Shown: positions 1-64,000 of the stretch, one piece after another
How positions within the stretch are numbered: the first letter of the stretch is position 1
How the letters are laid out: each line of letters opens with the position of its first letter
From: Patescibacteria group bacterium
GTDB lineage: Bacteria > Patescibacteriota > Dojkabacteria > J137
DNA: 64,000 nt
Reading direction: 5' to 3'
Assembly: GCA_963169855.1 (NCBI GenBank)
Contig: CAUJCN010000001.1
Coordinates: 81,828-145,827, forward strand
Notes under the pieces: model-generated
Databases searched by the model: none
What the model was told of the DNA's origin: nothing
The model's input: only the letters and a program-made list of their open reading frames with translations
Made by a program: the position numbers and the translations under genes

Positions 1-3
1 TTT

Positions 4-312
4 ATGCAACAAGGAAAGGTAAAACACTATAATCTTGAAAAGGGTTATGGATTTATTAAAGCAGATGACGGAAAAGAAGTATTCTTCCACATCACTGGTT
101 TAGATAAAAGCTGGGGACAGACTGTACCTGATAAGGACATGACTGTTACTTTCGAAGTAGTAGACGGAGATAGAGGACCAAAAGCAATCAACGTTACTCT
201 AGCTGGAGCTACTGCTGATACAGAAGCTGTAGAAGGAGAAGAAGCAACTAATGTTGTTGATTTCCCTGTAACAGAGGATTCTGAAGACATGGATATGGAA
301 GAAGCTGCTTAA
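4..312 (+). CDS. csp: Cold-shock domain protein (CspA family) with acidic C-terminal tail
   Basis: N-terminal 'GKVKHYNLEKGYGFIKADDGKEVFFHITGL' matches the cold-shock domain RNP motifs. It is followed by a Glu/Asp-rich tail of about 35 aa. Confidence 0.85.
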   Translation: MQQGKVKHYNLEKGYGFIKADDGKEVFFHITGLDKSWGQTVPDKDMTVTFEVVDGDRGPKAINVTLAGATADTEAVEGEEATNVVDFPVTEDSEDMDMEEAA

Positions 313-334
313 TCGCAACTTTCAAATTGAAATT

Positions 335-362
335 AAAGAGGAGCGAAAGCTCCTCTTTTCTA
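335..362 (+). terminator. Rho-independent terminator after csp
   Basis: Inverted repeat aaagaggagc-gaaa-gctcctcttt followed by a T-rich tract, immediately after the csp stop. Confidence 0.5.
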
Positions 363-395
363 TGCTGATTAATTCGTGGTGAGCTGAGTCTAACC

Positions 396-1154
396 ATGAT
401 ATTATTAAGTATGATTCTATTTGTATTCGGAATAAGCATAGCAGTAAACATCTTTTTCTTCATTTTCGCAGCCAAATTTAAAACTGACAAAGTAACGGAC
501 TTATCTTACGGATTATCTTTTATAGCAGTAATCTTAGCGACACTTCTAGTTTCGGGGAATTTCACTTTAGTAAATATTGTAGTCAGTTCGATGATTTGCT
601 TATGGGCTATTAGACTTGCAGGTTTTTTGTTCATGAGAATAAATAAGATGAAGAGAGACAAGAGATTTGATGGTATCAGAGAAAATTTTTGGTCATTTTT
701 AAAATTTTGGGTTTTGCAGGCGTTAAGTGTAGGTATAATAATACTACCTGCAGTGTTGATAATTCCTAAAAACGAAAATAGTTTAACCGTGCTTTCCTTT
801 ATTGGACTTGGATTATGGATCTTTGGTTTAGTTTTAGAAGCCGTTGCTGATCAACAGAAATTCAATTTTAAAAACAAACCTGAAAACGAAGGTAGATTTA
901 TAACTACGGGTGTGTGGAAGTATTCACGTCATCCTAACTATCTAGGTGAAATAATGTGCTGGTGGGGAGTATTTATATTCTGCATTTCTTTTTTAAGTGG
1001 AGTAGAATTACTTTCAACAATAAGTCCTTTATACATAACCTTGCTTTTACTATTTGTAACTGGAATACCTACAATAGAAAATAAATATAGGGATAATGAT
1101 GAGTATAAAAGGTACGCTGAAAAAACGGGTGTCTTGTTACCAAAAATCTTATGA
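396..1154 (+). CDS. DUF1295/steroid-5α-reductase-like polytopic membrane protein (RHPxY motif; ICMT/PEMT-like fold)
   Basis: Multiple TM helices. C-terminal 'GVWKYSRHPNYLGEIMCWWG' matches the SRHPNY(L/F)GE signature of DUF1295 / membrane methyltransferase-like proteins. Confidence 0.5.
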   Translation: MILLSMILFVFGISIAVNIFFFIFAAKFKTDKVTDLSYGLSFIAVILATLLVSGNFTLVNIVVSSMICLWAIRLAGFLFMRINKMKRDKRFDGIRENFWSFLKFWVLQALSVGIIILPAVLIIPKNENSLTVLSFIGLGLWIFGLVLEAVADQQKFNFKNKPENEGRFITTGVWKYSRHPNYLGEIMCWWGVFIFCISFLSGVELLSTISPLYITLLLLFVTGIPTIENKYRDNDEYKRYAEKTGVLLPKIL

Positions 1155-2815
1155 TCAAGTGGATTATCATTTTAATCATTCTTTTTGCTTCAGTATTTAT
1201 CAATGGAACTCCATTTATATTTGGTGATGGTTATGGCTACTATCATACTGCTAAAACAATTTCTGATGAAGGGAGATTCGTAACGCAGACAAAACCCGAG
1301 TACTTTCCCTATACCGGCCACGCTGTAAACTTAGACGATAGAGGGAATTATTCAACTGACTACCCTTTTGGCAATACGATTTTTTGGCTCCCAGCTCTAA
1401 CAATTTCAAAAGTAATTAATACTCAAGATACATATTACACAGCTTTCAATGGGCATAGTTTGAATGATGGTCTAGCGATTTTAATAACTTCTACCATTGT
1501 TTTGTTCTTTACACTTGTTCTGACATTCAAAATTCTTAGAAAACTAGGATTCTCTAGTAGGAATTCATTTCTATCACTAACCCTTGTGTACATTTCGATG
1601 TATGCATTCTCTTATCTATATTATTATTCTAGTTACGCTCACATTAACGAATTGTTTTCATTCACTTTATTAATATACTTATTTCTAAAAACCGCCGAAG
1701 TTGGGTCTAGTCGGAATTTTATTCTTTTTGGATTCACTATAAGTTTACTAACTGTAACTCGACCTGTAGATATTGTTGCAGTCATCCCTTTTGCAATTTA
1801 CTTAATCTATAAACATAAATTCAAGGCTGTTCGGAATATTGTTATAGGTGGAATTCCTTTGGGAGTATTATTCCTTTACTACAATTACGTTTCTTTTGGA
1901 TCACCTTTCGCAATGGGTCATAATGCGGCTCAACTATCTTTAAGTAATTTCAATATTGTTCATTTTTTATTTTCTGATATTAGAGGTTTATTTATCTGGT
2001 CGCCACTTTTGATTCTTGGGATGATTAAACTTATTCACTTGGGATTCACAGACAAACAGTTAATTTACAGACTTGTATTAGTATCATTCTTACTATTACT
2101 TGGTATCTACAACTTCTGGCCAAATTGGTGGGGTGGAGACTCTTTAGGACAGCGTTTTGTAATAATTGCTGCACCAATATTTGCTTTGGTATTAGCTAAA
2201 TTATTCAGTGACTGGAGACCAAAAAAAATAGTTTTTTGGTTTACCATTACGATTTCCATATTGCTAACTAGTTTTTCTGCACTAGTTCAAATACTTTATA
2301 GAGTTACACCCGTTATGGAAATCAATTATGAAGGAGTCCAAGTTGGAGAATTCTTAATTCCTAAAGAAGAGCGATTTACTCCATTCGACATAATTCAGTA
2401 TCATTCTAGGGCTTTGAACGAAAACACTTCACTAACTGAATACGGGAAATTTTTAATGAATAGTTTTAATGGAGGAAGAAGCTTATTATTATTAACAATT
2501 GGACAAACGGATCCACTAGTTATTGCTATTGCCGAAGGTGATGATTTAAATATCAAACTTATTCCAAATACAAAAGGTAGTCTACCTTCTTTCATAACTA
2601 TTTGGTTTTCATACAAAGGAAGCACTTATTTACTAAATCAACATGAGTTTAGAACTCAGGAGATAAAAATTAACTGCGCTGAATCATGCAAGTCTGATCA
2701 AGCATCTATTCAAGAATTTGATAAAATGGAATTAGTTCCTGTCAACGAAGACTTCGGAATTGGAATACAAAGTACTTCAAGAGTAAATCTAATTAATCGA
2801 AAGTTGAAGATATGA
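1151..2815 (+). CDS. Polytopic membrane protein, candidate GT-C-fold glycosyltransferase (ArnT/PMT_2-like); paralogue of 3192..4526
   Basis: About 11 predicted TM helices followed by a soluble C-terminal domain of about 170 aa. Shares 'DG(Y/W)GYY' in the first loop and a 'W-W-G-x-x-x-G-x-R-(F/A)' motif with the 3192..4526 ORF. The start ATGA overlaps the upstream stop. Confidence 0.4.
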   Translation: MIKWIIILIILFASVFINGTPFIFGDGYGYYHTAKTISDEGRFVTQTKPEYFPYTGHAVNLDDRGNYSTDYPFGNTIFWLPALTISKVINTQDTYYTAFNGHSLNDGLAILITSTIVLFFTLVLTFKILRKLGFSSRNSFLSLTLVYISMYAFSYLYYYSSYAHINELFSFTLLIYLFLKTAEVGSSRNFILFGFTISLLTVTRPVDIVAVIPFAIYLIYKHKFKAVRNIVIGGIPLGVLFLYYNYVSFGSPFAMGHNAAQLSLSNFNIVHFLFSDIRGLFIWSPLLILGMIKLIHLGFTDKQLIYRLVLVSFLLLLGIYNFWPNWWGGDSLGQRFVIIAAPIFALVLAKLFSDWRPKKIVFWFTITISILLTSFSALVQILYRVTPVMEINYEGVQVGEFLIPKEERFTPFDIIQYHSRALNENTSLTEYGKFLMNSFNGGRSLLLLTIGQTDPLVIAIAEGDDLNIKLIPNTKGSLPSFITIWFSYKGSTYLLNQHEFRTQEIKINCAESCKSDQASIQEFDKMELVPVNEDFGIGIQSTSRVNLINRKLKI

Positions 2816-2822
2816 TAAATAA

Positions 2823-3185
2823 TTAAGTGATCGGAAAGATTTCTTTCTCAATCGATACTCGTTGTTCAACAATCATCTCCATTACCTCTATAACTCTTAC
2901 TCCTTTGGTTTCCGCATACTTTGAAATCTTTAGAAATAGAAGAGGGTAGTAATCTTTTAACATATCTAACTTGATCATTTCAGGATCTCTTCCCTTTGCT
3001 AAGTAAGCTATCCCAGAAAATTTTGTTATTAAGGTATAGTCCGCATTATCCAGTTCTTGCTGAGTACAATAAGGTCTCATAGCCGAATAGATATTCCCAT
3101 CATTCTCGAATTTTCTATTTGGATCGTTATCCACATGTGCTCCTCTCATCATGTGTTCGTGTGTAATTCCTGCTCTTGATTCCAT
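2823..3185 (-). CDS. Hypothetical protein (N-terminal 'HEHMMRGAHVD' vaguely resembling the metal-binding C-terminal motif of M15 peptidases)
   Basis: Intact 120-aa ORF within the minus-strand locus. The motif match is weak. Confidence 0.35.
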   Translation of the reverse strand: MESRAGITHEHMMRGAHVDNDPNRKFENDGNIYSAMRPYCTQQELDNADYTLITKFSGIAYLAKGRDPEMIKLDMLKDYYPLLFLKISKYAETKGVRVIEVMEMIVEQRVSIEKEIFPIT

Positions 3186-3191
3186 AATATT

Positions 3192-4526
3192 TTATCTAAC
3201 TGCTTCACAGCCTTGACCAGGAATTGCTCCTATACAAAGCTTCATAAATATTTTACCGTAGGCTTCTGCAGTCATTCCATCAGGGTTTAAAATTCCTCGC
3301 CAGTATTGTTGCATAGAATTCATGTTCAGTATGATTAAGAATGCAAACAATGCTCCGAAGAAATAAAGTACAAACTTCTTTTGATGCCTTAACCACTTGA
3401 TAAAGTATGCGAATGGCAGTGCAAAGAATATAATAAATTCTGTAAACGCTCTGTGACCAAAAGCAAATCCAAAAGACCAAGCCCACCAAGATGAAACTAT
3501 GTAAATTTGAAGAAGAATCATAGCAGGAATTAGGAATCGGAACTTATCTTTTTCCTTGAACATGAAGTAAATTCCTGGAACTGTTAATAAAAGCATTGGA
3601 GTCCATAGGAATAATCCTTTTCTAAAACTGAATAACACATTGAAGATTTCTGGATGGAAGAAGTCGAAGTATTCTCCTTGATAAGAAAATACTAACCAAT
3701 TTCCTGTTACTAGCTTCCAGTAGAGCATTTGAATAAAGAACACCAGAAATGCCGATAATCCCATTATTAAGAACTGTTTCCAGTATTCTTTGACTATTCT
3801 TCCCAAGCTAAAATTTTTGAATAGCTTATAGGCTATTATCAAGAATAAAAGTCCAACTATTATGTTTGTTTGCCTCACAGTTACAATCAAACCAAAAGTC
3901 AGTCCTAATCTTAAAAAGTAGAATAGACTTTTTTTGTCTAATGTAAAATCATCTATTAAATACAGCAGGTAAGCAAATGATGCGAAACTGAAAATATGGC
4001 TGAATGAAACATCGTAAGTAGAGTAGTGAATAATATTTGTTGTCAAGAAAATCAAACCTAGTGTTACGATAGTAACTTTTTCTGAAAACCTTTTACTCAA
4101 AAACTTCCAAAGAAAGTAGAATCCTACGAGACAAGCAACAATTCCACTTACGAGAACCATAAATTGGTACGGTCCTGCATATTGATCAAATCCACCACCA
4201 AAGAAAATACTGTTTGCTGCATTTGCAATCACATAGCCGGGAGTTTGTAACAATGCGACTCCAATCGGATATTTGTTCAAATAGTTTCCGTTTTCCTGAA
4301 GTAATAATCTACCGGCTGCTTCGTCTTCCCAAGGTTGTGGCAAATCTGCCATTTGGGATTCTCCAGAAATATCAGCATAATGAAAAATTGATGGGAGATA
4401 GGCATAGTAACCCCAGCCATCGGATGAAATTGCAGTCCAGTTAGAACCAAAAGCCTTTAGAAAAAAGGAACCTGAGATTAGAACTATTACGATAAAAATA
4501 AGTAGGTGTCTAAATCTAATTTTCAT
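3192..4526 (-). CDS. Polytopic membrane protein, candidate GT-C-fold glycosyltransferase (ArnT/PMT_2-like); paralogue of 1151..2815
   Basis: About 12 TM helices. Has 'SDGWGYYAY' in the first extracytoplasmic loop and 'WWAWSFGFAFGHRAF' near the C-terminus, both parallel to motifs in ORF 1151..2815. Confidence 0.4.
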   Translation of the reverse strand: MKIRFRHLLIFIVIVLISGSFFLKAFGSNWTAISSDGWGYYAYLPSIFHYADISGESQMADLPQPWEDEAAGRLLLQENGNYLNKYPIGVALLQTPGYVIANAANSIFFGGGFDQYAGPYQFMVLVSGIVACLVGFYFLWKFLSKRFSEKVTIVTLGLIFLTTNIIHYSTYDVSFSHIFSFASFAYLLYLIDDFTLDKKSLFYFLRLGLTFGLIVTVRQTNIIVGLLFLIIAYKLFKNFSLGRIVKEYWKQFLIMGLSAFLVFFIQMLYWKLVTGNWLVFSYQGEYFDFFHPEIFNVLFSFRKGLFLWTPMLLLTVPGIYFMFKEKDKFRFLIPAMILLQIYIVSSWWAWSFGFAFGHRAFTEFIIFFALPFAYFIKWLRHQKKFVLYFFGALFAFLIILNMNSMQQYWRGILNPDGMTAEAYGKIFMKLCIGAIPGQGCEAVR

Positions 4527-4558
4527 ACTAGGACAATAATTTTTTATTATAGCAGAAT

Positions 4559-5149
4559 TTAAACAAGTAAAACTCCCACCATGAATGCCAAACAGGCCGC
4601 GAGACCTCCTATTAAAACTGTTTCCAGAACTGATCTTAGTGGACTTGATTTTAGAATGAAAGATTTTAAGTAACCTAACATCGATAGTGCGAATACAACA
4701 AGAATTGCAGAAAAAATCGCTTTTACATCGTGTTGTAGAGCTGAAAGGAAGTATGGAAGTAGTGGAATAACCCCGAAAATTGTAAATGATGTAAACGTTG
4801 CAATACCAGAAAGCAAAGGAGTTTTCTTCCGTTGCTGGTTACCAACTGTTTTCAAAATCATTTCTACATCATCAGTCGAGAATTTCTTTGAAAGTTCTTT
4901 CTTAACGTCACTAACATCTTGCGTAGATAGTTCCAGTTCTGCTCTTTGAGAAAGGTAGTTTCCAATACCCATAGAAAATGCATCCGCCAACAGATTTGCC
5001 ATTCCAAATAGAAGCACAACTCCAATTCCAAGAGGGATTGCTTCTGGAGAAGAGTTAGCACCAACAAAGCCAGAAACTATCGCAAAGGTAGTTATAATGC
5101 CATCGTTGCCACCGTAAACAATTTCTGAAAGGAATGTTTTGAGTATCAT
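4559..5149 (-). CDS. VIT1/CCC1-family (Fe/Mn) membrane transporter
   Basis: '[21 protein letters not shown]' matches the GxNDG signature of the VIT family. Hydrophobic C-terminal TM segments are present. Confidence 0.65.
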
Positions 5150-5158
5150 TATTAGGTA

Positions 5159-8100
5159 TTATCGTCCAAGAGAAATCCAGTTAAACTCAACAGGAACTTC
5201 TAAAGCGGCATCTAGAATAATATCGAATGAAGTCTCTGTAATATTTCCAACATAGTAATCAACTCTTCGTCCAATCGGAGATGCTGTAACTACAGGTACA
5301 GTATTGAATGGAGTAGAGAATGTTACAGTCACAAATGTTAATCCGGTTTCAATTGTCGCTACACCTGCAGTATCTTCTGAAACATTTAATTTTCCAAGAA
5401 CTCTAACATTTCCAGAAGCAATCAAGTTTCCTACAGACAGATTACTCAAATCTATCGAAGCTGATCCACCCTGTAATAAAGAAACTGTTCCTTCAAGTGA
5501 AGCTAATCGTGTTTCAACATCAACTAATCGTGCCTCGTGAGTCTGGAATATTGTTAGTGAAGATTGAATGTTATTAATTGTTTGTTGTATTGAAACATTT
5601 GTATTTTGTAAATCTAGTATTGTCGATCTAATTCCTTGAAGATCTGTTGGAACAGCACTCAATGTATTTAAGCTTGCTTCAACAGCATCAACTCTACCTT
5701 CATTTTCGTTAACTTGAACTTCAACATTTTGTAATCGTCCTTCCTGAGTTTGAACAGCATCGGTCAAGATTGCAGACATTAATTCATAGTTAACTCCTTC
5801 AATTCTTCCATCTCTTGAGAATGCTAATCGTGGATCTACTACATTTACTTCTTCCGCAATAAATCCTAAGCTTCTTGAACCATCACTATTCTTTGTAAAT
5901 TGAACTGGTCTTAATCCCATTACTGTATCTAATCCATTGTTTAAATCAGAAATATTACTCTTATATCTTTCAGAAGAAACATTACAAACTCCCGCCTGAA
6001 CAACAATTACTCCTGAGGCATCTGTACAAACGTAACTTGTAGAAGCACCTCCGTTTGTAAGTTGACTTACATCCAATTCTCCATTTGCATTCAAAGACAT
6101 TCTAGCAACAAGGTTTGTAGTGAAATCGATACCGTTATTTACAGTTGTTCCAAGTGTGTAGTTACCACCTAAACCATCTGTCTGATTTCCATCTAACATC
6201 CAGAATGTAAATTCAGAGTCTGTCCAGTTTGCTGCTCCTCCAGCTCCTCCTGATAACAACACATCGCCGATGTTACCTGCGTTACCATTTGCTCTAAGCT
6301 CTCTTTCAAAGAACACATCTCCATTCCAAGTAACATAGAAAGCTGTGCTTCTGGTTAGATCATCTTCTCCGTTTCCAATAATAAATATTTGTTCATTGTC
6401 TGTAATCGCCTCAGTATAAGTTTGAGAAGCATTAGCACCATTTCTAATTGCGTAACTACCCATGATGGTCTGTACATACGTATCACTAACAAAACTACTT
6501 AAAGTTGTGTCCGTACCAGATCCGGTGATGTTACCAATACCGAATACTGTTGCTCCTGGTCCAGTACCTACATTCTGTAATCCCCAAACTGTGTTACCCA
6601 TGCCCGTCACTATATTTTGGCTACCCCACGCTGTAGAAAGAGTAGCAGATGGCGCAACTACATTTTCATCCCCGAATACAGTAGAATTTACACCAGAAGC
6701 GACATTTGACTCTCCCCATGTAGTTGAATTTTGTCCATCAGCAACATTTCCTAAACCAAATGCTGTTGCTTGTGAAGCGTTTGCCAAAGTGTTTGCTCCA
6801 AAAGCTGTTCCGTTTTCAAAAACAGCACCTGGATCAACATTTGTTTGATCTCCCCATGCCATACTATTCAGCCCTCTTGTTTGTGTTAGGTTACCAAATG
6901 CAGTATTATTTGAGCCAATTGCTTGAGCACCATTACCGAATGCTGTTGAATTTGTTCCTTGAGCCACTGTTTGGAAACCAAATGCAGTAGATTGTTCTGC
7001 CATAGATTGTGTTCCTCTTCCAAATGCTAATGAATTATCTCCACTTGCTGAAGTTTGATATCCGAAAGAAGTAGCTTGATCTGCTTCAGCTCTAGTGTCA
7101 AATCCAAATGCTGTTGCATTATCTACATTAGCTGTAAAGAATCCAGCAAGAGTACTTGTTCCCCATGCTGTTGATGCAAATGATTGAGAACCCACAGTAG
7201 TGAATCTACCAAATGCTGTAGAAGTATCTCCCAATGCCTCAGAAGTAAATCCAAATGCTGTTGAGTTTGTTCCTTGGGCCACTGAGTTTTCACCCCATGC
7301 TGTTGATTGGTCACCTTGCGATTGTGTTAGTAGACCAAATGCAGTAGAGTTTATTCCGTAAGCCTGTGATTGATTTCCAAATGCAGTTGCTTGATTTGCC
7401 TCCGCTTGAGTTTGATTTCCAAATGCCAAAGCGTTTGCAACATTCATAGTCATTACCCCAGCAGAAGTATCTGTACCAAAAGCCGTAGATGCTAATGAAT
7501 TTACTCCTACATTTGAAATTCTACCAAATGCTGTTGCATACTCTCCAAGAGCCTGTGTTGTAAATCCAAATGCTGTTGAGCCTATTCCTTGTGCCAGTGT
7601 ATCATCTCCAAATGCAGTCGAATTATCATTTAAAGCTTGGGTAGAAAATCCAAAGGCTGTTGAATTAAGTCCCTGTGCTGACGTTTGGTTTCCAAATGCT
7701 GTTGCCTGATCATCTTGTGCTTGAGTTTGGTTTCCAAATGCAAGTGCATTCTCTACACCCGGTGCCGAAGTTCCTGCTTCAGTAGCTGTACCAAATGCAG
7801 TTGAATTAGTTGAACCAAATCCAACTATCGAATTTTGTCCAAAAGCTGTTCCATTATCACCCAATGCTTGTGTCTGTGTTCCAAATGCTGTTGCTGAAAT
7901 TCCACTAGAAAGCGTGTCTTCTCCCCATGATGTTGATTGGTCTCCGTTAGCCACTGTTCCAAAACCGAATGCAATTGAATTTGTTGCTTGAGCCTGAGTT
8001 TGAGTTCCAAATGAAGTAGCTCCTGGACCTGAAGCAACGGTTGTATTTCCCCAAGCTGTGGCATTTATATCTTGAGCAAAGGAACCTGTACCCCAAGCAG

Positions 8101-11100
8101 TTGAATTCTGTCCTGTCGCTTCGTTTTGTTGACCCCAAGACATTGAACCGGTGCCAGAAGCAGTTGTATCTAGACCAAATGCCGTTGAATAATCTCCAAC
8201 ATTTGCATCACCCCACTGAAATCCGTTTGCAGTACCAGCTCTAAATGCGGATCTTCCAGGTGCCCAATACATTCTAGTTGTGGAACTGAATACTGCTGGG
8301 ACAGGATCTCCACTTAGATTACCTTCAAAAAGAACGTTTGTTGGATCTCCGTTAGAGATTATATGGAGTTTCTCTTGAGGATCTGCAACACCAATTCCAA
8401 AGTTTCCAATTCCTGACCAGCCAATGCTGTTTCCTGCAAGTGGAACTTCTGTATCAAATAGTAAACTTGCGTTTGTAGCTTCTGGGCTACCCACAGCTCC
8501 ACCTAATCTTATTCTGTCCGCAACTGGGTCTACTTGCAAACCATTGTCTGCTAATGCAGAGATTGTGCTGCCTGTTATGTCTATACCATCTCCACCTACT
8601 AGACTTCCTCCTCCAAAACAAGAGAACCACGCCCCGTTGTTTTCTGAACACTGAAATGTGTTTGAAAGAGTATCAAAATACATGGACCCTGCACCAAAAG
8701 GTGAAACTGCTGGTGCAAATCCACCGTACAAGGTCATCTTTGCGTCCCAGCCTACCGAGAATGCATTATTTCTTGCAAAGTCACTCGTTCCATTACCTAT
8801 TATAAATGCCTGATCGGATTGATCAAAGGCAAGTGAGTTACCTGAAACTGTATTAAAACGACCAATTGTGGTCTGAGCAAATCCTTGTGATTCAGTACTT
8901 TCTCCAAATGCAACGGCTCTCTCTCCCGATGCAGTAGCTCCATCACCCATTGCAATAGATACAGTTCCACCAGCAGTTACTTGCGAACCCATTGCGATAG
9001 AAGAGAAGCCATTTGCTGTAGCTCCGTTACCAAAGGCTGTTGCAAAGTTTGCATTTGCTTGCACAACATTACCATACGCAAATGAACTATCTCCCATTGC
9101 CTGTGAATTGTTACCTCCAACAAAAGAAGCAGTACCAGATGAAATATTTTGCAAACCGAATGCTACTGACATTGTTCCTGATGCTTGCGCATTTTGTCCA
9201 AATGCAAAAGCTTCTCTATCAGATGCTGTTGATGTAAATCCACCTGCAAATGAATTCTGACCAGATGCGATAGTTCCTTCACCTAAAGCTATAGCTCCAT
9301 CACCTTGTGCTGAAGTCCCTACTCCTAGAGAGGTTGCGTATGATCCAAATGCACTAGTTGTATTACCAAAAGAAGTAGATCCAATTCCTGTTGCATTATT
9401 ATTGTTTCCAAATGCAGTTGCATAGTCTGCAGATACATCGTTGGAGAAGCCCCAAACTCCAGCCGAGCTTGCATTAAAATTAATATTATTCATATTTCCA
9501 GCACCAAAGTTTGTAGAACCCTGAATGTTGTTTCCTGAACCTCCTACTAGCGAATAAAATGCTGGAACAGTATTACTAGATCCCGATACAAGGGAAGCCT
9601 GACCTGTAACTTGATTAGCTTGTCCAAAAACTGCAGAATCGTCTGCACCGAAAATTTGATGACTTTGTCCACCAGCTACTATTCTTGCTCCTGCTGCCAT
9701 TTGATTAAATCCAAAAATGGCGCCATCATTCACTCCAATATTATTGTTATTAGATCCACCTAGAATAGTATTTACCCCAAATGGCATTAAAGTATTAGAA
9801 GATCCAAATACAATTGAATTCTGTCCCCCATTAGTATTCGTATTTCCAGTTGTTATAGAATCTGTACCAGTAATTGAATTACCTTGACCAATTCCTAAAG
9901 ACCTGTTTGAGCCTGTCATTGTGTTACCTTGACCTGAAAGTATAGAGTTAACAGATGTTTGACTTTGGTTTAAATTACCACCGACTAAAGTGCTGTCGCT
10001 ACCCATATCAATATTGTTCGATGAACCGTAAACTATAGAAGAGATACTTCCTGTTATATTGTCTGTTCCTGCAGCCACAGAGAATGGTCCGTTGGCTTGT
10101 GTATTATTTCCAAAAGACGTTGCACCGAATGATGTTGCCTGCGTATTTTGACCAAATGCTAATGAGTTATTTCCAGAAGCAGTATTACCTTGTCCAAATG
10201 AGGTTGAGTATTCTCCTTGTGCAGTAGTATTTTGACCAAATGCAGTTGCTCCTGTACCTGAAGAAATATTATTGTTTCCGAAAGCAGTACCATAAGAATT
10301 AACAACCTCATTACTAAAGCCCCATGTCGCAGCGTTTTCAGATCCCATCATTATTTGGTTTTGTTGGCCGGCTGCAAAATGTTGCAATCCGCTCACCTGA
10401 TTCATCATTCCACCAACAAGACTAAAGTTGGAGAAGTTTTGATTGGCTTGACCACCTGTAATCGACCCTTGATTTTGGACTTGATTTCCTTGTCCAAAAA
10501 CTGCGACATCGTTCGAAAAGTTAACTTGATTAAATTGTCCTCCAACAACCACTCTTTGACCACTTACGGTTTGTGTAACTCCAAAAACTGCTGAGTTTTC
10601 TGCATCTACATTATTGTTTCCCTGGCCCCCAACTATAGAATTGTTGGTGGTTGGTACAGTTGTGTTGTTTTGACCAAAAACAATCCCCCTTTGGCCGGTA
10701 CTTGTATTAGCTTCTCCTATTGTAAATGAAGTGGCACCACTTACTGTGTTACCAACTCCTGCTACTATTGCTGCAGATGCTCCATTAAGGTTATTGCTTT
10801 GCCCAAACAGTGCTGAGTTAGAAGAGGCTCCTATTGCAACATTTGTATTACCTCCTGCAATTGTATTTTCACTAGACATGTCTACTGCACTACTTTGACC
10901 AAACGCTATTGAATTTGTTCCAAAAGCAAAAGTTCCATTTCCAGCAGCAATCGAATTCATACCATTTGCTTGTGTATTCTGGCCAAATGCAGTAGCACCT
11001 TGATTAGTTGCTTGAGTATTAAAGCCGAATGCCGCAGAGTTGATTCCACTAGCTGTCGTATTAACTCCAAAAGCTGAAGCACCCGCAGCAGTCGCTGAAG

Positions 11101-14100
11101 TGCTCTGGCCAAAAGCAGAAGAATTTGCTCCAGAAGCTGTAGTATCTAATCCAAAAGCTGCTGAGTTATCTCCAACATTGAAGTTGTCCCACTGACCCAT
11201 TGTAGCGGTTCCAGCTCTAAATGCTCCTCTACCAGGAGCCCAGTACATTCTAGTTGTAGAAGAGAATACTGTAGGAACAGCCATTCCATTTAAAGTACCT
11301 TCAAATAATACGTTACTAGGATCTCCCGCGCTCATCACATGTAATTTTTCTTGTGGTGCTGCAACTCCAATTCCAAAATTTCCCTGACCTGACCACCCGA
11401 TGCTGGATCCTGCCAAAGGTACTTCTGTATTAAATAGTAATGATGCATTTGTAGCCTCCGGAGATCCTACTGCGCCTCCTAGTCTAACTCTATCGGTGGC
11501 TGCATCTACTTGTAAACCATTATCAGCTAAAACATTTAATATTGGATTTGTAAGAGTACCTGTGTCACTGAGACCATCTCCAGCTGTTATCGAAATTATT
11601 CCTGCAGATCCTGTAGATCCAATTACATGCCAATTAGCACCATCAGAAATTAAAGTTACAGCATTCATATCATCCAAAGCATATGCTCCGGAAAGACCAT
11701 CTATTGTTTCTAAGCCCATAGGATTCACTCCCGAAGTAGATCCAGATTCATTTTTTATTGTATAGATTCGTCCTGCTAACCCGCCTGCTGATGGTAAATT
11801 CGCGCTTACTGCTGGACCTGTCAACACTACTGTTTGATTTAGCTCATCTAAGTTAATGCTTCCACCAGAAGAGTCTTCGTAGTTTACAGAGAAACTTCCA
11901 TTTGTACTCAAAGTTGAATGTGGAGTAGTGTTATTAAATCCTACACCCAATCTATTGTTAAGAGTATCTACAGATATTACTGTTGCAGTATCATCCTCTT
12001 TTCTAACTTGGAAAGCATCTGTTCGATTTACGCTATTTGAAACAAATATTGGTCTTGAATTTCCAACTGTTGTTACTCCAATCTGATAATCAGTAACCCC
12101 AATTCCTGGATCAGAGAACATTAATGCAATTGGATCGATTACTCCAGTTACTGTTAAATCTCCAGTTACTTGCAATCCCTTTGTACCAGTTAAACTTCCA
12201 CTATCAAAGGTTGGTAAGAACCCATTATTCGTAATTGTTGTATTGTGTAGTAGAGTACCACCCCATTCGATAAAGTCTCCAGAGAAACTCAAACCATTTT
12301 GAATCTGAGCATCTATTATTGGATCAACTCCAGTTCCAGAATTTACTAAACCTAACCCTGCTGTAACTGAATTAACTCCACCAGCTCCAAAACAATCAAA
12401 ATATGCTGCACCGTTTTCAGAACACTGGAAACCTCCTAATGCAGAGTTGAAGTACATTCTCCCTTCTCCTAGAACAGATAATGCTGGGTCTAACGTAACA
12501 CCCATCATAGAAAGACCTGAGTTACCAGTCAATCCAGTTGTACCTTGATCAATGCTAAGCAACGCTGTAGGGGCAGTAGAAAGTATTCCAACTCTTCCAT
12601 CTCCCATAACTGTCACCAACGGAGTTGGAATTCCAAATAAATCGTTCTCTATTTGGAAGACTTCGTCACTTGCACTAAGATTTTGCTTTGTTGCGAAATA
12701 AAATGCCTGTTCTACTCCTTGTCCAATGTTTCTATCAGAAAGAAATGCCATCCCACCAAAATTACCTGCAGTATTTGTTCCAAAGTTTGTTGTGTGTATA
12801 GTTGCTGAACCCGGCGATGCAAACCCTTGATTTAAAGAAGTATAATTTGCACCTGCTCCCAAAGTTCCTGTTGTTGATGTGATATTTAGACTTCCAGGGC
12901 CAAGTTCTAAGGAAGCCCATCTATTAGTTAGTGTTCCTAAATCAAATGTATTATCTACCTCAGGATCGAATCCTGTTGCAGTTATTCTTGCAATACTTAC
13001 AGCATTCCTAATAAATGTTTGATCAAAATTATCTAAAGTACCTAAAACACCGCTTGTACCAAATGAATTTCCATCCTGACAGAAAAAATCACCTGTAGGA
13101 TCACACGGAAGATTAGCTAAACTTGAGTTTACAGGATTACCACCTGCATCAAATCCAAGTAAGTTAGAAATCACCCCAACTGGAACTCCCACATTTGAAG
13201 AAACGCCGTTAACATTAGATGTAAATCCACCAGCAAGATTCAGGGAGAATACATTACTGTTTATTATAGTAGCAGTGTCCGATACACCATTAACTGTTGA
13301 AGTCATTGTGTTACCTAATGAGTCGAGAACATTTGTCGTTGCTCCAGATAGAAATGTACTCGCGTCCTTACTTAATAAGTTTCCTGCCGCATCAGTATAA
13401 AGAATATTAAGTACAGCCGGTGCATCATCTCTTGTATTTGGATAGCTACTCATTAAAATATTTCCATTGCCGAAAATTGTGAACCTATCAACACCACCAT
13501 TGTTTGCTGTAAAAATAGAAGTACCTATTGCAGTCTCGTTCCTTACTAACAATCCATTAGCACCTACGCCAGGTGTTCCGTTGTGGAATGTAGCAGTATA
13601 CCCTGGTGTGATTGGACCACCGATCTGCCAGAAAATTCCTACAGGATGTTGACCAACTCCACCTTGATCAGTAATACTACCTGATGCATTCGAAAGTAAA
13701 GTTGCGGGATTGTTGCTACCTATTCCAACATTTCCTCCAGCCATAACTCTCAATCTTTCTAGACCATTTGTTTCCAAAACCAAATCGTTGTTATCATTTG
13801 TTCCTAACGTACCCGTTGTACCAAAAAGGTTACCATCCTGACAGAAGAATGAACTAGTAGCAACGCAAGGAAGAGTAGAAAGATCAACAGTGTTGCTGGT
13901 TACACCATTAACAACACTCTCTAGATTTGAACCTACAAGATTTAAAACATTTGTATTTATTATGTCATCGAAACTTACAACACCATTCACTGTGCTTGTT
14001 GCAACATTCCCTGCTGTTGTGAATACATTAGTAGTATTTCCAGTTAAAATTGAAGCAATTGTTTCATTAACTGCTACTCCACCTGCATCAAAACCCAGAA

Positions 14101-15757
14101 CATTAACAATAGTTCCTCCTGCAATTGGTTGATTATCACTAACTCCGTTAACATCTGTCGTGAAGCCTGTTGCAAGATCCAAGTTAAAGTTAACTGAGTT
14201 AATAATATTTGCTGTATCTGAAATTCCGTTTACAGTTGAAGTCATTACATTACCTAGTGAGTCTAAAACATTAGTAGTTGCTCCACTTAGTACAGTAGCA
14301 ACTGACTGATTCGCTGGATTACCTCCTGCGTCATAACCTAGAAGATTAACAATTGTTCCTGCAGGAGTTGCTACAGTATCTGCCACGCCATTCACTGTTG
14401 AAGTGATTCCTCCAGCTTGAGTCCAAGTTAATGTATTAGTTGTATTTGCTGCCAAAATGCTACCAATTGTTTGATTTACACCATTTCCACCAGCATCGAA
14501 TCCAAACACATCAGTGATTGTTCCTGCTGGTATTGCCTGTGAAGATGCTATTCCATTTACTGTTGAAGTAAATCCTGTTGCTAAATCTACAGTTAAAACA
14601 TTTGAATTTATTATGTCGTCAAAACTTACAACACCATTTACTGTGCTTGTTGCAACATTTCCTGCTGTTGTAAAAACATTAGTAGTTGCTCCAGTTAAAA
14701 TTGAAGAAACTGTTTGATATGCTGGATTACCCAATGTATCGAAACCTAGTAGTTCAGTCAAAGTTCCTGCAGCTAAAGCTTCATTAGCAGCAACGCCATT
14801 TACTGTTGATGTAAATCCTGTAGTTCTATCAAGATTAAAAAGGTTTGTTAAGGGTAGAGCAGAGGTGTCAGTACAAGCCCAACTTACTCCGTTAAACATG
14901 TATACCTGATCTAAGGCACAGGCAGTTAGGCCATATGTGACTGTGTTTCCAGCTGTTGCAACTGAAATCGGACCAGTTGAAGCAAGGGTTATTGAAGGAC
15001 CAGTTTCACCATTAACATCTGTAATTCCTGCGCCTACAGCTGCTGGTAAACAAACAAATGCTGTTCCGTTCCAAGAAAGTCTTTCTGTTGGTAGACAGGT
15101 AGGAGCATTTACAGAAACTGTCCCTGTAGTTGTAATTGGGCCTCCAGTCAGACCGTTTCCAGTATTTATAAGTGTAACTCCTGTAGGTAAAGATACCGAG
15201 TTTCCGTTAGAAATCGATAGAATATTCCCAGCCAAACCTAATGTTTGGCTATCATTATCAACTCCACTCCCAGATCCTACTAAATCAGGTAAACAAACAA
15301 ATGCTGTTCCTGTCCATGATAACTTTTCATTGAAAGTACAGGCTGGAGAATCCACAGAAAATTGATTTGTTGTTAATTCTAGACCTTCACCTGATGTATA
15401 CGTATTGGATCCTCCTGTTCCTTCTGTGGAACATTCCCAAGTATTAGTAACTCCACTCCACCTTAATATTTCGTTAGTAGAACATACTTTGTTAAAACTA
15501 ACTGTATAACCGTTATTAACCTGATTAACTGTAATTAAATCTCCTCCTTGAACAGGTGATGAATTTCCGCCTGGATTTACTGTGGTATTACCAGTTGAAA
15601 ATGCTCCCCATCCTAAGAGAAGTATAAGGATAATAATTAAGACAAGGGTTACAACATACCAATTTCGTAGGAGTTTAAAGCGGTCGAGAGATACAAGTTC
15701 ATAAACACTGAACTTCTGCTTAGTAGGTTTTGTTACAGAATCATCTGAATGGTCCAT
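5159..15757 (-). CDS. Giant (3532 aa) type-II membrane-anchored surface fibre protein. It has Cys-pair modules, about 213-aa tandem modules, two roughly 1-kaa mega-repeats carrying YadA-head-like 14-residue 'NSTAFG' repeats, and a C-terminal phage tail-fibre intramolecular chaperone (peptidase S74-like) domain followed by a coiled coil and a terminal β domain.
   Basis: Single intact ORF. N-terminal 'WYVVTLVLIIILILLLGWGAF' TM anchor. Repeated 'xSTAFGxxTxAxGxx' 14-mers. C-terminal 'YKSNISDLNNGLDTVMGLRPVQF...LGFIAEEVNVVDPRLA...GVNYELMSAIL' matches the endosialidase chaperone (S74) signature, and a heptad-rich coiled coil follows. Confidence 0.85.
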   Translation of the reverse strand: MDHSDDSVTKPTKQKFSVYELVSLDRFKLLRNWYVVTLVLIIILILLLGWGAFSTGNTTVNPGGNSSPVQGGDLITVNQVNNGYTVSFNKVCSTNEILRWSGVTNTWECSTEGTGGSNTYTSGEGLELTTNQFSVDSPACTFNEKLSWTGTAFVCLPDLVGSGSGVDNDSQTLGLAGNILSISNGNSVSLPTGVTLINTGNGLTGGPITTTGTVSVNAPTCLPTERLSWNGTAFVCLPAAVGAGITDVNGETGPSITLASTGPISVATAGNTVTYGLTACALDQVYMFNGVSWACTDTSALPLTNLFNLDRTTGFTSTVNGVAANEALAAGTLTELLGFDTLGNPAYQTVSSILTGATTNVFTTAGNVATSTVNGVVSFDDIINSNVLTVDLATGFTSTVNGIASSQAIPAGTITDVFGFDAGGNGVNQTIGSILAANTTNTLTWTQAGGITSTVNGVADTVATPAGTIVNLLGYDAGGNPANQSVATVLSGATTNVLDSLGNVMTSTVNGISDTANIINSVNFNLDLATGFTTDVNGVSDNQPIAGGTIVNVLGFDAGGVAVNETIASILTGNTTNVFTTAGNVATSTVNGVVSFDDIINTNVLNLVGSNLESVVNGVTSNTVDLSTLPCVATSSFFCQDGNLFGTTGTLGTNDNNDLVLETNGLERLRVMAGGNVGIGSNNPATLLSNASGSITDQGGVGQHPVGIFWQIGGPITPGYTATFHNGTPGVGANGLLVRNETAIGTSIFTANNGGVDRFTIFGNGNILMSSYPNTRDDAPAVLNILYTDAAGNLLSKDASTFLSGATTNVLDSLGNTMTSTVNGVSDTATIINSNVFSLNLAGGFTSNVNGVSSNVGVPVGVISNLLGFDAGGNPVNSSLANLPCDPTGDFFCQDGNSFGTSGVLGTLDNFDQTFIRNAVSIARITATGFDPEVDNTFDLGTLTNRWASLELGPGSLNITSTTGTLGAGANYTSLNQGFASPGSATIHTTNFGTNTAGNFGGMAFLSDRNIGQGVEQAFYFATKQNLSASDEVFQIENDLFGIPTPLVTVMGDGRVGILSTAPTALLSIDQGTTGLTGNSGLSMMGVTLDPALSVLGEGRMYFNSALGGFQCSENGAAYFDCFGAGGVNSVTAGLGLVNSGTGVDPIIDAQIQNGLSFSGDFIEWGGTLLHNTTITNNGFLPTFDSGSLTGTKGLQVTGDLTVTGVIDPIALMFSDPGIGVTDYQIGVTTVGNSRPIFVSNSVNRTDAFQVRKEDDTATVISVDTLNNRLGVGFNNTTPHSTLSTNGSFSVNYEDSSGGSINLDELNQTVVLTGPAVSANLPSAGGLAGRIYTIKNESGSTSGVNPMGLETIDGLSGAYALDDMNAVTLISDGANWHVIGSTGSAGIISITAGDGLSDTGTLTNPILNVLADNGLQVDAATDRVRLGGAVGSPEATNASLLFNTEVPLAGSSIGWSGQGNFGIGVAAPQEKLHVMSAGDPSNVLFEGTLNGMAVPTVFSSTTRMYWAPGRGAFRAGTATMGQWDNFNVGDNSAAFGLDTTASGANSSAFGQSTSATAAGASAFGVNTTASGINSAAFGFNTQATNQGATAFGQNTQANGMNSIAAGNGTFAFGTNSIAFGQSSAVDMSSENTIAGGNTNVAIGASSNSALFGQSNNLNGASAAIVAGVGNTVSGATSFTIGEANTSTGQRGIVFGQNNTTVPTTNNSIVGGQGNNNVDAENSAVFGVTQTVSGQRVVVGGQFNQVNFSNDVAVFGQGNQVQNQGSITGGQANQNFSNFSLVGGMMNQVSGLQHFAAGQQNQIMMGSENAATWGFSNEVVNSYGTAFGNNNISSGTGATAFGQNTTAQGEYSTSFGQGNTASGNNSLAFGQNTQATSFGATSFGNNTQANGPFSVAAGTDNITGSISSIVYGSSNNIDMGSDSTLVGGNLNQSQTSVNSILSGQGNTMTGSNRSLGIGQGNSITGTDSITTGNTNTNGGQNSIVFGSSNTLMPFGVNTILGGSNNNNIGVNDGAIFGFNQMAAGARIVAGGQSHQIFGADDSAVFGQANQVTGQASLVSGSSNTVPAFYSLVGGSGNNIQGSTNFGAGNMNNINFNASSAGVWGFSNDVSADYATAFGNNNNATGIGSTSFGNTTSAFGSYATSLGVGTSAQGDGAIALGEGTIASGQNSFAGGFTSTASDREAFAFGQNAQASGTMSVAFGLQNISSGTASFVGGNNSQAMGDSSFAYGNVVQANANFATAFGNGATANGFSSIAMGSQVTAGGTVSIAMGDGATASGERAVAFGESTESQGFAQTTIGRFNTVSGNSLAFDQSDQAFIIGNGTSDFARNNAFSVGWDAKMTLYGGFAPAVSPFGAGSMYFDTLSNTFQCSENNGAWFSCFGGGSLVGGDGIDITGSTISALADNGLQVDPVADRIRLGGAVGSPEATNASLLFDTEVPLAGNSIGWSGIGNFGIGVADPQEKLHIISNGDPTNVLFEGNLSGDPVPAVFSSTTRMYWAPGRSAFRAGTANGFQWGDANVGDYSTAFGLDTTASGTGSMSWGQQNEATGQNSTAWGTGSFAQDINATAWGNTTVASGPGATSFGTQTQAQATNSIAFGFGTVANGDQSTSWGEDTLSSGISATAFGTQTQALGDNGTAFGQNSIVGFGSTNSTAFGTATEAGTSAPGVENALAFGNQTQAQDDQATAFGNQTSAQGLNSTAFGFSTQALNDNSTAFGDDTLAQGIGSTAFGFTTQALGEYATAFGRISNVGVNSLASTAFGTDTSAGVMTMNVANALAFGNQTQAEANQATAFGNQSQAYGINSTAFGLLTQSQGDQSTAWGENSVAQGTNSTAFGFTSEALGDTSTAFGRFTTVGSQSFASTAWGTSTLAGFFTANVDNATAFGFDTRAEADQATSFGYQTSASGDNSLAFGRGTQSMAEQSTAFGFQTVAQGTNSTAFGNGAQAIGSNNTAFGNLTQTRGLNSMAWGDQTNVDPGAVFENGTAFGANTLANASQATAFGLGNVADGQNSTTWGESNVASGVNSTVFGDENVVAPSATLSTAWGSQNIVTGMGNTVWGLQNVGTGPGATVFGIGNITGSGTDTTLSSFVSDTYVQTIMGSYAIRNGANASQTYTEAITDNEQIFIIGNGEDDLTRSTAFYVTWNGDVFFERELRANGNAGNIGDVLLSGGAGGAANWTDSEFTFWMLDGNQTDGLGGNYTLGTTVNNGIDFTTNLVARMSLNANGELDVSQLTNGGASTSYVCTDASGVIVVQAGVCNVSSERYKSNISDLNNGLDTVMGLRPVQFTKNSDGSRSLGFIAEEVNVVDPRLAFSRDGRIEGVNYELMSAILTDAVQTQEGRLQNVEVQVNENEGRVDAVEASLNTLSAVPTDLQGIRSTILDLQNTNVSIQQTINNIQSSLTIFQTHEARLVDVETRLASLEGTVSLLQGGSASIDLSNLSVGNLIASGNVRVLGKLNVSEDTAGVATIETGLTFVTVTFSTPFNTVPVVTASPIGRRVDYYVGNITETSFDIILDAALEVPVEFNWISLGR

Positions 15758-15911
15758 TCAACCAAAGTAAAACTAGCAATAGTGCAATTATTATATTTAG
15801 CAATATGATCGTAAATTTCCAGCCTTTTGATTCTTTCTTTTCAACATCAATTTGGACTTTGTCCGATGTTTTTTTGTCCGAATCCTTTTCTACAAGTGTA
15901 ATTTCCTGCAC
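15741..15911 (-). CDS. Small single-TM peptide (56 aa, GTG start), paralogue of the peptides upstream of the other two giant genes. It overlaps the giant-gene start.
   Basis: Translation '(M)QEITLVEKDSDKKTSDKVQIDVEKKESKGWKFTIILLNIIIALLLVLLWLNGPFR*' read from the minus strand. The C-terminal hydrophobic helix plus 'LNG' parallels P1/P2, which end in 'IING*'/'LING*'. The TGA stop lies 14 nt inside the 3532-aa ORF. No in-frame ATG is present, so the start is uncertain. Confidence 0.4.
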   Translation of the reverse strand: MQEITLVEKDSDKKTSDKVQIDVEKKESKGWKFTIILLNIIIALLLVLLWLNGPFR

Positions 15912-15966
15912 ATTTGAGCGTTAACTCTATACAGCATATACAAATTTTAAAACGAAATCAATAGTT

Positions 15967-16398
15967 TTATTCTGCGTCTCTGATTGCCGATAAAACCTTT
16001 GAGCTAGGGCTTAAATCTTCTATAAATAAGACTTTACTAAGATTTATGTCCATTCGATTTGAAGGTCCGTGAAGTTCGTCTCCCAACTTAATCAAATTGA
16101 TATCTGATGATGTAGATTCCGACTGATTAGAAAGATAGTAAACGTTTTTTAGAACTATGAAGTTTAAATCTGAAGAACCTTTATCTATTTTGCCGAAATA
16201 CACCTGCCCATTTTCTAGGAAAACTGCTTGGTATTCTGATTCGATTTTTAAATCTAAATTTTGGGAGCTATCTCTGTTTAAAAATAAAATTACTGAAAGT
16301 AAAATTGCTACAACACTAAGTCCTATTGCAATAACAGCTTTACTTTGGTCGACTCTCACTTCCTTTTTAATTTCAGTTTTTGAATTTAACGACAACAT
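15967..16398 (-). CDS. Hypothetical single-pass membrane protein (143 aa)
   Basis: An N-terminal charged segment is followed by the TM helix 'AVIAIGLSVVAILLSVILFL'. The ORF lies between giant genes. Confidence 0.5.
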   Translation of the reverse strand: MLSLNSKTEIKKEVRVDQSKAVIAIGLSVVAILLSVILFLNRDSSQNLDLKIESEYQAVFLENGQVYFGKIDKGSSDLNFIVLKNVYYLSNQSESTSSDINLIKLGDELHGPSNRMDINLSKVLFIEDLSPSSKVLSAIRDAE

Positions 16399-16442
16399 TT
16401 GGGTTTATTAACTAAGTTCAGTTTACCAACAAATTCCTTAGT

Positions 16443-17123
16443 TTAAAACATGGTAAATGGAGAATAGAGAGAGAACACTAAACTATCGTCTTCAGGATCT
16501 TGCGATACTTTAAATAACGGATTAGCTACTATAGAAGTCATTTGATTTGTGATGTTCCAAAACTTTTCCAACTCTTCTCGTTTCAAAACACCTACATTTA
16601 CTCTAACATGCTGTGATCTGGGTAAATCCACTGATGATGAATGTCTGTCCGCAGGGTTGCAAGAATTAAAGTATATATACAAAAGTTTTTTGAGAATTTC
16701 ACTTATTTGAATAGGTATATCTTCAAAAAGATATTGAGATTTATCAATTCCATAGAAGACAGATTTTTTTGTACCTCTTGGATTAAAAGGTTCTGGTAGT
16801 ACAAATAAAAAAGGTATGCATATCTCATCGATTTCAAATTCTATAACGCATACTCTAATTGACCTCATCTGACCCTCTATGCTTATCTGAACCGTAGGGA
16901 CGAAATAAGAAAGATAATCATATTCATAAAATAATTTTTGGATAAAATCAGAAGGAAGGCCATCTTCGCTAAAAACAGACTGATCCTTCAGTTGAATATA
17001 GATAGTAGCTTTTGTTCTGTCAATTTCTAGCTTCCCCAAAGAATTTTCATGCGTGAATCTTACTCCTTTTGGATCAGTACTCGGCAGAATAAATCGATTA
17101 TAAGTTGTTTCTTCAGTTCCCAT
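16443..17123 (-). CDS. Hypothetical protein (226 aa)
   Basis: Intact ORF on the same strand as the fibre locus. No recognisable motif. Confidence 0.5.
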   Translation of the reverse strand: MGTEETTYNRFILPSTDPKGVRFTHENSLGKLEIDRTKATIYIQLKDQSVFSEDGLPSDFIQKLFYEYDYLSYFVPTVQISIEGQMRSIRVCVIEFEIDEICIPFLFVLPEPFNPRGTKKSVFYGIDKSQYLFEDIPIQISEILKKLLYIYFNSCNPADRHSSSVDLPRSQHVRVNVGVLKREELEKFWNITNQMTSIVANPLFKVSQDPEDDSLVFSLYSPFTMF

Positions 17124-17165
17124 GTCGGTAGATTATATTACACCAATCCCCATTTACGCCATGAA

Positions 17166-17197
17166 AAACCCACCTGTGCCGAAGCTTTGGTGGGTTT
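17166..17197 (-). terminator. Rho-independent terminator (possibly bidirectional) after ORF 17217..17951
   Basis: A 9-bp stem aaacccacc/ggtgggttt with a 14-nt loop. On the minus-strand RNA it is followed by UUUUUCAU. Confidence 0.45.
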
Positions 17198-17216
17198 AAC
17201 ATTTTTATTCAACAAA

Positions 17217-17951
17217 TTAGTTGATACTAGTAGAATAACTTCCGCTAGATACAATTGCATTAGTTGATGGTCTGTAGATAATAATCAAAGACTTGCTTGC
17301 ATATGTACCAACAACATCTCCAGTTTGTAGATTTGCATAGAATGCTGCAGATCCGCTACTTTGTCTGAACAAATCAGCATCTGTTACCAATGAAACTTGA
17401 GGAACTTCGTCTTCATCTTGAGCAATTAATCCAGCTTCTTTTGACTTAGCAACAAACTGGTTTAAGATCGCCTGTTGAGATTTCTGAAGTAGAGTAGTTG
17501 GATTATCTCCATCATAAATAACTCTGTCTTCTCCTCCTCTATAAATTACCAATTTTGTTGAGTAAGCTAAAACATGGTCTCCATTCTGAGCATCTTTGTA
17601 AACTACTGCATTTGCTTCACTCTGTGATTTCAAATCTTCCACATTTGGTAAACTTCCATCTCCAATCACTGCCATTACAGGAATTTCTGTAGGTGGAACT
17701 TGCGTTAAACTTCCAACTCTATTTATTACTTTGACAGCATTAAACTGACTAAGTAAATTAATTGGGTTCACAATTACGAATAATGTTACAAGCTGTAATA
17801 CTACAATCGCAGCAAGTAAAAATTTCATATTGTATAAACTTTTTAAAATAGATAAACCCCCTCTTGATGAACCACCTGCAGAACTAGTAGTTGGCCTAGG
17901 TGCAGCGGGAGTAGACTTATCTAAGTTTAGTTTGACTGATCTTCCATTCAT
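17217..17951 (-). CDS. Hypothetical membrane-anchored/secreted protein (244 aa). An alternative start at M42 would give a signal peptide.
   Basis: An Ala/Pro/Ser-rich N-terminus is followed by 'MKFLLAAIVVLQLVTLFVIV' (TM or signal peptide). The ORF lies directly downstream of the 1760-aa giant gene. Confidence 0.5.
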   Translation of the reverse strand: MNGRSVKLNLDKSTPAAPRPTTSSAGGSSRGGLSILKSLYNMKFLLAAIVVLQLVTLFVIVNPINLLSQFNAVKVINRVGSLTQVPPTEIPVMAVIGDGSLPNVEDLKSQSEANAVVYKDAQNGDHVLAYSTKLVIYRGGEDRVIYDGDNPTTLLQKSQQAILNQFVAKSKEAGLIAQDEDEVPQVSLVTDADLFRQSSGSAAFYANLQTGDVVGTYASKSLIIIYRPSTNAIVSSGSYSTSIN

Positions 17952-17992
17952 ACGATTAAATTAATATTCATAGTTTCCTATGAGTTGGATTA

Positions 17993-20900
17993 CTATAAAG
18001 CTATCCAGTTAAATAAAATATCCGATGTTGATACTGGTTGTATTACAATATCAAAACCATTTTGATTTACATTTTCTATTCCATAGTATACAGCATTTAT
18101 TCCAACAGGTGTAATAGTTACTGATGGAATTTTTGTTAATGGAGTAGAGAAGTTTACACGAATTGAATTGTTGCCTCCCGCAATAGTAGCATTTCCACTT
18201 AGTGCCACCGGAATAGATTGAATCAGGTTTTCTAAATCGGAAATCCTTTGGTTTATTGCGGTTATATCAAATGAATTTGTTGCGAGTGAATCAATATCAT
18301 TTTTTATATTTGTTAGTGATGTATTCAAATCAGATGCCATAGTTTGTAACTCAGAAACATCAGTTCCGTCTAATTGTGTTTTTAGTTGATCGATCTCAGC
18401 TTGAATTCTAATATTATCTTCATTTAATTCTTGAATTGCTTTAACCAAGTAAGGGGTAAATCCGTTTACTTTAATTTGAAGATATCCGTCAGCTCCTACT
18501 TTAACTAAATCAGGTACAACCGATTGAACTTCTTGAGCAATAAATCCTAACTTCAATTCGTTCGAAGGATCGTTGTTCATATAGTAATTTCGCACCTGCA
18601 ATTGCGATATTGTGTCTAAAGCCGAAGTAGAGTAGTCAGAAATAGTATTTTTCAATCTCGAGTCCGAAGTACATCCAAATGAACCAAAAGCACCATCTGG
18701 TGCCACGGTACAAGTACCCGAACTATTTTCAAAAGTAGCTACTGTGGATAAAGCAGGGTCTAGGAAATCTCCAACATGTAATTGACTTGTAGGCGACACA
18801 TTATGTATACCAACGTTCCCATTTATTCCGTTAACAAACACATGTACAGTATTATTTGTACCCAAAGTTAATGGATATGTAGCCATGGTGTTTACATTAA
18901 ACGACTCAGTTCCTCCAAGCGATCCGTTTAAAGTAGAGTTTGCTTGAATAAAACCAATTCCTGCATTGTTATTTGAGAACATCATCGATGAGGCCGCGTT
19001 TAGTCCTGAATTGTTGTTTCTAAATTCTACAAACCCTTGCGCATCTACATCTTGCTCAACTACAAACATATAGTTTGGTCCTGAAGTTCCTATTCCTACA
19101 TTTCCATTATTTGCTATTCGCATTCTTTCTTGTCCATTTGTGAAGAATACTGTAGAAAACGCAGCAGAACCAAGTGTTAAGCTGCCTGCAGAATCGATAG
19201 TTATGTCGTTATTAGTAGTGATCAGCGATGCGTAATCTCGTGCGTTTAAAAACAAGTTTCCTGAAAGTGTGTTTACTGAAAGATCTCCGTTAGAATTAAG
19301 TTCGTTATTTATTGTGCCCGTAAAGTCTAACATGCTACGGCCAACGTCTGTCCACAAATCAAAGCCAGCCGATGTGGCATTGTCGTGAATATTTAGAGCG
19401 ACTACAGGTCCACCAGTTACAGTTTGAATTCTCACGGCTCCTGAATCTGCTAAAATTGTTCTTCCAACACCTGGTCCTCCAAAATCGTATGAATCATCCA
19501 AAGTTCCACCGCCAATTCCTAACCATCCATTCGTTGAAAAATCCTGTGTCTTCACATACAAATGTTCTCTATTTGTTACACCATCAATTCTAAAAAACAA
19601 ACTTCCGCTATTTGCCAAATGAACACCCTCTGGGTCTCCAATTCCAACTAGCTGATCTATGGTATTGGCACCTGTTCCAGATAACCTGAGTGTTCCTGGT
19701 CCAGATGTATTTGTAACATTCATTATTGAAGAACCTGCACTAGATCCTATTACAAATGTATTGACACCTTGTTGTCTGAATATCGTACCAGTATCGTTAG
19801 AAAGCAATATCTCATCGGTTACTCCTTGGTATGTAAGGTTAGCAAAGTTTGTATTAGGCATATCTAGAAATCTTATTCCACCACCGTTTGGTGAAGTAAT
19901 TAATTCAAAACCCGAGCCATTAGTATTGTACCCTTGAATAATGTTTTGATTACTCACAATATTTTGAGTTGACACAAGTAGAGCTTCATTTACACCATTA
20001 ATTTCTACAGCTCCAGAATCAACAGTTATTATTCTACCTGCACCAGGTCCACCAAAATCGTATGCATCATCTAAAGTTCCTCCTGCTCCAGCACCGAGAG
20101 CCACCCACCCATTAACACTTGCATCTGTTGTTTTTACGTATAGTTGTTGACTGCCTCCAACTCCATCCATTCGAAAGAATACACTTCCGCTATTCGCAAG
20201 GATGCCTCCTTCTGGATCTCCCGTACCAATTAACTGATCTACAAAAGCAGCACCTCCTGTAGTTCCTAATCTTAAAATCGTAGGATAAAATGGCCCATTA
20301 CTATTAATTGTTAGAACAGGATCGTTCGCCAAGCCAGCCGTTGACTGTATTATTGTACTATTGCCAGTCATTCTAAAAACGTTATTAGCCTGATTTGTTA
20401 TAGAGAAGTTATCAAAAGAACCATCGTATACGGTTCGAGCGACGTTAGCTCCAAAACTATCAGAGAACCATAGACCTCCGCCGTTTACGTAGGTTTGCAA
20501 AGCAAATCCGGATCCATTTGGGTTTGAAGCTGTAAAAATGTCTTGATTACTAGCATTGTTTTGCGTTGTTGCGTGTATAGCATTTGATGTTGCATTAAGC
20601 TCAACAACTCCCGAATCTACATCAATAATTCTCCCTGCCCCTGCGCCTCCAAAATCGTATGCATCATCCAGAGTTCCTCCAGATCCTCCTGAACCCAACG
20701 CTACCCAACCGGTATTGAAGCCATTATTTGTAGTTTTTACATACAGTTGTTCGTTCGCCCCACCATCAGTTCGCATGTAAATACTTCCTTGGTAACCAAA
20801 TAGAACATTTTCTGGTGTACCAGCACCAGAATAGATCTCAGTTGTACCACCATTATTATTGAAGTTCATAAAGGAATTTTGAGTTTGACCAGCATTTGTA

Positions 20901-23275
20901 ATCTGTAGTATTCCGTCATGTTGTAAAGAGTTGCTTAAATACTGAAGGTTGTTTCCTTGATTAAACATTGTCCAACCAGCACCAGTTATACCGTTCCTTA
21001 ACGAGAAATTATCCACGATTCCTTGGAAATACATATCGTAATAATTTGCTGCACCGTTGAACAATTCAGAGGCAAATGTCAATCTGACTCCATCAGAATC
21101 ATCTCTTATTAAGAACGAATTATTTGTACCTCCTGTTTGTGTATAGAAGAGAGTATCTGAAAATGCTCCTGCAGCGTTTAAGAATCCCGGGCCAGAAGAA
21201 GTAAGTCTCAAACCTTGCACATCTACTTGTAAGTCGTTTCCAGCAGCTGGGCCACCGAAGTTATATGCATCTTGCAGAGTGCCACCACCACCTCCTCCAC
21301 CTCCTAGCTGTACCCAACCAGTGTTAGTTCCTGCTCCAGTTTCTTTAACCCACATCGGCATAGCACCAGATCCAGAAACATCGTAGTAAACACTACCCAT
21401 AAATCCGTCCACAATTCCATTCGGATCTCCATTGCCGACATTGTGAGTCATTGATCCAAAACTATTTCCCATCGAAACAACTCCATAAGGATTGGTTACA
21501 TCATTGTTTTGAATGAATACGGAACCAGTTGTAGATGTTGTAGCAGATGCGCTAATGCCAGTCTGAGCTGTTGAGTAAAAGTTAAGTGACGATGTTGGTC
21601 CTGAAGCAGTAAGACTAACACTAAACGGATCAAAAGATAATGTTCCGAAATCTGAACCTCCTCCGTCTGAAAGTCCTATATTAAAGAATTCGTTTCCTGG
21701 AGAGTCTGCAAAGATTTGATATCCGAATGTTGTAGAAGTGAAATTATTCACATCTACTGAATAAATCATTCCAGTTCCTGTAAATGGACCAAAATCCAGT
21801 CTACCCATAGATACGCCAGCCCCTGCTGTGTTAATTCCAACCCCATCTCCAACAACACTGAATGCTGGGTCATATCCAAAAGGAACAGCGCCTATTGAAT
21901 CTATTAATTCTACGGAACCTGAATCTGTAAATATTGTTCGTCCAGCACCTGGGCCTCCAAAATCGTATGCATCATCAAGAGTTCCACCAGATCCACCTCC
22001 TGCTCCAAGAGCTACCCAACCAGTGTTACTACCATCAGTTGTTTTAACGTACAATTGCTGAGAACCACCGACTCCATCAGTTCTAAAGAAAACGCTTCCA
22101 CTATCTGCATTCTCTACACCTTCCGGATCACCAGTACCAACCAATTGTGTAATTCCACTTCCAGTAGCTGGGTCTAATGATAATACTCTTGATGGATTAG
22201 CCATATTTTGATTTTGTATCAAAACAGCACCTGCGTTTGACTGAGCCTGACCTCTAATTCTTACAGTATCGTTTACAGAAGTTATGAATAAATCCTGATC
22301 TGATTGAATATCCATACCACTTCCGTTTTCAGATTGTATCTGCATTAATCCATTCATCATGAGAATGTTTCCATATCTTGTAGCCCCATCAGAAAATCCT
22401 AATTGGTAAAATTCAGCACCTGGGAATGCAGAGAAAGAATTAAATCCGTAATATCCGTTTGTGAAATTGTTTACATCATCGGCAAACAGTAAGATACTTC
22501 CATCATCACCACCTTGAACATCCATTTTTGCCATCGCAATACCGTTCAGGCTTGAATTGTTTACTGTACCATCTCCGACAATTACAAAAGAAGGATCGTA
22601 TCCTGCAAATCCTCCTGTCTTAACATCGGTAAACTGCACAGCTCCTGCATCTGTAGTAACAATTCTACCTGCTCCTGGACCACCAAAGTCATATGCATCA
22701 TCCAATGTTCCACCTCCGGCAACAGAAACACATGATAATACTGTACCATTCCACGAAAGAGTTTCTCCTAATGCACAGGTAGGAGCATTCAAAGAAATTA
22801 CTCCAGTAGTTGTAATCGTTCCGCCATTCAATCCGTTACCAGCCGTAATACTTGTAATTCCAGAAGAGCCTCCAACTGGTAGGTTTACAGTATTACCGTT
22901 TGTAATTCCTAAAGTATTACCTAATATGTAAAGAGTTTGCTGATCGTCATCATTCGTCGGGTTAGTTGGTGTAGTGGTTCCAGTTACTTCGTCTACACAA
23001 ACAAAGTTCGAACCATCCCATTGAAGTTTATCTGTCGCTTGGTTACAAACGGGAGCACTTAGGGATATAGTTCCTGTAGTTGTAATCGTACCTCCACTTA
23101 ACCCAGCACCTGTTTGAATTCTAATATTTGTACCTCCACTGTTTGATAGATCACCGATTTGATTTGTTAAGTTAGAACGAAGAGAACCTAATACTAATAC
23201 AATTATTAGCGTGATTATTCCAAAACCTAAAATGAACCATTTATTAATACCTATTTGGTTTTCGACATTATCCAT
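17993..23275 (-). CDS. Giant (1760 aa) type-II membrane-anchored surface fibre protein with six 'GGTLDDAYDFGGPGAGR'-initiated modules and a C-terminal peptidase S74-like intramolecular chaperone domain
   Basis: N-terminal 'WFILGFGIITLIIVLVLGSL' TM helix. Two Cys-pair modules ('SAPVCNQATDKLQWDGSNFVCVD'). Six repeats each end in '...GS(V/L)FFR(T/M)DG..QLYVKT.D...GWV.LG'. C-terminal 'TSDSRLKNTISDY...LKLGFIAQEVQSVVPDLV' chaperone signature followed by a coiled coil and a β domain. Confidence 0.85.
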   Translation of the reverse strand: MDNVENQIGINKWFILGFGIITLIIVLVLGSLRSNLTNQIGDLSNSGGTNIRIQTGAGLSGGTITTTGTISLSAPVCNQATDKLQWDGSNFVCVDEVTGTTTPTNPTNDDDQQTLYILGNTLGITNGNTVNLPVGGSSGITSITAGNGLNGGTITTTGVISLNAPTCALGETLSWNGTVLSCVSVAGGGTLDDAYDFGGPGAGRIVTTDAGAVQFTDVKTGGFAGYDPSFVIVGDGTVNNSSLNGIAMAKMDVQGGDDGSILLFADDVNNFTNGYYGFNSFSAFPGAEFYQLGFSDGATRYGNILMMNGLMQIQSENGSGMDIQSDQDLFITSVNDTVRIRGQAQSNAGAVLIQNQNMANPSRVLSLDPATGSGITQLVGTGDPEGVENADSGSVFFRTDGVGGSQQLYVKTTDGSNTGWVALGAGGGSGGTLDDAYDFGGPGAGRTIFTDSGSVELIDSIGAVPFGYDPAFSVVGDGVGINTAGAGVSMGRLDFGPFTGTGMIYSVDVNNFTSTTFGYQIFADSPGNEFFNIGLSDGGGSDFGTLSFDPFSVSLTASGPTSSLNFYSTAQTGISASATTSTTGSVFIQNNDVTNPYGVVSMGNSFGSMTHNVGNGDPNGIVDGFMGSVYYDVSGSGAMPMWVKETGAGTNTGWVQLGGGGGGGGTLQDAYNFGGPAAGNDLQVDVQGLRLTSSGPGFLNAAGAFSDTLFYTQTGGTNNSFLIRDDSDGVRLTFASELFNGAANYYDMYFQGIVDNFSLRNGITGAGWTMFNQGNNLQYLSNSLQHDGILQITNAGQTQNSFMNFNNNGGTTEIYSGAGTPENVLFGYQGSIYMRTDGGANEQLYVKTTNNGFNTGWVALGSGGSGGTLDDAYDFGGAGAGRIIDVDSGVVELNATSNAIHATTQNNASNQDIFTASNPNGSGFALQTYVNGGGLWFSDSFGANVARTVYDGSFDNFSITNQANNVFRMTGNSTIIQSTAGLANDPVLTINSNGPFYPTILRLGTTGGAAFVDQLIGTGDPEGGILANSGSVFFRMDGVGGSQQLYVKTTDASVNGWVALGAGAGGTLDDAYDFGGPGAGRIITVDSGAVEINGVNEALLVSTQNIVSNQNIIQGYNTNGSGFELITSPNGGGIRFLDMPNTNFANLTYQGVTDEILLSNDTGTIFRQQGVNTFVIGSSAGSSIMNVTNTSGPGTLRLSGTGANTIDQLVGIGDPEGVHLANSGSLFFRIDGVTNREHLYVKTQDFSTNGWLGIGGGTLDDSYDFGGPGVGRTILADSGAVRIQTVTGGPVVALNIHDNATSAGFDLWTDVGRSMLDFTGTINNELNSNGDLSVNTLSGNLFLNARDYASLITTNNDITIDSAGSLTLGSAAFSTVFFTNGQERMRIANNGNVGIGTSGPNYMFVVEQDVDAQGFVEFRNNNSGLNAASSMMFSNNNAGIGFIQANSTLNGSLGGTESFNVNTMATYPLTLGTNNTVHVFVNGINGNVGIHNVSPTSQLHVGDFLDPALSTVATFENSSGTCTVAPDGAFGSFGCTSDSRLKNTISDYSTSALDTISQLQVRNYYMNNDPSNELKLGFIAQEVQSVVPDLVKVGADGYLQIKVNGFTPYLVKAIQELNEDNIRIQAEIDQLKTQLDGTDVSELQTMASDLNTSLTNIKNDIDSLATNSFDITAINQRISDLENLIQSIPVALSGNATIAGGNNSIRVNFSTPLTKIPSVTITPVGINAVYYGIENVNQNGFDIVIQPVSTSDILFNWIAL

Positions 23276-23396
23276 TAATTAGAAACAGTAATAAGGCCAA
23301 AGCAGAAATGATAAGAATCAATGTAATTCCAACATTTACAATTGAGTAGTTCTTAGACTCTACATCGTATTGCTCATCTTGTTTTTTTGAGGCCAT
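23268..23396 (-). CDS. Small single-TM peptide P2 (42 aa), translationally coupled to the 1760-aa giant gene
   Basis: Minus-strand reading 'MASKKQDEQYDVESKNYSIVNVGITLILIISALALLLFLING*'. The stop codon TAA sits inside AATGGATAATG, overlapping the giant-gene ATG out of frame. It is below the ORF-track length cut-off. Confidence 0.5.
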   Translation of the reverse strand: MASKKQDEQYDVESKNYSIVNVGITLILIISALALLLFLING

Positions 23397-23472
23397 GATA
23401 AATAAAAATAAGTTAGTGCTATTACAATATAGAGAAAATAAAGGGACATTTCAAGAGATATTTGGGAGAATT

Positions 23473-26400
23473 TTAGAGTGTAGCAAAAGCCATCCAGTTA
23501 AAGTCTATGTCAGTTACAGCAGCAGAAAATAGTTTGATCTTAAAACCGAAAGCCGTAACCTCATCAATAAAGTATTCTCCAACTGAAGTATTTGAAGCCA
23601 AAGTTGCAGTAACTATTGGAGCAGAAGTGAGTGGTTTACTAAAAGTTACAGCAATTTCAGATGTTCCACCTAGTATCTTTACTTTTCCGATATTGTTTGC
23701 TGAGAATGTAACTTGGTCTTTAAAATTTACAACTCCAGCAAAAGAAGCACTTAAAAATTCAGAAGTTTCTGCAATCTCTGTTTCTATATTTTCGCTTTCT
23801 AATTCAATTTCCTCTAACCCAGGATACTCTATATTACTTAAAATTTGAGATTTAAATTCTTCATAACTTAATTTGAAATCGTTTAGTTGAGATGTTAAAT
23901 CCGCAAGATTCTGATTAATCCCAGATACATTAACTTCGTTATCATTTTCTGGGAGTGAACCTAACTCTTCCAATTTAGTCTCGATATCTGAAATTACTTT
24001 TTGTTGTTCTTGGATGGAATTTGTTAGTAGAGCAGAGATCAACTCATAGTTAACTCCTTCGATTTCTCCGTTTCGTGAGAATGCCAATCTTGAATCAACT
24101 ACTGCAACTTCCTCCGCAATGAATCCTAGACTTGGAGTTCCCGTAGGATCGAATATAAAACTAACAGGTCTCAAATTCATAAGTTCTTCTAATCCAATTT
24201 CCAAATCCTGAACATCTGATTTATATTTACCAGAAGAAACATTACATACACCGGCTTGAGCTATCATTCTTCCACTCGCATCTAAACATAAATACTGCGT
24301 AGAAGGATTTACAGAACTTACCATACCAGTTAGGTCTATATTCCTTGATTGATGAATTCTAATAACATTTGTACCTGCAATTTGGAAGAACACATCTCCA
24401 TCAACAATACTACCGTCTCCTGATGTTATAACCACGGCTCCTCCAATGCTAGCTGCTGAGCCTCCTGCCGCTATGCTAATATTACCTCCCTGACTTGCTG
24501 ATCCAGCACCTGCTTGTAGCGTAATACCTCCTCCAATTCCTGTACCGCTAGCACTACCCCCCTGCACAAAGAATTCACCTGCAGTACCATTTACAGAAGC
24601 ACCTAGATTAAAGAATGCACCTCCTCCAGTTCCTGTCACATCTGCAGAACCTCCATTGTATGTAAATCGACCAGCAGAATCACTTGAACCTACGGAACCT
24701 CCTCCTGTATTTAATGTTATGTCCCCTCCAGCACCTGCACCTGCTATACCCCCATTTCCAGTATTAATATTTATTCCACCAGCATTTCCTACAGAGTTAG
24801 CTGTTCCAGTAGCAATTGTAATTGTTCCAGAACCAGTATTACCGTTCCCTGTATACATGTTAATATTTCCGGATCCATTAGCTACAGCCGCTGATCCTGT
24901 AGCCATGTTTAAGTCACCTGGAGTTCCAGAGAATGATGAACCTGTTGAGATATTAACGCTTCCCGCTAAACCAACTGTTGCACTACCCCCGTTTATATTT
25001 ACATTTCCTCCTCCCCCCGGTGTGAAAGTGTTATTGTTTCCTCCATTGATATTGACTGTCGCAGCCTGAGAAACCGAAGTATCTGTTCCACCTAATTGAA
25101 TTGATGCACTACTTAGTCCTCCTGCCGAGAAAGATGAGTTAATACTTACATCGCCTCCAGAATTTTGTGTTGAACCAAACAATTGAATACTCGCTGACCC
25201 AATGGTCGAAGATGTATTAATACCTGCCGAAAGCCAAACATTACCGTTTGTTGCAAACGGGTTACTCGATTGACCTCCATTAATATTTATATTTCCTCCA
25301 CTGTATGAAGCACCTGCCGTTAGATTAACATTTCCAGCTGTACCTAAGGCATTTCCAGCGTTGGAAGAATAAATATTTACGCTACCACTGAGCATATCCG
25401 CAAAGCCTGTACTTATATTTACTGTGCCACTAGAACCTGTTCCAGCAGATGAACCTGTTGAGATCGATATCTGACCTGAGTTTCCATTACTAAGTCCATT
25501 CGCAGAACCTGTAGACATAAATATATCCCCAGTCTGGTTTCCGGAAACTCCATTTGCACCGGTATAGATACTTACACTACCACCATCCCCTGAACCATCT
25601 CCGTTACCAGAACCTAAAGCTGCGCTCCTACCACTCCCATTAGAACCAACTAATGCCTCACCCCCATTGACTACAATTCCAGATGCCGATACGAATAAAG
25701 TACCGTAAATATCAGTAGTTGATGAGCCTGCTCCAACAACCATTATATTATTTCCTCCACCTGCATCAGCATACTGAAGGAAACCGTATCCAGGTGTTGT
25801 TGTAAAGTTATCTATATCATTAGAGAATAGAAATGCTGTTGCCTCCGCCCCAGGGAAAGCAGGGTTTATATTTCTAACTATCCCAACTCCAGCTGTCTGT
25901 GAGAAACCTGGTGCCGAACCATCTCCAACAACTTTAAATGCAATTCTTTCATTAAGTGGCACGTTTGCCGAAGGAGATGTTCTTAATTCAACAGCACCTT
26001 GATCCAGATTAATTATTCGGCCAGCTCCTGGACCACCAAAATCATAAGCGTCATCCAAAGTTCCGCCGCCTCCTCCAACGTCCCCAATCGGAACCCATTG
26101 ATTATTATTTACCCCTGCAGTTCCAATATTTGCCCATAATACATTAGCACCTGTTACACCTGTCTGAGAAGCAACATATAAAGATCCCGCATAACCATCG
26201 ACAAATCCATTAGGATCGAGTTCACCTCCTGCAGTAAATTTAATACATCCATAAACTGGAACAGATGGTGCACACAAGTCTAAAATATCATACCCAGATG
26301 TAGATGCACCTATAAGTCTTATTGGCGAGTTACCTGGATCTGTATTCGTACTTCCACCGTAAATGTAAACTTGTTCAATAGCCTGCAAACTAAAATTATT

Positions 26401-27387
26401 ATTTGTCGATAACCCTAATGGTCCACCCGAAGATAAGTTGGTTTCCCCTGAATCAGAAAATTCTAATGCAGATACATTATTAAATGGGGAATCAGCTATT
26501 CCTATTACAAATACATCGTTTAGAGGGTTGATTGGATCATGTTGATATATAAGTGAACCTTGTGACCCAGAAGTATATGTTGATGCATCGGGTCCAAATA
26601 CCTGAATGTAAGCTTCTCCCCCTGGGAAAGTTAAGTTCGTGAAGCCTATACCAGATCCTGCTGTCGTTGTAGTTCCATCTCCTAAAATTTCAAAATCATT
26701 AGCCACTGTTGGGAATATTGTTCCTTGTGTAATAATAGATACAGCTCCAGCGTCAGCAAAAATAGTTCTTCCTACCCCTGGTCCACCAAAATCATACGCA
26801 TCATCCAGAGTTCCACCTCCTGCTGTAGAAATACATGATAGAACTGATCCATTCCATGTTAGTGTTTCGCCAAATGCACAAGCTGGTGCGTTTAGAGCAA
26901 TAGTACCAGTTGTTGTTATCACACCTCCCGATAGTCCAGCCCCTGCTGTAATACTTGTAATACCTGAGGTTCCACCTATTGGAATTGTGACTGTGTTTCC
27001 ATTTGAAATTGTTAAATTTCCTCCTGAATAGAATAGAGTCTGATTGTCAGTCCCTGTAGTAGTAGTAGTTGATGTACTACCAGTGATTTCATCAACACAA
27101 ATAAATGAAGTTCCGTTCCATTGAAGTTTATCGTTTGTTTGATTACAAATTGGTGCGTTTAAAGAAATTGTTCCAGTGTTTGTGATCGTTCCTCCCGACA
27201 AACCAACTCCTGTTTGAATTTGAACATCATTTGATTGGGGAGGAATTGAAATATTATTTAAGTCAGTAGCTATCTTTCCTCTAAAAGAAGACAGCGACAA
27301 AATAACAACAACTACAATTATTCCAGTTATCAAGATGAACCATTTGTTTAATCCAATCTGATTTTGTTGTTCCTCAAGTTTATCCAT
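23473..27387 (-). CDS. Giant (1304 aa) type-II membrane-anchored surface fibre protein with a Gly-rich 'GxxNIxTG' repeat region and a C-terminal peptidase S74-like intramolecular chaperone domain
   Basis: N-terminal 'WFILITGIIVVVVILSLSSF' TM helix. Cys-pair modules and two to three 'GGTLDDAYDFGGPGxGR' modules. A Gly/Ser/Asn-rich repeat region of about 280 aa. C-terminal 'YKSDVQDLEIGLEELMNLRPVSF...LGFIAEEVAVVDSRLA...GVNYELISALL' followed by a coiled coil and a terminal β domain. Confidence 0.85.
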   Translation of the reverse strand: MDKLEEQQNQIGLNKWFILITGIIVVVVILSLSSFRGKIATDLNNISIPPQSNDVQIQTGVGLSGGTITNTGTISLNAPICNQTNDKLQWNGTSFICVDEITGSTSTTTTTGTDNQTLFYSGGNLTISNGNTVTIPIGGTSGITSITAGAGLSGGVITTTGTIALNAPACAFGETLTWNGSVLSCISTAGGGTLDDAYDFGGPGVGRTIFADAGAVSIITQGTIFPTVANDFEILGDGTTTTAGSGIGFTNLTFPGGEAYIQVFGPDASTYTSGSQGSLIYQHDPINPLNDVFVIGIADSPFNNVSALEFSDSGETNLSSGGPLGLSTNNNFSLQAIEQVYIYGGSTNTDPGNSPIRLIGASTSGYDILDLCAPSVPVYGCIKFTAGGELDPNGFVDGYAGSLYVASQTGVTGANVLWANIGTAGVNNNQWVPIGDVGGGGGTLDDAYDFGGPGAGRIINLDQGAVELRTSPSANVPLNERIAFKVVGDGSAPGFSQTAGVGIVRNINPAFPGAEATAFLFSNDIDNFTTTPGYGFLQYADAGGGNNIMVVGAGSSTTDIYGTLFVSASGIVVNGGEALVGSNGSGRSAALGSGNGDGSGDGGSVSIYTGANGVSGNQTGDIFMSTGSANGLSNGNSGQISISTGSSAGTGSSGTVNISTGFADMLSGSVNIYSSNAGNALGTAGNVNLTAGASYSGGNININGGQSSNPFATNGNVWLSAGINTSSTIGSASIQLFGSTQNSGGDVSINSSFSAGGLSSASIQLGGTDTSVSQAATVNINGGNNNTFTPGGGGNVNINGGSATVGLAGSVNISTGSSFSGTPGDLNMATGSAAVANGSGNINMYTGNGNTGSGTITIATGTANSVGNAGGININTGNGGIAGAGAGGDITLNTGGGSVGSSDSAGRFTYNGGSADVTGTGGGAFFNLGASVNGTAGEFFVQGGSASGTGIGGGITLQAGAGSASQGGNISIAAGGSAASIGGAVVITSGDGSIVDGDVFFQIAGTNVIRIHQSRNIDLTGMVSSVNPSTQYLCLDASGRMIAQAGVCNVSSGKYKSDVQDLEIGLEELMNLRPVSFIFDPTGTPSLGFIAEEVAVVDSRLAFSRNGEIEGVNYELISALLTNSIQEQQKVISDIETKLEELGSLPENDNEVNVSGINQNLADLTSQLNDFKLSYEEFKSQILSNIEYPGLEEIELESENIETEIAETSEFLSASFAGVVNFKDQVTFSANNIGKVKILGGTSEIAVTFSKPLTSAPIVTATLASNTSVGEYFIDEVTAFGFKIKLFSAAVTDIDFNWMAFATL

Positions 27388-27517
27388 TAATTATAAACAA
27401 TATTAGTAGTATTGCCGAAATGACTAAAACCAGAATTACAGCAGTATTTATTACTGAGAAATTTGAAGACTCATCATAGATTGGAGTAGCTTCTTTTGCA
27501 GTTTTTTGTAGTGCCAT
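27380..27517 (-). CDS. Small single-TM peptide P1 (45 aa), translationally coupled to the 1304-aa giant gene
   Basis: Minus-strand reading 'MALQKTAKEATPIYDESSNFSVINTAVILVLVISAILLILFIING*'. TAA overlaps the ATGGATAA start of the giant gene. It is a paralogue of P2. Confidence 0.5.
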   Translation of the reverse strand: MALQKTAKEATPIYDESSNFSVINTAVILVLVISAILLILFIING

Positions 27518-27539
27518 AGTTAAGTAGTAGTGCATATAT

Positions 27540-27568
27540 ACTATAGTAATTTTTTATCCATCTTGCAA
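27540..27568 (-). promoter_or_regulatory. σ70-like promoter candidate for the P1/giant-fibre transcription unit
   Basis: On the minus strand: TTGCAA, a 17-nt spacer, then TATAGT, about 25 nt upstream of the P1 ATG. Confidence 0.35.
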
Positions 27569-27620
27569 GTGTGTAAAAAATATTCTGTGATAATATCGAC
27601 TGTATAGTTAATAAAACTCT

Positions 27621-28142
27621 ATGCAACGTCCTGATTGGGAAACCCCTGTAGATACTGTCGAAGAATTTGCTGATTACTTTTGTCTAACTGACTTTGAAGT
27701 TGGGTTTGACCGAATTTCCAAAGATAGGATATTAGCTGGGTTTGTTTTTCAACCGAATCATATACAAGAGTCGGTAATTTTACATGTAGATTTGAATCTT
27801 TCGACCTATGTTTTGGTTACTGACTTCTTTTATCAGAGGAGTCGTAATTGTGTGGATATGCTTGCCTTCCTAACAGCAATTGGAGCTAGGTTTAATACTA
27901 CAGTTTGCCAACAGATCATTCCTCAACAGTTAGAGTTCCCAACTGCCAATGGGTGTTTGTACATGAGTAGGGTGGGTGAGAGTTTCCAATTGAAACTCTT
28001 TACCAATGCGAATAAGAAATCTCGTGATTTTATACTAGACCAGACTCAATTCCTTAAACTTGTCGCAGGTTTCCCTGAGTGGATTACTTCTGAGATCATA
28101 GTAGATGTCATCAATAAAGTAGTATCGCAGGAAGAAGAATAG
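27621..28142 (+). CDS. Hypothetical protein (173 aa)
   Basis: Intact ORF divergent from the fibre locus. No recognisable motif. Confidence 0.45.
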   Translation: MQRPDWETPVDTVEEFADYFCLTDFEVGFDRISKDRILAGFVFQPNHIQESVILHVDLNLSTYVLVTDFFYQRSRNCVDMLAFLTAIGARFNTTVCQQIIPQQLEFPTANGCLYMSRVGESFQLKLFTNANKKSRDFILDQTQFLKLVAGFPEWITSEIIVDVINKVVSQEEE

Positions 28143-28297
28143 CTAAGTGTCCGTATTCCTATGCCTAGTAATTCGAATACATTATTTATACGTAATTATC
28201 CACAGTAATTTGTTGCTAGAGACATGGTGCGAAATTACTCAGAAGAAATTTAGTTAATATAATCCAACACAAAGTGTGCGAATGCAGGACAGTCTTA

Positions 28298-29431
28298 TTA
28301 GATAAGAGAATCCACTACTTGGTTCTGTAAATCCAATCCTTTTTCTGTAAGTTTGATAGTAGTTTCAGAGATCTCTAGAAGACCATTTTTTTGTGAGATT
28401 TTCAGCTTTTCTTCAAAGAATTTGTATAGATCAATCCCGTGTTTTTTATTCATCAAAGTAACATCAATCCCCTTCAAATCTCTCAGCCCAACTAAGAGCA
28501 ATTCAAAAGCCAAGTCAGCACTAGAAAGTTTAATTTCGTTGTACCACTCAGCACTGTCCGAAATTGTCCTAATGTATTTTTCTAGACTCCTTACATTTTC
28601 TTTTCTAACCGAATTTAGTCTTCCTACCGCCGATGCTCCGATGCCAATATAATCGTTTCCTTCCCAAAAATCTAAATTGTGCTGTGATTGAAATCCTGGT
28701 TTAGAGAAATTGGAAATCTCGTATTGTACGTATCCTGAACTACCAAGCATTTCTCTAGCTTTTGCATACATTTGCCTGTTTCCCTCATCTTCGATTTCTG
28801 AATACTTTCCCTTTGCCTTCATTAGACCAAATGTCGAATCGTCTCCAACTTCAAGAGAGTAGGTTGAAATATGGTTCGGATTCATTGCAATCACCTTTTC
28901 TAAAGATTCAATCCATTCCTCAATGTTATGACCTTGAAACCCAAAAATTAGATCTATGTTGAAATTTATGATTCCTAGATCCTTCACAATTTTAATTTTT
29001 TCTACAAATTCTTCATTAGTATATTGCCTTCCAATATCTTTGAGAATCGAATTCTGCCACGCTTGAAGTCCAATACTCAACCTGGTCATGCCTTTTTTAA
29101 GCAGGCGGCTTAATTTATCTTTAGTAATATCCTCTGGGTTAGTTTCTACAGCAAGCTCTTTTAGTTGTGATAGACCAAAATTATCATGTATAAAATCTAT
29201 TAAATCTTCCACTTCTTTAACCTCGACAAAAGATGGAGTACCACCTCCTAAGTAAATCGTTGTAAATCCAGATATTTCATGGCTATCTTTGAACCACAGG
29301 AGTTCTTTTTTCATTGCTGAGAAATAGTCTGCAACTCTTTCTGGAGTCCCCGGACGAATGTAAAAGGAGCAGTATTTACACCTGACCTTGCAGTATGGAA
29401 TATGAATGTATAGGTTTACGTAATTTGACAT
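28298..29431 (-). CDS. hemW: Radical SAM protein, HemW/HemN-like (oxygen-independent coproporphyrinogen-III oxidase-like haem chaperone)
   Basis: 'LYIHIPYCKVRCKYCSFY' is the CxxxCxxC radical-SAM cluster motif in a HemW-like context. The start is placed at an internal Met ('MSNYVNLYIHIP'). The ORF track extends to 29509. Confidence 0.75.
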   Translation of the reverse strand: MSNYVNLYIHIPYCKVRCKYCSFYIRPGTPERVADYFSAMKKELLWFKDSHEISGFTTIYLGGGTPSFVEVKEVEDLIDFIHDNFGLSQLKELAVETNPEDITKDKLSRLLKKGMTRLSIGLQAWQNSILKDIGRQYTNEEFVEKIKIVKDLGIINFNIDLIFGFQGHNIEEWIESLEKVIAMNPNHISTYSLEVGDDSTFGLMKAKGKYSEIEDEGNRQMYAKAREMLGSSGYVQYEISNFSKPGFQSQHNLDFWEGNDYIGIGASAVGRLNSVRKENVRSLEKYIRTISDSAEWYNEIKLSSADLAFELLLVGLRDLKGIDVTLMNKKHGIDLYKFFEEKLKISQKNGLLEISETTIKLTEKGLDLQNQVVDSLI

Positions 29432-29536
29432 TGACTGATTATACCAATAGATAGCCTTAATCAGTAATTTACTATAGGGCTGGAAACTGACGGTTAAATT
29501 TGCCATCATTTTAGTATTACTTATTACTCAAAGTTT

Positions 29537-30361
29537 ATGAATCACTTCGATAACTTACAACATAGTTTCGTAGACGCTTCTAAAGAAAACATTCAATTTG
29601 AATGGGGACAGATCACTATGGATGTTTCTAAGGGATGGTTAAGATTACAACTAGGGCAAGGTTACGAAGGAACAATTCAATTTGAAATTTCAGAGCAACA
29701 AGCTCAGGATGTGATATATGCAAAAGATGATTTTGCAGACTTTGGAAGGATGATAAGTTACCTAAAAGATATCGTTGCAACAAGAGCTCAGAAGGTGGAA
29801 TTTTTTTATGAAAGTGACCAGGTTTACGCTTTTACAATGATTCACTCTGCAGCGATACGAGAGTTTTTATCGGTACTAACGCCTGAAACTACCTTCGATG
29901 AACTAGAAGAATATCTGACTATTGCTTGTGATCTGCCAGGATGGGATATAGAGAAGGATGGGTTTTTATATGACATTGATTTTGTTTGGGGAGGAAATCT
30001 TTCCTTTTACGAGAATAAAGAGCCAGATTCTGACGGAATAGACGAAACAGTATCTTTGGACATAGTTTTAGGAAACGATACAACAGTTGGATTATCTTTA
30101 ACAATCAGAGATGAAGAATATAGATATTTAGTAGCGAGAGTTTCGCCCAACACTACATTCGAGGATATGTTTAGAGAAATTGTAATATTGAAACATGGGA
30201 AAGTGGGTTTTACAATTTATGATTCAGAAGAATACAGAGAGATGCCAGTTTCCCTTTCAGAAGAAGATTTCGATGCATTTACTACAATGCTGAATCCAAC
30301 CATTTCATACGAGGAAGCTACTTTAGCTCTTCCAGTAAGTGAAGGTAAAGACTTAACTTGA
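29537..30361 (+). CDS. Hypothetical protein (274 aa)
   Basis: Intact ORF. Its 3' end overlaps the msrA 3' tail by 145 nt, convergently. Confidence 0.45.
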   Translation: MNHFDNLQHSFVDASKENIQFEWGQITMDVSKGWLRLQLGQGYEGTIQFEISEQQAQDVIYAKDDFADFGRMISYLKDIVATRAQKVEFFYESDQVYAFTMIHSAAIREFLSVLTPETTFDELEEYLTIACDLPGWDIEKDGFLYDIDFVWGGNLSFYENKEPDSDGIDETVSLDIVLGNDTTVGLSLTIRDEEYRYLVARVSPNTTFEDMFREIVILKHGKVGFTIYDSEEYREMPVSLSEEDFDAFTTMLNPTISYEEATLALPVSEGKDLT

Positions 30362-30879
30362 TCTTTGAATTGATCCAAGAATTTTCTAATTTTTGGATCA
30401 ATTACTATTCTGCAGTAAGGCTGATTTCTATTTTGATTGTAATAATCTTCGTGATATTCCTCTGCAGGGTAGAACTTCTCGAATTTATCTACTGTCGTTA
30501 CAATAGGATCTGGATAAATTTTTTCTCCGTCAACTCTTTCTATTACCTTTGTTGCCAACGACATTTCTTCTGCATCGTTAGTAAAAATTACAGATCTGTA
30601 TTGTGTTCCGAGGTCGTTTCCTTGTCTATTGAGAGTTGTGGGATCGTGAGTTTTCAGGAAGATTTCAAATATTGTTTCTAAATTGATAACAGAATCATCG
30701 TATTCTACCTTTACTGATTCAACATAATCCGTTAATCCTGAAGCTACTTGTTCATAAGTTGGATTGTCTTCCACTCCGCCACAGTATCCACTTTGTACAG
30801 AAGTAACGCCTTTAACTCTCTGGAAAACAGCTTCTGTACACCAAAAGCATCCTCCACCCAAAACTATTGATTTCGTCAT
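30217..30879 (-). CDS. msrA: Peptide methionine sulfoxide reductase MsrA (with an unusual C-terminal tail of about 45 aa)
   Basis: 'IVLGGGCFWCTEAVFQ' is the GCFWC catalytic motif at the N-terminus. The start is placed at 'MTKSIV'. Confidence 0.8.
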   Translation of the reverse strand: MTKSIVLGGGCFWCTEAVFQRVKGVTSVQSGYCGGVEDNPTYEQVASGLTDYVESVKVEYDDSVINLETIFEIFLKTHDPTTLNRQGNDLGTQYRSVIFTNDAEEMSLATKVIERVDGEKIYPDPIVTTVDKFEKFYPAEEYHEDYYNQNRNQPYCRIVIDPKIRKFLDQFKDQVKSLPSLTGRAKVASSYEMVGFSIVVNASKSSSERETGISLYSSES

Positions 30880-30914
30880 GATGTGAGATATAATCACCAT
30901 ATTGTAAATCTTTT

Positions 30915-32051
30915 ATGGAGACTAGTACAGTTGATAAAACAGAAATCGGAAAACCTCCTTTGGGTTATTCAGCATTTTTTCCTATCTATCGATTCGTAAA
31001 CCAGTTAATTCAAAATGATATCTATAACTCGGGAATAGAAGATCCCAACGAACTTACCGAATACTTAATAGATCATATTAAGGCAAGGTTAGAGGAAGAT
31101 TATAGAGAAAGCCCTGATTCTTTTTACGATATGTTACTTCCAGAATCTGGAAAGCATTACTTAGTTTTTCAATTAAGTGGAATTACATACGCAGTGAATG
31201 TTCTTCATGCTGTTAATCTCGATATTGATGAAACAACAAACGAACTCGTAACAAACAATGGACCTGAAATTATAATAATGGCTGAACAACCTCTAAGACT
31301 AGAAATTAGCAACAGGCGTTTTGTGATGCACGAGTATGAGAAAGGAACTTCCTTGAATTACATTGCTACACATTACGAGGATCAAACCATTTCCAGGACA
31401 ATATTCTTTGATTTATCTGAAAGTGTAATAGGAATTCAGGATTACACTTACTCTTTTCAGGAGGGTCAAATGGTAAAAGATACCCATACTTCAAGGATTG
31501 GACATTCAGATATTCATGCTTTAGAGTGGACAGAAACTTACATGAATCCGGATAAAAGCTGGTTTGATATACCAAATTCTTTAATCGGAGAGCCTGTTGG
31601 CAAACTATGGCTATACAGACAGACAAGAGGTGAACGGTTAGGAAAATTAACCGAAACAAGTTACACCTTATATGTAGCTGAAGAACCGTTATCATACAAG
31701 GAATTCCGTAGAAGACAGAAAGAAGGGGATTATTCAAGTATCTATTCAAAACACGAAAGACTTCCTGAAGGTGATTGTATAATGTCACACGTTTCCCACG
31801 AAGGAATTGAATATATTATACAAATCGATTCAATAAACGATAAAGTCGTTTGTAGTGTTAATAATGTAATTGTAGGAGAATTTAAGGCTGGTGACAGATC
31901 TTATACTTATCAACCACCTTATCATATGGAGTCTGGAGTTTCGGTAGTGTTAGACAGAAATGGGTACTCTTTTTATCTAGAGAATTGCTTAGTTACAATT
32001 CAGATTCAAGATGGCCACATTCCATACGCAAAACTCTTGCCAGCAGCATAA
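30915..32051 (+). CDS. Hypothetical protein (378 aa)
   Basis: Intact ORF with no recognisable motif. Confidence 0.45.
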   Translation: METSTVDKTEIGKPPLGYSAFFPIYRFVNQLIQNDIYNSGIEDPNELTEYLIDHIKARLEEDYRESPDSFYDMLLPESGKHYLVFQLSGITYAVNVLHAVNLDIDETTNELVTNNGPEIIIMAEQPLRLEISNRRFVMHEYEKGTSLNYIATHYEDQTISRTIFFDLSESVIGIQDYTYSFQEGQMVKDTHTSRIGHSDIHALEWTETYMNPDKSWFDIPNSLIGEPVGKLWLYRQTRGERLGKLTETSYTLYVAEEPLSYKEFRRRQKEGDYSSIYSKHERLPEGDCIMSHVSHEGIEYIIQIDSINDKVVCSVNNVIVGEFKAGDRSYTYQPPYHMESGVSVVLDRNGYSFYLENCLVTIQIQDGHIPYAKLLPAA

Positions 32052-32090
32052 ATCTATCTTCTATTGTGTTAAAATTATAGAGCAAGTCAT

Positions 32091-32164
32091 GCACCATTAG
32101 CTCAACTGGATAGAGCATCTGTCTTCGGAACAGAAGGTTGGGGGTTCGAATCCCTCATGGTGTA
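32091..32164 (+). tRNA. tRNA-Arg (anticodon UCG)
   Basis: Cloverleaf folded by hand. Acceptor GCACCAT/ATGGTGT. D-arm GCTC-AACTGGATA-GAGC. Anticodon stem TCTGT/ACAGA with loop CTTCGGA. T-arm GGGGG-TTCGAAT-CCCTC. Discriminator A. CCA is not encoded. Confidence 0.8.
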
Positions 32165-32237
32165 TTCTTCAAAGTTTTGATATTTTCAGTTTTCTGCTAT
32201 CCTTAAGTAAATCGCATTAATTTTTACTATTTTTACA

Positions 32238-32834
32238 ATGTCAAACTTTAGTCTCGAACCAAATCCCATGACAAATCCTACTACCGAAACACCTATGTCA
32301 CAGCCTCAATCTCTTTTAGAAACAACTACAGCACCTCTTATAGATAATCCAACAGTTGAAGCACCCACTGCCCAACTTGTGGAAACTGTAACTCAAACAG
32401 CAGAAACACCTGCTCTAAAAGAAAGACCTTCAGAACCTGTCGCTGAATTACAAACTAAACTAAGAATTAAGTTTGTATCAATTGAAGAAGAGACATTACA
32501 AAAACTTGAAGCAGTACGTAAAGAAAAAGGTCTTAGAGGGGTCGATTACGCTGCACAAAACCTATTAAGATCACAAGGTGATATCCACAACATGAATGCC
32601 ATTAGGATAGCAGAGATATTAAATAGCTCCATGGATTTTAATAAGATGAACTTGTCAGGGAGAGATGCCGAATTCAGAGCAAATTTTTTTGATACACTTT
32701 TAGATAGGGCTGAAAGACTTAGAACTGCTTGCATAGATTTCACTTCATTAGAGGGCGGGACATCAGATTTATATTCAAAGTTAAGTGATTTGATCGCTTT
32801 CTTAACTCCTATCGTTCAAGGAGCTCAGGTTTAG
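32238..32834 (+). CDS. Hypothetical protein with a Pro/Thr/Glu-rich N-terminal region (198 aa)
   Basis: Intact ORF. The N-terminal third is low-complexity. Confidence 0.45.
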   Translation: MSNFSLEPNPMTNPTTETPMSQPQSLLETTTAPLIDNPTVEAPTAQLVETVTQTAETPALKERPSEPVAELQTKLRIKFVSIEEETLQKLEAVRKEKGLRGVDYAAQNLLRSQGDIHNMNAIRIAEILNSSMDFNKMNLSGRDAEFRANFFDTLLDRAERLRTACIDFTSLEGGTSDLYSKLSDLIAFLTPIVQGAQV

Positions 32835-32835
32835 T

Positions 32836-33408
32836 TTAAGGTTCTAATTGGGCGTATTCCATCTCGGGATGTGGATATTGCCCATTAAATCTTTCAGTAA
32901 ACTTTCTCCATTTTTGAGGAATTGTAACTGACATCTTTTTTAGTTCATTTTTTGATCCATTCAATAATGTTTCCCAGTCATTTTCTTTCAATTTAAGAAC
33001 CGAACCTTCCATTGAATAGAATACATCGCTACAAGTTTCAGTTACTTCAAGCAAATCTCCAATAGGTGCTTTTAAAGCATACTGAACAATATCAATGCCT
33101 GAATTGGAAAAATAATCTTGAAAATTTTTCATTTTATTTTCGAACATTTTTCCTAAAATTTGCTGCCTAGTTGGAGGATATCTTGTTGTTCCATTTTTCT
33201 TTTCGATAATAGCGTAAAGCTCTGAGACAATAACAGGAAAAGGAATATGAAAATGATGAGATTGATATTGGGTTAACAGCCAAAGAATTCTGAATGATTT
33301 TTCGTTTAAAGTAGCAAACAATTTCAATCTTTCCCATACAGGGCCATAAATTTTCCTTCTTAAAACTCGAGGAGATTCTTCCGAAGAGTGTTCGCGTACT
33401 TTATCCAT
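32836..33408 (-). CDS. Hypothetical protein (190 aa)
   Basis: Intact ORF. Confidence 0.45.
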   Translation of the reverse strand: MDKVREHSSEESPRVLRRKIYGPVWERLKLFATLNEKSFRILWLLTQYQSHHFHIPFPVIVSELYAIIEKKNGTTRYPPTRQQILGKMFENKMKNFQDYFSNSGIDIVQYALKAPIGDLLEVTETCSDVFYSMEGSVLKLKENDWETLLNGSKNELKKMSVTIPQKWRKFTERFNGQYPHPEMEYAQLEP

Positions 33409-33467
33409 CTTTAAGATTTTATATCTCGAGATTAGGTTCTGTAAACGAACTATAGTAAAATATTTAT

Positions 33468-33668
33468 ATGTTCATGGAATTTCTAACATCATTGTGGCAC
33501 TTCATTAAATGGTTCCTTCGAGGACTTGGAAGTCTACTTTTATGGGTAGTCGACAAAATAATGATTCTTGTTTGGGGAATTCTCGATATGATTACAGATA
33601 TTCTTGTTGCAATCGATTTTACAGGAATACTTGCAGATCTTTTTGATAAGAAGGATAAAGTAGAGTAG
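33468..33668 (+). CDS. Small hypothetical hydrophobic protein (66 aa)
   Basis: ORF with one or two predicted TM segments. It could be spurious. Confidence 0.25.
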   Translation: MFMEFLTSLWHFIKWFLRGLGSLLLWVVDKIMILVWGILDMITDILVAIDFTGILADLFDKKDKVE

Positions 33669-34130
33669 TTATTGTTCTACTTCAACAACCTTCTTTCTGT
33701 TTTTCATAATTCCTACAATAGAAATTACAATAATTGCTATAAATGATGCCAACGACATCATTGGGATTGTAAGGAATCCAAACAACTCCAAAACAATTTC
33801 ATTGCAAGATTGACCTTGTGAACATGCTCCTAGAGCGCTTGGAACGCCTGTTTGTTCAATATAAACATGATAGGCTGCAACTGCTCCCCCAACTATTGAT
33901 AAAATCAAATAGAAAGGATATAACTTCTTTTTAAATACAACAGCCGCTGCTGCAATAAATGCAATTGGATACATAAAGTATCTTTGAACAATACAAAGCG
34001 CGCAAGGAGGTAAATTATATACGTATTGAAAAGTTAAACTTCCCATCATAGAAGCAAAAGCAATCAGAAAAATTGTAGTTTCTGAAAATACAAAATTGTA
34101 AATTGATTGAAAAAGTTTATTTGTTTTCAT
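33669..34130 (-). CDS. dsbB: DsbB-like disulfide bond formation protein (membrane thiol oxidase)
   Basis: Four TM helices. 'PPCALCIVQRYFMY' parallels the E. coli DsbB first-loop 'PCVLCIYERVALF' CxxC motif. The second Cys pair is 'CSQGQSC'. Confidence 0.6.
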   Translation of the reverse strand: MKTNKLFQSIYNFVFSETTIFLIAFASMMGSLTFQYVYNLPPCALCIVQRYFMYPIAFIAAAAVVFKKKLYPFYLILSIVGGAVAAYHVYIEQTGVPSALGACSQGQSCNEIVLELFGFLTIPMMSLASFIAIIVISIVGIMKNRKKVVEVEQ

Positions 34131-35571
34131 CTAGTTTAGGAAATAAAATAATAACTTCTCGATTTTTTAAAGCTTCGATTGCTTTAGCTGTAGCCTCTGG
34201 AAGTATAGGTGAGTAGAGCGTATTTACAACACTTAACAGGTAACTTAAGTTGTTAAGAACATTTTCTACTTTAGCATTATCAGTCTCTAACCAAGGTTTG
34301 TTTTCATCGATATACTTATTTCCAAAAGTCGATAATTCGTTGATTGTGTCGGCCGCCAGTTTGATTTCGTATGCATCAAAATAACCTTCAACCTTGGTTC
34401 TAAATTCGTCAACTTGAGCTTTAAATTCTGAATCCACTTTTGCGTGATTATTAATCTCAACTTGTTTTTTATTCGAAAGATGAATTACTCTGTTTAGCAA
34501 GTTTCCGTAGTTGTTCCCTAGAACTCCATTGTATAAAGCTTCTAGTCTTTCGACGCTAAAATCCCCGTCATTTCCTAATTGGAATTCTGTTAGTAATGAA
34601 TATCTAATTGCATCCACTGGATATTTCTTTTTTAATTCGAGAGGATCGATTGCATTCCCATTACTTTTTCCTAGTTTAACTCCACCAACTGTAAAATGCC
34701 CGTGAACCAGAACTTGAGCAGGTAAAGGTAATCCAGCTGACTTCAACATTGCTGGCCATAAAATTGCATGAAATTTCAGAATATCTTTTCCTACAAAGTG
34801 TCTTGCCTCTGGCCAAAACTCATCTGTAAATCCTTTAGCTTTTACCTCGTCAAAATTAAATACTGATAAGTAGTTTGGTAATGCGTCGTACCATACATAA
34901 ATTGTCTGAGAAGGATCGAAAGGAACTGGAATTCCCCATTTTACTGATTCTCTGGAAATCGAAACGTCGTTTAAACCTTCCTTTACTAGCCCAACAACAT
35001 AGTCATACCATTTTGAAGGAAATACAAATTCTTTGTTCTGTTCTAGATATTCTAATAACCAGTCTTGGTATTTTGATAGTCTAAAGAAGTAATTCTTTTC
35101 TGAAAGTTGAACCAAAGTTTTAGTAGGGTGGTCTGGACATTTTCCATCAACAATCTCGGAGTCAGTTTTGAAAGATTCGCAACCTTCACAATACAAACCT
35201 TCGTAGCTTTTTTCGTAGATGTCTCCGTTATCAAATGATTTCTGTAGTAAATCTTGTGCAAACTTTTCGTGAACTGGATTAGTAGTTCTTATAAAAAAGT
35301 CATGGCTGATTCCTAAGTCTTTCCAAGTTTGGTCGTATAAAGCTGAAAGTTCATCCACAAATTCAATTGGTGTTTTACCAGCTGCTTCTGCAGACTTAGC
35401 TAACTTAGTTCCGTGTTCATCTGTACCTGTGAGGAAAAACACATTCTGATCCCCTAATTTGGCTCTAAAATACCTAGCCAATGTATCTGCAACGAATACG
35501 TTGTAGGCTGTTCCAATGTGAGGTGCACTAGTTGGGTAGAAAATTGGCGTTGTTATGTAAAACTTATTCAT
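34117..35571 (-). CDS. metG: Methionyl-tRNA synthetase (short form, zinc-knuckle CP insertion)
   Basis: 'YITTPIFYPTSAPHIGTAY' is a HIGH-region variant (HIGT). 'VKLGKSNGN' is a KMSKS variant. 'CEGCESF...CPDHP' is a zinc knuckle. The start is placed at 'MNKFYITTP'. Confidence 0.9.
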   Translation of the reverse strand: MNKFYITTPIFYPTSAPHIGTAYNVFVADTLARYFRAKLGDQNVFFLTGTDEHGTKLAKSAEAAGKTPIEFVDELSALYDQTWKDLGISHDFFIRTTNPVHEKFAQDLLQKSFDNGDIYEKSYEGLYCEGCESFKTDSEIVDGKCPDHPTKTLVQLSEKNYFFRLSKYQDWLLEYLEQNKEFVFPSKWYDYVVGLVKEGLNDVSISRESVKWGIPVPFDPSQTIYVWYDALPNYLSVFNFDEVKAKGFTDEFWPEARHFVGKDILKFHAILWPAMLKSAGLPLPAQVLVHGHFTVGGVKLGKSNGNAIDPLELKKKYPVDAIRYSLLTEFQLGNDGDFSVERLEALYNGVLGNNYGNLLNRVIHLSNKKQVEINNHAKVDSEFKAQVDEFRTKVEGYFDAYEIKLAADTINELSTFGNKYIDENKPWLETDNAKVENVLNNLSYLLSVVNTLYSPILPEATAKAIEALKNREVIILFPKLDENK

Positions 35572-35643
35572 GGCTTTAATACCTTGTTTAAATATCAAAT
35601 ATTACAGTAATTGTAACATTTTCAGTCAAGTACCACAGCAGGA

Positions 35644-36261
35644 TCAGGAGATTCTATCGATAACCGCTCGTTGGTCTTCTGGAACAAGATACCTGTAGAT
35701 TTCTACTAAATCTCTTAATTTTTGTTGATCTCCAATTTCAGCACATTTTGCAGGATAAATTCCTATTAACTCTTTTGTATCGAATAGTCCTTGTGCAGAA
35801 TCTACGTTGTAAAGTCCGGGTAGTAAATATTCGTTTTTGTTCCAATTAACGGGCAATGTTATTAGGTTATTCTCTACATTGTAAGATTGAAGAATTTCTG
35901 GTGAACCCTCATTTAAGTAGTAATCAGTTATTCTAGAAGTGAAAAAACAATACTTGTCGTTAGATACTATCTTAATTGAAATATTGGATTCTTCTGGTTT
36001 GTTTTCAACACTAAATGTTTCCGAACCAACTTTAACCTCTTGCTTCTCAGTTCCTTCTACAATTAAAGAATCATACAGTTCTAGAGAATTTCCATTTACA
36101 TCAATTGGAGCATTTTCTAAGTTGAAGACCACAAAAGTATCGAAGTAGCTAATTCTGAAAATGGTTATTGAGTAGGAATACAAAACAACAAGTCCTGTAA
36201 TTAAGAATAATGGTAACCACCAGAAAAGAATTCTATATTTTGGACTTCTGAGCTTTATCAT
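35644..36261 (-). CDS. Hypothetical protein with an N-terminal TM anchor (205 aa)
   Basis: 'ILFWWLPLFLITGLVVLY' TM helix. Confidence 0.45.
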   Translation of the reverse strand: MIKLRSPKYRILFWWLPLFLITGLVVLYSYSITIFRISYFDTFVVFNLENAPIDVNGNSLELYDSLIVEGTEKQEVKVGSETFSVENKPEESNISIKIVSNDKYCFFTSRITDYYLNEGSPEILQSYNVENNLITLPVNWNKNEYLLPGLYNVDSAQGLFDTKELIGIYPAKCAEIGDQQKLRDLVEIYRYLVPEDQRAVIDRIS

Positions 36262-36285
36262 CTTTTTGTCTTTTGATCTTTTTTA

Positions 36286-36603
36286 TTATTCTTCTTTACT
36301 AACAATTTTACTTGTTTTTACGAATTTACCTTTCTTTCTTCCTTCAGTTGCATTCTGTAAAGCTTTTTCGGTATCTAAAGATGGTCTTACAATATCTTCC
36401 TGTAGAATGTTTCCTACAAAATCTTTCAAATGATGTTCTTCCTCGATTCCAGAAATATCCACGTTTTGAATAGACGAAACATATTCAAGAATGCTGTTAA
36501 ACTCGTTTGAATATTTATCTAATTCCGCTTCTGTTAGATTCAGTTTTGCTAATTTAGCAATGTGTTTTACTTCGTCTCTAGTAAGTTTAGCCATATTATT
36601 CAA
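36286..36603 (-). CDS. gatC: Asp/Glu-tRNA(Asn/Gln) amidotransferase subunit C
   Basis: 'LTRDEVKHIAKLAKLNLTEAELDKYSNEFNSILEYV' is a typical GatC N-terminus. An alternative start three codons downstream is possible. Confidence 0.7.
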   Translation of the reverse strand: MNNMAKLTRDEVKHIAKLAKLNLTEAELDKYSNEFNSILEYVSSIQNVDISGIEEEHHLKDFVGNILQEDIVRPSLDTEKALQNATEGRKKGKFVKTSKIVSKEE

Positions 36604-37963
36604 GAACTAATTCTTCCTGTATAGTAGGAATTTCTGTATTTGTAACTCCAACTTCTGCTAATTCCTTCTGATAGGCTAAAGCTCTATCTGGTTCTGCATG
36701 GATAAGGAATACTTTCTTAAGTTTATCTGATCTAAGTCTATTAATCCAATCAATGTAGTCTCCGGAATCTCCATGAGCTGAGAAGCCTTTAAGATGATGG
36801 ATTTTTGCTCTTACTTTTAATGTCTTTGAACCAATTGTTACTTCCTTTTCACCTTCTGTAAGTTGTCTTCCCAAAGTTCCTTCTGCTTGGAATCCAACGA
36901 AAACTACTGAATGCTTAGGATTCTCTAATGCGAATGATAAGTGCTCCATAATTCTTCCTCCATCAGCCATTCCGCTTCCAGCCATAATTACTTGACCTCC
37001 TTTTCTAGAAATTTTCTGAGACTCTTTGTATTTTTTAATGTAATGAAGTCCTGGGAAATCAAATAAGTTACTTGCAGTACTGTCTAAAGCAGAAAAATAA
37101 ATTCGTGTAACTCTTTGTGCTAATGGACTATCCAACCAGACATCTAGTTCTTCTGCCAAAGTTCCTTTCTCTTTTGCTCTTTTAAAGTCGTTCAAAAGTT
37201 CTTGAGTTCTCTGAACAGCAAAACAAGGAATATACACTGATCCGTTTCTTTCAACTGTTTCGTTAATAATTCTGACCATTTCTTCAACAGAATCTTCCCT
37301 TTCTGGATGTCTTTCTCCTCCGTATAAAGACTCAGTAAGAACATAGTCAGGAGTTGCTTTAAAGTCTAAATCAAATGAAGGAATGATGTGCGATTCTTTT
37401 CTTCCGATATCCCCAGAGAAGAAAATACTCTTTTCAACGCCGTTATCCATAATTTTTACTTCGATACTAGCAGCTCCAAGAATGTGTCCAGCTATATGGT
37501 ATTTGATCTTTACACCATTAGCAGGTGAGAATTCTTCTTCAAAATCTACAGGCTTGAACAACATTATTGTGTTTTCTGCATCCTTAGTATTGTAGACAAT
37601 AGCTTTTAACTGAGTGTATTTTCCGTAGAAAACTCCAGTTTTAAAGTTCAATTCTTGAATCTTTGCTGAGTCTAAAAGCAATTCTGTAGAGATTCTGATT
37701 GAGTTGTTTGTAGCAAAAATTGGACCCCTAAATCCGTTTACGTAAAGCTTAGGCAACATTCCTGAGTGGTCTATATGGGCGTGGGTAAGAAGTACAAAAT
37801 CAACTTTAGAAGCGTCGTAAGAAAGAGGTTCTAAATTCAAATGTTCAACATCCGGACCTTGAAACATTCCGCAATCTACAACAAAAGAGCAAGTATCTGT
37901 AGTGACCAAATAGTTTGATCCAGTAACAGTTCCGGCTGCACCGCAAAATTTAATTTTAACCAT
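36596..37963 (-). CDS. Metallo-β-lactamase-fold β-CASP family RNA-metabolising hydrolase (RNase J/CPSF-like)
   Basis: 'LLTHAHIDHSGMLP' is the HxHxDH motif. The C-terminal 'FSAHGDSGD' is RMMBL-like. Confidence 0.7.
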   Translation of the reverse strand: MVKIKFCGAAGTVTGSNYLVTTDTCSFVVDCGMFQGPDVEHLNLEPLSYDASKVDFVLLTHAHIDHSGMLPKLYVNGFRGPIFATNNSIRISTELLLDSAKIQELNFKTGVFYGKYTQLKAIVYNTKDAENTIMLFKPVDFEEEFSPANGVKIKYHIAGHILGAASIEVKIMDNGVEKSIFFSGDIGRKESHIIPSFDLDFKATPDYVLTESLYGGERHPEREDSVEEMVRIINETVERNGSVYIPCFAVQRTQELLNDFKRAKEKGTLAEELDVWLDSPLAQRVTRIYFSALDSTASNLFDFPGLHYIKKYKESQKISRKGGQVIMAGSGMADGGRIMEHLSFALENPKHSVVFVGFQAEGTLGRQLTEGEKEVTIGSKTLKVRAKIHHLKGFSAHGDSGDYIDWINRLRSDKLKKVFLIHAEPDRALAYQKELAEVGVTNTEIPTIQEELVLE

Positions 37964-38117
37964 ATCAATAAAAGATCAAAAATAATAAAGACGCAAAGGC
38001 TAAAGATCGAAACTGACAGACATTTGAAGCCACACTTTATTTTTCGTCTTTTATCTTCTATTTTTAGCGTCTTTCCTTATGAATAATACCAGAAAAATGT
38101 TAAAATTTCTCGATTAG

Positions 38118-38456
38118 ATGGGGATTATCGTGCTTAAAAAGAAGTTCAGATTAAAAACAGAAGATATAAAACTAGTAGCTTTCAAAGGAAAGAAGTTTTC
38201 TAGCGAATTGTTCGATATTAGAGTTTGGAATAGCACAGAGCTAAAAACACCGGTTATGGCTGTCTCAATATCTACAAAGATTTCTAAAAGATCCACAGTC
38301 AGAAATAGAATCAAAAGATTATTCAGAGAAGCTTTTAGAGTTTTGATCTCTGAAGGGAAATTGAAGCCAGCAAAATATTTAGTTATTGTTAGATCAGCTC
38401 AGCTTGAAGAAATGAAGAGTGGAGAAATAAAAAATTTAATTCTAAATACAATTTAG
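38118..38456 (+). CDS. rnpA: Ribonuclease P protein component
   Basis: 'KRSTVRNRIKRLFREAFR' matches the RnpA RNR motif region, and the size (112 aa) fits. No rpmH is found upstream. Confidence 0.7.
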   Translation: MGIIVLKKKFRLKTEDIKLVAFKGKKFSSELFDIRVWNSTELKTPVMAVSISTKISKRSTVRNRIKRLFREAFRVLISEGKLKPAKYLVIVRSAQLEEMKSGEIKNLILNTI

Positions 38457-38473
38457 ATAATCTGATTACTTCG

Positions 38474-39502
38474 ATGAAAAATGAATATTTTCAAAATACA
38501 AAAGAAAAATACACAAATAGGAGAATAATTCTCGCACTTGCCGGATTACTTGGATTAATTAACCAGTTACAAAGTAAAAATACTGTACTGGCTGCTTCTA
38601 AAGAAGACGATATGTGCGTTATTACGGATACAGGCGTAAATATTAGATCAGGCAGTTCCACCAGTCATAACATAAGAGGACAATTAGATCGTAATTCTGT
38701 AGGGACGCTTGTTAATGAAGCTAGTGGGGATAACTGGCACGAAATCGAAAACAACGGTATTACTGGATTTGTTTCTCCAGATTTCACAGAAGTTGGGTTA
38801 TGTGGAGATTTTATTGTAAAAAAAATGAACGAAAACCCAGATTTAGTTTACTTGGAAAGTAGAACCGTTGGCAATTTTAAGATTTTTGGAACCACAGATT
38901 ATCTTACTGACCAACAGATTATTAGACTTTCTGAACTAATAAAGTACTATACAATAAATTTACCTAAAAAGATTTTTCTAGAGGAAAGACCAATTATTTT
39001 TGTTTTTGCAAACAAGAATGATATTGGACCTATAAGTGCATATAGGAGTGGGGATATTGCAGGTCTTGCATCCTATCTAACTTTTAATGGTACATTTCTA
39101 AGTTCAAGCAAGTTTGGATATGGTGGCGATAGGTATTTGGCAGCCATAGTTTTTAATAAAATTACTACACATGGAAATGGAGAAGTGGAGTACAATCCTA
39201 TAGGCACCTTAGCTCACGAAATGGCGCATGTTTATCATCAACCCCACGTAGATGAAGGCAATCCAGATTTTTCCGCAGACGAATTTGGGCTTTATACAAG
39301 AGTAGCGTTAAATGGCAGGTACGATGATTTCGTCGAAGCATGTGTTTATGGATTTGAGAACTCTTATAATTATCCGCCTACACAAGATTACCATAAAGAT
39401 TTTTGCTTCGATGTTGCCATGGTTATGACAACTCCAGAAACTCCTGTACTAGATATAGTAAATCGTCATGGTGAGTCGGGGTATGTGTACGATGAACATT
39501 AA
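38474..39502 (+). CDS. Secreted/anchored SH3b-domain protein with an HExxH zinc-metallopeptidase-like domain
   Basis: N-terminal signal anchor. 'GVNIRSGSSTSHNIRGQL...GDNWHEIENNGITGFV' is SH3b-like. 'LAHEMAHVYHQ' is an HExxH motif. Confidence 0.5.
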   Translation: MKNEYFQNTKEKYTNRRIILALAGLLGLINQLQSKNTVLAASKEDDMCVITDTGVNIRSGSSTSHNIRGQLDRNSVGTLVNEASGDNWHEIENNGITGFVSPDFTEVGLCGDFIVKKMNENPDLVYLESRTVGNFKIFGTTDYLTDQQIIRLSELIKYYTINLPKKIFLEERPIIFVFANKNDIGPISAYRSGDIAGLASYLTFNGTFLSSSKFGYGGDRYLAAIVFNKITTHGNGEVEYNPIGTLAHEMAHVYHQPHVDEGNPDFSADEFGLYTRVALNGRYDDFVEACVYGFENSYNYPPTQDYHKDFCFDVAMVMTTPETPVLDIVNRHGESGYVYDEH

Positions 39503-39505
39503 AAT

Positions 39506-42049
39506 TTATAAACTTTCTTCCTTCAATTTCTCAACTTCTTCCGCTAAGATTTCCATGTACAAGGCGTATCCAATTGAAGCAATATGACCACTTTGTTGTT
39601 CTCCAAGAATATTTCCTGCTCCTCGGATTTCTAGGTCTCTACTTGCGATTCTAAATCCCGCTCCTAAATCTTGATTCTCTATTAATGATTCTAGTCTTGC
39701 CACGTACGATTTCTTTTTTTTCTTATCCCGCACTTGATGCGGGATCTTTTCCATTTTATTCATATCTTGATCGTCTAGAGCGTCTCCCCACAATTCCTGA
39801 TCATCTTTGTTTAAATCCTTACCTTTGTAAATCAAGTAACAGTAACCTTGCTTTGTAGATCTTCCAACTCTTCCTCTCAACTGATAAAGTTGAGCTAATC
39901 CAAAGTTCTGGGCTTGGTTCACAACAATCGTATTCACATTTGGTAAATCTAAACCATTCTCAATAATTGTTGTTGCTATCAAAACGTCGTACTTCTTTTC
40001 GTAGAATTCAGTCATAATTCGATCAAGTTCTGCAGGAGCCATTTGTCCGTGAGCAAATGCAAATCTCACTCCAGGAAGTAGGTTTGAAAATTTCTGGTAT
40101 AGAGATTGAATTGTCTGAACAACGTTATGAATAAGAAAAACTTGTCCACCTCGTTCGATTTCTTTCATGATTGCCTGAGTTACCTTACTTACGCTTTCAT
40201 CTTTAACAAGTTCTGTAATCACAGACTTTCTTTGGTAAGGTGGAGTTGTGATAATCGAAATATCTTGAATAGAAGAGAGTGCCATTCCCAAAGTTCTTGG
40301 AATTGGTGTAGCACTTACGGATAACACATGAACTCCATAATTTAGTTGTTTAATCTTTTCTTTTTGCTTAACTCCAAATTTTTGTTCTTCGTCTACAACC
40401 ACTAATTGAAGATTTTTGAATTTAACATCCGAACTTAAAATTCTATGAGTACCTACAACAATATCAAGTTTCCCATCATTCAATTCATCGATGGTTTTAT
40501 TATTTTGAGTTGGACTATTAAATCTGGATAAGAATCCAATTTTGATTGGAAAGTTTTTAAATCTTTCTTTGAACACTTCGAAATGCTGAGCAGTTAAAAC
40601 CGTCGTTGGCGCCAGAACCGCTACCTGTCCACCATTTTCAACGATTTTGAAGCATGCTCTCATCATGACTTCTGTTTTTCCAAAACCAACATCTCCAACC
40701 AATAAACGATTCATTGGGACATCTTTTTCTAAATCTGCAATAATTTCGTTTGCAGATCTAGTCTGGTCTTCTGTATCCGTGAACTTGAAGTCGGCAACAA
40801 ATTTTCTGTACAAATCAGATTCGTCTGAAGAAATTGGTTTTGCCTTGGAAAGTTCTCTTTTTGCATAGTGTTCAACTAATTCCCTTGCCAAAAGTCCTGT
40901 AGATTTTTTAACTTTCTCTTTAACCTCTGCCCAACTTCGCTTTCCCATTCTACTAAGCTTTGGGGGATTTCCTTCCTGGCCAATGAACTTTGTAATTTTC
41001 TCGATCTGACTGATTGGAACTAGTAACTCATCTCCAGCATCGTATTGAAGAAACAAATACTCCATTTCCAGATCGCCAACTTTTTCTTGCTTTAAGCCAT
41101 TGTACAAAGCAATTCCGTAATCTTCGTGAACAACATAATCTCCAATTTCGATATTTCCTTCAAACTGTCTTAATAATTTCTGAATATTTCCATTAAACTT
41201 TTTTGTTCTTTCCGGTCTAGTTAAGAAAATCGTTCCGTAGATTTCTCTGTCAGTGAAGTAAGAAAACTTGAACCACTTTGATTCAAAACCTGCCGCTGGA
41301 AGTTTTTCAGTAATATTTTTGAAGAAACTTTCAATCCAGTAGTTTTTAGTCTCTGGAATCTCGACCTTAGGTTTCTTATAGCCTTCAGAATTAATTACAA
41401 CCTGATATCCGTTTCCTTTGAGTCTTTCGATTTCTTTATCGAACAAATCATTATTCGAATAAAATAGCTGAGGTAAAACAAAGTCAGTATTTAAGAATTC
41501 AACATTGGATAGTCCTGAAATTGCGGAAACTGTATAGATCACTTTTTTAAGCTCTGAGCCCTGAGTTGCGAGTAGAGAGTTCTCTATTTTCGGTTTCTGA
41601 TATTCGAATTTCGTGCTTCGATCTTGTATAGCTATATTTTCTACATCACTCTTATCTGCAAGCGGTGCGTATCCTAGAACTACTGAATTTACATCAACTA
41701 TTTTCTTTTTAAAAATGAAGTCTACTAGATATGCTTTTTCGACATCATCGCCAAAGAATTCTAATCTTACAGGATTTTTATACCCAACAGGCCAAAACGT
41801 AAAAACGTCTCCTTTTAATGAATACTCCAATCTTTCTGTAACTTCCTCAACTCTTTTAAATTTATAATCCGCAATATACTGAAGAACTTTCGAATATTTG
41901 ATATTTGATATCTGAATTTCTTCGGTCGAGGAAATGTAGTTAAAAACTTCTTGCGAGAAGTATGGTGATGAAATTATAAGATCTGCAGAATCACCGAAAA
42001 ATTCGGCAAGGTGGGGTAATGTTTTTATAATCGTGACTTTCGAGCCCAT
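39506..42049 (-). CDS. mfd: Transcription-repair coupling factor Mfd (short, 847 aa)
   Basis: 'GDYVVHEDYGIALYNGL' is the TRCF/CarD-like motif. 'RLLVGDVGFGKTEVMMRACF' is Walker A. 'DEEQKFGV' is motif II. The C-terminal helicase domain is followed by the TRG region. Confidence 0.8.
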   Translation of the reverse strand: MGSKVTIIKTLPHLAEFFGDSADLIISSPYFSQEVFNYISSTEEIQISNIKYSKVLQYIADYKFKRVEEVTERLEYSLKGDVFTFWPVGYKNPVRLEFFGDDVEKAYLVDFIFKKKIVDVNSVVLGYAPLADKSDVENIAIQDRSTKFEYQKPKIENSLLATQGSELKKVIYTVSAISGLSNVEFLNTDFVLPQLFYSNNDLFDKEIERLKGNGYQVVINSEGYKKPKVEIPETKNYWIESFFKNITEKLPAAGFESKWFKFSYFTDREIYGTIFLTRPERTKKFNGNIQKLLRQFEGNIEIGDYVVHEDYGIALYNGLKQEKVGDLEMEYLFLQYDAGDELLVPISQIEKITKFIGQEGNPPKLSRMGKRSWAEVKEKVKKSTGLLARELVEHYAKRELSKAKPISSDESDLYRKFVADFKFTDTEDQTRSANEIIADLEKDVPMNRLLVGDVGFGKTEVMMRACFKIVENGGQVAVLAPTTVLTAQHFEVFKERFKNFPIKIGFLSRFNSPTQNNKTIDELNDGKLDIVVGTHRILSSDVKFKNLQLVVVDEEQKFGVKQKEKIKQLNYGVHVLSVSATPIPRTLGMALSSIQDISIITTPPYQRKSVITELVKDESVSKVTQAIMKEIERGGQVFLIHNVVQTIQSLYQKFSNLLPGVRFAFAHGQMAPAELDRIMTEFYEKKYDVLIATTIIENGLDLPNVNTIVVNQAQNFGLAQLYQLRGRVGRSTKQGYCYLIYKGKDLNKDDQELWGDALDDQDMNKMEKIPHQVRDKKKKKSYVARLESLIENQDLGAGFRIASRDLEIRGAGNILGEQQSGHIASIGYALYMEILAEEVEKLKEESL

Positions 42050-42100
42050 GATTGAGCTTATATTTTAACACTTTTGGCTATATTATGAAACTATAGGATA

Positions 42101-42778
42101 TCAAGATTCTTCGTCTGTAGGGTTTTCAAGCTCGTGAATTCTTAAGTTTACCTGATCGAGGTGATTTTGAAGCGATTGAGGATTAAGAACAATATTTGAG
42201 TTTAGAATTCGATTGATTACTTTTCTAATTCTTTTTAAGTATTGAAGGATAGTTTTTACATCCGTCATACCTTCAATGTAAATGGTTCTTTCTTTCAATC
42301 TGTTTAAAAGCTTTCCTTTCTCAAAAAGATTAGAATTCACAGATGCGTATAAGTCATTAATAATTTGAATCATTTCTTGACTGACATCTGGATTTTCAAT
42401 ATGTTTACCTTGTCGTGTCTTATTAAGTTCATCTGGAATAACATACGATAGTCTGAGCCTTATTCTATCTAAATCTTCCAGAAAAGAAGATACAGTATCC
42501 TCGCAGGGATTAAGCAATCCATTTGCGGAGGATATCAGCCTTGTCAAATTTCTAATTCCCTGACTGAGTAGGGCAGGCTTAGCAATAAGAATATCATCCG
42601 CAATATTCGTAAGAGATTCCAGAAACTCTGGCATCTTCGGATTCGGATTAGATCTAAGGCATTGCACTAAGTGCATTACCCGTTGATCTAGTTGTCCGCG
42701 AAGTTGGATAATGTTTACTCCTGAAAGTTCATCATTAGCCAGCATTTCGTAATTTGTAGCTTCTGGAAGTTCTGACAT
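42101..42778 (-). CDS. Hypothetical protein (225 aa)
   Basis: Intact ORF. Its start ATGA overlaps the upstream stop, indicating an operon. Confidence 0.45.
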   Translation of the reverse strand: MSELPEATNYEMLANDELSGVNIIQLRGQLDQRVMHLVQCLRSNPNPKMPEFLESLTNIADDILIAKPALLSQGIRNLTRLISSANGLLNPCEDTVSSFLEDLDRIRLRLSYVIPDELNKTRQGKHIENPDVSQEMIQIINDLYASVNSNLFEKGKLLNRLKERTIYIEGMTDVKTILQYLKRIRKVINRILNSNIVLNPQSLQNHLDQVNLRIHELENPTDEES

Positions 42779-43209
42779 TACGCTTCTTCCGTAGATGGAG
42801 CTGTCTCAGCACCGAAAACTCCTTCAGCGTAAGACATTTCAAAAGAAGAAGTAAACCCAGCTTCTATAAGTCTATCTATAAATGTTTCTAATACTAGAGC
42901 AAAATCTTCAGAGAATCCTTTGATTATTCCAAACCCTTCTTCATCGGTAAAGAATCCTATTTTGCCCGGTAAAGCTTCTTTCAAAGCAGTTGCTAAATCA
43001 ATAGGATTATTTGTTGATGATAGGATGGTTTCGAATTCTCTTTTAACACTTTCTGCATAGTTCGCTGCTGTATTGAGTTCTTTTCCTGCCTGCAGTTCTG
43101 CATTTGCAAGCGTCTCTTCTACACTTGTCCAAAAATCGTTGAAAGCTACTACAATGTCCTCGTATGTCGGTAATTGTTGCTCGAATTCTGTATCTAATTG
43201 ATCTGTCAT
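42778..43209 (-). CDS. Hypothetical acidic protein (143 aa)
   Basis: Intact ORF with no motif. Confidence 0.45.
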   Translation of the reverse strand: MTDQLDTEFEQQLPTYEDIVVAFNDFWTSVEETLANAELQAGKELNTAANYAESVKREFETILSSTNNPIDLATALKEALPGKIGFFTDEEGFGIIKGFSEDFALVLETFIDRLIEAGFTSSFEMSYAEGVFGAETAPSTEEA

Positions 43210-43240
43210 AAATTAAAAATAATTAAATAAAATTTTTGTA

Positions 43241-44152
43241 TTACGATTCTACTACTTCGACACCCAAAACTTGAAGTGTTAATTCCAAATCTTTTGTATA
43301 CAAATCCAGCAGAGGGAGCAGATTAACTTTGTATACAGGGTTTGCTTCATTTCCTAATTTAGCAAACCCTCTTCTAATCTTCCTTTGGCTGCGCTGTAAG
43401 TTACTATGATCTTTCGCTTTATCCATAAGATTGTATAAGTCTCTGAGTATACTTTTATCGGAATGCGAGTTTAGTACATCAGGTATTACTCGAACTAGAG
43501 CGTCTATCTTTCTCTTCCAAAGAGAAACCATTTGTATAGTAGAATCTTTTGCATTTATTATTTCTATTTTATCTGACAAATCATTTACGTACTGTACTAA
43601 CCGTATCACTGAAGCTGAAACCGACCCCCTTCCATTTGCAGTTTTATCATATTGATACTTTCTTAGATTCCTTATTAAAATCTTTAGAGTATCTTCCAAC
43701 TTTCTGGTATCTTCTACACTTTCTAAAGTTATTAATCTTAGTTCTAATGATGATTTTAAAGAATACTCTTCATCTCCTTCGCTATCCTTAATAGAAAGAA
43801 TTGTGCTTCTAATTCCAAGATCCAAAACTTTTTTAGTTGTTTCTAAATCGAAAACTTGTTGTTCAGAAACTTCTGTCCTTTGAGACTTGAGTGTAACATC
43901 CAAATTAAATTGTTTTTTTCCACCCAAATCCTTATATCGTTTTTCTATATGAATTATTGCTCTTCTGCAGTATTCTGCTAGTTCCACATCTCCACATTCG
44001 GCACCAAATTCTCTAATGCCTATAATAAGATCTTCAACTGAATTTAATACATCGTCATGAACATAGCTTGAAGTAGTGCGAAGATCTATTAGAAGTGGGT
44101 CAACTAGCATGTCAAACTTTTCTTTAAGATCAACAGGGATCTTTAATTTCAA
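43241..44152 (-). CDS. Hypothetical protein (303 aa; the ORF-track start is a TTG, and the true start may be the internal 'MLVDPLL')
   Basis: Intact ORF with no motif. Confidence 0.45.
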   Translation of the reverse strand: MKLKIPVDLKEKFDMLVDPLLIDLRTTSSYVHDDVLNSVEDLIIGIREFGAECGDVELAEYCRRAIIHIEKRYKDLGGKKQFNLDVTLKSQRTEVSEQQVFDLETTKKVLDLGIRSTILSIKDSEGDEEYSLKSSLELRLITLESVEDTRKLEDTLKILIRNLRKYQYDKTANGRGSVSASVIRLVQYVNDLSDKIEIINAKDSTIQMVSLWKRKIDALVRVIPDVLNSHSDKSILRDLYNLMDKAKDHSNLQRSQRKIRRGFAKLGNEANPVYKVNLLPLLDLYTKDLELTLQVLGVEVVES

Positions 44153-44319
44153 CTCCTGAATTTTTCTAAAGCTTCTCTTACTCTTAGTTGCTTTGAATTA
44201 TCTGCTGCTCGTAAATCCGCATTTTGAAATAAAAGATACAAGATAACTGTTGCGATTCCAGATGCTGCACTAAGTAAAGTGAACGATCTTCGATCAAGTA
44301 GTAAATCTTTGTCCGGCAT
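44149..44319 (-). CDS. Small hypothetical membrane peptide (56 aa) with an RR-x-F motif preceding a TM helix
   Basis: Minus-strand reading 'MPDKDLLLDRRSFTLLSAASGIATVILYLLFQNADLRAADNSKQLRVREALEKFRS*'. The stop overlaps the TTG start of the downstream ORF. Confidence 0.3.
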   Translation of the reverse strand: MPDKDLLLDRRSFTLLSAASGIATVILYLLFQNADLRAADNSKQLRVREALEKFRS

Positions 44320-44337
44320 AGAAATTTATTAATATAA

Positions 44338-44799
44338 TTATTGTTCAGTTTGATTATTTAAATGCTCGAATTCTCCAGTAAAAGTTTTTCCTCGAAACCC
44401 ATTGCTTGCAAGAAATTTTGCTACAGTGTTATAGAATCCTGTCGAATAGTCTGAGACGTCTTCTCCACCGTCTTCGCTCAACACACCATTAAATCTAGCT
44501 CTACTTATGAAGCTTGATGCTAAGTGGTATAGTTTAACCGCAATTAGTAACTGTGCATCTTTTTCTGTAACTTTTTTAATCTCGTTCACATGTTCATCTG
44601 CTTCTCTTAATATCACCATCAGTTCTTCATACGCTGGATGACTCGAAAATTCATTTATGAATTCTAATGCCAGACCATTAAAATTTTCTGTTAGCTTCTC
44701 TAAATTTAATTCACTGATATCTGCAATAGTTTCTGCTCTTCCAAGTTTTCTTGCGAGCTTAGTTAAGGGATGAATAATTGCATTAGAAAGTCTTTGCAT
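44338..44799 (-). CDS. Hypothetical protein (154 aa from ATG 'MQRLSNAII')
   Basis: The ORF track extends to a TTG at 44874 inside the upstream 43-bp repeat. The ATG at 44799 is preferred. Confidence 0.45.
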   Translation of the reverse strand: MQRLSNAIIHPLTKLARKLGRAETIADISELNLEKLTENFNGLALEFINEFSSHPAYEELMVILREADEHVNEIKKVTEKDAQLLIAVKLYHLASSFISRARFNGVLSEDGGEDVSDYSTGFYNTVAKFLASNGFRGKTFTGEFEHLNNQTEQ

Positions 44800-44830
44800 T
44801 TTACAAAAGTAAAAGTTATTGAGGGAGTTA

Positions 44831-44873
44831 TAACATGTACTTTGATCGTTTTTCAATTGGCATGTTGAAAGCA
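44831..44873. repeat. 43-bp direct repeat, copy 1 (duplicated promoter-like element)
   Basis: taacatgtactttgatcgtttttcaattggcatgttgaaagca, identical to 44916..44958. It contains the palindromes ACATGT and CAATTG, and on the minus strand TTGAAA-N17-TTATAA. Confidence 0.8.
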
Positions 44874-44915
44874 AGTTCTATGCTTGTTTCCAGAGACTAT
44901 TTCAAGCTTTGCTTT

Positions 44916-44958
44916 TAACATGTACTTTGATCGTTTTTCAATTGGCATGTTGAAAGCA
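44916..44958. repeat. 43-bp direct repeat, copy 2
   Basis: Identical 43-mer 85 bp downstream of copy 1. The flanks diverge immediately. Confidence 0.8.
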
Positions 44959-44961
44959 TTG

Positions 44962-44990
44962 CTCCAAAAAGAATCCCGGCTTTCGCCGGG
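44962..44990 (-). terminator. Rho-independent terminator of typA
   Basis: GC-rich hairpin cccggc-tttc-gccggg. On the minus-strand RNA it is followed by AUUCUUUUUGG. Confidence 0.6.
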
Positions 44991-45025
44991 ACTAAAATCA
45001 ATTTTATCGAATTACTTATATACGA

Positions 45026-46927
45026 TTAACCAGCCCCCATTTGCTTCTTAGCAAAGTCAGTTAAGTTATCTCGTTTGCTCCAGTTTCTTTCATTCTTAGT
45101 TAAGTAAGCTTTTCTAAGTCTTAAGTTCTGTGGAGTAACTTCTAGAATCTCGTCTCCTCCGATAAATACTAAAGCGAATTCTAAAGTTAATGTCTTGATT
45201 GATTTCAAAGACGTCTGGGTAATTTCATCGTGCTTCATTCTAACTCCAGATTTTGCTCTTTCTTTAACTGGATTAACGTCCAAATCATCATCGTATTTGT
45301 TGATTCCTAAAATCATTCCTTCGTAAACGGCCGATCCAGGTTCAATAATCAATTCTCCTCTTTCTTGAATAGTATTTAAAGAATAACCCATTGCAGTTCC
45401 TGCATCAGTAGAAATCAAAACTCCCTTTCTGTACATTTCTGGTTGAACAGTATAAGGAACGTAACCCAACATAAAGCTGTTCATTACTAAGTTTCCTTTT
45501 GTAAGGTTAATTAGTACGTTTCTTAAACCTAATAAGTTTCTTGTTAAGATTTTGTATGTAAATCTAGTGTTCCCATTTTCGATTTCCATGTTCAAAAGTT
45601 CTCCTCTTCTTTCGGATAGAGTAGAAGTAACAGCTCCGTTGTAAGCTTCTGGAACATCAACAGTAAGTTCTTCCAAAGGTTCCATTTTCTTTCCATCTTC
45701 TTCGATCATTAGAACTTCTGGTCTTCTGATCTGGAATTCAAATCCTTCTCTTCTTAAAGTTTCAATCAGAATTGTTAACTGTAATTCTCCTCTTCCAGCA
45801 ACGTAATAAGCTCCTCCGTCTCCTTTTGTAATTTTTAGAGAAATGTTTGTTTCCGCTTCTTTATCCAGACGTTGTTGAAGTTGTTTAGCAGTAACAAATT
45901 TTCCTTCCTTTCCAACAAGTGGAGAAGTATTTGCTTCGAATTTAATCTGAACAGTTGGTTCTGAAATTTTGATCTTAGGTAAAGCTTCTGGTTTAGAAGA
46001 AATACATAGAGTTCCTCCGATAGCAGTTGAATCGATTCCAACAACAATTGCAATATCACCAGCTATGATTTCGTTTACAGGTACTAATGTTAAACCTTCT
46101 CTAGTATAAAGATTCTTAACTCTTCCAGATTCTTGTTTATCTCCATTTAACACAACTACAGAATCTCCAACTTTTACAGTTCCTCGTTTTACTTTTCCAA
46201 CTAACATTCTTCCCTGATAAGTATCGTATTCTAAAGATGAAATCAACATCTGTAGTGGTTCGGTTTTATTTCCAACTGGGTGTGGAACGTGAGCCACAAT
46301 TGCATCAAGCAAAGGTTGAATTGTTGCTTCTGGAGCTACAAAGTCATCGCTCATTCCTCGATCAAGCTCATCTTGAACTTCCTTTGGCATTTCCGCCCAA
46401 ACTTTTCCTTCTCTTGCAATTGCATAGAAAACTGGGAAATCAAGCTGAGATTCATCTGTAGCTAAGTTTAGGAATAAATCAGTTACTAAGTTTAATACTT
46501 TCTTAGGATTTGAGAATTTCTTATCAATCTTGTTAATAACAACAATTGGTTTTAATCCTAATTCAAAAGCCTTCTTTAAAACGAATTTTGTTTGAGGCAT
46601 TGGTCCTTCCTGAGCGTCTACTAATAGTAAACATCCATCTGCCATGTTTAAAGTTCTTTCAACTTCTCCTCCAAAATCTGCGTGGCCAGGTGTATCAACG
46701 ATGTTAATCTTATATTCTCCGTAATTAATAGAGATGTTTTTTGCTTTGATTGTGATACCTTTTTCTCTTTCTAAGTCTCCTGAGTCCAGAATCATTTGTT
46801 GATTCATTTCATCCTGATTGTCTCTAAAAATGTGACTCTGTTTTAAGAATCCATCAACAAGGGTAGTTTTACCGTGGTCTACGTGAGCGATAATTGCGAT
46901 ATTTCTTATTTTTGTCTGATCCTGCAT
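45026..46927 (-). CDS. typA: Translational GTPase TypA/BipA
   Basis: 'IRNIAIIAHVDHGKTTLVDGFL' G1 motif and 'DTPGHADFGGEVER' G3. The 633-aa length and overall architecture match BipA. Confidence 0.9.
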   Translation of the reverse strand: MQDQTKIRNIAIIAHVDHGKTTLVDGFLKQSHIFRDNQDEMNQQMILDSGDLEREKGITIKAKNISINYGEYKINIVDTPGHADFGGEVERTLNMADGCLLLVDAQEGPMPQTKFVLKKAFELGLKPIVVINKIDKKFSNPKKVLNLVTDLFLNLATDESQLDFPVFYAIAREGKVWAEMPKEVQDELDRGMSDDFVAPEATIQPLLDAIVAHVPHPVGNKTEPLQMLISSLEYDTYQGRMLVGKVKRGTVKVGDSVVVLNGDKQESGRVKNLYTREGLTLVPVNEIIAGDIAIVVGIDSTAIGGTLCISSKPEALPKIKISEPTVQIKFEANTSPLVGKEGKFVTAKQLQQRLDKEAETNISLKITKGDGGAYYVAGRGELQLTILIETLRREGFEFQIRRPEVLMIEEDGKKMEPLEELTVDVPEAYNGAVTSTLSERRGELLNMEIENGNTRFTYKILTRNLLGLRNVLINLTKGNLVMNSFMLGYVPYTVQPEMYRKGVLISTDAGTAMGYSLNTIQERGELIIEPGSAVYEGMILGINKYDDDLDVNPVKERAKSGVRMKHDEITQTSLKSIKTLTLEFALVFIGGDEILEVTPQNLRLRKAYLTKNERNWSKRDNLTDFAKKQMGAG

Positions 46928-47124
46928 AATAGTAATTCTAATTTCTAAGATTTGTGCTTAGCCAATATCACAAGCGTTTCCATGGATGAAGGCTGAGAAT
47001 TATATCAATAAATGATACCTTTTACTATCCTATAGTGAATATTTAAGCCAATTTCAGAGATTAGAAACAAAAGTGTTGCCGAGAGGCGGTGTCAGCTATG
47101 TAATAGAGTAGTTATCACATAATA

Positions 47125-47586
47125 ATGACAGAACAAGTCAAAGAACTCTCTCCAAATCAAGCTTTCCTATCGAGAATCGATGCTCAAATAACTTCAGAAA
47201 TGCTTAAAGTCCGACAAATTATGAGCATTACTGCTGAAGAAGATTTTAAGGATAGAATAGCCTTCAGATTGGCAAATCTAAAAAATCTAGAATCTCTTAA
47301 GAACTTTGCTCTAGCTTGTCCTGATGAATTCGATTCTAGCCTAACTAGAGTAAAATCAATCGTAAACGAAGCTATCGACGTTTCTGCAGATCTAACCTTC
47401 GAAGACCATAGACCAGAGGATGTTATTGAAGAGTACAGAGGTAAGATTGAAAAACTAATAGCTGAAGTGGACGTATCCATATCGAAGCAAATCGTAACAC
47501 TACTAAATATTTGTTTAAAAGAACGCGGAATTATGGGTACACAGGAAAGGGTAATTAGAAGATTTTTGAAGAATTACGATTTGTAG
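47125..47586 (+). CDS. Hypothetical protein (153 aa)
   Basis: Intact ORF, the first of five co-directional hypotheticals. Confidence 0.45.
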   Translation: MTEQVKELSPNQAFLSRIDAQITSEMLKVRQIMSITAEEDFKDRIAFRLANLKNLESLKNFALACPDEFDSSLTRVKSIVNEAIDVSADLTFEDHRPEDVIEEYRGKIEKLIAEVDVSISKQIVTLLNICLKERGIMGTQERVIRRFLKNYDL

Positions 47587-47642
47587 TTAAGCATTGCTCA
47601 TATTACATAACCACGATATAATTAGATAGTTACAAAAACACT

Positions 47643-48134
47643 ATGAACACTCTTCCGAAAGCTCCAACAGACAACTCTTTATTCGAAAACCGCTCAAGAC
47701 ACGAAATTCCTTCAGATCCTGAATATAAAGAAAAAACTGCAAGATTTGGAAAATTTGCTCACTTTATAGATTTAAGCGAAGTAAAGGCACAGGTTGCACC
47801 AGAACACTTAGCTTGTTTAGAGGAAATAGAATCAAAAATGAAAGACATTCTTTGCCATAGCCAAACTATCGAAAGATTCACAAGATCAACTCAGAATAGA
47901 GGAATCTTTGCAGTTTCGGATGCCGTTGATCTTTTACTAAGAAATTTTAAAATGACATTAATAGACGCTCCAATCAGCGATGCAGTTCTAGTGAAAGTCT
48001 ACAACACTCTTTTACAGCAATCAGCTGAAGTTTTTAGAGCAGCTGGTTTTCACATAGCACTTGGATCTTCAGTAGGATCTTCCAGAAAGTTCGACATGAT
48101 TTTACATGCGAGAAGAAAGGCTGCAGAGCAATAA
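47643..48134 (+). CDS. Hypothetical protein (163 aa)
   Basis: Intact ORF. Confidence 0.45.
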   Translation: MNTLPKAPTDNSLFENRSRHEIPSDPEYKEKTARFGKFAHFIDLSEVKAQVAPEHLACLEEIESKMKDILCHSQTIERFTRSTQNRGIFAVSDAVDLLLRNFKMTLIDAPISDAVLVKVYNTLLQQSAEVFRAAGFHIALGSSVGSSRKFDMILHARRKAAEQ

Positions 48135-48194
48135 GTATAATTGTTGCCAGAAGAGGATACCAGAGCTATAATCGGGCATAATTAACAATAAAAT

Positions 48195-49748
48195 ATGAAT
48201 TCCGAAGAAGCTCTAAACATTGCAAATGTACCTTTAATTAGAAAGCCTTCCAAAACTATCCCTGATCTATTGAGAAGTCCTATTCACCAACCGGTTGGAA
48301 CAAAGGAACTATCTCCAATTGTTCGAAAGGTAGAATTTCCTGGATATCTAAACAACTTATCAAAGACAGAACAACTTATTGCTGAACTAGAAATTCCCCA
48401 CGAATCCGAAGAAGCAAAAAGATTTGTTCTATCATATATCAGTTTAATAGGAGAAAGTTTTGAGGAATCTGATATTGAGACAAAGTTTCTTAAAGCAGTT
48501 AAGATCATTGCTGATGTCGACAACCTAATCCAGTCAGGAAAAGTAGATTTACTAACTGAGTTAATAGTTTCTCTTTATTCTCAGAATCCTGAAATTCACG
48601 GCTACAAAAGATCACTTTTTGGAAAAGCCCTAATTAAATTAGTTGAGGCCAGATATACAGATTTAGAAACAGATAAGCCTGTCGAGGGTTCAATGCTAAC
48701 TGTAAAAATGAATGTTTTAGCTAATATCAAGGCTCAATTATTAGAGAAGAATATCGCTACAGTAATTCAAACTGCAGCATCACTTTTCGATAAATTAGCA
48801 AAAACTGACAAGCTTGCTTCTGTAATAAGAGAAATGTTGAAACGGGAAAACACTACAGGCATCGAGACCACTTTTGCAGAGATTCAAAATTTAAGCCACA
48901 ACAGACTACACGGAGTAGCTGCGATTATTATCTGGCAATTTAAAAAGAAACTAGAGAACTACAAAGTAGAACCCAATTCAACAGAGTCCTTAACAGAATT
49001 ACTAAACAAAATGTCTCAAGAAATCATTGATGGATGGTCAATTGAAGACATTGGTAATCCTGCTTTAAAAATTATGATTACAACTGTTTTACACCTAATT
49101 GGGTATGGGGATGATCCTAAAGGAGAAATTGTATCTGCGAAAACTATACTATTAGAAACTTACAACATGCCTGCGTTGCAGAAAGAAAAGAAAGCTTTAG
49201 AAGTTGAAACCAAAAATGAGAAAGTTGAGGAAGCTCCTGAAGCAGAAGTAATTCCTGTTGAAGAAGTTGTTGCTGAAGTTACTCAACCAGAAGAAAGAAA
49301 GGAAGACACTCAAGAAGCTCCTAAAGCAGAAGTAACTGTGGAAGCTCCTGAAGTTCTTACAGAAATCCCAGAATTAACAAGAGAAAATTACAAAGAAGTT
49401 TTGAAAGCAGCTGGAATACCAGAAGACCAGATTAAAGAAATAATGACTTATGCAGAAAGCAAATACAACGAACACTTTTTAGAAATGATTAACTTCGTTG
49501 TCAAAACAATCAAAAACGAAGGAGAAAAGTCTCCAGAAGAACTTGCAGAAGTAATTTTTGAACAACATTTTAATCTTGGATTAACTTACAACTCTCAAGA
49601 TTGGTACGCAATTTTGCGAAGATGTTCATTTGTCCTAAGGCAGAAAGTAGCCCTTGATACCCTATGGAGATTAATCAGTATTCTTTCAGTTAAGAATAAT
49701 TACAAGCAACCAACACTAAAAGTTTGGGCCAATACTCAACCAGTTTAA
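48195..49748 (+). CDS. Hypothetical protein (517 aa) with an internal Glu/Pro/Ala/Val-rich linker of about 80 aa
   Basis: Intact ORF. 'EEAPEAEVIPVEEVVAEVTQPEERKEDTQEAPKAEVTVEAPEV' is a low-complexity acidic linker between two globular regions. Confidence 0.45.
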   Translation: MNSEEALNIANVPLIRKPSKTIPDLLRSPIHQPVGTKELSPIVRKVEFPGYLNNLSKTEQLIAELEIPHESEEAKRFVLSYISLIGESFEESDIETKFLKAVKIIADVDNLIQSGKVDLLTELIVSLYSQNPEIHGYKRSLFGKALIKLVEARYTDLETDKPVEGSMLTVKMNVLANIKAQLLEKNIATVIQTAASLFDKLAKTDKLASVIREMLKRENTTGIETTFAEIQNLSHNRLHGVAAIIIWQFKKKLENYKVEPNSTESLTELLNKMSQEIIDGWSIEDIGNPALKIMITTVLHLIGYGDDPKGEIVSAKTILLETYNMPALQKEKKALEVETKNEKVEEAPEAEVIPVEEVVAEVTQPEERKEDTQEAPKAEVTVEAPEVLTEIPELTRENYKEVLKAAGIPEDQIKEIMTYAESKYNEHFLEMINFVVKTIKNEGEKSPEELAEVIFEQHFNLGLTYNSQDWYAILRRCSFVLRQKVALDTLWRLISILSVKNNYKQPTLKVWANTQPV

Positions 49749-49771
49749 GAACTAGGTGTTAAAATAATGTA

Positions 49772-50101
49772 ATGGAGAATCCTAATGCTCAACCGCTACC
49801 TGCTAATGTACTTTTAGATATTCTAGACGGAATTAGAATCACTACTACTTACGATAAAACCTTATCACCCGAGGAAATTCTGCAAACAGAGAATGCGATA
49901 AAACACCTAAGTATGCTTGGAGTAAAGGAAGTTGCTAGTTTTTTGAATGCTCTTCTAGAAACAATTGAAAAGGGTCAAAAGATTTTAGGCAGCGCTCAAC
50001 TTGCTCGAGAAGATTGTCTTCACCCTCTTACAACAAGACAAAAACAGCTTATTCTTCATCAAGTCGAAAGATACAAGTGGTATTCAGCTTCAGAACAGTA
50101 G
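49772..50101 (+). CDS. Hypothetical protein (109 aa)
   Basis: Intact ORF. Confidence 0.4.
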   Translation: MENPNAQPLPANVLLDILDGIRITTTYDKTLSPEEILQTENAIKHLSMLGVKEVASFLNALLETIEKGQKILGSAQLAREDCLHPLTTRQKQLILHQVERYKWYSASEQ

Positions 50102-50159
50102 ATCCTGCTAGACTTCCAATGTACACCAGAATTTACTAAGATAGTATAAATTAATTTAT

Positions 50160-51428
50160 TTGTCATATTTTATGAGATTCAATGTTACTCAAAGAACAAA
50201 ATTGTTCTTAATAGCAGGATCAGTCCTGTTGCTTTCATCGATTATTGCTGGAATTATTCTATTAGCTTCTAAGCAACCTTCTCAAGTTAACGATGAAGAC
50301 GAAAATCCAATTGTCGAAGTACCTATCTCTTATGCTCCACCAATTATCGACGAGGAAGAAGACAACGTTCCTATAGAAGAGTCTCCTGAAGATATTGACT
50401 ACAGAGCTCAGCACAATGCTTTAGTGGAACAATATAAAAACAAACCTAACGATGCATTATTAGGTGGAATGTTCTTCTATCAAGCTGCTTATATAAAAGT
50501 TTTAGCTGATCCTTCTACTTACACACTTACTCAAAAAAATCAAAATGGAATTGAGTTAAAAATCCATGGAGCTACTTTACTAGTAACTATCCCTTACGAA
50601 AGCTTTCCTGGAAAGTATGCTACTGCTGTAAAACTAGATCCAAACAGATTTGTAGAATTTAATAATTTATACAGAACAACTTATGCTAGTGCAGAAGGAT
50701 TTAATTACATTAGTCACGTAAGAAGTACTCAACAATGTCCTGCATTCGAAACTTCTTTCGAACCTCCTTGCTCAAGTAATACTTTAGCATTCTTATCTGA
50801 AAGTACGAATTTACAAGATTATGTAGCAATGATTCATTGTACGGGAACAGCAGAAGCTTGCGATAAAGCAGTTACATCTTTTGCTTTAGAACCTCAATAC
50901 AACACAGAAAGTATAGCTGCAACTGGAGTAGCTCATTACATGAACACAAAAGTAATAGCTAGACCAGGAAGCTACACAATGAGAGAATTAAACTTTGGAC
51001 ACCCAAGTAGCTACCCTGTACCAAACACAGCTGTTGGTCTTCAATATGAATTCTACGATCTAAATACCTTAATTAATGTTTATGAACTATCTGGAGGTAC
51101 TAGTCCATACGGAGGGTTAGATACACCTAAGAAAGTTGAAAGTGCGATTATCTCTAAAGGTTTTGAAAATGTAAGTGCCTTCGCAACAGGTACACATCAA
51201 ACAACACCTACTTATCAGTTTATTAGCAATGTAAAGAACACACCTTGTGTTGCAGGTAGTGGAGCACAAATTCCAGCTCCTTGCGCAGATATTGATGGTG
51301 TAAAACTTACAGAAATGACAAGTTCGAAGAACCCTACATACATTCAATTAACCTGTAAAGGTGTTTTCGAAGATTGTGTAAAATCTTTAGAGAGAGTTAT
51401 TTTATTTGTTGCAGCTAAGAATTACTAA
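50160..51428 (+). CDS. Hypothetical membrane-anchored protein with an acidic linker and a Cys-containing extracytoplasmic domain (422 aa)
   Basis: 'LFLIAGSVLLLSSIIAGIILL' TM helix, then a 'DEDENPIVEVP...DEEEDNVPIEESPED' linker, then a domain with 8 Cys. Confidence 0.45.
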   Translation: MSYFMRFNVTQRTKLFLIAGSVLLLSSIIAGIILLASKQPSQVNDEDENPIVEVPISYAPPIIDEEEDNVPIEESPEDIDYRAQHNALVEQYKNKPNDALLGGMFFYQAAYIKVLADPSTYTLTQKNQNGIELKIHGATLLVTIPYESFPGKYATAVKLDPNRFVEFNNLYRTTYASAEGFNYISHVRSTQQCPAFETSFEPPCSSNTLAFLSESTNLQDYVAMIHCTGTAEACDKAVTSFALEPQYNTESIAATGVAHYMNTKVIARPGSYTMRELNFGHPSSYPVPNTAVGLQYEFYDLNTLINVYELSGGTSPYGGLDTPKKVESAIISKGFENVSAFATGTHQTTPTYQFISNVKNTPCVAGSGAQIPAPCADIDGVKLTEMTSSKNPTYIQLTCKGVFEDCVKSLERVILFVAAKNY

Positions 51429-51450
51429 GTTAGAGCGTTTTAAGTGACTA

Positions 51451-51488
51451 GAACCCGTTAACCATATATGGAACGGGTTCTTTTTTAT
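51451..51488 (+). terminator. Rho-independent terminator
   Basis: gaacccgtt-aaccatatatgg-aacgggttc followed by ttttttat. Confidence 0.6.
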
Positions 51489-51503
51489 CTGTTAGAATAA
51501 TGT

Positions 51504-52313
51504 ATGAAATTCGGTAGAGATGGAATCACAGATTCTGAAATAATTAATCCTAAGATAAAATTTTTCAAAGAGAAAAGTGCAGGACAGTTCAGGCTTTTTG
51601 TTGGCGGCACCAAGATTTCCGATAAAGAAGTAGCTGATGCTTTGTACCCAAAAGGAACAAAAGCAAAAGATTATTTAAAAACATATTCGACTTTATTCAA
51701 TACAATTGAACTGAACTCAACTCACTACAGAGTTCCTTCGCAGGATAATTTACAAAAGTACATGGAGGAAACTCCAGATGATTTTCGTTTTTCTCCAAAA
51801 GTAATTCAGAATTTTTCACACTTTTCTAACCTATCTCTTCAGTTTAGTAAGTTTGTAGATTTCAAAAAAGATTTACTACCATTATCTTCTAAAATTGGTC
51901 TTACATTTCTTCAACTCCATGAAAAATTTGGTAAAGCAAGACAAGGTGAATTAATCTCATTCCTTAAAAAATTTCGCAAAGAATTTTCTGACGACTTAGC
52001 TTTAGAAATCCGCAATGGAGATTTAATAATTTCTGAACAAGTAGTCGACACTTTAGCAGAACTCGGCATTATTCTTATTATCACAGATACTCTAGGAAGA
52101 AGAGATGTTGTTCATGGAAACTTAACTACCGATAAAATGTATCTTCGATTTGTAGGAGATGAACTTAAAGATACAGATACTAAAAGACTTGATTTCTGGA
52201 TTGATACAATCAACAAAAATAAGGATAAATTGAGTGATGTTTATATCTATCTGCATATAAGTAATTTAAATAAAATGATGGAGTTCAAACAGTATATTTA
52301 CGATAGGATCTAA
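51504..52313 (+). CDS. DUF72 family protein
   Basis: 'ALYPKGTKAKDYLKTYSTLFNTIELNSTHYRVP' matches the DUF72 N-terminal signature (fYP.g....wL.yYa..FntvEiNstfY). Confidence 0.65.
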   Translation: MKFGRDGITDSEIINPKIKFFKEKSAGQFRLFVGGTKISDKEVADALYPKGTKAKDYLKTYSTLFNTIELNSTHYRVPSQDNLQKYMEETPDDFRFSPKVIQNFSHFSNLSLQFSKFVDFKKDLLPLSSKIGLTFLQLHEKFGKARQGELISFLKKFRKEFSDDLALEIRNGDLIISEQVVDTLAELGIILIITDTLGRRDVVHGNLTTDKMYLRFVGDELKDTDTKRLDFWIDTINKNKDKLSDVYIYLHISNLNKMMEFKQYIYDRI

Positions 52314-52448
52314 GCTTATTGGCAATCCTACCTTCTATCGTATATAATCGACTTAATATGAAGAAAGACGCTACAAAACAAGTTCTTCTTTGCCCTTACT
52401 GTTGTTGAGGTTCAAACTCAGATCTTATTTATTTGAACTCAACGTATC

Positions 52449-53255
52449 ATGATCACAGCCCTAATTATAATCTTTGCAATAGTCTTTGCTTACGGCCTTT
52501 TACTAGCACTCACCCAGGATTTTAAAGCTCAAGGAGTTGGAAATTCCATATTCCGAAATTCTACAAAAATTACGAATATATTGTTTGTTTATCCACATCC
52601 AGATGACGAAACCATGGCTTCTGGTGGTCTAATGAATAAACTTTCCAGAAGTCCAGATTTTAATGTTCACGCTATTACACTAACTAAAGGAGAAAAAGGT
52701 AAGGAGCTACTGAATATTGAAGATAACTTACTTGCTCAACAAAGATCTTCTGAATACTCTGAAGCAGTTGGTATTTTAGGAGTTTCTCAATACGAACTTT
52801 GGAGTTATCCCGATGGTGGAGTTTTGGAAAACAATGACTTAATGAAAAAACAAATTGAAGAATATATTTCTAAAAACAATATTCAGACAGTTATTACTTA
52901 CGAAAGAACAGGAATCTATGGACACAAAGATCATGTTGCTTTATCTAAAGCTATCAACGAGATTCAAAAAGAAAATTCAGATTTGAAAGTTTTTTACTCA
53001 ACTATGCCAGTCAGATATGAAAAGCTACTGAATTTTCCTTCACACATTAAAGATTTAGAACTAACAAAAACAACATATTGCGAAACTCCTGAATACAGGA
53101 TCAATATTTGGAGTTCTGTTTGGAATAAGTACAAAGCAGCTAGAAGTCATAAATCTCAGAAGCTGAGTCATGGATATCCTCTTTGGCTTCCACTTTTCTT
53201 ATTACCTTTTGAATACTATACTACAGTGTATGAAGATCCAATATCCAAATTCTAA
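52449..53255 (+). CDS. PIG-L/LmbE family N-acetylglucosaminyl deacetylase with an N-terminal TM helix
   Basis: 'ILFVYPHPDDETMASGG' is the HPDDE signature. Confidence 0.7.
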   Translation: MITALIIIFAIVFAYGLLLALTQDFKAQGVGNSIFRNSTKITNILFVYPHPDDETMASGGLMNKLSRSPDFNVHAITLTKGEKGKELLNIEDNLLAQQRSSEYSEAVGILGVSQYELWSYPDGGVLENNDLMKKQIEEYISKNNIQTVITYERTGIYGHKDHVALSKAINEIQKENSDLKVFYSTMPVRYEKLLNFPSHIKDLELTKTTYCETPEYRINIWSSVWNKYKAARSHKSQKLSHGYPLWLPLFLLPFEYYTTVYEDPISKF

Positions 53256-53308
53256 CATCAAAGAATTTAGAAATTTGTAATTGGGTATTAGATATTAAAA
53301 TTATTATT

Positions 53309-54700
53309 ATGAAATTATACGATTCACTAACTCGAGATATTAGAGATTTTAAACCAATAGAAGAAGGTAAGGTACGAATGTATACTTGTGGACCTACAGT
53401 TTACAGCTTTGTAACAATAGGCAACTGGCGAACTTATACACTCGGTGATCTAATAAACAGAACGCTTGTGTACCTCGGATACGATATCAACTACGTAATG
53501 AATATTACCGATGTCGGGCATTTGACTGGTGATAACTTAGGGGATGCCGATACTGGCGAAGATAGATTAGAAAAAGCAGCAAAGAAAGAAAGGAAGACTG
53601 CATGGGATATTGCTGAATTCTACACAGAAGATTTCCTAACTGGATTTAACAAAATGAATCTTATTAAACCAAAAGTTTTTTCTAAAGCAACTGAACATAT
53701 AGATGAACAAATTAATCTTGTAAAAGAAATAGAAGAAAAAGGCTTTGCTTACAAAATTGCAGATGGAATTTATTTTGATACTCAAGCTTACGAAGTAGCA
53801 GGAAACAAATACGGCGAACTTTCTAACTTGGATCAAATCAAAGAGGGAGCTAGAGTTGAAATTAACGAAGAGAAAAAAGATCCTAGAGATTTCGCTTTGT
53901 GGAAATTCTCACCAATTGATGAACAACGGGACATGGAGTGGGAAAGTCCATGGGGCAAAGGATTCCCAGGATGGCATATTGAATGTTCCGCAATGAGTAT
54001 GAAGTACCTGGGGGATCAGTTAGACATTCATGTGGGAGGCGAAGATTTGAGATCAACGCATCATCCTAATGAAATTGCACAGAGCGAAGCAGCAACAGGA
54101 GCGAAACCATTTACAAACTACTGGATGCACGGAGCATTTCTTACTGTTAATGGCGGGCGAATGGGGAAAAGTTTAGGTAATGCCTACACAGTCACAGATA
54201 TAGAAAATGAAGGTTATAATTTGATGGCTTTAAGATACTTTTATCTTGGTGGTCATTACAGAAAACAATTGAACTTTACATGGGAAGCTTTAGAGGCTGC
54301 TCAGAATGCATATAAGAAAATCGTTTCCAGTTTACGAGGTTGGGTGAAAGAGTTAAATTCTAATGAATTGTTTAGAATCAATACTGATTATAAAATTAAA
54401 TTCACAGAAGCATTAAACGATGACTTGAATATGCCTCAAGCTTTAGCCGTTTTGTGGGAAGTGGCAAAAGACCAAAGCTTAGATGCAGAAACAAAAGTCT
54501 CAACTATCTTAGATTTTGATAGAGTTTTAGGATTAAAACTTGAAGAATCAATTTCACAACCTGAAGAGTATTCCCTAGAAGTTCAGAGTTTAATAGAAGA
54601 AAGAAATCAGGCAAGAGCAGATAAGAATTGGAGCAGAGCAGACGAGATCAGAGATATTCTCAAAAATGATTTCGATGTCGAATTGAAAGATAAAGCTTAA
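53309..54700 (+). CDS. cysS: Cysteinyl-tRNA synthetase
   Basis: 'YTCGPTVYSFVTIGNWRTY' is the HIGH region as TIGN. 'GWHIECSAMSMKYLG' is present. 'RMGKSLGN' is the KMSKS variant. The whole length is collinear with bacterial CysRS. Confidence 0.9.
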   Translation: MKLYDSLTRDIRDFKPIEEGKVRMYTCGPTVYSFVTIGNWRTYTLGDLINRTLVYLGYDINYVMNITDVGHLTGDNLGDADTGEDRLEKAAKKERKTAWDIAEFYTEDFLTGFNKMNLIKPKVFSKATEHIDEQINLVKEIEEKGFAYKIADGIYFDTQAYEVAGNKYGELSNLDQIKEGARVEINEEKKDPRDFALWKFSPIDEQRDMEWESPWGKGFPGWHIECSAMSMKYLGDQLDIHVGGEDLRSTHHPNEIAQSEAATGAKPFTNYWMHGAFLTVNGGRMGKSLGNAYTVTDIENEGYNLMALRYFYLGGHYRKQLNFTWEALEAAQNAYKKIVSSLRGWVKELNSNELFRINTDYKIKFTEALNDDLNMPQALAVLWEVAKDQSLDAETKVSTILDFDRVLGLKLEESISQPEEYSLEVQSLIEERNQARADKNWSRADEIRDILKNDFDVELKDKA

Positions 54701-55206
54701 CTCTCTGAAACTTGATGAGCTAAGCCTGCATTCTTCATAGATCTGATGAAATTTGGTATTGAATTACTATTACTACTTTCTAGAGTTTTTATTCTATCGT
54801 CTATAATTGCTAACTGCTGACCAATACTGATGCCCAATTTTGTTTTTTGAAAACCCTGAGCATCCTCACCCAATTGATTAACAAATACTTGAGTACTATC
54901 CACTATCTGTCTCATCCTCAATCCATAATACCTTCGGTGAATTGCTTCGCCAATTGCATGAAGACTTAATCCAATCATGTTTTTTTCGTTGAGTTGACCA
55001 CTAAGCAAATAGTTTAAAATTCCTTGAGCAAAATTGATTCTTGAAACCACCCTAGAACGTTCAAATTTTTCTGACACAGATCTTTTCTGCTGATTCAATT
55101 TTGCGATGTGATCCCTAAGAGATTGCTCAAAACTTTCATGATCTGTAAAAATAACATTTCTTTCGAAGACACCAGTTCTAGAATATCCGACTAATGCTCT
55201 GTCCAC
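54697..55206 (-). CDS. Hypothetical protein (169 aa)
   Basis: Intact ORF. Confidence 0.4.
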   Translation of the reverse strand: MDRALVGYSRTGVFERNVIFTDHESFEQSLRDHIAKLNQQKRSVSEKFERSRVVSRINFAQGILNYLLSGQLNEKNMIGLSLHAIGEAIHRRYYGLRMRQIVDSTQVFVNQLGEDAQGFQKTKLGISIGQQLAIIDDRIKTLESSNSNSIPNFIRSMKNAGLAHQVSES

Positions 55207-55576
55207 CTAGGAAGGTAACGTAATCTTCGTCTGTGAATCTTTCAAATAATACTGAGAGTCTAATGTTATAAGCCCTAAGCATTTTTACTATAGCCGACAT
55301 GTCCGACCCTTTACTTCTAAGATCCCTAACTACTACCAATAAGCCTCCTAGGATTTTCGTCTTACTTCTAATACCTTGAGATAACATTTCGCTGAGAGTT
55401 CTAAGATTTCTTGTTGGAGTATCTACTGGGTCTATTGCTAGCTCTTTTGATTCTGGGATTAAGGATAACGGATCGAAAGACACCAATGAGCTTTCAGGGT
55501 TTGAATTTTCAGCCATATAATTTAGTGTAATTGTCAGAATTATAGCACATTTATTGACGTTGTAACTTGGCGACAA
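55178..55576 (-). CDS. Hypothetical protein (132 aa; an alternative start at 'MAENSNPE' is possible)
   Basis: Intact ORF overlapping the downstream gene by 29 nt. Confidence 0.4.
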   Translation of the reverse strand: MSPSYNVNKCAIILTITLNYMAENSNPESSLVSFDPLSLIPESKELAIDPVDTPTRNLRTLSEMLSQGIRSKTKILGGLLVVVRDLRSKGSDMSAIVKMLRAYNIRLSVLFERFTDEDYVTFLGGQSISRIF

Positions 55577-55635
55577 GGACCAGCTAATTTGATTAAAGTT
55601 ATTGATAAAACTTCCTTATCTGATAAACTATATTT

Positions 55636-56835
55636 ATGAACATGAACGAATTAAACAGAGCATTAATAGACAACTACGACTTACTACTAAAGGGTGTAGA
55701 AGCTTCTGGCGAGGATAGAGATGAGGTCACAGCTTTATACTCCACAGCTGTTTCCCTGTACAATTTGAAAAATTCTAAGGTCGGAAATGGAGCGCTAGCT
55801 TCGACTGACTTTGATTTCTACTCAGAAGCATCCGGGAGCATGGTACGGCAACTTCAGGCTTCAAAAAGTATACGAGAGATGATTCATCCAGTGGTTTTAA
55901 AAATGTTTTTGAAAGAATTCGGAACCATTCCTAAACACTCATTTATATCGAGAATGCTGTTTGCAGACCCCGATTTAACAGATGAAACAAAGACTGGTAT
56001 TACCGAAGGTTCAACTAGAGAAGATCGGAGAGTATTTTCAAATAATTTGTTTAGTTTCTCAAATAAAATTGCAAGGTACTTGAAACCACTAGTTGACCAA
56101 GGGATCGATATAGATCTCTTTGCCAATATCATTCAGCAGCCAATGTCTATCTGGATCTCTTTCTTGGGTGAAAGTACTCAATCCGAAAGCATACAACCTG
56201 TAGATCAACGAGTTTTAGATAATGTAAAAGAAATTGAATCAATAACCATAGAAAACGTAATTAGCACTACTGGAACTGAACTGTTCGATCAGACCACAAT
56301 CGACAATCCTAATAATGATGAACAGAAAGATATTAAATTAATTTTTGATATTTCTAAGTTACTTGTTTATTTAAGAATGAAAGCAAATGAAAAAGGAATA
56401 GGAGCTATGAATAGTCAAACATTTGATACTTTTGTTGATTTTTCGCCAGGGAATCCATTCACAGAAGAACTATATAAATCAAAAACTTTCCTAACATATT
56501 TGATGGAAGCATGTAATAATCGTTTTCCTCTCCCAGCGGAATACAAGGAAACCGCTATTCAGACCCTACTGTCTTTAGCTCTAACCGAAGATAGTGAAGT
56601 CAGGACGAGACTAGTAAGTGGATTAGATGCAAAACTAATAGAAGTCCTGAAAAGCTTTACAAAAAGTATCTTCGATTTCCTAAAGAATCCAGATAATGTT
56701 TCGCTACTAAAGCCTATCAACGATGCAACTAGGACACAGGACTTAGCGATTCTTGGACTAAATTTAATTTTAGGTTTCAGAAGAACTTTGTCAAATACAG
56801 AAACAAAACTCTCTAGAATTGTAAGGCCTAAATAG
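55636..56835 (+). CDS. Hypothetical protein (399 aa)
   Basis: Intact ORF. Confidence 0.45.
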   Translation: MNMNELNRALIDNYDLLLKGVEASGEDRDEVTALYSTAVSLYNLKNSKVGNGALASTDFDFYSEASGSMVRQLQASKSIREMIHPVVLKMFLKEFGTIPKHSFISRMLFADPDLTDETKTGITEGSTREDRRVFSNNLFSFSNKIARYLKPLVDQGIDIDLFANIIQQPMSIWISFLGESTQSESIQPVDQRVLDNVKEIESITIENVISTTGTELFDQTTIDNPNNDEQKDIKLIFDISKLLVYLRMKANEKGIGAMNSQTFDTFVDFSPGNPFTEELYKSKTFLTYLMEACNNRFPLPAEYKETAIQTLLSLALTEDSEVRTRLVSGLDAKLIEVLKSFTKSIFDFLKNPDNVSLLKPINDATRTQDLAILGLNLILGFRRTLSNTETKLSRIVRPK

Positions 56836-56885
56836 TCCTGTACATTAAAGATTTCATAACACTCCGTGCATGCTATACTTCGTAC

Positions 56886-57557
56886 ATGCAAAAGAATTTG
56901 ATTAGAAATGTATTTTTAGCCGCAACGGGATTAATTTCAGGGGCAACGATTATAGGTAATCTTATACGAGAAGATGGGCTTGATTGTGCAAATGGAAGAT
57001 TGGATAGAACTGCTTTAGGGCTAATTAACAATTTTAGTAATATAGAAAACATTAATGTAGACGTAGATAATACTTTGCTAATATCTGGCAAACGCATCAC
57101 ATACGTCGACGAACTATCACTTGGGATGGGGTTCCTTACTGAAACTCCTCATTACTATGAAATTGTAGATACCCTGAACTTCATCTTAAACAATATCCAA
57201 GGATTCATGATGAAGGGAGCAACAGGAAAAGAGAATTTACAATTTTCTGTAGTTTGGAATTCAATATATCCACTTTGCCAGACTCCTAAAATTGGAGTGC
57301 ATAGATATGGCTACGGATTTCAATTTGTTTCCGAAGATAAAGTTCTCAAAGCAAAGTTAAAAATTCAGGATGATCCTGATCATCAACTGCCTTCAATTTA
57401 CGTTAGCGTGACAGCAGTAGAAGGACAGGCAGAATGGATATTTTTGGATCAAATTAGAGATATTGCAAACAACGATCTTGAAATTGTTGAGGATATTCAA
57501 AACTTAAAAAATTATGCGAGAGAGCTCTTAAAAGAGGATCAACCCAGAGAACAGTAG
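56886..57557 (+). CDS. Hypothetical protein with an N-terminal signal/TM segment (223 aa)
   Basis: 'VFLAATGLISGATIIGNLI' hydrophobic N-terminus. Confidence 0.45.
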   Translation: MQKNLIRNVFLAATGLISGATIIGNLIREDGLDCANGRLDRTALGLINNFSNIENINVDVDNTLLISGKRITYVDELSLGMGFLTETPHYYEIVDTLNFILNNIQGFMMKGATGKENLQFSVVWNSIYPLCQTPKIGVHRYGYGFQFVSEDKVLKAKLKIQDDPDHQLPSIYVSVTAVEGQAEWIFLDQIRDIANNDLEIVEDIQNLKNYARELLKEDQPREQ

Positions 57558-60500
57558 TCGCATTCTTTGCACAGAGGATAATCTTCACTTCCATTAAACT
57601 CTAAATTCAAGATTCTTGAGTAAACATCAGTAATTTTTTCTTTCAAGGTTGATACATCTTCTGAAAGAATTGGTAAGGAAACTTTTACGTATTTCCCATC
57701 CTTCTTCTTCAAGAAATCGACGCAAGCTTCCTGAATAATGTATTTTCTTCCTGTTTGAGATCCAAACGATTGATCCAAGTCACCCATTAATTTATAGAAA
57801 ACAAGCTGATTGAAGATTCCTCCTTCTGAATTTTTTGTGTTCCCTCGGATTTCATTTTCAGTTTTAGGGGATGATGTTTTGTAATCGATAACTCGTACAA
57901 AGTAGCTTCCATCGGAGTTTTGAGCGATTTCTTCAATCTTATCAATCTTTCCTGTTAGTGGAATTGAAAGATTACCTTCTGTCATCACAACATTTTTGAT
58001 TCCAAAGTTGTACTCGACTTCCAGTGGAGAAACAAATTCTAATTCATAGTTTTTATAATATTCTTCCAGAATCAGTTTTCCTTCTTCTAAAATCTCTTTA
58101 TAAACTTCTTTATAAACTAATTGCGCTTTCAGACTTCGTTCAAGTTCATAAATCAAAAAATCCAACTGTCGTTTTTCTCCGGATTTAAGAATTCTGAAGA
58201 AACTTTCCAACGCACTGTGAACTGCAGTTCCCAAAACCAAACTTTTCTCAAATGGTTCTGGAATCTGAAGTATTCTTCTGTATAAAAATTTCTTTGGGCA
58301 TTCGATGTATTCATTCAAAGCTGAAGCTGATAATTTGAACTTCTCGATTTCTTTGCTAATAAATGCTTTTGATTTGTCAGATTCCAAAGTGATTTTCTCG
58401 TTATTCTTTTGTTTTAAAAGTGTTTCTTTCGTAATTTCGATAAGACCTTCCGTTCCAACTTTGCTCAGATATTTATTATCAATCTCAAAAATAAATTGAG
58501 ATGGATTCTTTTCTTTAGCATCGTTATCTGTTTGGTAAACTTTAGAATATGAAATGTAAACTCTTTGTTTTGCTCTCGTAAGCGCAACATAAAATAACCG
58601 TCTTTCGTCCTCTGATGATGAATCTGTCTCGACTAAATTTGTTTCGGTTACTTTGTCTGATCGGAAGAAGATTTCTTTTGGCAATTTAATAAGCTTTCGA
58701 TCAATTTGGTTTCCCCATTTCTTATCTACGCAATTTATTATAAATACGTGTTCAAATTCCAACCCCTTGGAAGAGTGTGCTGTTCTTAAAACTACAGCTT
58801 CTTTTTTTGTGTCCAACTGTGGTTCAGCGATTGAAATATGATTTTCCTTCATCAGTTCTAGGTCTTGAATAAGCTCTTCCACTGTCATTTCTGGGACAAC
58901 TCGATTCAAAGAACGAACATATTTAAGTAGTGCAGAGAAAGAGTTCACATCCTCCAAAGAGAATTCGTCTTCTTTTAAAAGATACTTAGCAAATCCGATA
59001 TCGTGCGAAAATTGATGTAAAATATTGTATAGAGTATCGTTTCTAATCTGTTTGCTGTAAGCATAAACTTGGTTCAAGAATACTTCAATCTTTTCAAACG
59101 AATTGAATTTAGCTTTATCCTCATCAGACATCACTTTAACAAGTTCCATGAAAGACTTTCTTAGTTCTTTTCTTAGTTTGTTGAACATGAATAAATCAAA
59201 TTCGTCTACCTCTAGGAAATTAAAATTCAGAGCATTGAATAGTGCATTATCGTAATCAGCTGTTGAATCTACATTTAAAAGTTTGATTAGAGTTATGAAT
59301 TGCCTTACAATTTTCTCATCTAGTGCATTTCCGCCTCTTTGTAAATCAAAAGGAATCTTAGCTTCTTCAAGCAATTCAACTACTTCTTCTGAATCTTTAT
59401 TGTTTCTAAAGATGATAGAAATATCAGATGGTTTTGCTCCACGTCTGAGAATATCCTTGATTTTGTTAACTATCCAAAGATTCTCAAAGTCGTTATTTGC
59501 AAATTCATACACTTCGATTGGAAGGTTTTCTTCCGTACTAGCTGCTACAAGTTTCTTATCAATTTCCGGAATCAGTTTTGAAAGTCGATTATTATTATGA
59601 TCAATTAAAGACGAAGACGCGTCTAAAACTAATTGAGTTGAACGATAGTTCTTTGTGATAGCGATTGGCTTTACACCTTCGAACATTGTAGTAAAGTCCA
59701 AAAGATTCTGAACATTTGCTCCTTGAAAACGGTAGATAGCTTGATCATCATCTCCCACTGCAAAAATGTTTGGCGATTTATCAAACGAACCTAAAAGTTG
59801 AATGATTTTATTCTGAGATCCATTTGTATCCTGATATTCATCTACTAAAATATATTGAAACTTTTCTTGATAGTTTGCTAGCAGAGTATCGTCTTCCTCA
59901 AAAGCCTTAATAACAAAAAGGATCATGTCTTCGTAATCGTAAAGTCCTTCTTGTTCCAAAGTTTCTACATAAAGTTTGTAGATTAGTGCAACTTCTGTAT
60001 TTTTCTGAGCAGCTTCAAATTCCTTATTCCAATCAGCTGTTGGCTTGCCAGTCTTTTTGTTGAGTCTTGGATTGTTTTTTACAATCTCATAAATTTCTTG
60101 AGTTAATTTTATAAAGTCATCAGCAAAAACGCCTTCCATTTTTAAGGTTTTGAAAGAGTCGAGTAGAGCACCTTGATATTTGTATTTTTCGTAAAACGGT
60201 CTTATTTTGTAGCCACCTTCTTTTTCTGGAAGCTCATCTAGTATTTGTTTTATGATTTTCACTCTAGTTAAATCATCAAGTCTACTAAGTTCTTTAACTT
60301 TGATAAACTTTTCTGGGAAAGTTCCAATTACTTCGTTACAAAAACTATGATAAGTATGAAGTCGTACATTGTAAGCGTCTGCTCCAATGAATGTTGTTAG
60401 TCTTTGTCGCATTGCTGCAACTCCAGCTTCTGAATAAGTTAAACATAAAATATTTTGAGGCGAAGCATCTGTTGTTTGTAGAATATTTGCAATTCTTAAT

Positions 60501-60649
60501 GCAAGCATCTGAGTTTTTCCTGTTCCTGGACCTGCAATAACTAACACTGGACCTTGTAATGTGTTTACTGCAAGCTTTTGTTGTTCGTTTAATTTGGAGA
60601 TTGCTGTTTCTAAATCTGTCATACTAGAAAAAAGGATTCCACTTTCCAC
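57539..60649 (-). CDS. UvrD/PcrA-family SF1 helicase fused to a C-terminal RecB/Cas4-like PD-(D/E)xK nuclease domain with a Cys cluster (AddA/AddB-like single-chain helicase–nuclease)
   Basis: 'LNEQQKLAVNTLQGPVLVIAGPGTGKTQM' is Walker A. 'VDEYQDTN' is motif II. The C-terminal domain has 'EYIECPKKFLY...' and ends in 'DYPLCKECDYCSLG', a Cys4 Fe-S-type cluster. Confidence 0.75.
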   Translation of the reverse strand: MESGILFSSMTDLETAISKLNEQQKLAVNTLQGPVLVIAGPGTGKTQMLALRIANILQTTDASPQNILCLTYSEAGVAAMRQRLTTFIGADAYNVRLHTYHSFCNEVIGTFPEKFIKVKELSRLDDLTRVKIIKQILDELPEKEGGYKIRPFYEKYKYQGALLDSFKTLKMEGVFADDFIKLTQEIYEIVKNNPRLNKKTGKPTADWNKEFEAAQKNTEVALIYKLYVETLEQEGLYDYEDMILFVIKAFEEDDTLLANYQEKFQYILVDEYQDTNGSQNKIIQLLGSFDKSPNIFAVGDDDQAIYRFQGANVQNLLDFTTMFEGVKPIAITKNYRSTQLVLDASSSLIDHNNNRLSKLIPEIDKKLVAASTEENLPIEVYEFANNDFENLWIVNKIKDILRRGAKPSDISIIFRNNKDSEEVVELLEEAKIPFDLQRGGNALDEKIVRQFITLIKLLNVDSTADYDNALFNALNFNFLEVDEFDLFMFNKLRKELRKSFMELVKVMSDEDKAKFNSFEKIEVFLNQVYAYSKQIRNDTLYNILHQFSHDIGFAKYLLKEDEFSLEDVNSFSALLKYVRSLNRVVPEMTVEELIQDLELMKENHISIAEPQLDTKKEAVVLRTAHSSKGLEFEHVFIINCVDKKWGNQIDRKLIKLPKEIFFRSDKVTETNLVETDSSSEDERRLFYVALTRAKQRVYISYSKVYQTDNDAKEKNPSQFIFEIDNKYLSKVGTEGLIEITKETLLKQKNNEKITLESDKSKAFISKEIEKFKLSASALNEYIECPKKFLYRRILQIPEPFEKSLVLGTAVHSALESFFRILKSGEKRQLDFLIYELERSLKAQLVYKEVYKEILEEGKLILEEYYKNYELEFVSPLEVEYNFGIKNVVMTEGNLSIPLTGKIDKIEEIAQNSDGSYFVRVIDYKTSSPKTENEIRGNTKNSEGGIFNQLVFYKLMGDLDQSFGSQTGRKYIIQEACVDFLKKKDGKYVKVSLPILSEDVSTLKEKITDVYSRILNLEFNGSEDYPLCKECDYCSLG

Positions 60650-61067
60650 CTCTAAAAACCCTCTCTAGTTCTTCAGATGTCGCTTGATTAGGGTAAAGAT
60701 CGGCAACTATAACATTTCCTTGGGTGAAATTTAGTTGACCTGCAGTTCCATCAAACGCAAATCGTTCACCAGTTGGAAGCTCTACGACACCAACAACATG
60801 CTCCATATTCAACTCCGAATTACGAATATTTGAGTATGGTGCTGCAATCCAAAGACTAGCCCTGGCATCTGTATGCTCGTTAATCCACAAAGCTATTTCT
60901 CCATTTATTTTTCTACAAAGTTTGGAATCTCCGTTTCTTAAGTTAAAATAATTTCTACCACGAATAAATTCAGCAACTTGTTTCAATTCTTCCGCTGTAG
61001 TTACATCTCTTATGCTAGGTTCTACCAAATTGGATTGTACCGCTCTGTTTTGTAGGAAAATACTCAT
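60624..61067 (-). CDS. Hypothetical protein (147 aa) overlapping the helicase–nuclease start
   Basis: Intact ORF with a 26-nt overlap with the downstream helicase gene. Confidence 0.4.
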   Translation of the reverse strand: MSIFLQNRAVQSNLVEPSIRDVTTAEELKQVAEFIRGRNYFNLRNGDSKLCRKINGEIALWINEHTDARASLWIAAPYSNIRNSELNMEHVVGVVELPTGERFAFDGTAGQLNFTQGNVIVADLYPNQATSEELERVFRGGKWNPFF

Positions 61068-61110
61068 AGAAGTATTATAACCCTAAAGACAAGAATGCTG
61101 AATATAGAAA

Positions 61111-61156
61111 AGATCCCGCATTATGGTTCGACATGCTAACCATGACAGCGGGATCT
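61111..61156 (-). terminator. Rho-independent terminator of fusA (nested hairpin)
   Basis: Outer stem agatcccgc/gcgggatct enclosing an inner stem atggtt/aaccat. On the minus-strand RNA it is followed by UUUUCUAUAUU. Confidence 0.5.
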
Positions 61157-61177
61157 TCAATGCAAATTCTAATTCTA

Positions 61178-63331
61178 TTATTTAGCAGCTGTTCCTAATA
61201 CTTTTTCCATAATATTTCTTGGAACTTCAGCGTAGTGACTTGGTTCCATGTTTCCTGCAGCTGTTCCGGATGTTAGGTTTCTTAAGTCAGAAATATATCC
61301 AAACAATTCTCCTAATGGTGCCTCTGCAATGATTTCCTTTGTTTTTCCTCTTTGTAGAAGATTTTTGATAATTCCTCTTCTAGAAGATAAGTATCCTGTA
61401 ACAGCTCCAACGTGTTCTTCAGGAGCATTAATTATAACCTTCATGATAGGTTCTAATAATACTGGGCTACAAACTTTCATAGCGTTCTTAATTCCGTAGT
61501 AAGCACAAGATTTAAATGTATCTGTGTTTGAGTCAACGTCGTGGTAAGTACCGTCAGTAATCTCAGCCTCGATATCAACAACTGGGAATCCTCCTAAAGG
61601 TCCAGCAGTAATAGAATCTTGGAATCCTTTGTCGATAGCAGGAATATATTCTCTTGGAATAGCTCCTCCTCTAATTGAGTCAACAAATTTGTATCCTTGT
61701 CCTCTTTCTCTTGGTCTTAGAGTAATGTCAATATCTGCATATTGTCCAGCTCCTCCAGATTGCTTCTTTAATAATTCTCTATGTCTTCCTTCTGCTGTGA
61801 TTGTTTCTCTGTAAGCTACTTGAGGTGCTCCAACAGTTACTTCGATTCCGTACTCTCTCTTTAGAATGTCAATCTTGATGTCCAAGTGAAGTTCTCCAAC
61901 TCCAGCTATGATAACTTGACCAGTTTCCTTATCAGTTTCAAATTTGAATGTTGGGTCTTCTGAAGATAGTTTTGCTAAAGCTTCAGATAGTTTTTCTTGG
62001 TCAGATTTTGTCTTAGGTTCAATAGCGAATCTTACAACTGGCTCTGGGAAGTCAATTCCTTCTAAAACCATTGGAGATTTTTCATCAGAGATTGTTTCTC
62101 CAGTTCTTGTATCTTTAAATCCTACGATCGCTGCAATATCTCCAGCTTTCACTTCTTTAACTTCCTCTCTGTGGTTAGCGTGCATCAAAATGATTCTACC
62201 AACTCTTTCCTTGATGTCTTTTGTACTGTTGTAAACATAACTTCCAGCCTGTAATTTTCCTGAGTAAACTCTAAAGAATGCCAAGTTTCCTACATGTGGG
62301 TCTACAGCAAGTTTGAATACCAATCCTGTGAATGGTTCAGCATCGCTCAAACCTCTTTCCATGAATTCTCCAGTTTCTGGGTTCATACCTGGAACTTTTC
62401 CTTTAACTGAATGTTCTTCAGAAGTTTGTGGATCTTCGTAAGTATTGTACTTATCATGAGGTGAAGGCAAGTATCTACAAACGTTATCCAACATAGCCTG
62501 AACTCCCTTATTCTTAAGAGATGATCCTGCCATAACTGGGAACAATTTAGATTCTAGAACTGCAGTTCTTACTCCAGCTTCAAGTTCTTCATTTGTAATT
62601 TCTTGTCCTTCTAGGTATTTATTTGCAATATTGTCGTCTGCATCTGCAACAACTTCGATAAGCTTGTTTCTCCATTCTGTCGCTTTCTCTTTGTAAGCAT
62701 CTGTAACTGGATGAACATCGATATTCTTTCCTTCGTCGTCTAAGTGAATTCTTTCTTCCATTCTTACCAAGTCAACAATTCCCTTGAATTCATTTTCTAC
62801 ACCAACAGGAATTGAAATTGGAACTGCTTTGTCAGATAGGTGGTCAACAATTGAAGCGTATGATTTATAGAAGTCTGCTCCAATATTATCCAATTTATTG
62901 ATGTAACACATTCTTGGAACCTTGTACTTTTCTGCTTGGAACCAAACTTTTCCAGACTGAGGTTCAACTCCCATCTTTCCGTCGAATACAACGATAGCTC
63001 CGTCAAGAACTCTAAGAGATCTTTCTACTTCCGCTGTAAAGTCAACGTGACCTGGTGTATCGATAATGTTGATTCTATATGGTTGATTATTATATTCCCA
63101 GAAAGCTGTTGTAGCTGCAGATTGAATAGTAATTCCTCTTTCTCTTTCCTGATCCATGAAGTCCATTTCTGCTGCTCCTTCGTGAACCTCTCCTAATTTG
63201 TGTTTTCTTCCTGTGAAGAAAAGAATTCTCTCTGTAGTTGTAGTTTTACCAGCATCTACGTGAGCGATGATACCTATATTTCTATAGAACTTGGTGTCTT
63301 TCACCTTGGTGTAGTCAATTACGCCTGCCAT
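61178..63331 (-). CDS. fusA: Elongation factor G
   Basis: 'YRNIGIIAHVDAGKTTTTERILFFTG' and 'DTPGHVDFTAEVERSLRVLDGA' G-domain motifs. 717 aa with the five-domain EF-G architecture. Confidence 0.9.
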   Translation of the reverse strand: MAGVIDYTKVKDTKFYRNIGIIAHVDAGKTTTTERILFFTGRKHKLGEVHEGAAEMDFMDQERERGITIQSAATTAFWEYNNQPYRINIIDTPGHVDFTAEVERSLRVLDGAIVVFDGKMGVEPQSGKVWFQAEKYKVPRMCYINKLDNIGADFYKSYASIVDHLSDKAVPISIPVGVENEFKGIVDLVRMEERIHLDDEGKNIDVHPVTDAYKEKATEWRNKLIEVVADADDNIANKYLEGQEITNEELEAGVRTAVLESKLFPVMAGSSLKNKGVQAMLDNVCRYLPSPHDKYNTYEDPQTSEEHSVKGKVPGMNPETGEFMERGLSDAEPFTGLVFKLAVDPHVGNLAFFRVYSGKLQAGSYVYNSTKDIKERVGRIILMHANHREEVKEVKAGDIAAIVGFKDTRTGETISDEKSPMVLEGIDFPEPVVRFAIEPKTKSDQEKLSEALAKLSSEDPTFKFETDKETGQVIIAGVGELHLDIKIDILKREYGIEVTVGAPQVAYRETITAEGRHRELLKKQSGGAGQYADIDITLRPRERGQGYKFVDSIRGGAIPREYIPAIDKGFQDSITAGPLGGFPVVDIEAEITDGTYHDVDSNTDTFKSCAYYGIKNAMKVCSPVLLEPIMKVIINAPEEHVGAVTGYLSSRRGIIKNLLQRGKTKEIIAEAPLGELFGYISDLRNLTSGTAAGNMEPSHYAEVPRNIMEKVLGTAAK

Positions 63332-63446
63332 AAATTATTTATAAAATCTTTAAATATTGAAATTAATAGTCTTTGAAACGTGTCTTATTATATTGAAAAA
63401 CAAGGGATTTAGCAAGAGAGGAAGGGTTTTGAATGATCAAAAAAAG

Positions 63447-63821
63447 CTAAACAAACCTTATCTCGAATCCAAACATTCCCATACTACAAGAAGCACTTAC
63501 AGTGGCTCCCTTTTCTTGCGGCAGTAATTGAACTTCGGTTTCGCCAGTTACTGGCAAATACTTTTGGTATTTAATTGAAGGAATGAATAGAGCTGCGGAG
63601 CAATCTAAAGTATTATTGGTCTTGATTTTCAAAATAGTTGGAACTCCAGCCTTTGCTTCTGTGATTGCTGGGGAATAGCCATTTTTAGCAAATACCTCGA
63701 CAACTTGGAAGTTACCCTGAGTCTTAGCATAAGCATATGCTGATTCCGAGTTTTTTGACACAATAAGGAAACCTGCAATCAATGCTAACGTTACTGGTAC
63801 AAGATAAATGAGATTCTTCAT
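63447..63821 (-). CDS. Hypothetical small secreted protein (124 aa)
   Basis: 'MKNLIYLVPVTLALIAGFLIVS' is a signal-peptide-like N-terminus. Confidence 0.45.
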   Translation of the reverse strand: MKNLIYLVPVTLALIAGFLIVSKNSESAYAYAKTQGNFQVVEVFAKNGYSPAITEAKAGVPTILKIKTNNTLDCSAALFIPSIKYQKYLPVTGETEVQLLPQEKGATVSASCSMGMFGFEIRFV

Positions 63822-64000
63822 GACTATATTACTCTAAGTAAATCCTTTTATTACTATAATATCACCTAAAGAACGTTTGTCATAACTGGATATTTGAACA
63901 ATAAGAAATCATACTGTAAAGTGTATAAAAAAAGTTCATCTAATTTTGATTTTTGAGATTTGATTTTTTGAATTTTAAATTATTATGTACTATACGAAAG

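Follow-up and report, generated by a model that had tools for sequence, protein, structure and literature searches.

Three giant tail-fibre-like proteins, candidate surface adhesins, encoded in an array on a Candidatus Saccharibacteria chromosome

Bacterial surface fibres that end in the Peptidase_S74/intramolecular-chaperone (S74/ICA) domain of phage tail fibres are of a kind already described. The MAT (mosaic adhesive trimer) superfamily of Bdellovibrio bacteriovorus comprises trimeric fibres on the predator surface whose S74 end self-cleaves (Caulton et al. 2024; PMC10769870). A C-terminal S74 with an S-x-x-x-x-K motif is found in 13 of its 21 members, autocleavage has been shown for Bd3182, and a conserved β-rich domain of ~130 aa, homologous among members, follows the signal peptide (PMC10769870). 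Chromosomal S74 proteins of bacteria, in Bacteroidota and others, are routinely named "tail fiber domain-containing protein" by NCBI. In phage fibres (K1F endosialidase, T5 pb1, S16 gp37 and the GA-1 neck appendage), the protein joins the virion via an N-terminal adaptor and ends at the ICA domain. The MYRF/MrfA transcription factors combine an ICA domain and a TM anchor within one polypeptide; in MYRF the TM segment lies C-terminal to the ICA domain, so that cleavage detaches the N-terminal portion of the protein from the membrane.

The 64 kb stretch of DNA analyzed here (the window) is chromosomal and originates from a member of Candidatus Saccharibacteria, in agreement with the reduced-genome bacterium assumed in a preliminary description. 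It contains three giant ORFs, designated as fibres A, B and C, whose lengths (1304, 1760 and 3532 aa) and minus-strand orientation are as previously given. They are on one strand but not consecutive, since three small genes (acc244, acc226 and acc143) and an overlapping ORF (sC) lie between fibres B and C. The array had been thought to end at 27517, which is not the start of fibre A (27387) but an internal Met of the upstream ORF at 27380..27535. Its features are as follows.

27380..27535, minus: sA, 51 aa, single TM; stop overlaps the fibre A ATG by 8 nt (…FIING-stop)
23473..27387, minus: fibre A, 1304 aa; after the TM, 2 Cys-loop repeats, 2 'GGTLDDAYDFGG' repeat units and a Gly-rich β-repeat stalk
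27280-27342, minus: fibre A, TM helix (~aa 16-36)
24088-24237, minus: fibre A, S74/ICA (~aa 1051-1100; Ser1051/Lys1056)
23716-24087, minus: fibre A, coiled coil
23476-23715, minus: fibre A, H-lectin-like domain (aa 1225-1304)
23268..23396, minus: sB, 42 aa, single TM; stop overlaps the fibre B ATG by 8 nt
17993..23275, minus: fibre B, 1760 aa; after the TM, 2 Cys-loop repeats and 6 repeat units of about 190-240 aa
23177-23239, minus: fibre B, TM (~aa 13-33)
18500-18667, minus: fibre B, S74/ICA (aa 1537-1592; SDSRLK)
18200-18499, minus: fibre B, coiled coil
17996-18199, minus: fibre B, H-lectin-like domain (aa 1693-1760)
17217..17951, minus: acc244, 244 aa, one TM
16443..17123, minus: acc226, 226 aa, no TM
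15967..16398, minus: acc143, 143-aa membrane protein
15741..15911, minus: sC, 56 aa, single TM; overlaps the fibre C start by 17 nt
5159..15757, minus: fibre C, 3532 aa; after the TM, 4 Cys-loop repeats and repeated 'TSTVNG' units
15599-15661, minus: fibre C, TM (~aa 33-53)
8738-11251, minus: fibre C, YadA-head-type block 1 (~aa 1503-2340)
6308-8275, minus: fibre C, YadA-head-type block 2 (~aa 2495-3150)
5822-5977, minus: fibre C, S74/ICA (aa 3261-3312; SSERYK)
5396-5821, minus: fibre C, coiled coil
5162-5395, minus: fibre C, H-lectin-like domain (aa 3455-3532)

All three fibres begin with 'MD' and possess exactly one strongly hydrophobic stretch, which is located near the N-terminus with none further along. 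Gly, Ser, Thr and Asn account for 43–46% of each protein, and the N- and C-terminal modules can be aligned among the three. The common ground plan proposed earlier (MD start, one N-terminal TM and a Gly/Thr/Ser/Asn-rich composition) is borne out by these analyses. The hydrophobic stretches are ~20 residues long and the preceding n-regions are long (12–32 aa) and acidic; the positive-inside rule is clear for fibre C only. A conserved Cys-loop module comes next after the TM in each fibre, and the cysteines (8, 6 and 18 in the three fibres) are all paired at a spacing of 8–17 residues. The predicted extracytoplasmic location would fit these paired cysteines and the DsbB gene in the window. In the stalk, the YadA_head family (PF05658), which had been expected in the array, matched 13 stretches of fibre C (E 4.8e-75), whereas fibres A and B had no match to it in Pfam. 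Fibre C also scored against the Ata and YadA models (78.7 bits for the Ata-like match). A monomer model of the stalk repeat had low confidence (pLDDT 63), and a structure search with it gave no match.

The S74-type C-terminal signature was above the PF13884 gathering score (22 bits) in all three proteins: 48.6 bits (E 1e-12) for fibre B, 35.2 bits (E 1.5e-8) for fibre C, and 25.2 bits (E 2e-5) for fibre A when its last 292 aa were searched alone, the whole protein being unmatched. These results support the earlier view that S74/ICA domains are fused here to giant proteins with an N-terminal anchor. PHROG tail-fibre families matched the S74 stretch in each fibre, and profile searches with the S74/ICA domain matched phage S16 gp37 (E 8e-16), MyRF ICA (2.4e-7) and T5 pb1 (8e-6). 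An AlphaFold monomer model of the fibre B module had a pLDDT of 85–90 across S74/ICA; in Foldseek searches, MyRF ICA (7dc3) was structurally closest (E 7.8e-6, target-normalised TM-score 0.63), and 347 viral structure models matched the ICA fold at E<=1e-3. The Ser and Lys of S-x-x-x-x-K were invariant across alignments of 12 and 14 sequences. Fibre B has the canonical SD-x-x-x-K (SDSRLK), while fibres A (SSGKYK) and C (SSERYK) have SS-x-(K/R)-Y-K, in which Asp is replaced by Ser. Another 170–270 residues lie C-terminal to S74, so that this domain does not form the end of the chain.

These residues comprise a coiled coil and a terminal β domain in all three fibres. The latter had been recognized before, with a size of ~60 aa; we found it to be about 70–80 aa and resembling an H-type lectin, a likeness that had been overlooked. 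The sequence and model matches point to a divergent H-type lectin domain. The AlphaFold model (pLDDT 91–96) matched Helix pomatia agglutinin (HPA, 2ccv; E 1.5e-4) and discoidin II (E 1.2e-2) in Foldseek searches, and HPA and discoidin were also the top, albeit weak, PDB sequence-profile matches. The three domains of the window scored 22.5, 23.2 and 17.9 bits against PF09458, just under its 24-bit gathering score, and 39 of 55 family members matched it at E<=0.01 (best 5e-10). Identity to HPA is ~13%, which is too low for the sugar-binding residues to be mapped reliably.

A profile of the C-terminal module matched 16,121 cluster representatives at E<=1e-10. Many of these are 1000–5000 aa long, have a hydrophobic segment at the N-terminus and carry the terminal F-x-W motif, and the full module is present in several Patescibacteria lineages. 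The phage and viral matches found cover the ICA part only, in some cases extending slightly into the helix next to it, and the coiled coil and lectin extension was absent from 623 phage records and the best 80 IMG/VR loci. This extension characterises cellular proteins, those of Patescibacteria, which is a new point. A fourth fibre paralogue is present elsewhere in the same genome; the rest of the 64 kb window contains no further copy of the module.

The fibres resemble the MATs in being chromosomal, phage-tail-fibre-like, putative surface fibres of a bacterium predicted to attach to other bacteria. Both have many paralogues per genome, lectin-type folds as adhesive domains (a predicted use in the present fibres) and a conserved module near the N-terminus (β-rich in the MATs and putatively equivalent here), and S74 with the S-x-x-x-x-K motif is found in all three fibres. 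Unlike the MATs, with a signal peptide and docking domain, the present proteins have a predicted TM signal anchor and a coupled mini-TM ORF, belong to a monoderm-type Patescibacterium, are up to 3.5 times larger, include YadA-head blocks (fibre C) and continue beyond S74 with the coiled coil and H-type lectin domain. The "tail fiber domain-containing" proteins likewise carry PF13884, often together with YadA_head (PF05658) or comparable stalk motifs, but most of them span a few hundred residues; they are functionally uncharacterised and use a signal peptide or PF18962 (T9SS, type IX secretion). Given these precedents, the previous statement that the array is not of a described type was too strong. 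With the phage fibres the proteins share the S74/ICA domain in sequence and fold and its proposed role in trimerisation, C-to-N folding and subsequent self-cleavage, whereas the N-terminal membrane anchor and the post-ICA coiled coil and lectin set them apart. Like YadA and Ata, fibre C has two long YadA_head left-handed β-roll blocks and would be an obligate trimeric surface adhesin. However, its C-terminus consists of ICA, coiled coil and lectin, and it is therefore not a trimeric autotransporter adhesin: its anchor lies at the N-terminus instead of the C-terminus, the ICA domain would provide trimerisation, there is no outer membrane, and the YadA_anchor β-barrel family is absent among the Pfam and NCBIfam matches of the fibres. 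Since the TM is N-terminal, cleavage would free a C-terminal cap, unlike in MYRF.

We consider it probable that the three array genes and the fourth paralogue encode chromosomal cell-surface fibre adhesins composed of elements of the phage tail-fibre toolkit. Each chain would be exported by Sec and kept tethered by its N-terminal signal-anchor helix, which the co-translated mini-TM protein from the overlapping ORF may join. The membrane-proximal Cys-loop repeats would make short disulfide loops, possibly with the aid of DsbB. The C-terminal module (S74/ICA, coiled coil and H-type-lectin-like β-sandwich) would emerge last and trimerise three chains, and the trimer would nucleate C-to-N folding of an intertwined stalk in the manner of phage fibres, including the two YadA-head β-roll blocks of fibre C, which are expected to fold only as trimers. 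The Ser/Lys dyad would then most likely cut at Ser1051 (A), Ser1537 (B) and Ser3261 (C), freeing the ICA-coiled-coil-lectin cap and exposing a Cys-x13-Cys tip. On the small cell, the mature fibres may extend outwards and attach to structures on the surface of a host bacterium. Host binding is suggested by analogy with the lifestyle of cultivated Saccharibacteria, and the three fibres are good candidates for host attachment.

That the genes are instead tail-fibre genes of a degraded prophage is highly improbable, even though PHROG tail-fibre families match all three and the S74 part is common to 623 phage records. As previously noted, phage genes are lacking: no capsid, terminase, portal, tail-tube or integrase gene was found in the 64 kb window, where only housekeeping and unknown genes accompany the array (Pfam on 36 other ORFs; PHROGs on the array and immediate neighbours). 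The array is not a prophage because its flanks are housekeeping genes (VIT1, HemN-like radical SAM, MsrA, DsbB, MetRS, RNase J-like, Mfd, BipA, CysRS, AddA-like helicase and EF-G) and because a synteny comparison showed array and neighbours to be retained in a second species (GCA_964650085.1). The N-terminal TM anchors, the four dispersed paralogues, and phage and viral matches that end at the ICA part and adjoining helix, none of those found reaching the terminal domain, likewise contradict that reading. It is unlikely, too, that the N-terminal segment is a cleaved signal peptide and the proteins are released or become part of a coat associated with the wall or S-layer. Among other Patescibacteria, many members of the family do begin with a classic signal peptide that has an Ala-x-Ala-like site, and in Bdellovibrio MATs an N-terminal docking domain comes after a signal peptide (PMC10769870); however, the long acidic n-regions and ~20-residue hydrophobic stretches are features of signal anchors.

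Within the adhesin reading, losing a conserved lectin-like domain by cleavage would be odd if that domain were the adhesive tip. Possibly, though with clearly less probability than the cleavage scheme, S74 only clamps the trimer permanently or remains bound once cleaved, and the lectin trimer is the distal receptor-binding tip. This would suit the conservation of the domain (PF09458 in 39 of the 55 members), its absence from the homologues detected in phages and viruses, and the fact that H-type lectins are trimeric sugar binders, one of which is annotated on a phage tail fibre (PMC3990757). The invariant Ser/Lys dyad argues otherwise, as an intact dyad accompanies cleavage in Bd3182 (PMC10769870) and, reportedly, in MyRF and T5 pb1. 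A role other than host attachment, such as self-aggregation, biofilm matrix or a phage decoy or shield, is improbable. In other bacteria, aggregation is reportedly a role of giant tandem surface proteins (PMC12863079), but Saccharibacteria in culture live as obligate epibionts and require several adhesins (PMC10633639), and the closest functional analogue, the Bdellovibrio MAT, binds prey glycans (PMC10769870).

The accessory genes acc244, acc226 and acc143 matched no known family in family and profile searches. The product of acc244 is conserved beside fibre genes in a related MAG (89% identity in the related locus L003), and a 35% identical copy in L006 immediately precedes two other fibre genes. 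The acc226 gene is fast-evolving and poorly conserved (30% identity to the syntenic gene). The acc143 family has >250 members, all small membrane proteins, and those few that are named come from Patescibacteria; four contexts of its homologues sampled independently of fibres contained no S74 neighbour. The analysis does not support the dedicated surface-fibre assembly system proposed earlier, since the accessory gene with the best conservation is also found apart from fibres of this kind; acc143 had no S74 neighbour in the four sampled contexts, and acc226 shows the low identity given above.

A small conserved single-TM ORF precedes every fibre gene, including the fourth paralogue, and its stop overlaps the fibre ATG; this coupling is new, the ORFs having been overlooked before. 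In the sB/fibre B overlap, AATGGATAA, one frame reads N-G-stop and the other M-D. The sB orthologue in L003 has equal length and overlap, with 12 identical, 14 synonymous and 17 non-synonymous codons, and fibre B itself is 85.6% identical over its full length to its orthologue in a related genome. The sC copy in L003 is 73% identical (23 identical, 19 synonymous and 15 non-synonymous codons). sA is a paralogue of sB, and its homologue (50% identity) occupies the same place in a related genome.

ORF calling and translation confirmed the three large minus-strand genes reported in the preliminary description, which encode the giant fibre proteins A, B, and C. Each gene is preceded by a small ORF with a single transmembrane (TM) helix (sA, sB, and sC, respectively), and a fourth fibre paralogue (P0025, at locus L085) has a comparable mini-TM ORF. 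These features and the DsbB gene are located as follows.

23473..27387, minus strand, ORF of fibre A (1304 aa)
17993..23275, minus strand, ORF of fibre B (1760 aa)
5159..15757, minus strand, ORF of fibre C (3532 aa)
27380-27535, minus strand, sA (51 aa), the stop of which overlaps the start of A by 8 nt
23268-23396, minus strand, sB (42 aa), the stop of which overlaps the start of B by 8 nt
15741-15911, minus strand, sC (56 aa), the stop of which overlaps the start of C by 17 nt
L085 2096-2239, mini-TM ORF of P0025 (47 aa), with an 8-nt overlap with the fibre start
33669-34130, minus strand, DsbB gene (ORF of the window)

Position 27517, the end coordinate given in the preliminary description, is not the start of A and falls within the small ORF upstream of it. 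The common ground plan ascribed to the proteins was found in all three: an 'MD' start followed by 12-32 hydrophilic residues, a single, strongly hydrophobic stretch some 20 residues long, a stalk in which Gly, Ser, Thr, and Asn account for 43-46% of the residues, and, at the C-terminus, a module of about 240-290 residues alignable across A, B, and C. Every Cys residue belongs to a pair with a spacing of 8-17 residues. A Cys-x13-Cys pair lies directly upstream of the predicted cleavage Ser in each protein, and a loop repeat of the type C-x(14-16)-C, in the form …APxCxxxxxLxWxGxxFxC, is present in two copies in A and in B and in four copies in C. The paired cysteines, together with the presence of DsbB in the window, fit an extracytoplasmic location of the fibres.

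The stalks are repetitive. A repeat of 190-250 residues, which starts with GGTLDDAYDFGGPGAGR and ends with …GDPEG…GS-x-(F/Y)-x-R-x-DG…LYVKT…GW, occurs as six units in B and two units in A, and the remainder of the A stalk is a Gly-rich β-type repeat. The Pfam check for YadA_head repeats was positive for C, the stalk of which contains two long blocks, each introduced by the same segment of about 120 residues; the stalks of A and B are built of other repeats. A model of the 'GGTLDDAYDFGG' stalk repeat (about 200 aa, pLDDT 63) gave no Foldseek match at E ≤ 1e-3, the best being OspA-like single-layer sheets; the model was given no weight, and its poor quality is probably due to a stalk that needs trimerisation in order to fold. 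Within the fibre genes (6000-12000 and 20000-26000), the G+C content is 0.41-0.42 versus about 0.34-0.35 in the flanks, and the GC skew inside these genes is strongly negative. The G+C content is most simply explained by a Gly/Ala/Thr/Ser-rich composition and codon usage, and foreign origin need not follow.

The predicted S74 signature was recovered by Pfam: PF13884 (Peptidase_S74; cut-off, 22 bits) scored 48.6 bits in B, 35.2 bits in C, and 25.2 bits in A, where the match appeared on scanning the last 292 residues alone and not with the whole-length protein. PHROG tail-fibre families matched the same stretch in all three proteins. Among solved structures, the module profile matched phage S16 gp37 (E = 8e-16), the putative tail fibre 8jov (5e-13), MyRF (2.4e-7), and T5 pb1 (8e-6). 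The AlphaFold model of the B module had a pLDDT of 85-90 across the S74 domain, which resembled the crystal structure of the intramolecular chaperone (ICA) domain of MyRF (7dc3; Foldseek E = 7.8e-6). The Ser/Lys catalytic motif reads SDSRLK in B, SSGKYK in A, and SSERYK in C, and neither catalytic residue varies in alignments extending to distant family members. A, B, and C belong to the S74/ICA domain family.

Downstream of the ICA domain, the B model shows long helices, corresponding to a coiled coil, followed by a β-sandwich with a pLDDT of 91-96. This β-sandwich resembled Helix pomatia agglutinin (Foldseek E = 1.5e-4) and also the C-terminal domains of phage tailspikes and pyocin fibres. 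The terminal domains of the three fibres scored 22.5, 23.2, and 17.9 bits against PF09458, for which the cut-off is 24; among family members, 39 of 55 terminal domains matched it at E ≤ 0.01 (best, 5e-10). The model and the profile matches across the family together support assigning the terminal domain as H-type-lectin-like. None of the 623 phage records with a module match covered 80% or more of the module; in all of the best 80 IMG/VR loci the match ended near module residue 128, and matches to BFVD structures aligned only about 100-120 columns. Since phage and viral matches are confined to the ICA part, the coiled coil and H-lectin extension seems to be characteristic of the cellular proteins.

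An exhaustive search of 1.84 billion cluster representatives with the module profile returned 121,514 matches at E ≤ 1e-3 and 16,121 at E ≤ 1e-10, most of which involve the S74 part. Of the 150 best, many span the whole profile and measure 1000-5000 aa, about half carry a hydrophobic segment at the N-terminus, and the terminal F-(N/S/D)-W motif is present in 86 (distinct terminal segments). A single-sequence search with the C module found one match only, a fragment of the A orthologue. Genomes were scanned with a 3-sequence module alignment, a 12-sequence alignment being too diverse. The full module was found in Saccharibacteria, one 'Patescibacteria group' MAG, and one Pseudomonadales-labelled MAG; the ICA or terminal domain alone in other Patescibacteria, e.g., Uhrbacteria, Paceibacterota, and Woesebacteria; and the S74 part alone in Bacteroidota, Acidobacteriota, and others. 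Such chromosomal proteins are named 'tail fiber domain-containing protein' at NCBI. Three loci from MAGs labelled Gammaproteobacteria (L051 and L059) or Pseudomonadales (L026) share with the Uhrbacteria loci L039 and L054 the order giant protein, acc143-like gene, 820-aa multi-TM protein, ValRS, and ArgRS, and these three contigs are probably mis-binned or mislabelled Patescibacteria. In some Patescibacteria family members (L008 3344-11146; L016 4853 and 11371), a conserved soluble N-terminal motif, …KYIS..RA…GY..DYIGQL…GKI…, replaces the TM segment or signal peptide.

A, B, and C are not phage genes. The reported absence of phage genes held across the window, where no structural, packaging, or integration gene was found, and the ORFs outside the array that matched a family were all housekeeping genes. 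Synteny comparison located the array, with the same downstream genes, in the nearest genome, GCA_964650085.1, an uncultured Candidatus Saccharibacteria MAG, in the order A, B, 246-aa gene, 187-aa gene, 143-aa gene, 56-aa ORF, and C; identities were 85.6% for B, 65-77% for C, and 45-61% for A. Promoter and terminator scans gave site counts no higher than those of shuffled sequence, and the scan found no intergenic terminator within the array. P0025 (1551 aa), located between the subunit genes of pyruvate:ferredoxin oxidoreductase, was found on a Logan contig (ERR10655378) from the same metagenomic samples and is probably from the same genome. An RHS/Tc-toxin-type gene (SpvB, TcdB_toxin_midN, and RHS_repeat) of at least 2659 aa lies about 8 kb from it.

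The small ORFs sA, sB, and sC are encoded on the same strand as the fibre genes, have a single TM helix after a hydrophilic N-terminus, and are paralogous to one another, sA and sB clearly so. Translated in one frame, the overlap AATGGATAA gives N-G-stop, and in the other it gives M-D, which is why the fibres all begin with 'MD'. In the related species, the orthologues of sB and sC retain both length and overlap. The codon changes relative to the orthologue (14 synonymous and 17 non-synonymous for sB; 19 and 15, respectively, for sC), with synonymous changes nearly as numerous as (sB) or more numerous than (sC) non-synonymous ones, indicate that the predicted peptides are under purifying selection. 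Fusion of a small ORF to its fibre by frameshifting was rejected, since the fused protein would form a hairpin of two TM helices and its disulfide-rich ectodomain would end up on the cytoplasmic side. The mini-TM ORF is the sole strictly fibre-linked partner; in other Patescibacteria, family members mostly have an ordinary signal peptide and no overlapping mini-TM ORF.

By analogy with phage fibres, the best-supported reading is that A, B, and C would be membrane-tethered trimeric adhesins that fold from the C-terminus. They are not trimeric autotransporters, as they have no β-barrel anchor. Beyond the observed domain content and conservation, we infer topology, trimer state, cleavage, and ligand as follows. 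The chain would be exported by Sec while held by its N-terminal anchor; the last-emerging module (ICA, coiled coil, and lectin) would trimerise; the stalk, including the obligately trimeric YadA-head blocks of C, would then zip up; and the Ser/Lys dyad would cut the chain. The lectin domain, which is conserved, may be kept as the fibre tip. We prefer its departure together with the chaperone after cleavage, because the Ser/Lys dyad is intact. A further, unlikely reading joins these elements, in this Saccharibacteria lineage, into a fibre/mini-TM two-gene unit with an S74-fired lectin cap and a role in host range. The coupled mini-TM protein would build a dedicated socket in the membrane together with the fibre anchor helix. 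Autocleavage by S74, rather than just removing a chaperone, would fire the trimeric coiled-coil H-lectin cap as a separate lectin, diffusible or host-bound, and loss of the cap would also unmask the Cys-loop tip of the fibre. If this were true, a Patescibacteria-wide fibre family would be a main determinant of which hosts an epibiont recognises.

The closest precedent is the MAT superfamily of Bdellovibrio, fibres of the predator surface that bind prey glycans; S74 ends 13 of 21 of them, and Bd3182 self-cleaves at its Ser (PMC10769870). The present fibres would resemble MAT and phage fibres in mode of working but differ in the monoderm-type envelope of Patescibacteria, the pairing of an N-terminal TM anchor with a coupled mini-TM ORF, the giant length of the proteins, the presence of YadA-head blocks in C, and the coiled coil and H-lectin extension past the ICA domain. 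We found no earlier description in the Patescibacteria/Saccharibacteria literature under intramolecular chaperone, S74, or tail fiber, nor any of overlapping mini-TM ORFs or a post-S74 lectin extension. Apart from the part played by type IV pili and several unnamed adhesins, little is understood of how the ultrasmall Patescibacteria recognise and hold hosts (PMC10633639, PMC12206443). The fibres are named, testable host-recognition candidates in Saccharibacteria that offer a predictable cleavage site and a lectin-type domain amenable to glycan arrays, and the diversity of their paralogues could follow host range. With them, the Bdellovibrio precedent, in which bacteria living on bacteria reuse phage receptor-binding architecture, reaches another lineage, one that is unrelated, very large, and equipped with an unlike cell envelope.

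The proposal of a dedicated surface-fibre assembly system was not supported, as relatives of acc143, one of three small accessory genes between B and C (acc244, acc226, and acc143), also occur away from S74 fibres. None of the three matched a family in Pfam (E ≤ 10), NCBIfam, or PHROGs. The product of acc244 is 89% identical to its counterpart in the related MAG, where a further copy lies upstream of another fibre pair (L006); acc226 and its syntenic counterpart are 30% identical. With acc143 at 71% and the fibres in between, evolutionary rates within the array are very uneven relative to the related species (L003/L005). Homologues of acc143 (15967-16398, minus strand) lie directly downstream of fibre-type genes at six further fibre-selected loci (L029, L039, L051, L054, L059, and L062). 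The family comprises over 250 small membrane proteins, and those few that are named come from Patescibacteria. In four contexts picked irrespective of fibres, no S74 neighbour was found (4/4), and acc143 was rejected as a dedicated fibre factor. Its family has the conserved C-terminal motif …NGQVYFGK…LHGP..-MDIN…EDL…SK and often, though not exclusively, occurs just downstream of giant surface-protein genes; a peptidyl-prolyl isomerase was near the acc143 relative in two of the four independently sampled contexts. Directly downstream of C, two paralogous multi-TM proteins (1151-2815, plus strand; 3192-4526, minus strand), also kept in the related MAG, show weak similarity to PMT_2 and LA_3751-type glycosyltransferases, and we speculate that they are candidates for O-glycosylation of the Ser/Thr-rich fibres.

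Follow-up and report, generated by a model that had tools for sequence, protein, structure and literature searches.

The minus strand of the window, i.e. the whole 64,000-nucleotide stretch of DNA analysed here, encodes three large fibre proteins, denoted A, B and C, which raise the question of whether their C-termini are self-cleaving chaperone modules, and if so, where each chain would be cut and what would be released. The three are paralogues with 31–37% identity, and C and A share 36% across the whole C-terminal module. As predicted from the sequence, each starts with an N-terminal membrane anchor, continues as a Lys-poor fibre rich in Gly, Ser, Thr and Asn, and finishes with an S74 domain, a coiled coil and a domain of H-type lectin fold (Table 1). 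ORF A, with 0.5% Lys, contains 13 YadA_head stretches (247 bits) in addition to Peptidase_S74 in Pfam. The hydrophobic helix near its start has a Kyte-Doolittle mean of 2.93 over 19 residues and is preceded by Lys/Arg. The N-termini of all three proteins look like signal anchors, from which we infer the topology of A.

Table 1. Features of the three fibre proteins, with positions in the window.
Feature	Position	Strand	Basis
ORF A, giant fibre protein, 3532 aa	5159..15757	(-)	ORF list
A N-terminal hydrophobic helix, residues 35-55, predicted signal-anchor	15593..15655	(-)	sequence
A Cys pair C3244...C3258, ends 2 residues before predicted cut	5984..6028	(-)	sequence
A catalytic motif S3261-S-E-R-Y-K3266, predicted scissile bond V3260/S3261	5960..5977	(-)	Pfam profile position 1 = S3261
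A Peptidase_S74 core, residues 3261-3309	5831..5977	(-)	PF13884, E 1.1e-9, 38.8 bits
A two long predicted helices, about residues 3324-3422, coiled-coil region	5492..5788	(-)	AF2 helices 115-157, 160-213
A terminal H-type-lectin-fold beta domain, residues 3450-3532	5162..5410	(-)	PF09458, E 7e-5; pLDDT 86-97
ORF B, fibre protein, 1760 aa	17993..23275	(-)	ORF list; Peptidase_S74 at residues 1537-1592
B N-terminal hydrophobic helix, residues 14-34	23174..23236	(-)	sequence, hydropathy
B Cys pair C1522...C1535, adjacent predicted strands just before cut	18671..18712	(-)	sequence, AF2
B catalytic motif S1537-D-S-R-L-K1542, predicted scissile bond T1536/S1537	18650..18667	(-)	canonical SDxRxK form
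B Peptidase_S74 core, residues 1537-1592	18500..18667	(-)	PF13884, E 1.2e-13, 51.5 bits, full profile 1-58
B predicted helices, about residues 1603-1686, coiled-coil region	18218..18469	(-)	AF2 helices 114-146, 151-175, 183-197
B terminal H-type-lectin-fold domain, residues 1686-1760	17996..18220	(-)	pLDDT 90-96; Foldseek; weak PF09458
ORF C, fibre protein, 1304 aa	23473..27387	(-)	ORF list
C N-terminal hydrophobic helix, residues 17-37	27277..27339	(-)	sequence, hydropathy
C Cys pair C1034...C1048	24244..24288	(-)	sequence
C catalytic motif S1051-S-G-K-Y-K1056, predicted scissile bond V1050/S1051	24220..24237	(-)	Pfam, paralogue alignment
C Peptidase_S74 core, residues 1051-1095	24103..24237	(-)	PF13884, E 3.7e-5, 24.4 bits
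C terminal H-type-lectin-fold domain, residues 1221-1304	23476..23727	(-)	terminal-domain HMM 129.9 bits; weak PF09458

A, B and C each end in a true Peptidase_S74 / intramolecular-chaperone module whose Ser-Lys dyad is intact, in agreement with an earlier sequence-only reading that placed such modules at equivalent positions in the three proteins. All three matches go well beyond what chance would give; they exceed the PF13884 gathering cutoff of 22 bits and start at profile position 1, which falls on S3261 (A), S1537 (B) and S1051 (C), and the dyad columns are invariant. The match of C is marginal (24.4 vs 22 bits) and was obtained on the C-terminal fragment only; the full-length protein gave no Pfam match at E <= 0.01. 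A family profile matched S74 proteins of known structure with both dyad residues in register, namely 8JOV (1e-16), S16 gp37 (6F45, 3e-15), MyRF (7DC3, 2e-10), a T5-like fibre (8HQZ, 1e-7) and GA-1 (3GUD, 2e-3). A structure-guided alignment had been proposed as the check on the catalytic Ser; the family profile places this residue on MyRF S587 and on the first residue of 3GUD, and the Lys on MyRF K592; MyRF R590 is aligned as well. The AF2 models, all monomers, show a pLDDT of 82–88 over the S74 core of A and 87–93 over that of B. The best structural match of the B model in Foldseek is the MyRF ICA domain (7DC3; E 1.7e-4, TM 0.66), endoNF was recovered weakly (rank 42), and 312 viral S74 models were matched in BFVD at E <= 0.001. 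The A model gave no S74 structural match, its best Foldseek matches being lectin-type (E about 0.01).

S74 domains are best known from phages. All of the top-ranked 50 of the 312 BFVD matches are phage proteins, mostly annotated as S74, intramolecular-chaperone or tail-fibre proteins, and some homologues are named "tail fiber domain-containing protein" in the source databases. These annotations fit a reading of A, B and C as tail-fibre genes of a phage or prophage, following the endosialidase paradigm, which was also the setting assumed at first. The gene context renders such an origin highly improbable, and it is rejected on these grounds. The flanking genes are housekeeping genes (MetRS, CysRS, EF-G, TypA, Mfd, an AddA-like helicase and an RNase J-like protein), and a PHROGs search with ten ORFs, comprising the flanks of the fibre genes together with the MetRS and RNase J-like genes, returned no phage structural match. 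Moreover, a membrane-anchor helix starts all three proteins, the fibre cluster is syntenic in another Saccharibacteria genome, the nearest relative is the genome of an uncultured Candidatus Saccharibacteria, and homologues are spread across CPR phyla. Thus, A, B and C belong to the chromosome of a CPR bacterium and carry their membrane anchor at the N-terminus; they are no phage fibres.

The three peptides quoted as candidate cleavage sites are present exactly as given: NVSSERYKSNISD spans residues 3259–3271 of the 3532-residue ORF A (window 5983–5945, minus strand), GCTSDSRLKNTISD begins at residue 1534 of the 1760-residue ORF B (18676–18635), and NVSSGKYKSDVQD at residue 1049 of the 1304-residue ORF C (24243–24205). 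However, the interval to which the sites had been assigned, 5159–5800, contains none of the three motifs; it covers residues 3320–3532 of A, where the coiled coil is followed by the terminal beta domain. The sites were described as lying upstream of an LRPV/LGFIAEEV core, which is correct for A and C, whereas B reads LQVR/LGFIAQEV. The G-x-I-A-[QE]-E-V ("cutting-hole") strand within this core accordingly reads LGFIAEEV in A and C, as against LGFIAQEV in B, and the column equivalent to MyRF Y615 holds F in A, Y in B and F in C. Across the paralogues the Ser and Lys columns are invariant, the +1 residue is Asp in B and Ser in A and C, and the +3 residue is Arg in A and B and Lys in C. The pattern S-x-x-[RK]-x-K is confined to the three sites, except that A and C each have one chance copy in their Lys-rich cytoplasmic N-terminus, and K3266 is one of three Lys among the last 272 residues of A.

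The cuts are predicted at NV/SSERYK in A, GCT/SDSRLK in B and NV/SSGKYK in C. For A and C, the first Ser of the "SS" pair is taken as the catalytic one because the Lys stands at +5 from it; the second Ser fills the usual Asp position. The "S/ERYK" register suggested for A and C is thereby one register off, with the bar two residues off. A gap in one phmmer alignment to S16 gp37 had pointed to the second Ser as nucleophile. This candidate was rejected because the Ser-Lys spacing is 5 in 271 of the 272 domains, and because single-Ser homologues ("TSALKYK") fix the register. Cleavage after the Ser, as originally proposed, is at odds with the characterised proteins, in which the bond N-terminal to this residue is broken. 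The scissile bond of T5 pb1 is Thr1263/Ser1264 (with K1269 as the Lys), MyRF is cut at P586/S587 according to mass spectrometry, with both S587A and K592A dead, and the mature Bd3182 tip ends at A781, next to the catalytic S782, the S782A mutant remaining uncleaved (PMC10769870). The released GA-1 chaperone (3GUD) likewise begins with the Ser, in "SDERHK". The model of the phi29 appendage, however, ends the mature chain with the Ser, and the exact bond is therefore not beyond doubt. The predicted released pieces comprise 272 (A), 224 (B) and 254 (C) residues, as opposed to the loss of about 200 given previously. Upstream of each cut lies a Cys pair that probably forms a disulfide; in B the corresponding strands are model residues 31–36 and 43–46 (AF2), and of the 272 homologous domains, 107 have a Cys at position -2 or -3.

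Homologues were collected mainly by profile search and a full HMMER scan, as a single-sequence search of a 5.8-billion-protein database returned one. The 260 homologues contribute 272 domains, of which 271 have both Ser1 and Lys6 of the motif. At position 2 of these domains D is found in 178 and S in 83, and at position 4 R in 203 and K in 21. A non-Asp residue at +1 co-varies with the Q to E exchange in G-x-I-A-[QE]-E-V (D/Q 160, S/E 79, mixed 5; raw counts with kinship ignored). The T5-like fibre (8HQZ) shows the same non-Asp/E combination, "SGIEYK" with "GVIAEE", with Gly at +1 and Glu at +3. An orthologue of B with the same motif is present in a Saccharibacteria MAG, and in a related Saccharibacteria genome the orthologues and a fourth paralogue have retained the motif and would release a piece of conserved length. 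Some relatives carry two or three S74 sites.

These data bear directly on whether the module cuts at all, or is kept uncleaved and serves solely in trimerisation and folding, so that the mature fibre would be full length and include the lectin tip. Such a role would be compatible with the deviating motifs, as A and C are devoid of the canonical Asp at +1 and C of the Arg at +3. In T5 a trimeric beta-helix upstream of the site carries a folding sensor (Arg1250 / Asp1239), and no comparable conserved Arg is found within about 15 residues upstream of the site in A or B; the region upstream of S74 in the B model has a pLDDT of 44–63 (AF2), and MyRF is itself without such stalk contacts. Yet the near-absolute conservation of the dyad (271 of 272 domains) in very Lys-poor proteins is hard to account for without catalysis. 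The SS/E subtype is abundant (83 domains) and its non-Asp/E pattern resembles that of the T5-like fibre, T5 pb1 being a proven self-cleaver. Furthermore, self-cleavage has been observed in every tested S74 domain with an intact dyad. We therefore consider a permanently uncleaved module improbable.

The AF2 models of A and B support the proposal that the site is followed by a coiled coil and then by a terminal beta domain. The coiled-coil region of A has a weak DUF7310 coiled-coil match in Pfam. The terminal domain is predicted to adopt an H-type lectin fold: that of B matches HAA (4Q56) and HPA (2CE6/2CCV) with E about 3e-4 in Foldseek, that of A matches HPA with E about 0.01, and SLL-2 and discoidin II are similar too. 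The PF09458 (H_lectin) scores of the window copies are 23.2 (A), 16.5 and 13.1 bits, all below the cutoff of 24. Our literature searches for S74 in connection with H-type lectins, Patescibacteria or Saccharibacteria returned nothing, nor did they yield any account of a cassette of S74, coiled coil and lectin fold.

The conservation of a lectin fold in the discarded piece leaves room for a fragment that is retained or separately functional. Cleavage could occur with the released coiled-coil and lectin trimer docking at the fibre tip as an adhesive head, or being shed as a soluble carbohydrate-binding factor. Of the 149 best representatives, 136 have the terminal domain together with S74; PF09458 is matched by 59 of 63 homologues (best E 6e-10), the fold is confident (pLDDT 86–97) and similar to HPA, HAA, SLL-2 and discoidin II, and the far end of an N-anchored fibre is the usual place of an adhesin. 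Conversely, the chaperones of T5, K1F and Bd3182 depart, and their removal is required for ligand binding. The window proteins stay under the H_lectin gathering threshold, the profile alignment to discoidin II has an 8-residue gap in the loop region, and at the C-termini of tailspikes (Pam1, phi297, LKA1, Sf6) the same fold is a purely structural trimerisation domain. A functional released lectin is thus regarded as doubtful, albeit with a modest chance of being correct.

As each protein carries an intact self-cutting chaperone module, its last 224–272 residues are probably trimmed after folding. Alongside the observed family membership, dyad, register, fold, architecture and cellular context, the reading that we favour, with a probability of roughly 0.7, is that A, B and C are anchored surface fibres of a CPR bacterium of Saccharibacteria type whose C-terminal S74 cassette assembles the trimer and then cuts itself off before the Ser. 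Trimerisation, folding order, cleavage and dissociation of the released piece would proceed as follows. A single N-terminal helix would anchor each fibre in the membrane, and outside the cell the C-terminal modules would bring three chains into register, these trimer-forming modules nucleating fibre folding from the C-terminus. Once the correct trimer has formed, the dyads S3261/K3266 (A), S1537/K1542 (B) and S1051/K1056 (C) would cut the peptide bond directly N-terminal to the Ser. This step would free the entire cassette of S74 domain, coiled coil and lectin fold (272, 224 or 254 residues, respectively). The new distal end of the mature fibre (...C-N-V or ...G-C-T) would lie 2–3 residues past the probable disulfide loop.

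The S74 mechanism itself is already known; new are its host and the unusual size of the piece discarded. The assignment defines where three of the host's largest surface proteins are predicted to end once mature, which is useful for modelling, expression and antibodies. It would also extend S74 quality control, known from phages, MyRF and Bdellovibrio, to giant fibres that are membrane-anchored and widespread in CPR phyla. If the released piece is a folding nucleus only, the annotation is useful but ordinary. Should the lectin-fold trimer have a function of its own after release, the finding would bear on host recognition by ultrasmall episymbionts. A further idea, to which we assign a slim chance, is that the cut acts as a maturation switch, by which one product yields both an anchored fibre with a disulfide-capped tip and a free or tip-docked coiled-coil H-type lectin for host glycans. 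CPR episymbionts such as Saccharibacteria would then deploy adhesins at bacterial hosts via a phage-derived protease, and the relatives with two or three S74 sites would be true polyprotein fibres.

Among known systems, YadA trimeric autotransporter adhesins share with A the YadA_head repeats and a long, trimeric adhesin-like stalk, but are anchored C-terminally, whereas A is anchored N-terminally; a YadA-type C-terminal beta-barrel anchor is absent from A in Pfam, the C-terminus consisting of S74 and the lectin fold. The H-type lectins (HPA, HAA, SLL-2 and discoidin II) have the fold of the terminal domain, about 85 residues, in common with the window proteins, as does the C-terminal beta-sandwich of the tailspikes, a known trimer-forming unit. 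Unlike in the H-type lectins, the domain in A, B and C lies downstream of a predicted self-cleavage site and below the Pfam threshold, and the resemblance is at the level of the fold. The phage CIMCDs (K1F endoNF 3GW6, T5 pb1 4UW8, GA-1 gp12 3GUD and S16 gp37 6F45) belong to the same Pfam family and share the dyad spacing of 5 and the G-x-I-A-[QE]-E-V strand followed by a helix; however, they span about 130–150 residues, stop after the helical part and belong to virion proteins without membrane anchors. The MyRF ICA domain (7DC3) is membrane-tethered and S74-processed as predicted for A, B and C. Still, MyRF is a eukaryotic transcription factor with its anchor C-terminal to the ICA domain, so that cleavage frees the N-terminal part, whereas in A, B and C the anchor is N-terminal and cleavage would free the C-terminal part.

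Compared by description, the closest tested analogue of A, B and C is the MAT fibre Bd3182 of Bdellovibrio bacteriovorus, a member of the MAT S74 subgroup (Caulton et al. 2024, PMC10769870). These are likewise chromosomal, non-phage, long trimeric surface fibres, and Bd3182 and the window proteins both end in an S74 chaperone/protease with S-x-x-x-x-K, in the form SDxxxK in Bd3182, the Asp being present only in B. Unlike in Bd3182, the N-terminal anchor helix of the window proteins looks uncleaved, their length reaches 3532 residues, and their 224–272-residue piece adds a long coiled coil as well as a domain of H-type lectin fold. Finally, the host of Bd3182 is a diderm predator, and that of the window proteins belongs to a CPR episymbiont lineage.

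The C-terminal modules of the minus-strand fibre proteins A, B and C belong to the Peptidase_S74 family (PF13884), as the sequence-only reading had proposed. The C-terminal fragments match the Pfam profile with E-values of 1.1e-9 (A), 1.2e-13 (B) and 3.7e-5 (C), all above the gathering score of 22 bits, and each match begins at profile position 1. This position corresponds to S1537 in B and to the first Ser of an 'SS' pair in A (S3261) and C (S1051). Across the module the paralogues share just 31–37% identity; the Ser and the Lys five residues on are invariant columns. A six-frame scan with family HMMs returned A, B and C as the sole matches in the window. The three motif strings cited in the sequence-only reading were all recovered, albeit outside the range 5159–5800 in which it had located them. 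This range equals A residues 3320–3532 only and thus holds a coiled coil and the terminal domain, but none of the three sites.

Coordinates of the fibre-gene features in the window
Feature	Position	Strand	Remark
ORF A	5159-15757	minus	3532 aa
A, motif string NVSSERYKSNISD	5983-5945	minus	residues 3259-3271; string match
A, predicted cut motif	5960-5977		SS subtype
A, last Cys pair	5984-6028		
Small ORF between B and A	16443-17123	minus	226 aa
Small ORF between B and A	17217-17951	minus	244 aa, hydrophobic helix
ORF B	17993-23275	minus	1760 aa
B, motif string GCTSDSRLKNTISD	18676-18635	minus	from residue 1534; string match
B, predicted cut motif	18650-18667		SD subtype
B, last Cys pair	18671-18712		
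ORF C	23473-27387	minus	1304 aa
C, motif string NVSSGKYKSDVQD	24243-24205	minus	from residue 1049; string match
C, predicted cut motif	24220-24237		SS subtype
C, last Cys pair	24244-24288		
Fibre-gene block	4001-28000		G+C 0.38-0.415

The motif was counted in 272 S74 domains from 260 homologues, gathered by profile search and a full HMMER scan (1.84 billion representatives; 141,285 matches at E <= 1e-3). Ser at position 1 is combined with Lys at position 6 in 271 of the 272 domains; position 2 is mostly Asp (178) or Ser (83), position 4 Arg (203) or Lys (21), and position 5 Leu (140), Tyr (71) or Phe (35). By these counts, 'SDSRLK' of B is canonical, and 'SSERYK' of A and 'SSGKYK' of C represent a common subtype. 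A profile built from 37 sequences of the module aligns the Ser and Lys with those of solved S74 proteins, namely 8JOV (E 1e-16), S16 gp37 (6F45, E 3e-15), the MyRF ICA (7DC3, E 2e-10, with the S587A string 'ADLRAK' aligned), a T5-like L-shaped fibre (8HQZ, E 1e-7, 'SGIEYK') and the GA-1 chaperone (3GUD, E 2e-3, chain start 'SDERHK').

In MyRF the cut falls between P586 and S587, and the S587A and K592A mutants each lack activity; the two residues are equivalent to S911 and K916 of endoNF (PMC8326128). T5 pb1 is cut between Thr1263 and Ser1264, with Lys1269 activating the Ser; according to the same paper, phi29 is the sole case with the Ser modelled as last mature residue (PMC4690869). The crystal structure of Bd3182 stops at A781, ahead of the catalytic S782 (PMC10769870). 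The cuts in MyRF and T5 pb1 and the end of the Bd3182 structure thus place the predicted cuts N-terminal to the Ser, at NV/SSERYK in A, GCT/SDSRLK in B and NV/SSGKYK in C, which would release 272, 224 and 254 residues, respectively. The sequence-only reading had drawn the cut behind the Ser, one residue off in B and, being behind the second Ser, two in A and C; its loss of about 200 residues is an underestimate.

The scarcity of Lys and a residue covariation further support active sites. Lys makes up just 0.4–0.6% of the mature parts, a strong depletion, against 1.1–4.7% of the released parts; K3266 is one of three Lys within the last 272 residues of A. Glu is enriched downstream of the predicted cut in all three proteins. 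Among homologous domains, the identity of the position 2 residue goes along with that of the [QE] residue in the strand G-x-I-A-[QE]-E-V (D/Q 160, S/E 79, mixed 5), a pattern compatible with a relocated carboxylate, albeit in raw counts uncorrected for phylogeny. Two subtypes are apparent from these counts: domains with 'SD' at the cut have GxIAQEV, with its Gln, and Leu at +4, those with 'SS' have GxIAEEV, with its Glu, and either Tyr or Phe at +4, and the window holds both. In MyRF, Q639 and I637, the equivalents in this strand, are among the residues keeping the 'cable' in place, and Y615 lies at the cutting hole (PMC8326128). The Y615-equivalent column of the profile alignment holds F in A, Y in B and F in C. 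No upstream Arg sensor of the T5 Arg1250 type was found, the ~15 residues ahead of the site in A and B having no conserved Arg. Given the near-universal dyad, we consider a non-cleaving module distinctly improbable.

The AF2 model of the last 271 residues of B (mean pLDDT 76.6; S74 core 87–93) matches the MyRF ICA domain in Foldseek (E 1.7e-4, TM 0.66), as well as 312 viral S74 models at E <= 0.001. The A model (mean pLDDT 73.8) has the same layout and retrieved lectin-type matches alone (E about 0.01) and no S74 structure in Foldseek; the S74 evidence for A is thus sequence-based. Downstream of the S74 core, both models show long helices followed by a domain of ~85 residues (pLDDT 90–97), which pairs in Foldseek with Helix agglutinins, SLL-2 and discoidin II, and also with the C-terminal beta-sandwich of several tailspikes. 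H_lectin (PF09458) is matched by 59 of 63 homologous terminal domains (best E 6e-10); those of A, B and C score just short of its threshold, and relative to discoidin II a loop is shortened. It appears rather unlikely that the released fragment retains a function as a lectin. Of the 149 best representatives, 136 combine the S74 region with this terminal domain.

A, B and C end exactly at the lectin-fold domain boundary; 72 homologues extend past it by 50–265 acidic or Pro/Thr-rich low-complexity residues. In some homologues (P0148, P0177, P0127, P0126 and P0211) a single chain has two or even three full S74 domains, 300–1100 residues apart and each with an intact S...K motif (Ser 231, 553 and 873 in P0148). 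If all sites were cut, these would be polyprotein-like fibres.

At the N-terminus of A, B and C, a single helix of strong hydrophobicity follows a short polar stretch. Around residues ~1846–2064, A carries 13 YadA_head stretches (247 bits, Pfam) and a weak ice-binding beta-roll match, and it lacks an autotransporter anchor despite the YadA_head repeats. An N-terminally anchored fibre of candidate phyla radiation (CPR) bacteria appears here to reuse head repeats of the trimeric-adhesin type. Cys occurs in the fibres exclusively as pairs 8–17 residues apart, the last pair stopping 2–3 residues short of the predicted cut, and is absent from the released parts. A Cys at -2 or -3 is found in 107 of 272 homologous domains. 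This arrangement suggests disulfide loops, one of them capping the mature tip.

The locus is part of a cellular chromosome. The window encodes MetRS, CysRS, EF-G, TypA/BipA and Mfd, along with an AddA-like helicase-nuclease, an RNase J-like protein and a HemN-like radical SAM enzyme. In a PHROGs scan, none of 10 ORFs (the fibre-gene flanks, MetRS and the RNase J-like gene) matched a phage structural family. Hence, for all the viral S74 models matched by B, a phage origin of the genes is highly improbable. In the closest genome, an uncultured Candidatus Saccharibacteria MAG (GCA_964650085.1), genes resembling A, B and C are joined by a fourth paralogue, all with the motif kept. Remaining relatives are mainly from CPR phyla (Paceibacterota, Woesebacteria, Moranbacteria, Peribacteria, Dojkabacteria, WWE3), besides Saprospiraceae and other Bacteroidota and a few archaeal MAGs. 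B and its Saccharibacteria orthologue (L001:1859-7147) are 95–99% identical at residues 900–1600 and just 56–85% over the N-terminal 900, a mosaic suggestive of recombination or uneven constraint. The two small ORFs between B and A have no Pfam or PHROG match; the related genome has similar ORFs at the matching places (L001 7195-7935 and 8185-8748), and the pair may play an accessory part in the fibre cluster. The G+C of the block exceeds that elsewhere (about 0.34–0.35) and its GC skew is strongly negative, both probably due to Gly/Ala/Thr-rich minus-strand coding.

In summary, the best-supported reading (probability roughly 0.7) is a self-removing cassette for fibre assembly at the C-terminus, cleaved off by its own Ser-Lys dyad. 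The cassette would bring three chains into register, template the folding of the fibre and then cut itself off, the mechanism shown for T5 pb1, MyRF and the Bdellovibrio MAT fibre Bd3182. Self-cleaving S74 fibres of non-phage bacteria are already on record (PMC10769870); the literature searched gave no description of an N-anchored CPR fibre releasing a large coiled-coil and lectin-fold piece. Compared with the Bdellovibrio-type S74 fibres, A, B and C are distinguished by their predicted N-terminal membrane anchor, by their CPR host, and by the predicted release of a large piece comprising coiled coil and lectin-fold domain.

What the first reader, a model, noticed from the sequence alone, without database searches (positions are those of the whole stretch)
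6367..10777. YadA-head-like 14-residue 'NSTAFG' β-roll repeats inside a protein that trimerises via a phage chaperone
The 3532-aa protein contains two long blocks of 14-residue repeats ('NSTAFG FSTQALND NSTAFG DDTLAQGIG STAFG FTTQALGEY ATAFG ...'). They match the Hep_Hag/YadA-head left-handed β-roll periodicity of trimeric autotransporter adhesins. No TAA β-barrel anchor is present. The protein instead has an N-terminal TM helix and the phage-type C-terminal chaperone. This is a chimeric trimeric-adhesin design.
Basis: partly seen in the sequence, partly recalled or inferred. Interest (0 to 1): 0.6.

Follow-up and report, generated by a model that had tools for sequence, protein, structure and literature searches.

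The report
Giant membrane-anchored YadA-head fibre, CPR bacterium
A tiny uncultured (Patescibacteria/Dojkabacteria-like) bacterium encodes a 3532-residue surface fibre. It combines the sticky beta-roll "heads" of Gram-negative trimeric adhesins with the self-cleaving folding chaperone and lectin-like tip of phage tail fibres, and it is anchored by an N-terminal membrane helix instead of an outer-membrane barrel. The mix is interesting, but it is one case of a domain combination that recurs in sequence databases.

Summary
ORF 5159..15757 (-) encodes 3532 aa with two long blocks of 14-residue repeats, head A (aa ~1501-2340) and head B (aa ~2493-3150). Lag-14 autocorrelation gives z = 22.8. Pfam YadA_head gives E = 4.8e-75. 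PDB sequence and fold matches go to the BpaC, BoaA, CbpF and YadA heads.

- No TAA anchor or stalk model matches.
- There is one N-terminal signal-anchor helix.
- A Peptidase_S74 chaperone lies at aa 3261-3309. Its Ser3261/Lys3266 dyad is invariant in a 42-sequence alignment, and its fold matches the MyRF ICA domain and, far more weakly, the GA-1 and endosialidase chaperones.

1. The chaperone is not terminal. A ~105-residue coiled coil and a 100-residue H-type-lectin-like knob follow it (model pLDDT 93, top fold hits Helix agglutinins and phage tailspike or pyocin fibre tips).
2. The design is not unique. 29 of 56 database homologues carry YadA_head plus S74 together, mostly from Bacteroidota-type proteins. 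S74-terminated surface fibres are already described in Bdellovibrio (MAT family).

The host genome is cellular. Two shorter paralogues lie next to the gene, and they lack the heads.

Best reading: a homotrimeric, Sec-exported, N-terminally anchored adhesive fibre. I rate it a new variant of a known kind, of moderate interest.

The parts
5159..15757 (-). Whole gene, 3532-aa giant surface fibre protein
   Evidence: ORF list and translation. The identical protein is on 5 metagenomic contigs; the two shown come from runs ERR10655381 and ERR10655384.
15593..15661 (-). N-terminal signal-anchor TM helix (aa ~33-55, WYVVTLVLIIILILLLGWGAF). A Lys/Arg-rich 32-residue cytoplasmic tail precedes it.
   Evidence: It is the only Kyte-Doolittle 19-mer window above 1.8 in the protein, with a maximum of 2.93. 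Both paralogues have the same feature.
11555..15592 (-). N-terminal stalk (aa 56-1401). It is rich in G/T/N/S, carries 'TSTVNGV' motifs at ~27/54-residue spacing, and holds seven closely spaced Cys pairs.
   Evidence: No Pfam family matches. There is no lag-14 signal. It is similar to the paralogues at 22-25% identity.
11258..11554 (-). Preface A (aa 1402-1500): 'ADNGLQVD...GNFGIGVAAPQEKLHV...TTRMYWAPGR', the N-terminal cap leading into head A
   Evidence: 76% identical to aa 2394-2492. Over the slightly wider span aa 1395-1510 against 2387-2502, DNA identity is 69.5% and protein identity 74%. The 'W.P...AF..G' cap motif is shared with the database homologues.
8738..11257 (-). Head A (aa ~1501-2340). 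Canonical 14-residue YadA-like units alternate with more degenerate G/N/Q-rich stretches. It ends in the cap 'QAFIIGNGTSDFARNNAFSV'.
   Evidence: YadA_head E = 2.7e-10, 1.6e-12 and 6.7e-18 in successive 400-aa segments. LbR_Ice_bind (the same left-handed beta-roll class) scores 44.9 bits in the segment aa 1741-2140. Unit HMM hits are and lag-14 windows.
8579..8737 (-). Inter-head linker (aa 2341-2393) with the Cys-loop motif 'MYFDTLSNTFQCSENNGAWFSCFG'
   Evidence: Duplicate of aa 1089-1123, 51% identical. Cys2370/Cys2380.
8282..8578 (-). Preface B (aa 2394-2492), the duplicate of preface A
6308..8281 (-). Head B (aa ~2493-3150). This is the most regular run of 14-residue 'xxTxAxGxNSTAFG' units. 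It ends in the cap 'EQIFIIGNGEDDLTRSTAFYV'.
   Evidence: YadA_head E = 3.4e-49 and 2.7e-27 in segments. The AF2 monomer shows strands at period 14 with pLDDT 85-96. Foldseek: BpaC head 7o23 E = 3.3e-11, then CbpF, BoaA, AtaA Ylhead and YadA. The 'F.IGNG....R.NA' cap is conserved in homologues.
5978..6307 (-). Pre-cleavage tip region (aa 3151-3260), including the Cys3244-Cys3258 loop just before the cleavage serine
   Evidence: The monomer model is poor here, pLDDT 30-50. That would be expected if the region is an interdigitated triple beta-helix, which is an inference. The Cys loop is conserved in p1304 and in the Patescibacterial homologues P0029 and P0050.
5789..5977 (-). Peptidase_S74 intramolecular chaperone / autoprotease core (aa 3261-3323), motif S3261-S-E-R-Y-K3266
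   Evidence: Pfam PF13884 E = 1.5e-8 for the whole protein and 1e-9 for the segment, against a cut-off of 22 bits. Ser and Lys are invariant in 42 sequences. Model pLDDT is 86-91. Fold hits: MyRF ICA 7dc3 at E 0.028; 3gud and 3gw6 only at E 1.4-4. Phage tail-fibre tblastn and PHROG hits cover only this region.
5471..5788 (-). Long helical (coiled-coil) segment, aa ~3324-3429
   Evidence: Continuous helices at residues 931-1036 of the model. Weak DUF7310 and SpiroCoCo coiled-coil hits.
5162..5461 (-). C-terminal H-type-lectin-like beta-sandwich knob (aa 3433-3532)
   Evidence: It is conserved in all three paralogues. Pfam H_lectin scores 22.9 bits against a cut-off of 24 for this copy, and 28 of 31 family members match. 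The best PDB profile hit is the H-lectin domain of discoidin-2, at a non-significant E of 0.064. The AF2 model has pLDDT 93.4. Foldseek top hits, all at E above 0.001, are Helix pomatia and H. aspersa agglutinins, SLL-2, phage tailspike C-termini and R-pyocin fibre feet. BFVD top hits are phage tail-fibre proteins, several named 'H-type lectin domain'.
17993..23275 (-). Paralogue, 1760 aa: TM anchor, fibre, S74 (aa 1537-1592), coiled coil, the same C-terminal knob. It has no YadA heads.
23473..27387 (-). Paralogue, 1304 aa: TM anchor, fibre, S74-like 'SSGKYK', coiled coil, the same knob. It has no YadA heads.
   Evidence: No Pfam family matches at E <= 0.01.
15741..15911 (-). Small 56-codon ORF encoding a single-TM protein. 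Its stop codon overlaps the giant gene's start codon, so it is a possible co-translated partner.
   Evidence: It is conserved in size and sequence in the sister MAG locus L045.

Best explanation
The gene encodes a giant homotrimeric cell-surface fibre (adhesin) of a Patescibacteria (Dojkabacteria-like) cell. Steps are marked as shown or inferred.

1. The protein is exported through Sec and stays tethered by an uncleaved N-terminal signal-anchor helix, N-in/C-out. The helix and the positive-inside charge distribution are shown. The topology is inferred. Nine closely spaced Cys pairs fit an extracellular location.
2. Outside the cell, three C-termini are brought into register by the trimer-forming C-terminal modules: the H-type-lectin-like knob, a ~105-residue coiled coil and the S74 intramolecular chaperone. 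The domains are shown. Their trimeric state is inferred from the solved homologues HPA, endoNF, T5 pb1, MyRF and Bd3182.
3. The S74 domain templates folding of the preceding tip and then, from C- to N-terminus, of head B, head A and the stalk. This step is inferred.
4. The conserved Ser3261/Lys3266 dyad then cuts the chain before Ser3261 and releases the 272-residue chaperone-coiled-coil-knob fragment. The dyad is shown. Cleavage is inferred.
5. The mature fibre carries two long left-handed parallel beta-roll heads of the YadA/BpaC type, roughly 60 and 46 turns of 14 residues. That would be about 50 nm in total at 4.8 Å per turn, which is my own estimate. A ~110-residue tip lies at the distal end.
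6. The fibre serves to bind a host cell or another surface.

The N-terminal anchor and the chaperone replace the C-terminal beta-barrel that exports, trimerises and anchors true trimeric autotransporters. That replacement suits a bacterium without an outer membrane.
For: **Repeats and head identity.** Lag-14 z = 22.8. YadA_head E = 4.8e-75. PDB sequence hits to TAA heads. The AF2 model of head B matches the BpaC head at Foldseek E = 3.3e-11, then CbpF, BoaA, AtaA and YadA.

**Chaperone.** PF13884 scores above its cut-off. S3261 and K3266 are invariant in 42 sequences. The fold matches the MyRF ICA domain at E 0.028, while GA-1 and endoNF chaperones match only above E = 1. Phage tail-fibre hits are restricted to this region.

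**Anchor and location.** There is a single N-terminal TM helix in this protein and in both paralogues, and there are 9 Cys pairs.

**No TAA anchor or stalk**.

**C-terminal knob.** It is an H-type-lectin-like fold.

**Cellular context.**
- MetRS, EF-G, TypA, Mfd, AddA-like helicase-nuclease, radical-SAM HemN-like enzyme, VIT1 and DUF1295 are encoded in the window.
- EF-G is 81% identical to several Ca. Dojkabacteria MAGs and 93% identical to MAG CAZYSE01.
- Synteny is conserved in that sister MAG.

**Recurrence of the cassette.** N-cap, YadA repeats, 'FIIGNG' cap, S74: 29 of 56 homologues carry it.

**Precedent.** Bdellovibrio MAT fibres end in S74, sit on the predator's surface, and Bd3182 self-cleaves at S782 (PMC10769870).

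**Fast evolution.** The N-terminal 717 aa are 65% identical to the sister MAG's orthologue, against 93% for EF-G. This fits a host-interaction protein.
Against: - Nothing here shows expression, surface localisation, trimerisation or cleavage.
- The structure tool predicts monomers. The long model has mean pLDDT 63, and the tip (aa 3151-3260) and several head stretches fall below 50.
- The S74 domain is not terminal. If it cleaves, a conserved lectin-like knob is thrown away, which is odd for a binding module. If it does not cleave, step 4 is wrong.
- About two thirds of the proteins carrying this knob have no S74-like motif upstream (98 of 146). The knob can therefore be part of a mature protein.
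- The ligand and the lifestyle of this organism are unknown. 'Adhesin' rests on analogy with TAAs, phage fibres and MAT proteins.
- That Patescibacteria lack an outer membrane is background knowledge. It was not tested on this genome.
Confidence: 0.65

Rival explanations
1. Same fibre, but the S74 domain acts only as a trimerisation and folding module and does not release the C-terminus, or the fragment stays bound. The coiled coil and H-type-lectin-like knob would then be the functional glycan-binding distal tip, as in R-type pyocin fibres and many phage tailspikes.
For: The knob is conserved in all three paralogues. It belongs to a large family (2371 clusters at E <= 1e-3, 408 at E <= 1e-10) that usually sits at or near the C-terminus of very large proteins. 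About two thirds of those proteins lack an upstream S74 motif. Its fold matches lectins and receptor-binding tips of pyocin and phage fibres.
Against: The Ser/Lys catalytic dyad is invariant in the three paralogues and in all 42 aligned homologues. In every S74 protein tested experimentally that I know of or read here, the dyad drives cleavage: endoNF, T5 pb1, MyRF and Bd3182 (for Bd3182, the rest from general knowledge).
Confidence: 0.25
2. It is a prophage or phage tail-fibre gene (a virion receptor-binding protein), not a cellular surface protein.
For: S74, the coiled coil and the H-lectin knob are typical modules of phage receptor-binding proteins. PHROG tail-fibre families hit the S74 region. 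tblastn hits go to tail-fibre and minor-tail proteins of Streptomyces, Arthrobacter and Synechococcus phages. BFVD hits for the knob are phage proteins.
Against: All three paralogues carry an N-terminal TM anchor. The flanking genes are cellular, namely VIT1, DUF1295, a GT-C-like protein and a HemN-like enzyme. The small neighbouring genes match no PHROG family. The same gene order occurs in a sister MAG. No close relative was found in IMG/VR. Phage hits cover only 12-20% of the query.
Confidence: 0.04
3. It is a genuine trimeric autotransporter adhesin (type Vc) whose anchor was missed.
For: There is very strong YadA_head similarity, and there are partial hits to the NCBIfam Ata, YadA and BimA models.
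Against: No YadA_anchor or YadA_stalk hit appears at E <= 0.1. The NCBIfam scores are tiny against their cut-offs: 78.7 against 2500 and 25.7 against 750. The C-terminus is confidently modelled as a lectin-like beta-sandwich. The membrane anchor is at the N-terminus. The organism is a Patescibacterium, a group known as background to lack an outer membrane.
Confidence: 0.01
4. The beta-roll blocks are not adhesive. The protein would be a structural envelope, spacer or S-layer-like component, or an ice-binding or mineral-binding surface.
For: LbR_Ice_bind (grass antifreeze beta roll) scores 44.9 bits, above its cut-off of 30, in the segment aa 1741-2140. Flat repetitive T/N/S-rich beta-roll faces are typical of ice-binding proteins, which is general knowledge. 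No ligand is known.
Against: The ice-binding hit reflects the shared left-handed 14-15-residue beta-roll class. The whole-protein score of 26.6 is below the cut-off, and the YadA_head signal is far stronger. The fast divergence between close genomes and the lectin and phage-tip modules point to recognition of a partner.
Confidence: 0.08

Closest known systems
Bdellovibrio bacteriovorus MAT (mosaic adhesive trimer) fibres, S74 subgroup, e.g. Bd3182 (Caulton et al. 2024, PMC10769870)
   Same: Both are chromosomally encoded surface fibres of a bacterium that lives on other bacteria. Both occur as several paralogues per genome. Both are long beta-rich trimeric shafts with a Peptidase_S74 chaperone/autoprotease carrying the S-x-x-x-x-K motif. 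The family shows mosaic swapping of tip domains, including lectin folds.
   Different: MATs are ~1000 aa, with a cleavable signal peptide and a conserved ~130-aa N-terminal surface-binding domain, in a diderm cell. This protein is 3532 aa, has an N-terminal TM anchor, carries two YadA-type beta-roll heads (not reported for MATs in the text I read), and continues beyond S74 with a coiled coil and a lectin-like knob. No sequence match to the PDB entries of MAT fibres appeared. Only a non-significant fold hit to Bd2133 appeared, rank 46 at E = 8.7.
Trimeric autotransporter adhesins (type Vc): YadA, BpaC, BoaA, AtaA, CbpF
   Same: The 14-residue left-handed parallel beta-roll head repeats are shared (Pfam YadA_head E = 4.8e-75, BpaC head Foldseek E = 3.3e-11). 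Both are modular repetitive fibres, and both are thought to fold from the C-terminus towards the N-terminus.
   Different: There is no C-terminal beta-barrel anchor, no neck or stalk modules, and no outer membrane. The polarity relative to the membrane is inverted, with the anchor at the N-terminus and the heads towards the C-terminus. Trimerisation is provided by an S74 chaperone.
Phage tail fibres and tailspikes with a C-terminal intramolecular chaperone: K1F endosialidase, T5 pb1, GA-1 gp12. Also eukaryotic MyRF.
   Same: The S74 domain with its Ser/Lys dyad is shared. MyRF ICA 7dc3 gives a real fold match at E 0.028; 3gud and 3gw6 match only at E above 1. Like MyRF, this protein is membrane-tethered and has sequence on both sides of the cleavage site.
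   Different: The protein is cellular and TM-anchored. The shaft is built from YadA-like beta-rolls rather than the triple beta-helix or beta-helix of phage spikes. In MyRF the anchor lies C-terminal of the cleavage site, whereas here it is N-terminal, so cleavage would shed the C-terminal piece.
Uncharacterised 'tail fiber domain-containing proteins' of Bacteroidota and others with YadA_head + Peptidase_S74, e.g. P0002, P0003, P0007, P0012 and P0075 (named from Dyadobacter sp.)
   Same: They share the same cassette in the same order: cap 'W.P...AF..G', 14-residue YadA-like repeats, 'F.IGNG....R.NA' cap, S-D-x-R-x-K S74, and a helical tail. Identity is 25-39% over up to 75% of the 633-aa C-terminal query.
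   Different: Those proteins are 450-1050 aa with a cleavable signal peptide, one head and only a short helical tail after S74. The window protein has two heads, a 1400-aa stalk, a TM anchor and an added coiled-coil and lectin-like knob.
H-type lectins (Helix pomatia agglutinin, discoidin II C-domain, SLL-2) and the lectin-like C-terminal knobs of R-type pyocin fibres and of Sf6, phi297 and Pam1 tailspikes
   Same: The 100-residue C-terminal domain shares their fold. Pfam H_lectin is matched by 28 of 31 family members. All of these homologues form trimers, which is general knowledge.
   Different: This copy scores just under the Pfam cut-off, 22.9 against 24 bits. Sugar-binding residues were not examined. 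Here the domain lies downstream of a self-cleaving chaperone.

Membership tests
Trimeric autotransporter adhesin (type Vc secretion) | C-terminal membrane anchor forming one third of a 12-stranded beta-barrel (Pfam YadA_anchor) | tested here: not met
   No YadA_anchor hit at E <= 0.1 in the whole protein or in 400-aa segments. The C-terminal 100 aa model as a lectin-like sandwich with pLDDT 93.
Trimeric autotransporter adhesin (type Vc secretion) | YadA-like head: left-handed parallel beta-roll of 14-residue repeats | tested here: met
   YadA_head E = 4.8e-75. Lag-14 z = 22.8. Sequence hits to 7o23, 1p9h and 3s6l. Foldseek 7o23 E = 3.3e-11.
Trimeric autotransporter adhesin (type Vc secretion) | Neck and coiled-coil stalk modules linking head to anchor (YadA_stalk and related) | tested here: not met
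   No YadA_stalk hit. The only long helices lie after the S74 domain.
Trimeric autotransporter adhesin (type Vc secretion) | Full-length match to curated TAA models (NCBIfam Ata, YadA, BimA) | tested here: not met
   78.7 bits against a cut-off of 2500, 25.7 against 750, and 11.6 against 800.
Trimeric autotransporter adhesin (type Vc secretion) | Diderm host with an outer membrane and the BAM machinery | tested here: inconclusive
   EF-G places the genome in Patescibacteria, Dojkabacteria-like. The absence of an outer membrane in that group is background knowledge. The window alone cannot exclude BamA elsewhere in the genome.
S74 / intramolecular-chaperone trimeric fibres (phage tail fibres and spikes; Bdellovibrio S74-MAT) | Peptidase_S74 (chaperone of endosialidase) domain | tested here: met
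   PF13884 scores 35.2 bits for the whole protein and 38.9 for the segment, against a cut-off of 22. Foldseek hit to MyRF ICA 7dc3 at E 0.028; 3gud and 3gw6 only at E 1.4-4.
S74 / intramolecular-chaperone trimeric fibres (phage tail fibres and spikes; Bdellovibrio S74-MAT) | Catalytic Ser-Lys dyad, S-(D)-x-x-x-K | tested here: met
   S3261 and K3266 ('SSERYK') are invariant across 42 sequences and across the three paralogues.
S74 / intramolecular-chaperone trimeric fibres (phage tail fibres and spikes; Bdellovibrio S74-MAT) | The chaperone is the C-terminal end of the precursor | tested here: not met
   About 210 residues follow the S74 core (aa 3324-3532): a coiled coil and an H-lectin-like knob. 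The same arrangement occurs in 4 of 7 sampled knob-bearing proteins.
S74 / intramolecular-chaperone trimeric fibres (phage tail fibres and spikes; Bdellovibrio S74-MAT) | Autoproteolytic release of the chaperone, and trimer formation that depends on it | not testable with these tools
   This needs expression of wild type against S3261A, or a multimer prediction. Only monomer prediction was available.
S74 / intramolecular-chaperone trimeric fibres (phage tail fibres and spikes; Bdellovibrio S74-MAT) | MAT-specific: conserved ~130-aa beta-rich N-terminal domain directly after a signal peptide | not tested
   No MAT N-terminal domain sequence was at hand. This protein has a TM signal-anchor rather than a classical signal peptide.
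S74 / intramolecular-chaperone trimeric fibres (phage tail fibres and spikes; Bdellovibrio S74-MAT) | For phage membership: location in a phage or prophage structural module | tested here: not met
   The neighbours are cellular genes or match no PHROG family. Synteny is conserved in a sister MAG. There is no close relative in IMG/VR.
H-type lectin domain (Pfam H_lectin) | Match to the family profile above its gathering score | tested here: inconclusive
   This copy scores 22.9 bits against a cut-off of 24 (E = 9.6e-5). 28 of 31 relatives match, with a best E of 3.5e-7. The best PDB profile hit is the discoidin-2 H-lectin domain at E = 0.064.
H-type lectin domain (Pfam H_lectin) | Six-stranded beta-sandwich fold of HPA and discoidin II | tested here: met
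   The model has pLDDT 93.4 and six strands. The top Foldseek hits are 2ce6, 4q56, 2ccv, 3wmp and 2vm9 at probability 0.99-1.00, with TM-scores around 0.5 and E-values of 0.007-0.15.
H-type lectin domain (Pfam H_lectin) | GalNAc/Gal-binding residues at the protomer interface | not tested
   Binding-site residues were not compared. A trimer model would be needed.

The most novel reading that the evidence does not exclude
The internal S74 domain could work as a built-in release switch rather than only as a folding aid. The fibre would first present a trimeric coiled-coil and lectin knob that captures a host glycan. S74 cleavage would then either shed this 272-residue trimeric lectin as a soluble or host-bound factor, or unmask a second binding site (the tip at aa 3151-3260 and the YadA-like heads). 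That would give an ultrasmall episymbiont a two-stage, phage-like attachment device anchored in its own membrane. The gain or loss of a whole ~1000-residue head module between close relatives (3532 aa against 2620 aa) would tune the reach of the fibre.
Probability: 0.12. Interest if true: 0.7.

Novelty: new variant of a known kind. Interest (0 to 1): 0.42.

Why it matters
YadA-type heads are textbook parts of type Vc autotransporters, where the C-terminal barrel does three jobs: export, trimerisation and anchoring. This protein, and the many smaller YadA_head + S74 proteins found with it, show a second natural way to display the same heads. Sec export with an N-terminal anchor or signal peptide handles export and tethering, and a phage-type intramolecular chaperone handles trimerisation. 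This route works without an outer membrane.

For Patescibacteria, host attachment is central and only type IV pili and a few adhesins have been studied. A tandem cluster of three S74-bearing fibres is therefore a concrete candidate attachment apparatus. One of the three is a fast-evolving giant of variable length.

The practical value is modest. The protein is a target for expression and cleavage assays, and an example for domain annotation, since such proteins are currently named 'tail fiber domain-containing protein' or 'hypothetical'.

Tried and rejected
- The whole-protein homologue search timed out. I used the C-terminal 633 aa instead.
- A word-index search with the C-terminal 113 aa alone found nothing. 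The exhaustive HMMER search with a three-paralogue profile then found 2371 clusters.
- The word-index searches never returned the query protein itself, and one search listed almost only hits shorter than about 500 aa. Their hit lists are therefore not a census.
A scan with the single protein found no relative. This tests close relatives only.
- Literature searches for YadA or Hep_Hag together with S74 or 'chaperone of endosialidase' found no paper describing the combined architecture. They returned only separate mentions in giant-virus, polinton-like-virus and prasinovirus papers.
- The prophage reading was considered and rejected: TM anchors, cellular neighbours, conserved synteny.
- The classical TAA reading was rejected: no anchor.
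- The assembly-artefact reading was rejected: no DNA-level tandem repeats, and the same protein is found in independent assemblies.
- The ice-binding reading was rejected: the hit reflects the shared fold class only.

Full report
**1. What is there**

The finding lies inside one ORF, window 5159..15757 on the minus strand, 3532 aa. Its coordinates 6367-10777 correspond to aa ~1661-3131. The quoted repeat string is present at aa ~2697-2745.

**2. Is the repeat real?**

- Residue identity at lag 14 in aa 1661-3131 is 0.249, against 0.093 ± 0.007 for shuffles (z = 22.8). Harmonics appear at lags 28, 42 and 7.
- In sliding windows the lag-14 signal is confined to aa ~1450-2300 and ~2450-3100. It is absent from the first 1400 residues and from the two neighbouring paralogues.
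- Units with exact spacing give the consensus x-x-T-x-A-x-G-x-N-S-T-A-F-G.
- At the DNA level there is no tandem array. TRF finds one weak 21-bp hit.
- The identical protein is present on five contigs of public assemblies, and the two shown come from runs ERR10655381 and ERR10655384.

The repeats are therefore old, diverged and maintained at the protein level. They are not an assembly artefact.

**3. Identity of the repeats**

- Pfam YadA_head matches at E = 4.8e-75 (247 bits, cut-off 25, 17 stretches).
- Scanning ten overlapping 400-aa segments places YadA_head only in aa 1393-3184. E-values run from 2.7e-10 to 3.4e-49.
- A phmmer search of aa 2394-3532 against PDB sequences finds only TAA heads: BpaC 7o23 (1.9e-15), CbpF 9u93, YadA 1p9h (2.2e-9), BoaA 3s6l, EibD and AtaA.
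- An AlphaFold2 monomer model of aa 2394-3532 has mean pLDDT 63, but 85-96 in the regular head stretches. It shows short strands every 14 residues.
- Its best Foldseek hits are BpaC head (E = 3.3e-11), CbpF, BoaA, AtaA Ylhead and YadA.
- Parts of head A are more degenerate, with G/N/Q-rich 7/14-residue repeats. They match the grass antifreeze beta-roll model at 44.9 bits in the segment aa 1741-2140. That model describes the same left-handed beta-roll class.

**4. Anatomy**

| Residues | Feature |
|---|---|
| 1-32 | Lys/Arg-rich N-terminal tail |
| ~33-55 | The only strongly hydrophobic segment, a signal-anchor helix |
| 56-1401 | Stalk with no Pfam match; 'TSTVNGV' motifs at ~27/54-residue spacing; Cys pairs |
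| 1402-1500 | Preface A |
| ~1501-2340 | Head A, ending 'QAFIIGNGTSDFARNNAFSV' |
| 2341-2393 | Linker with a Cys loop, duplicated from aa 1089-1123 |
| 2394-2492 | Preface B, 76% identical to preface A |
| ~2493-3150 | Head B, ending 'EQIFIIGNGEDDLTRSTAFYV' |
| 3151-3260 | Tip region, closed by Cys3244-Cys3258 |
| 3261-3309 | Peptidase_S74 |
| ~3324-3429 | Helices (coiled coil) |
| 3433-3532 | Beta domain (knob) |

The protein has 18 cysteines, all in nine close pairs. This fits an extracellular, disulfide-stapled protein.

**5. The chaperone**

- PF13884 scores 35.2 bits for the whole protein and 38.9 for the segment, against a cut-off of 22.
- In a 42-sequence alignment, Ser3261 and Lys3266 ('SSERYK', consensus S-D-x-R-x-K) are two of only six invariant columns. 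Both are also invariant in the three paralogues.
- The modelled domain has pLDDT 86-91. It matches the MyRF ICA domain 7dc3 at E 0.028. The GA-1 chaperone 3gud and the endosialidase chaperone 3gw6 appear only at E 1.4-4.
- tblastn against 50,697 phage records hits tail-fibre and minor-tail genes of Streptomyces, Arthrobacter and Synechococcus phages. The hits cover only the S74 region, 12-20% of the query. PHROG tail-fibre families behave the same way.

**6. What follows the chaperone**

All three paralogues share S74, then a coiled coil, then a conserved ~90-100-aa domain.

- An exhaustive HMMER search with that domain finds 2371 representative clusters at E <= 1e-3 and 408 at E <= 1e-10. The domain usually sits at or near the C-terminus of proteins of 1000-4800 aa.
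- 4 of 7 sampled full-length hits have Peptidase_S74 about 45-145 residues before the start of the domain.
- 48 of 146 hits have an S74-like motif within 450 aa upstream.
- 28 of 31 members match Pfam H_lectin. The window copy scores 22.9 bits, just under the cut-off of 24.
- The family profile's best PDB sequence hit is the H-lectin domain of discoidin-2, at E = 0.064, which is not significant on its own.
- A model built with that alignment has pLDDT 93.4.
- Its best PDB matches are Helix pomatia and H. aspersa agglutinins, SLL-2 and discoidin II, at E-values of 0.007-0.15 with TM-scores around 0.5. The C-terminal knobs of the phi297, Pam1 and Sf6 tailspikes and of R-type pyocin fibres also match.
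- In BFVD it matches phage tail-fibre proteins, several named 'H-type lectin domain'.

The C-terminal ~380 residues are thus an entire phage-receptor-binding-protein-like end piece: tip, S74, coiled coil and lectin-like knob.

**7. What is absent**

No YadA_anchor or YadA_stalk hit appears at E <= 0.1. The NCBIfam TAA models match only locally and far below their cut-offs. The protein is not a trimeric autotransporter.

**8. Context**

- The window is cellular. It encodes MetRS, EF-G, TypA/BipA, Mfd, an AddA-like helicase-nuclease, a HemN-like radical-SAM enzyme, a beta-CASP RNase, VIT1, DUF1295 and tRNA-Arg, at ~35% GC.
- EF-G is 81% identical to several Ca. Dojkabacteria (WS6) MAGs and 93% identical to MAG GCA_964650085.1. 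The organism is therefore a Patescibacterium.
- Upstream lie two paralogues of 1760 and 1304 aa. They have the same N-terminal TM anchor and the same S74, coiled-coil and knob end, but no YadA heads.
- Three small genes without family matches lie between the paralogues and the giant gene.
- The sister MAG has the same gene order.
- In the sister MAG, p1760 is 86% identical and p244 is 89% identical. The giant protein's first 717 aa are only 65% identical. Its orthologue there is 2620 aa long.
- The 912-residue length difference is close to the 992-residue spacing of the duplicated prefaces. I read this as gain or loss of one head module. That is an inference, because the sister sequence could not be fetched in full.

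**9. How common is the design?**

- The C-terminal 633 aa find 56 homologues. 29 of them carry PF13884 and PF05658 together, and none carries an anchor domain. The named ones come from Bacteroidetes, Bacteroidales, Flavobacterium, the Patescibacteria group and Ca. Campbellbacteria. A later search added one from Dyadobacter (P0075).
- Their sequences show the same ordered cassette: signal peptide, N-cap 'W.P...AF..G', 14-residue repeats, 'F.IGNG....R.NA' cap, S-D-x-R-x-K, and a short helical tail.
- I found no paper describing this combined architecture.
- The closest described system is the Bdellovibrio MAT fibre family. There, 13 of 21 surface fibres end in S74, and Bd3182 self-cleaves at S782 (PMC10769870).

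**10. Mechanism (best explanation, confidence ~0.65)**

1. Sec export with an uncleaved N-terminal anchor. The helix is shown; the topology is inferred.
2. The C-terminal knob, coiled coil and S74 bring three chains into register and template folding towards the N-terminus. This is inferred from solved homologues.
3. Ser3261/Lys3266 cut the chain and release the 272-residue C-terminal fragment. The dyad is shown; cleavage is inferred.
4. The mature fibre displays two YadA-type beta-roll heads and a distal tip for binding a host or a surface. This rests on analogy.

The main internal rival (~0.25) is that the knob is retained as the working lectin tip. The prophage, true-TAA and purely structural or ice-binding readings are unlikely, for the reasons given under rival explanations.

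**11. Verdict**

Two corrections apply: the chaperone is internal and a lectin-like knob follows it, and the chimera is one member of a recurrent architecture that has barely been studied. I rate it a new variant of a known kind, with interest about 0.4.

Noticed in passing
window 15741-15911 (-): A 56-codon ORF with a GTG start encodes a single-TM peptide ('...KGWKFTIILLNIIIALLLVLLWLNGPFR'). Its stop codon overlaps the ATG of the giant gene. The same 56-aa ORF sits in the same place in sister MAG locus L045 (9280-9450). It could be a translationally coupled membrane partner of the fibre.
   Followed up: partly
window 17993-23275 (-) and 23473-27387 (-): Two further giant paralogues of 1760 and 1304 aa have the same TM anchor and the same S74, coiled-coil and H-lectin-like end, but no YadA heads and no lag-14 periodicity. 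Together with the giant gene they form a tandem cluster of three S74 fibres.
   Followed up: partly
window 15967-17951 (-): ORFs 15967-16398, 16443-17123, 17217-17951: Three small genes lie between the fibre genes (143, 226 and 244 aa; two of them have a TM helix). They match no Pfam or PHROG family. They are syntenic in the sister MAG, but divergence is very uneven: p244 89%, p143 71%, p226 only 31% identity, with a different length for p226.
   Followed up: partly
locus L045 (MAG GCA_964650085.1, contig CAZYSE010000020.1), gene starting at 9434: The orthologue of the giant protein in a genome with 93% identical EF-G is 2620 aa instead of 3532 aa. It is only 65% identical over its first 717 aa. 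This suggests a length polymorphism of roughly one head module together with fast sequence evolution.
   Followed up: partly
window 5162-5461 (-) and proteins P0177-P0325: The C-terminal H-lectin-like knob defines a very large family (2371 clusters at 50% identity at E <= 1e-3). It is typically found at or near the C-terminus of 1000-4800-aa proteins. About one third of these have an S74 motif upstream. Most copies fall near or below the Pfam H_lectin threshold.
   Followed up: partly
window 1151-2815 (+) and 3192-4526 (-): A PMT_2-like (GT-C, protein mannosyltransferase-type) membrane protein lies immediately downstream of the fibre gene. Beside it is a 444-aa protein with a hydrophobic N-terminus and several weaker hydrophobic windows, and no family match. 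The fibre is extremely rich in Ser, Thr and Asn, and its repeat contains the N-S-T sequon, so glycosylation of the fibre is conceivable. This was not tested.
   Followed up: no
window 5159-15757 (-), aa 92-3258: All 18 cysteines of the giant protein occur as nine pairs spaced 8-17 residues apart. One pair (3244/3258) lies directly before the S74 cleavage serine, and it is also present in p1304 and in Patescibacterial homologues P0029 and P0050.
   Followed up: partly
(database behaviour): The word-index homologue search never returned the query protein itself, although that protein is in the underlying collection. In one search it listed almost only hits shorter than about 500 aa. Hit lists from that tool should therefore not be read as a census of giant proteins.
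   Followed up: no
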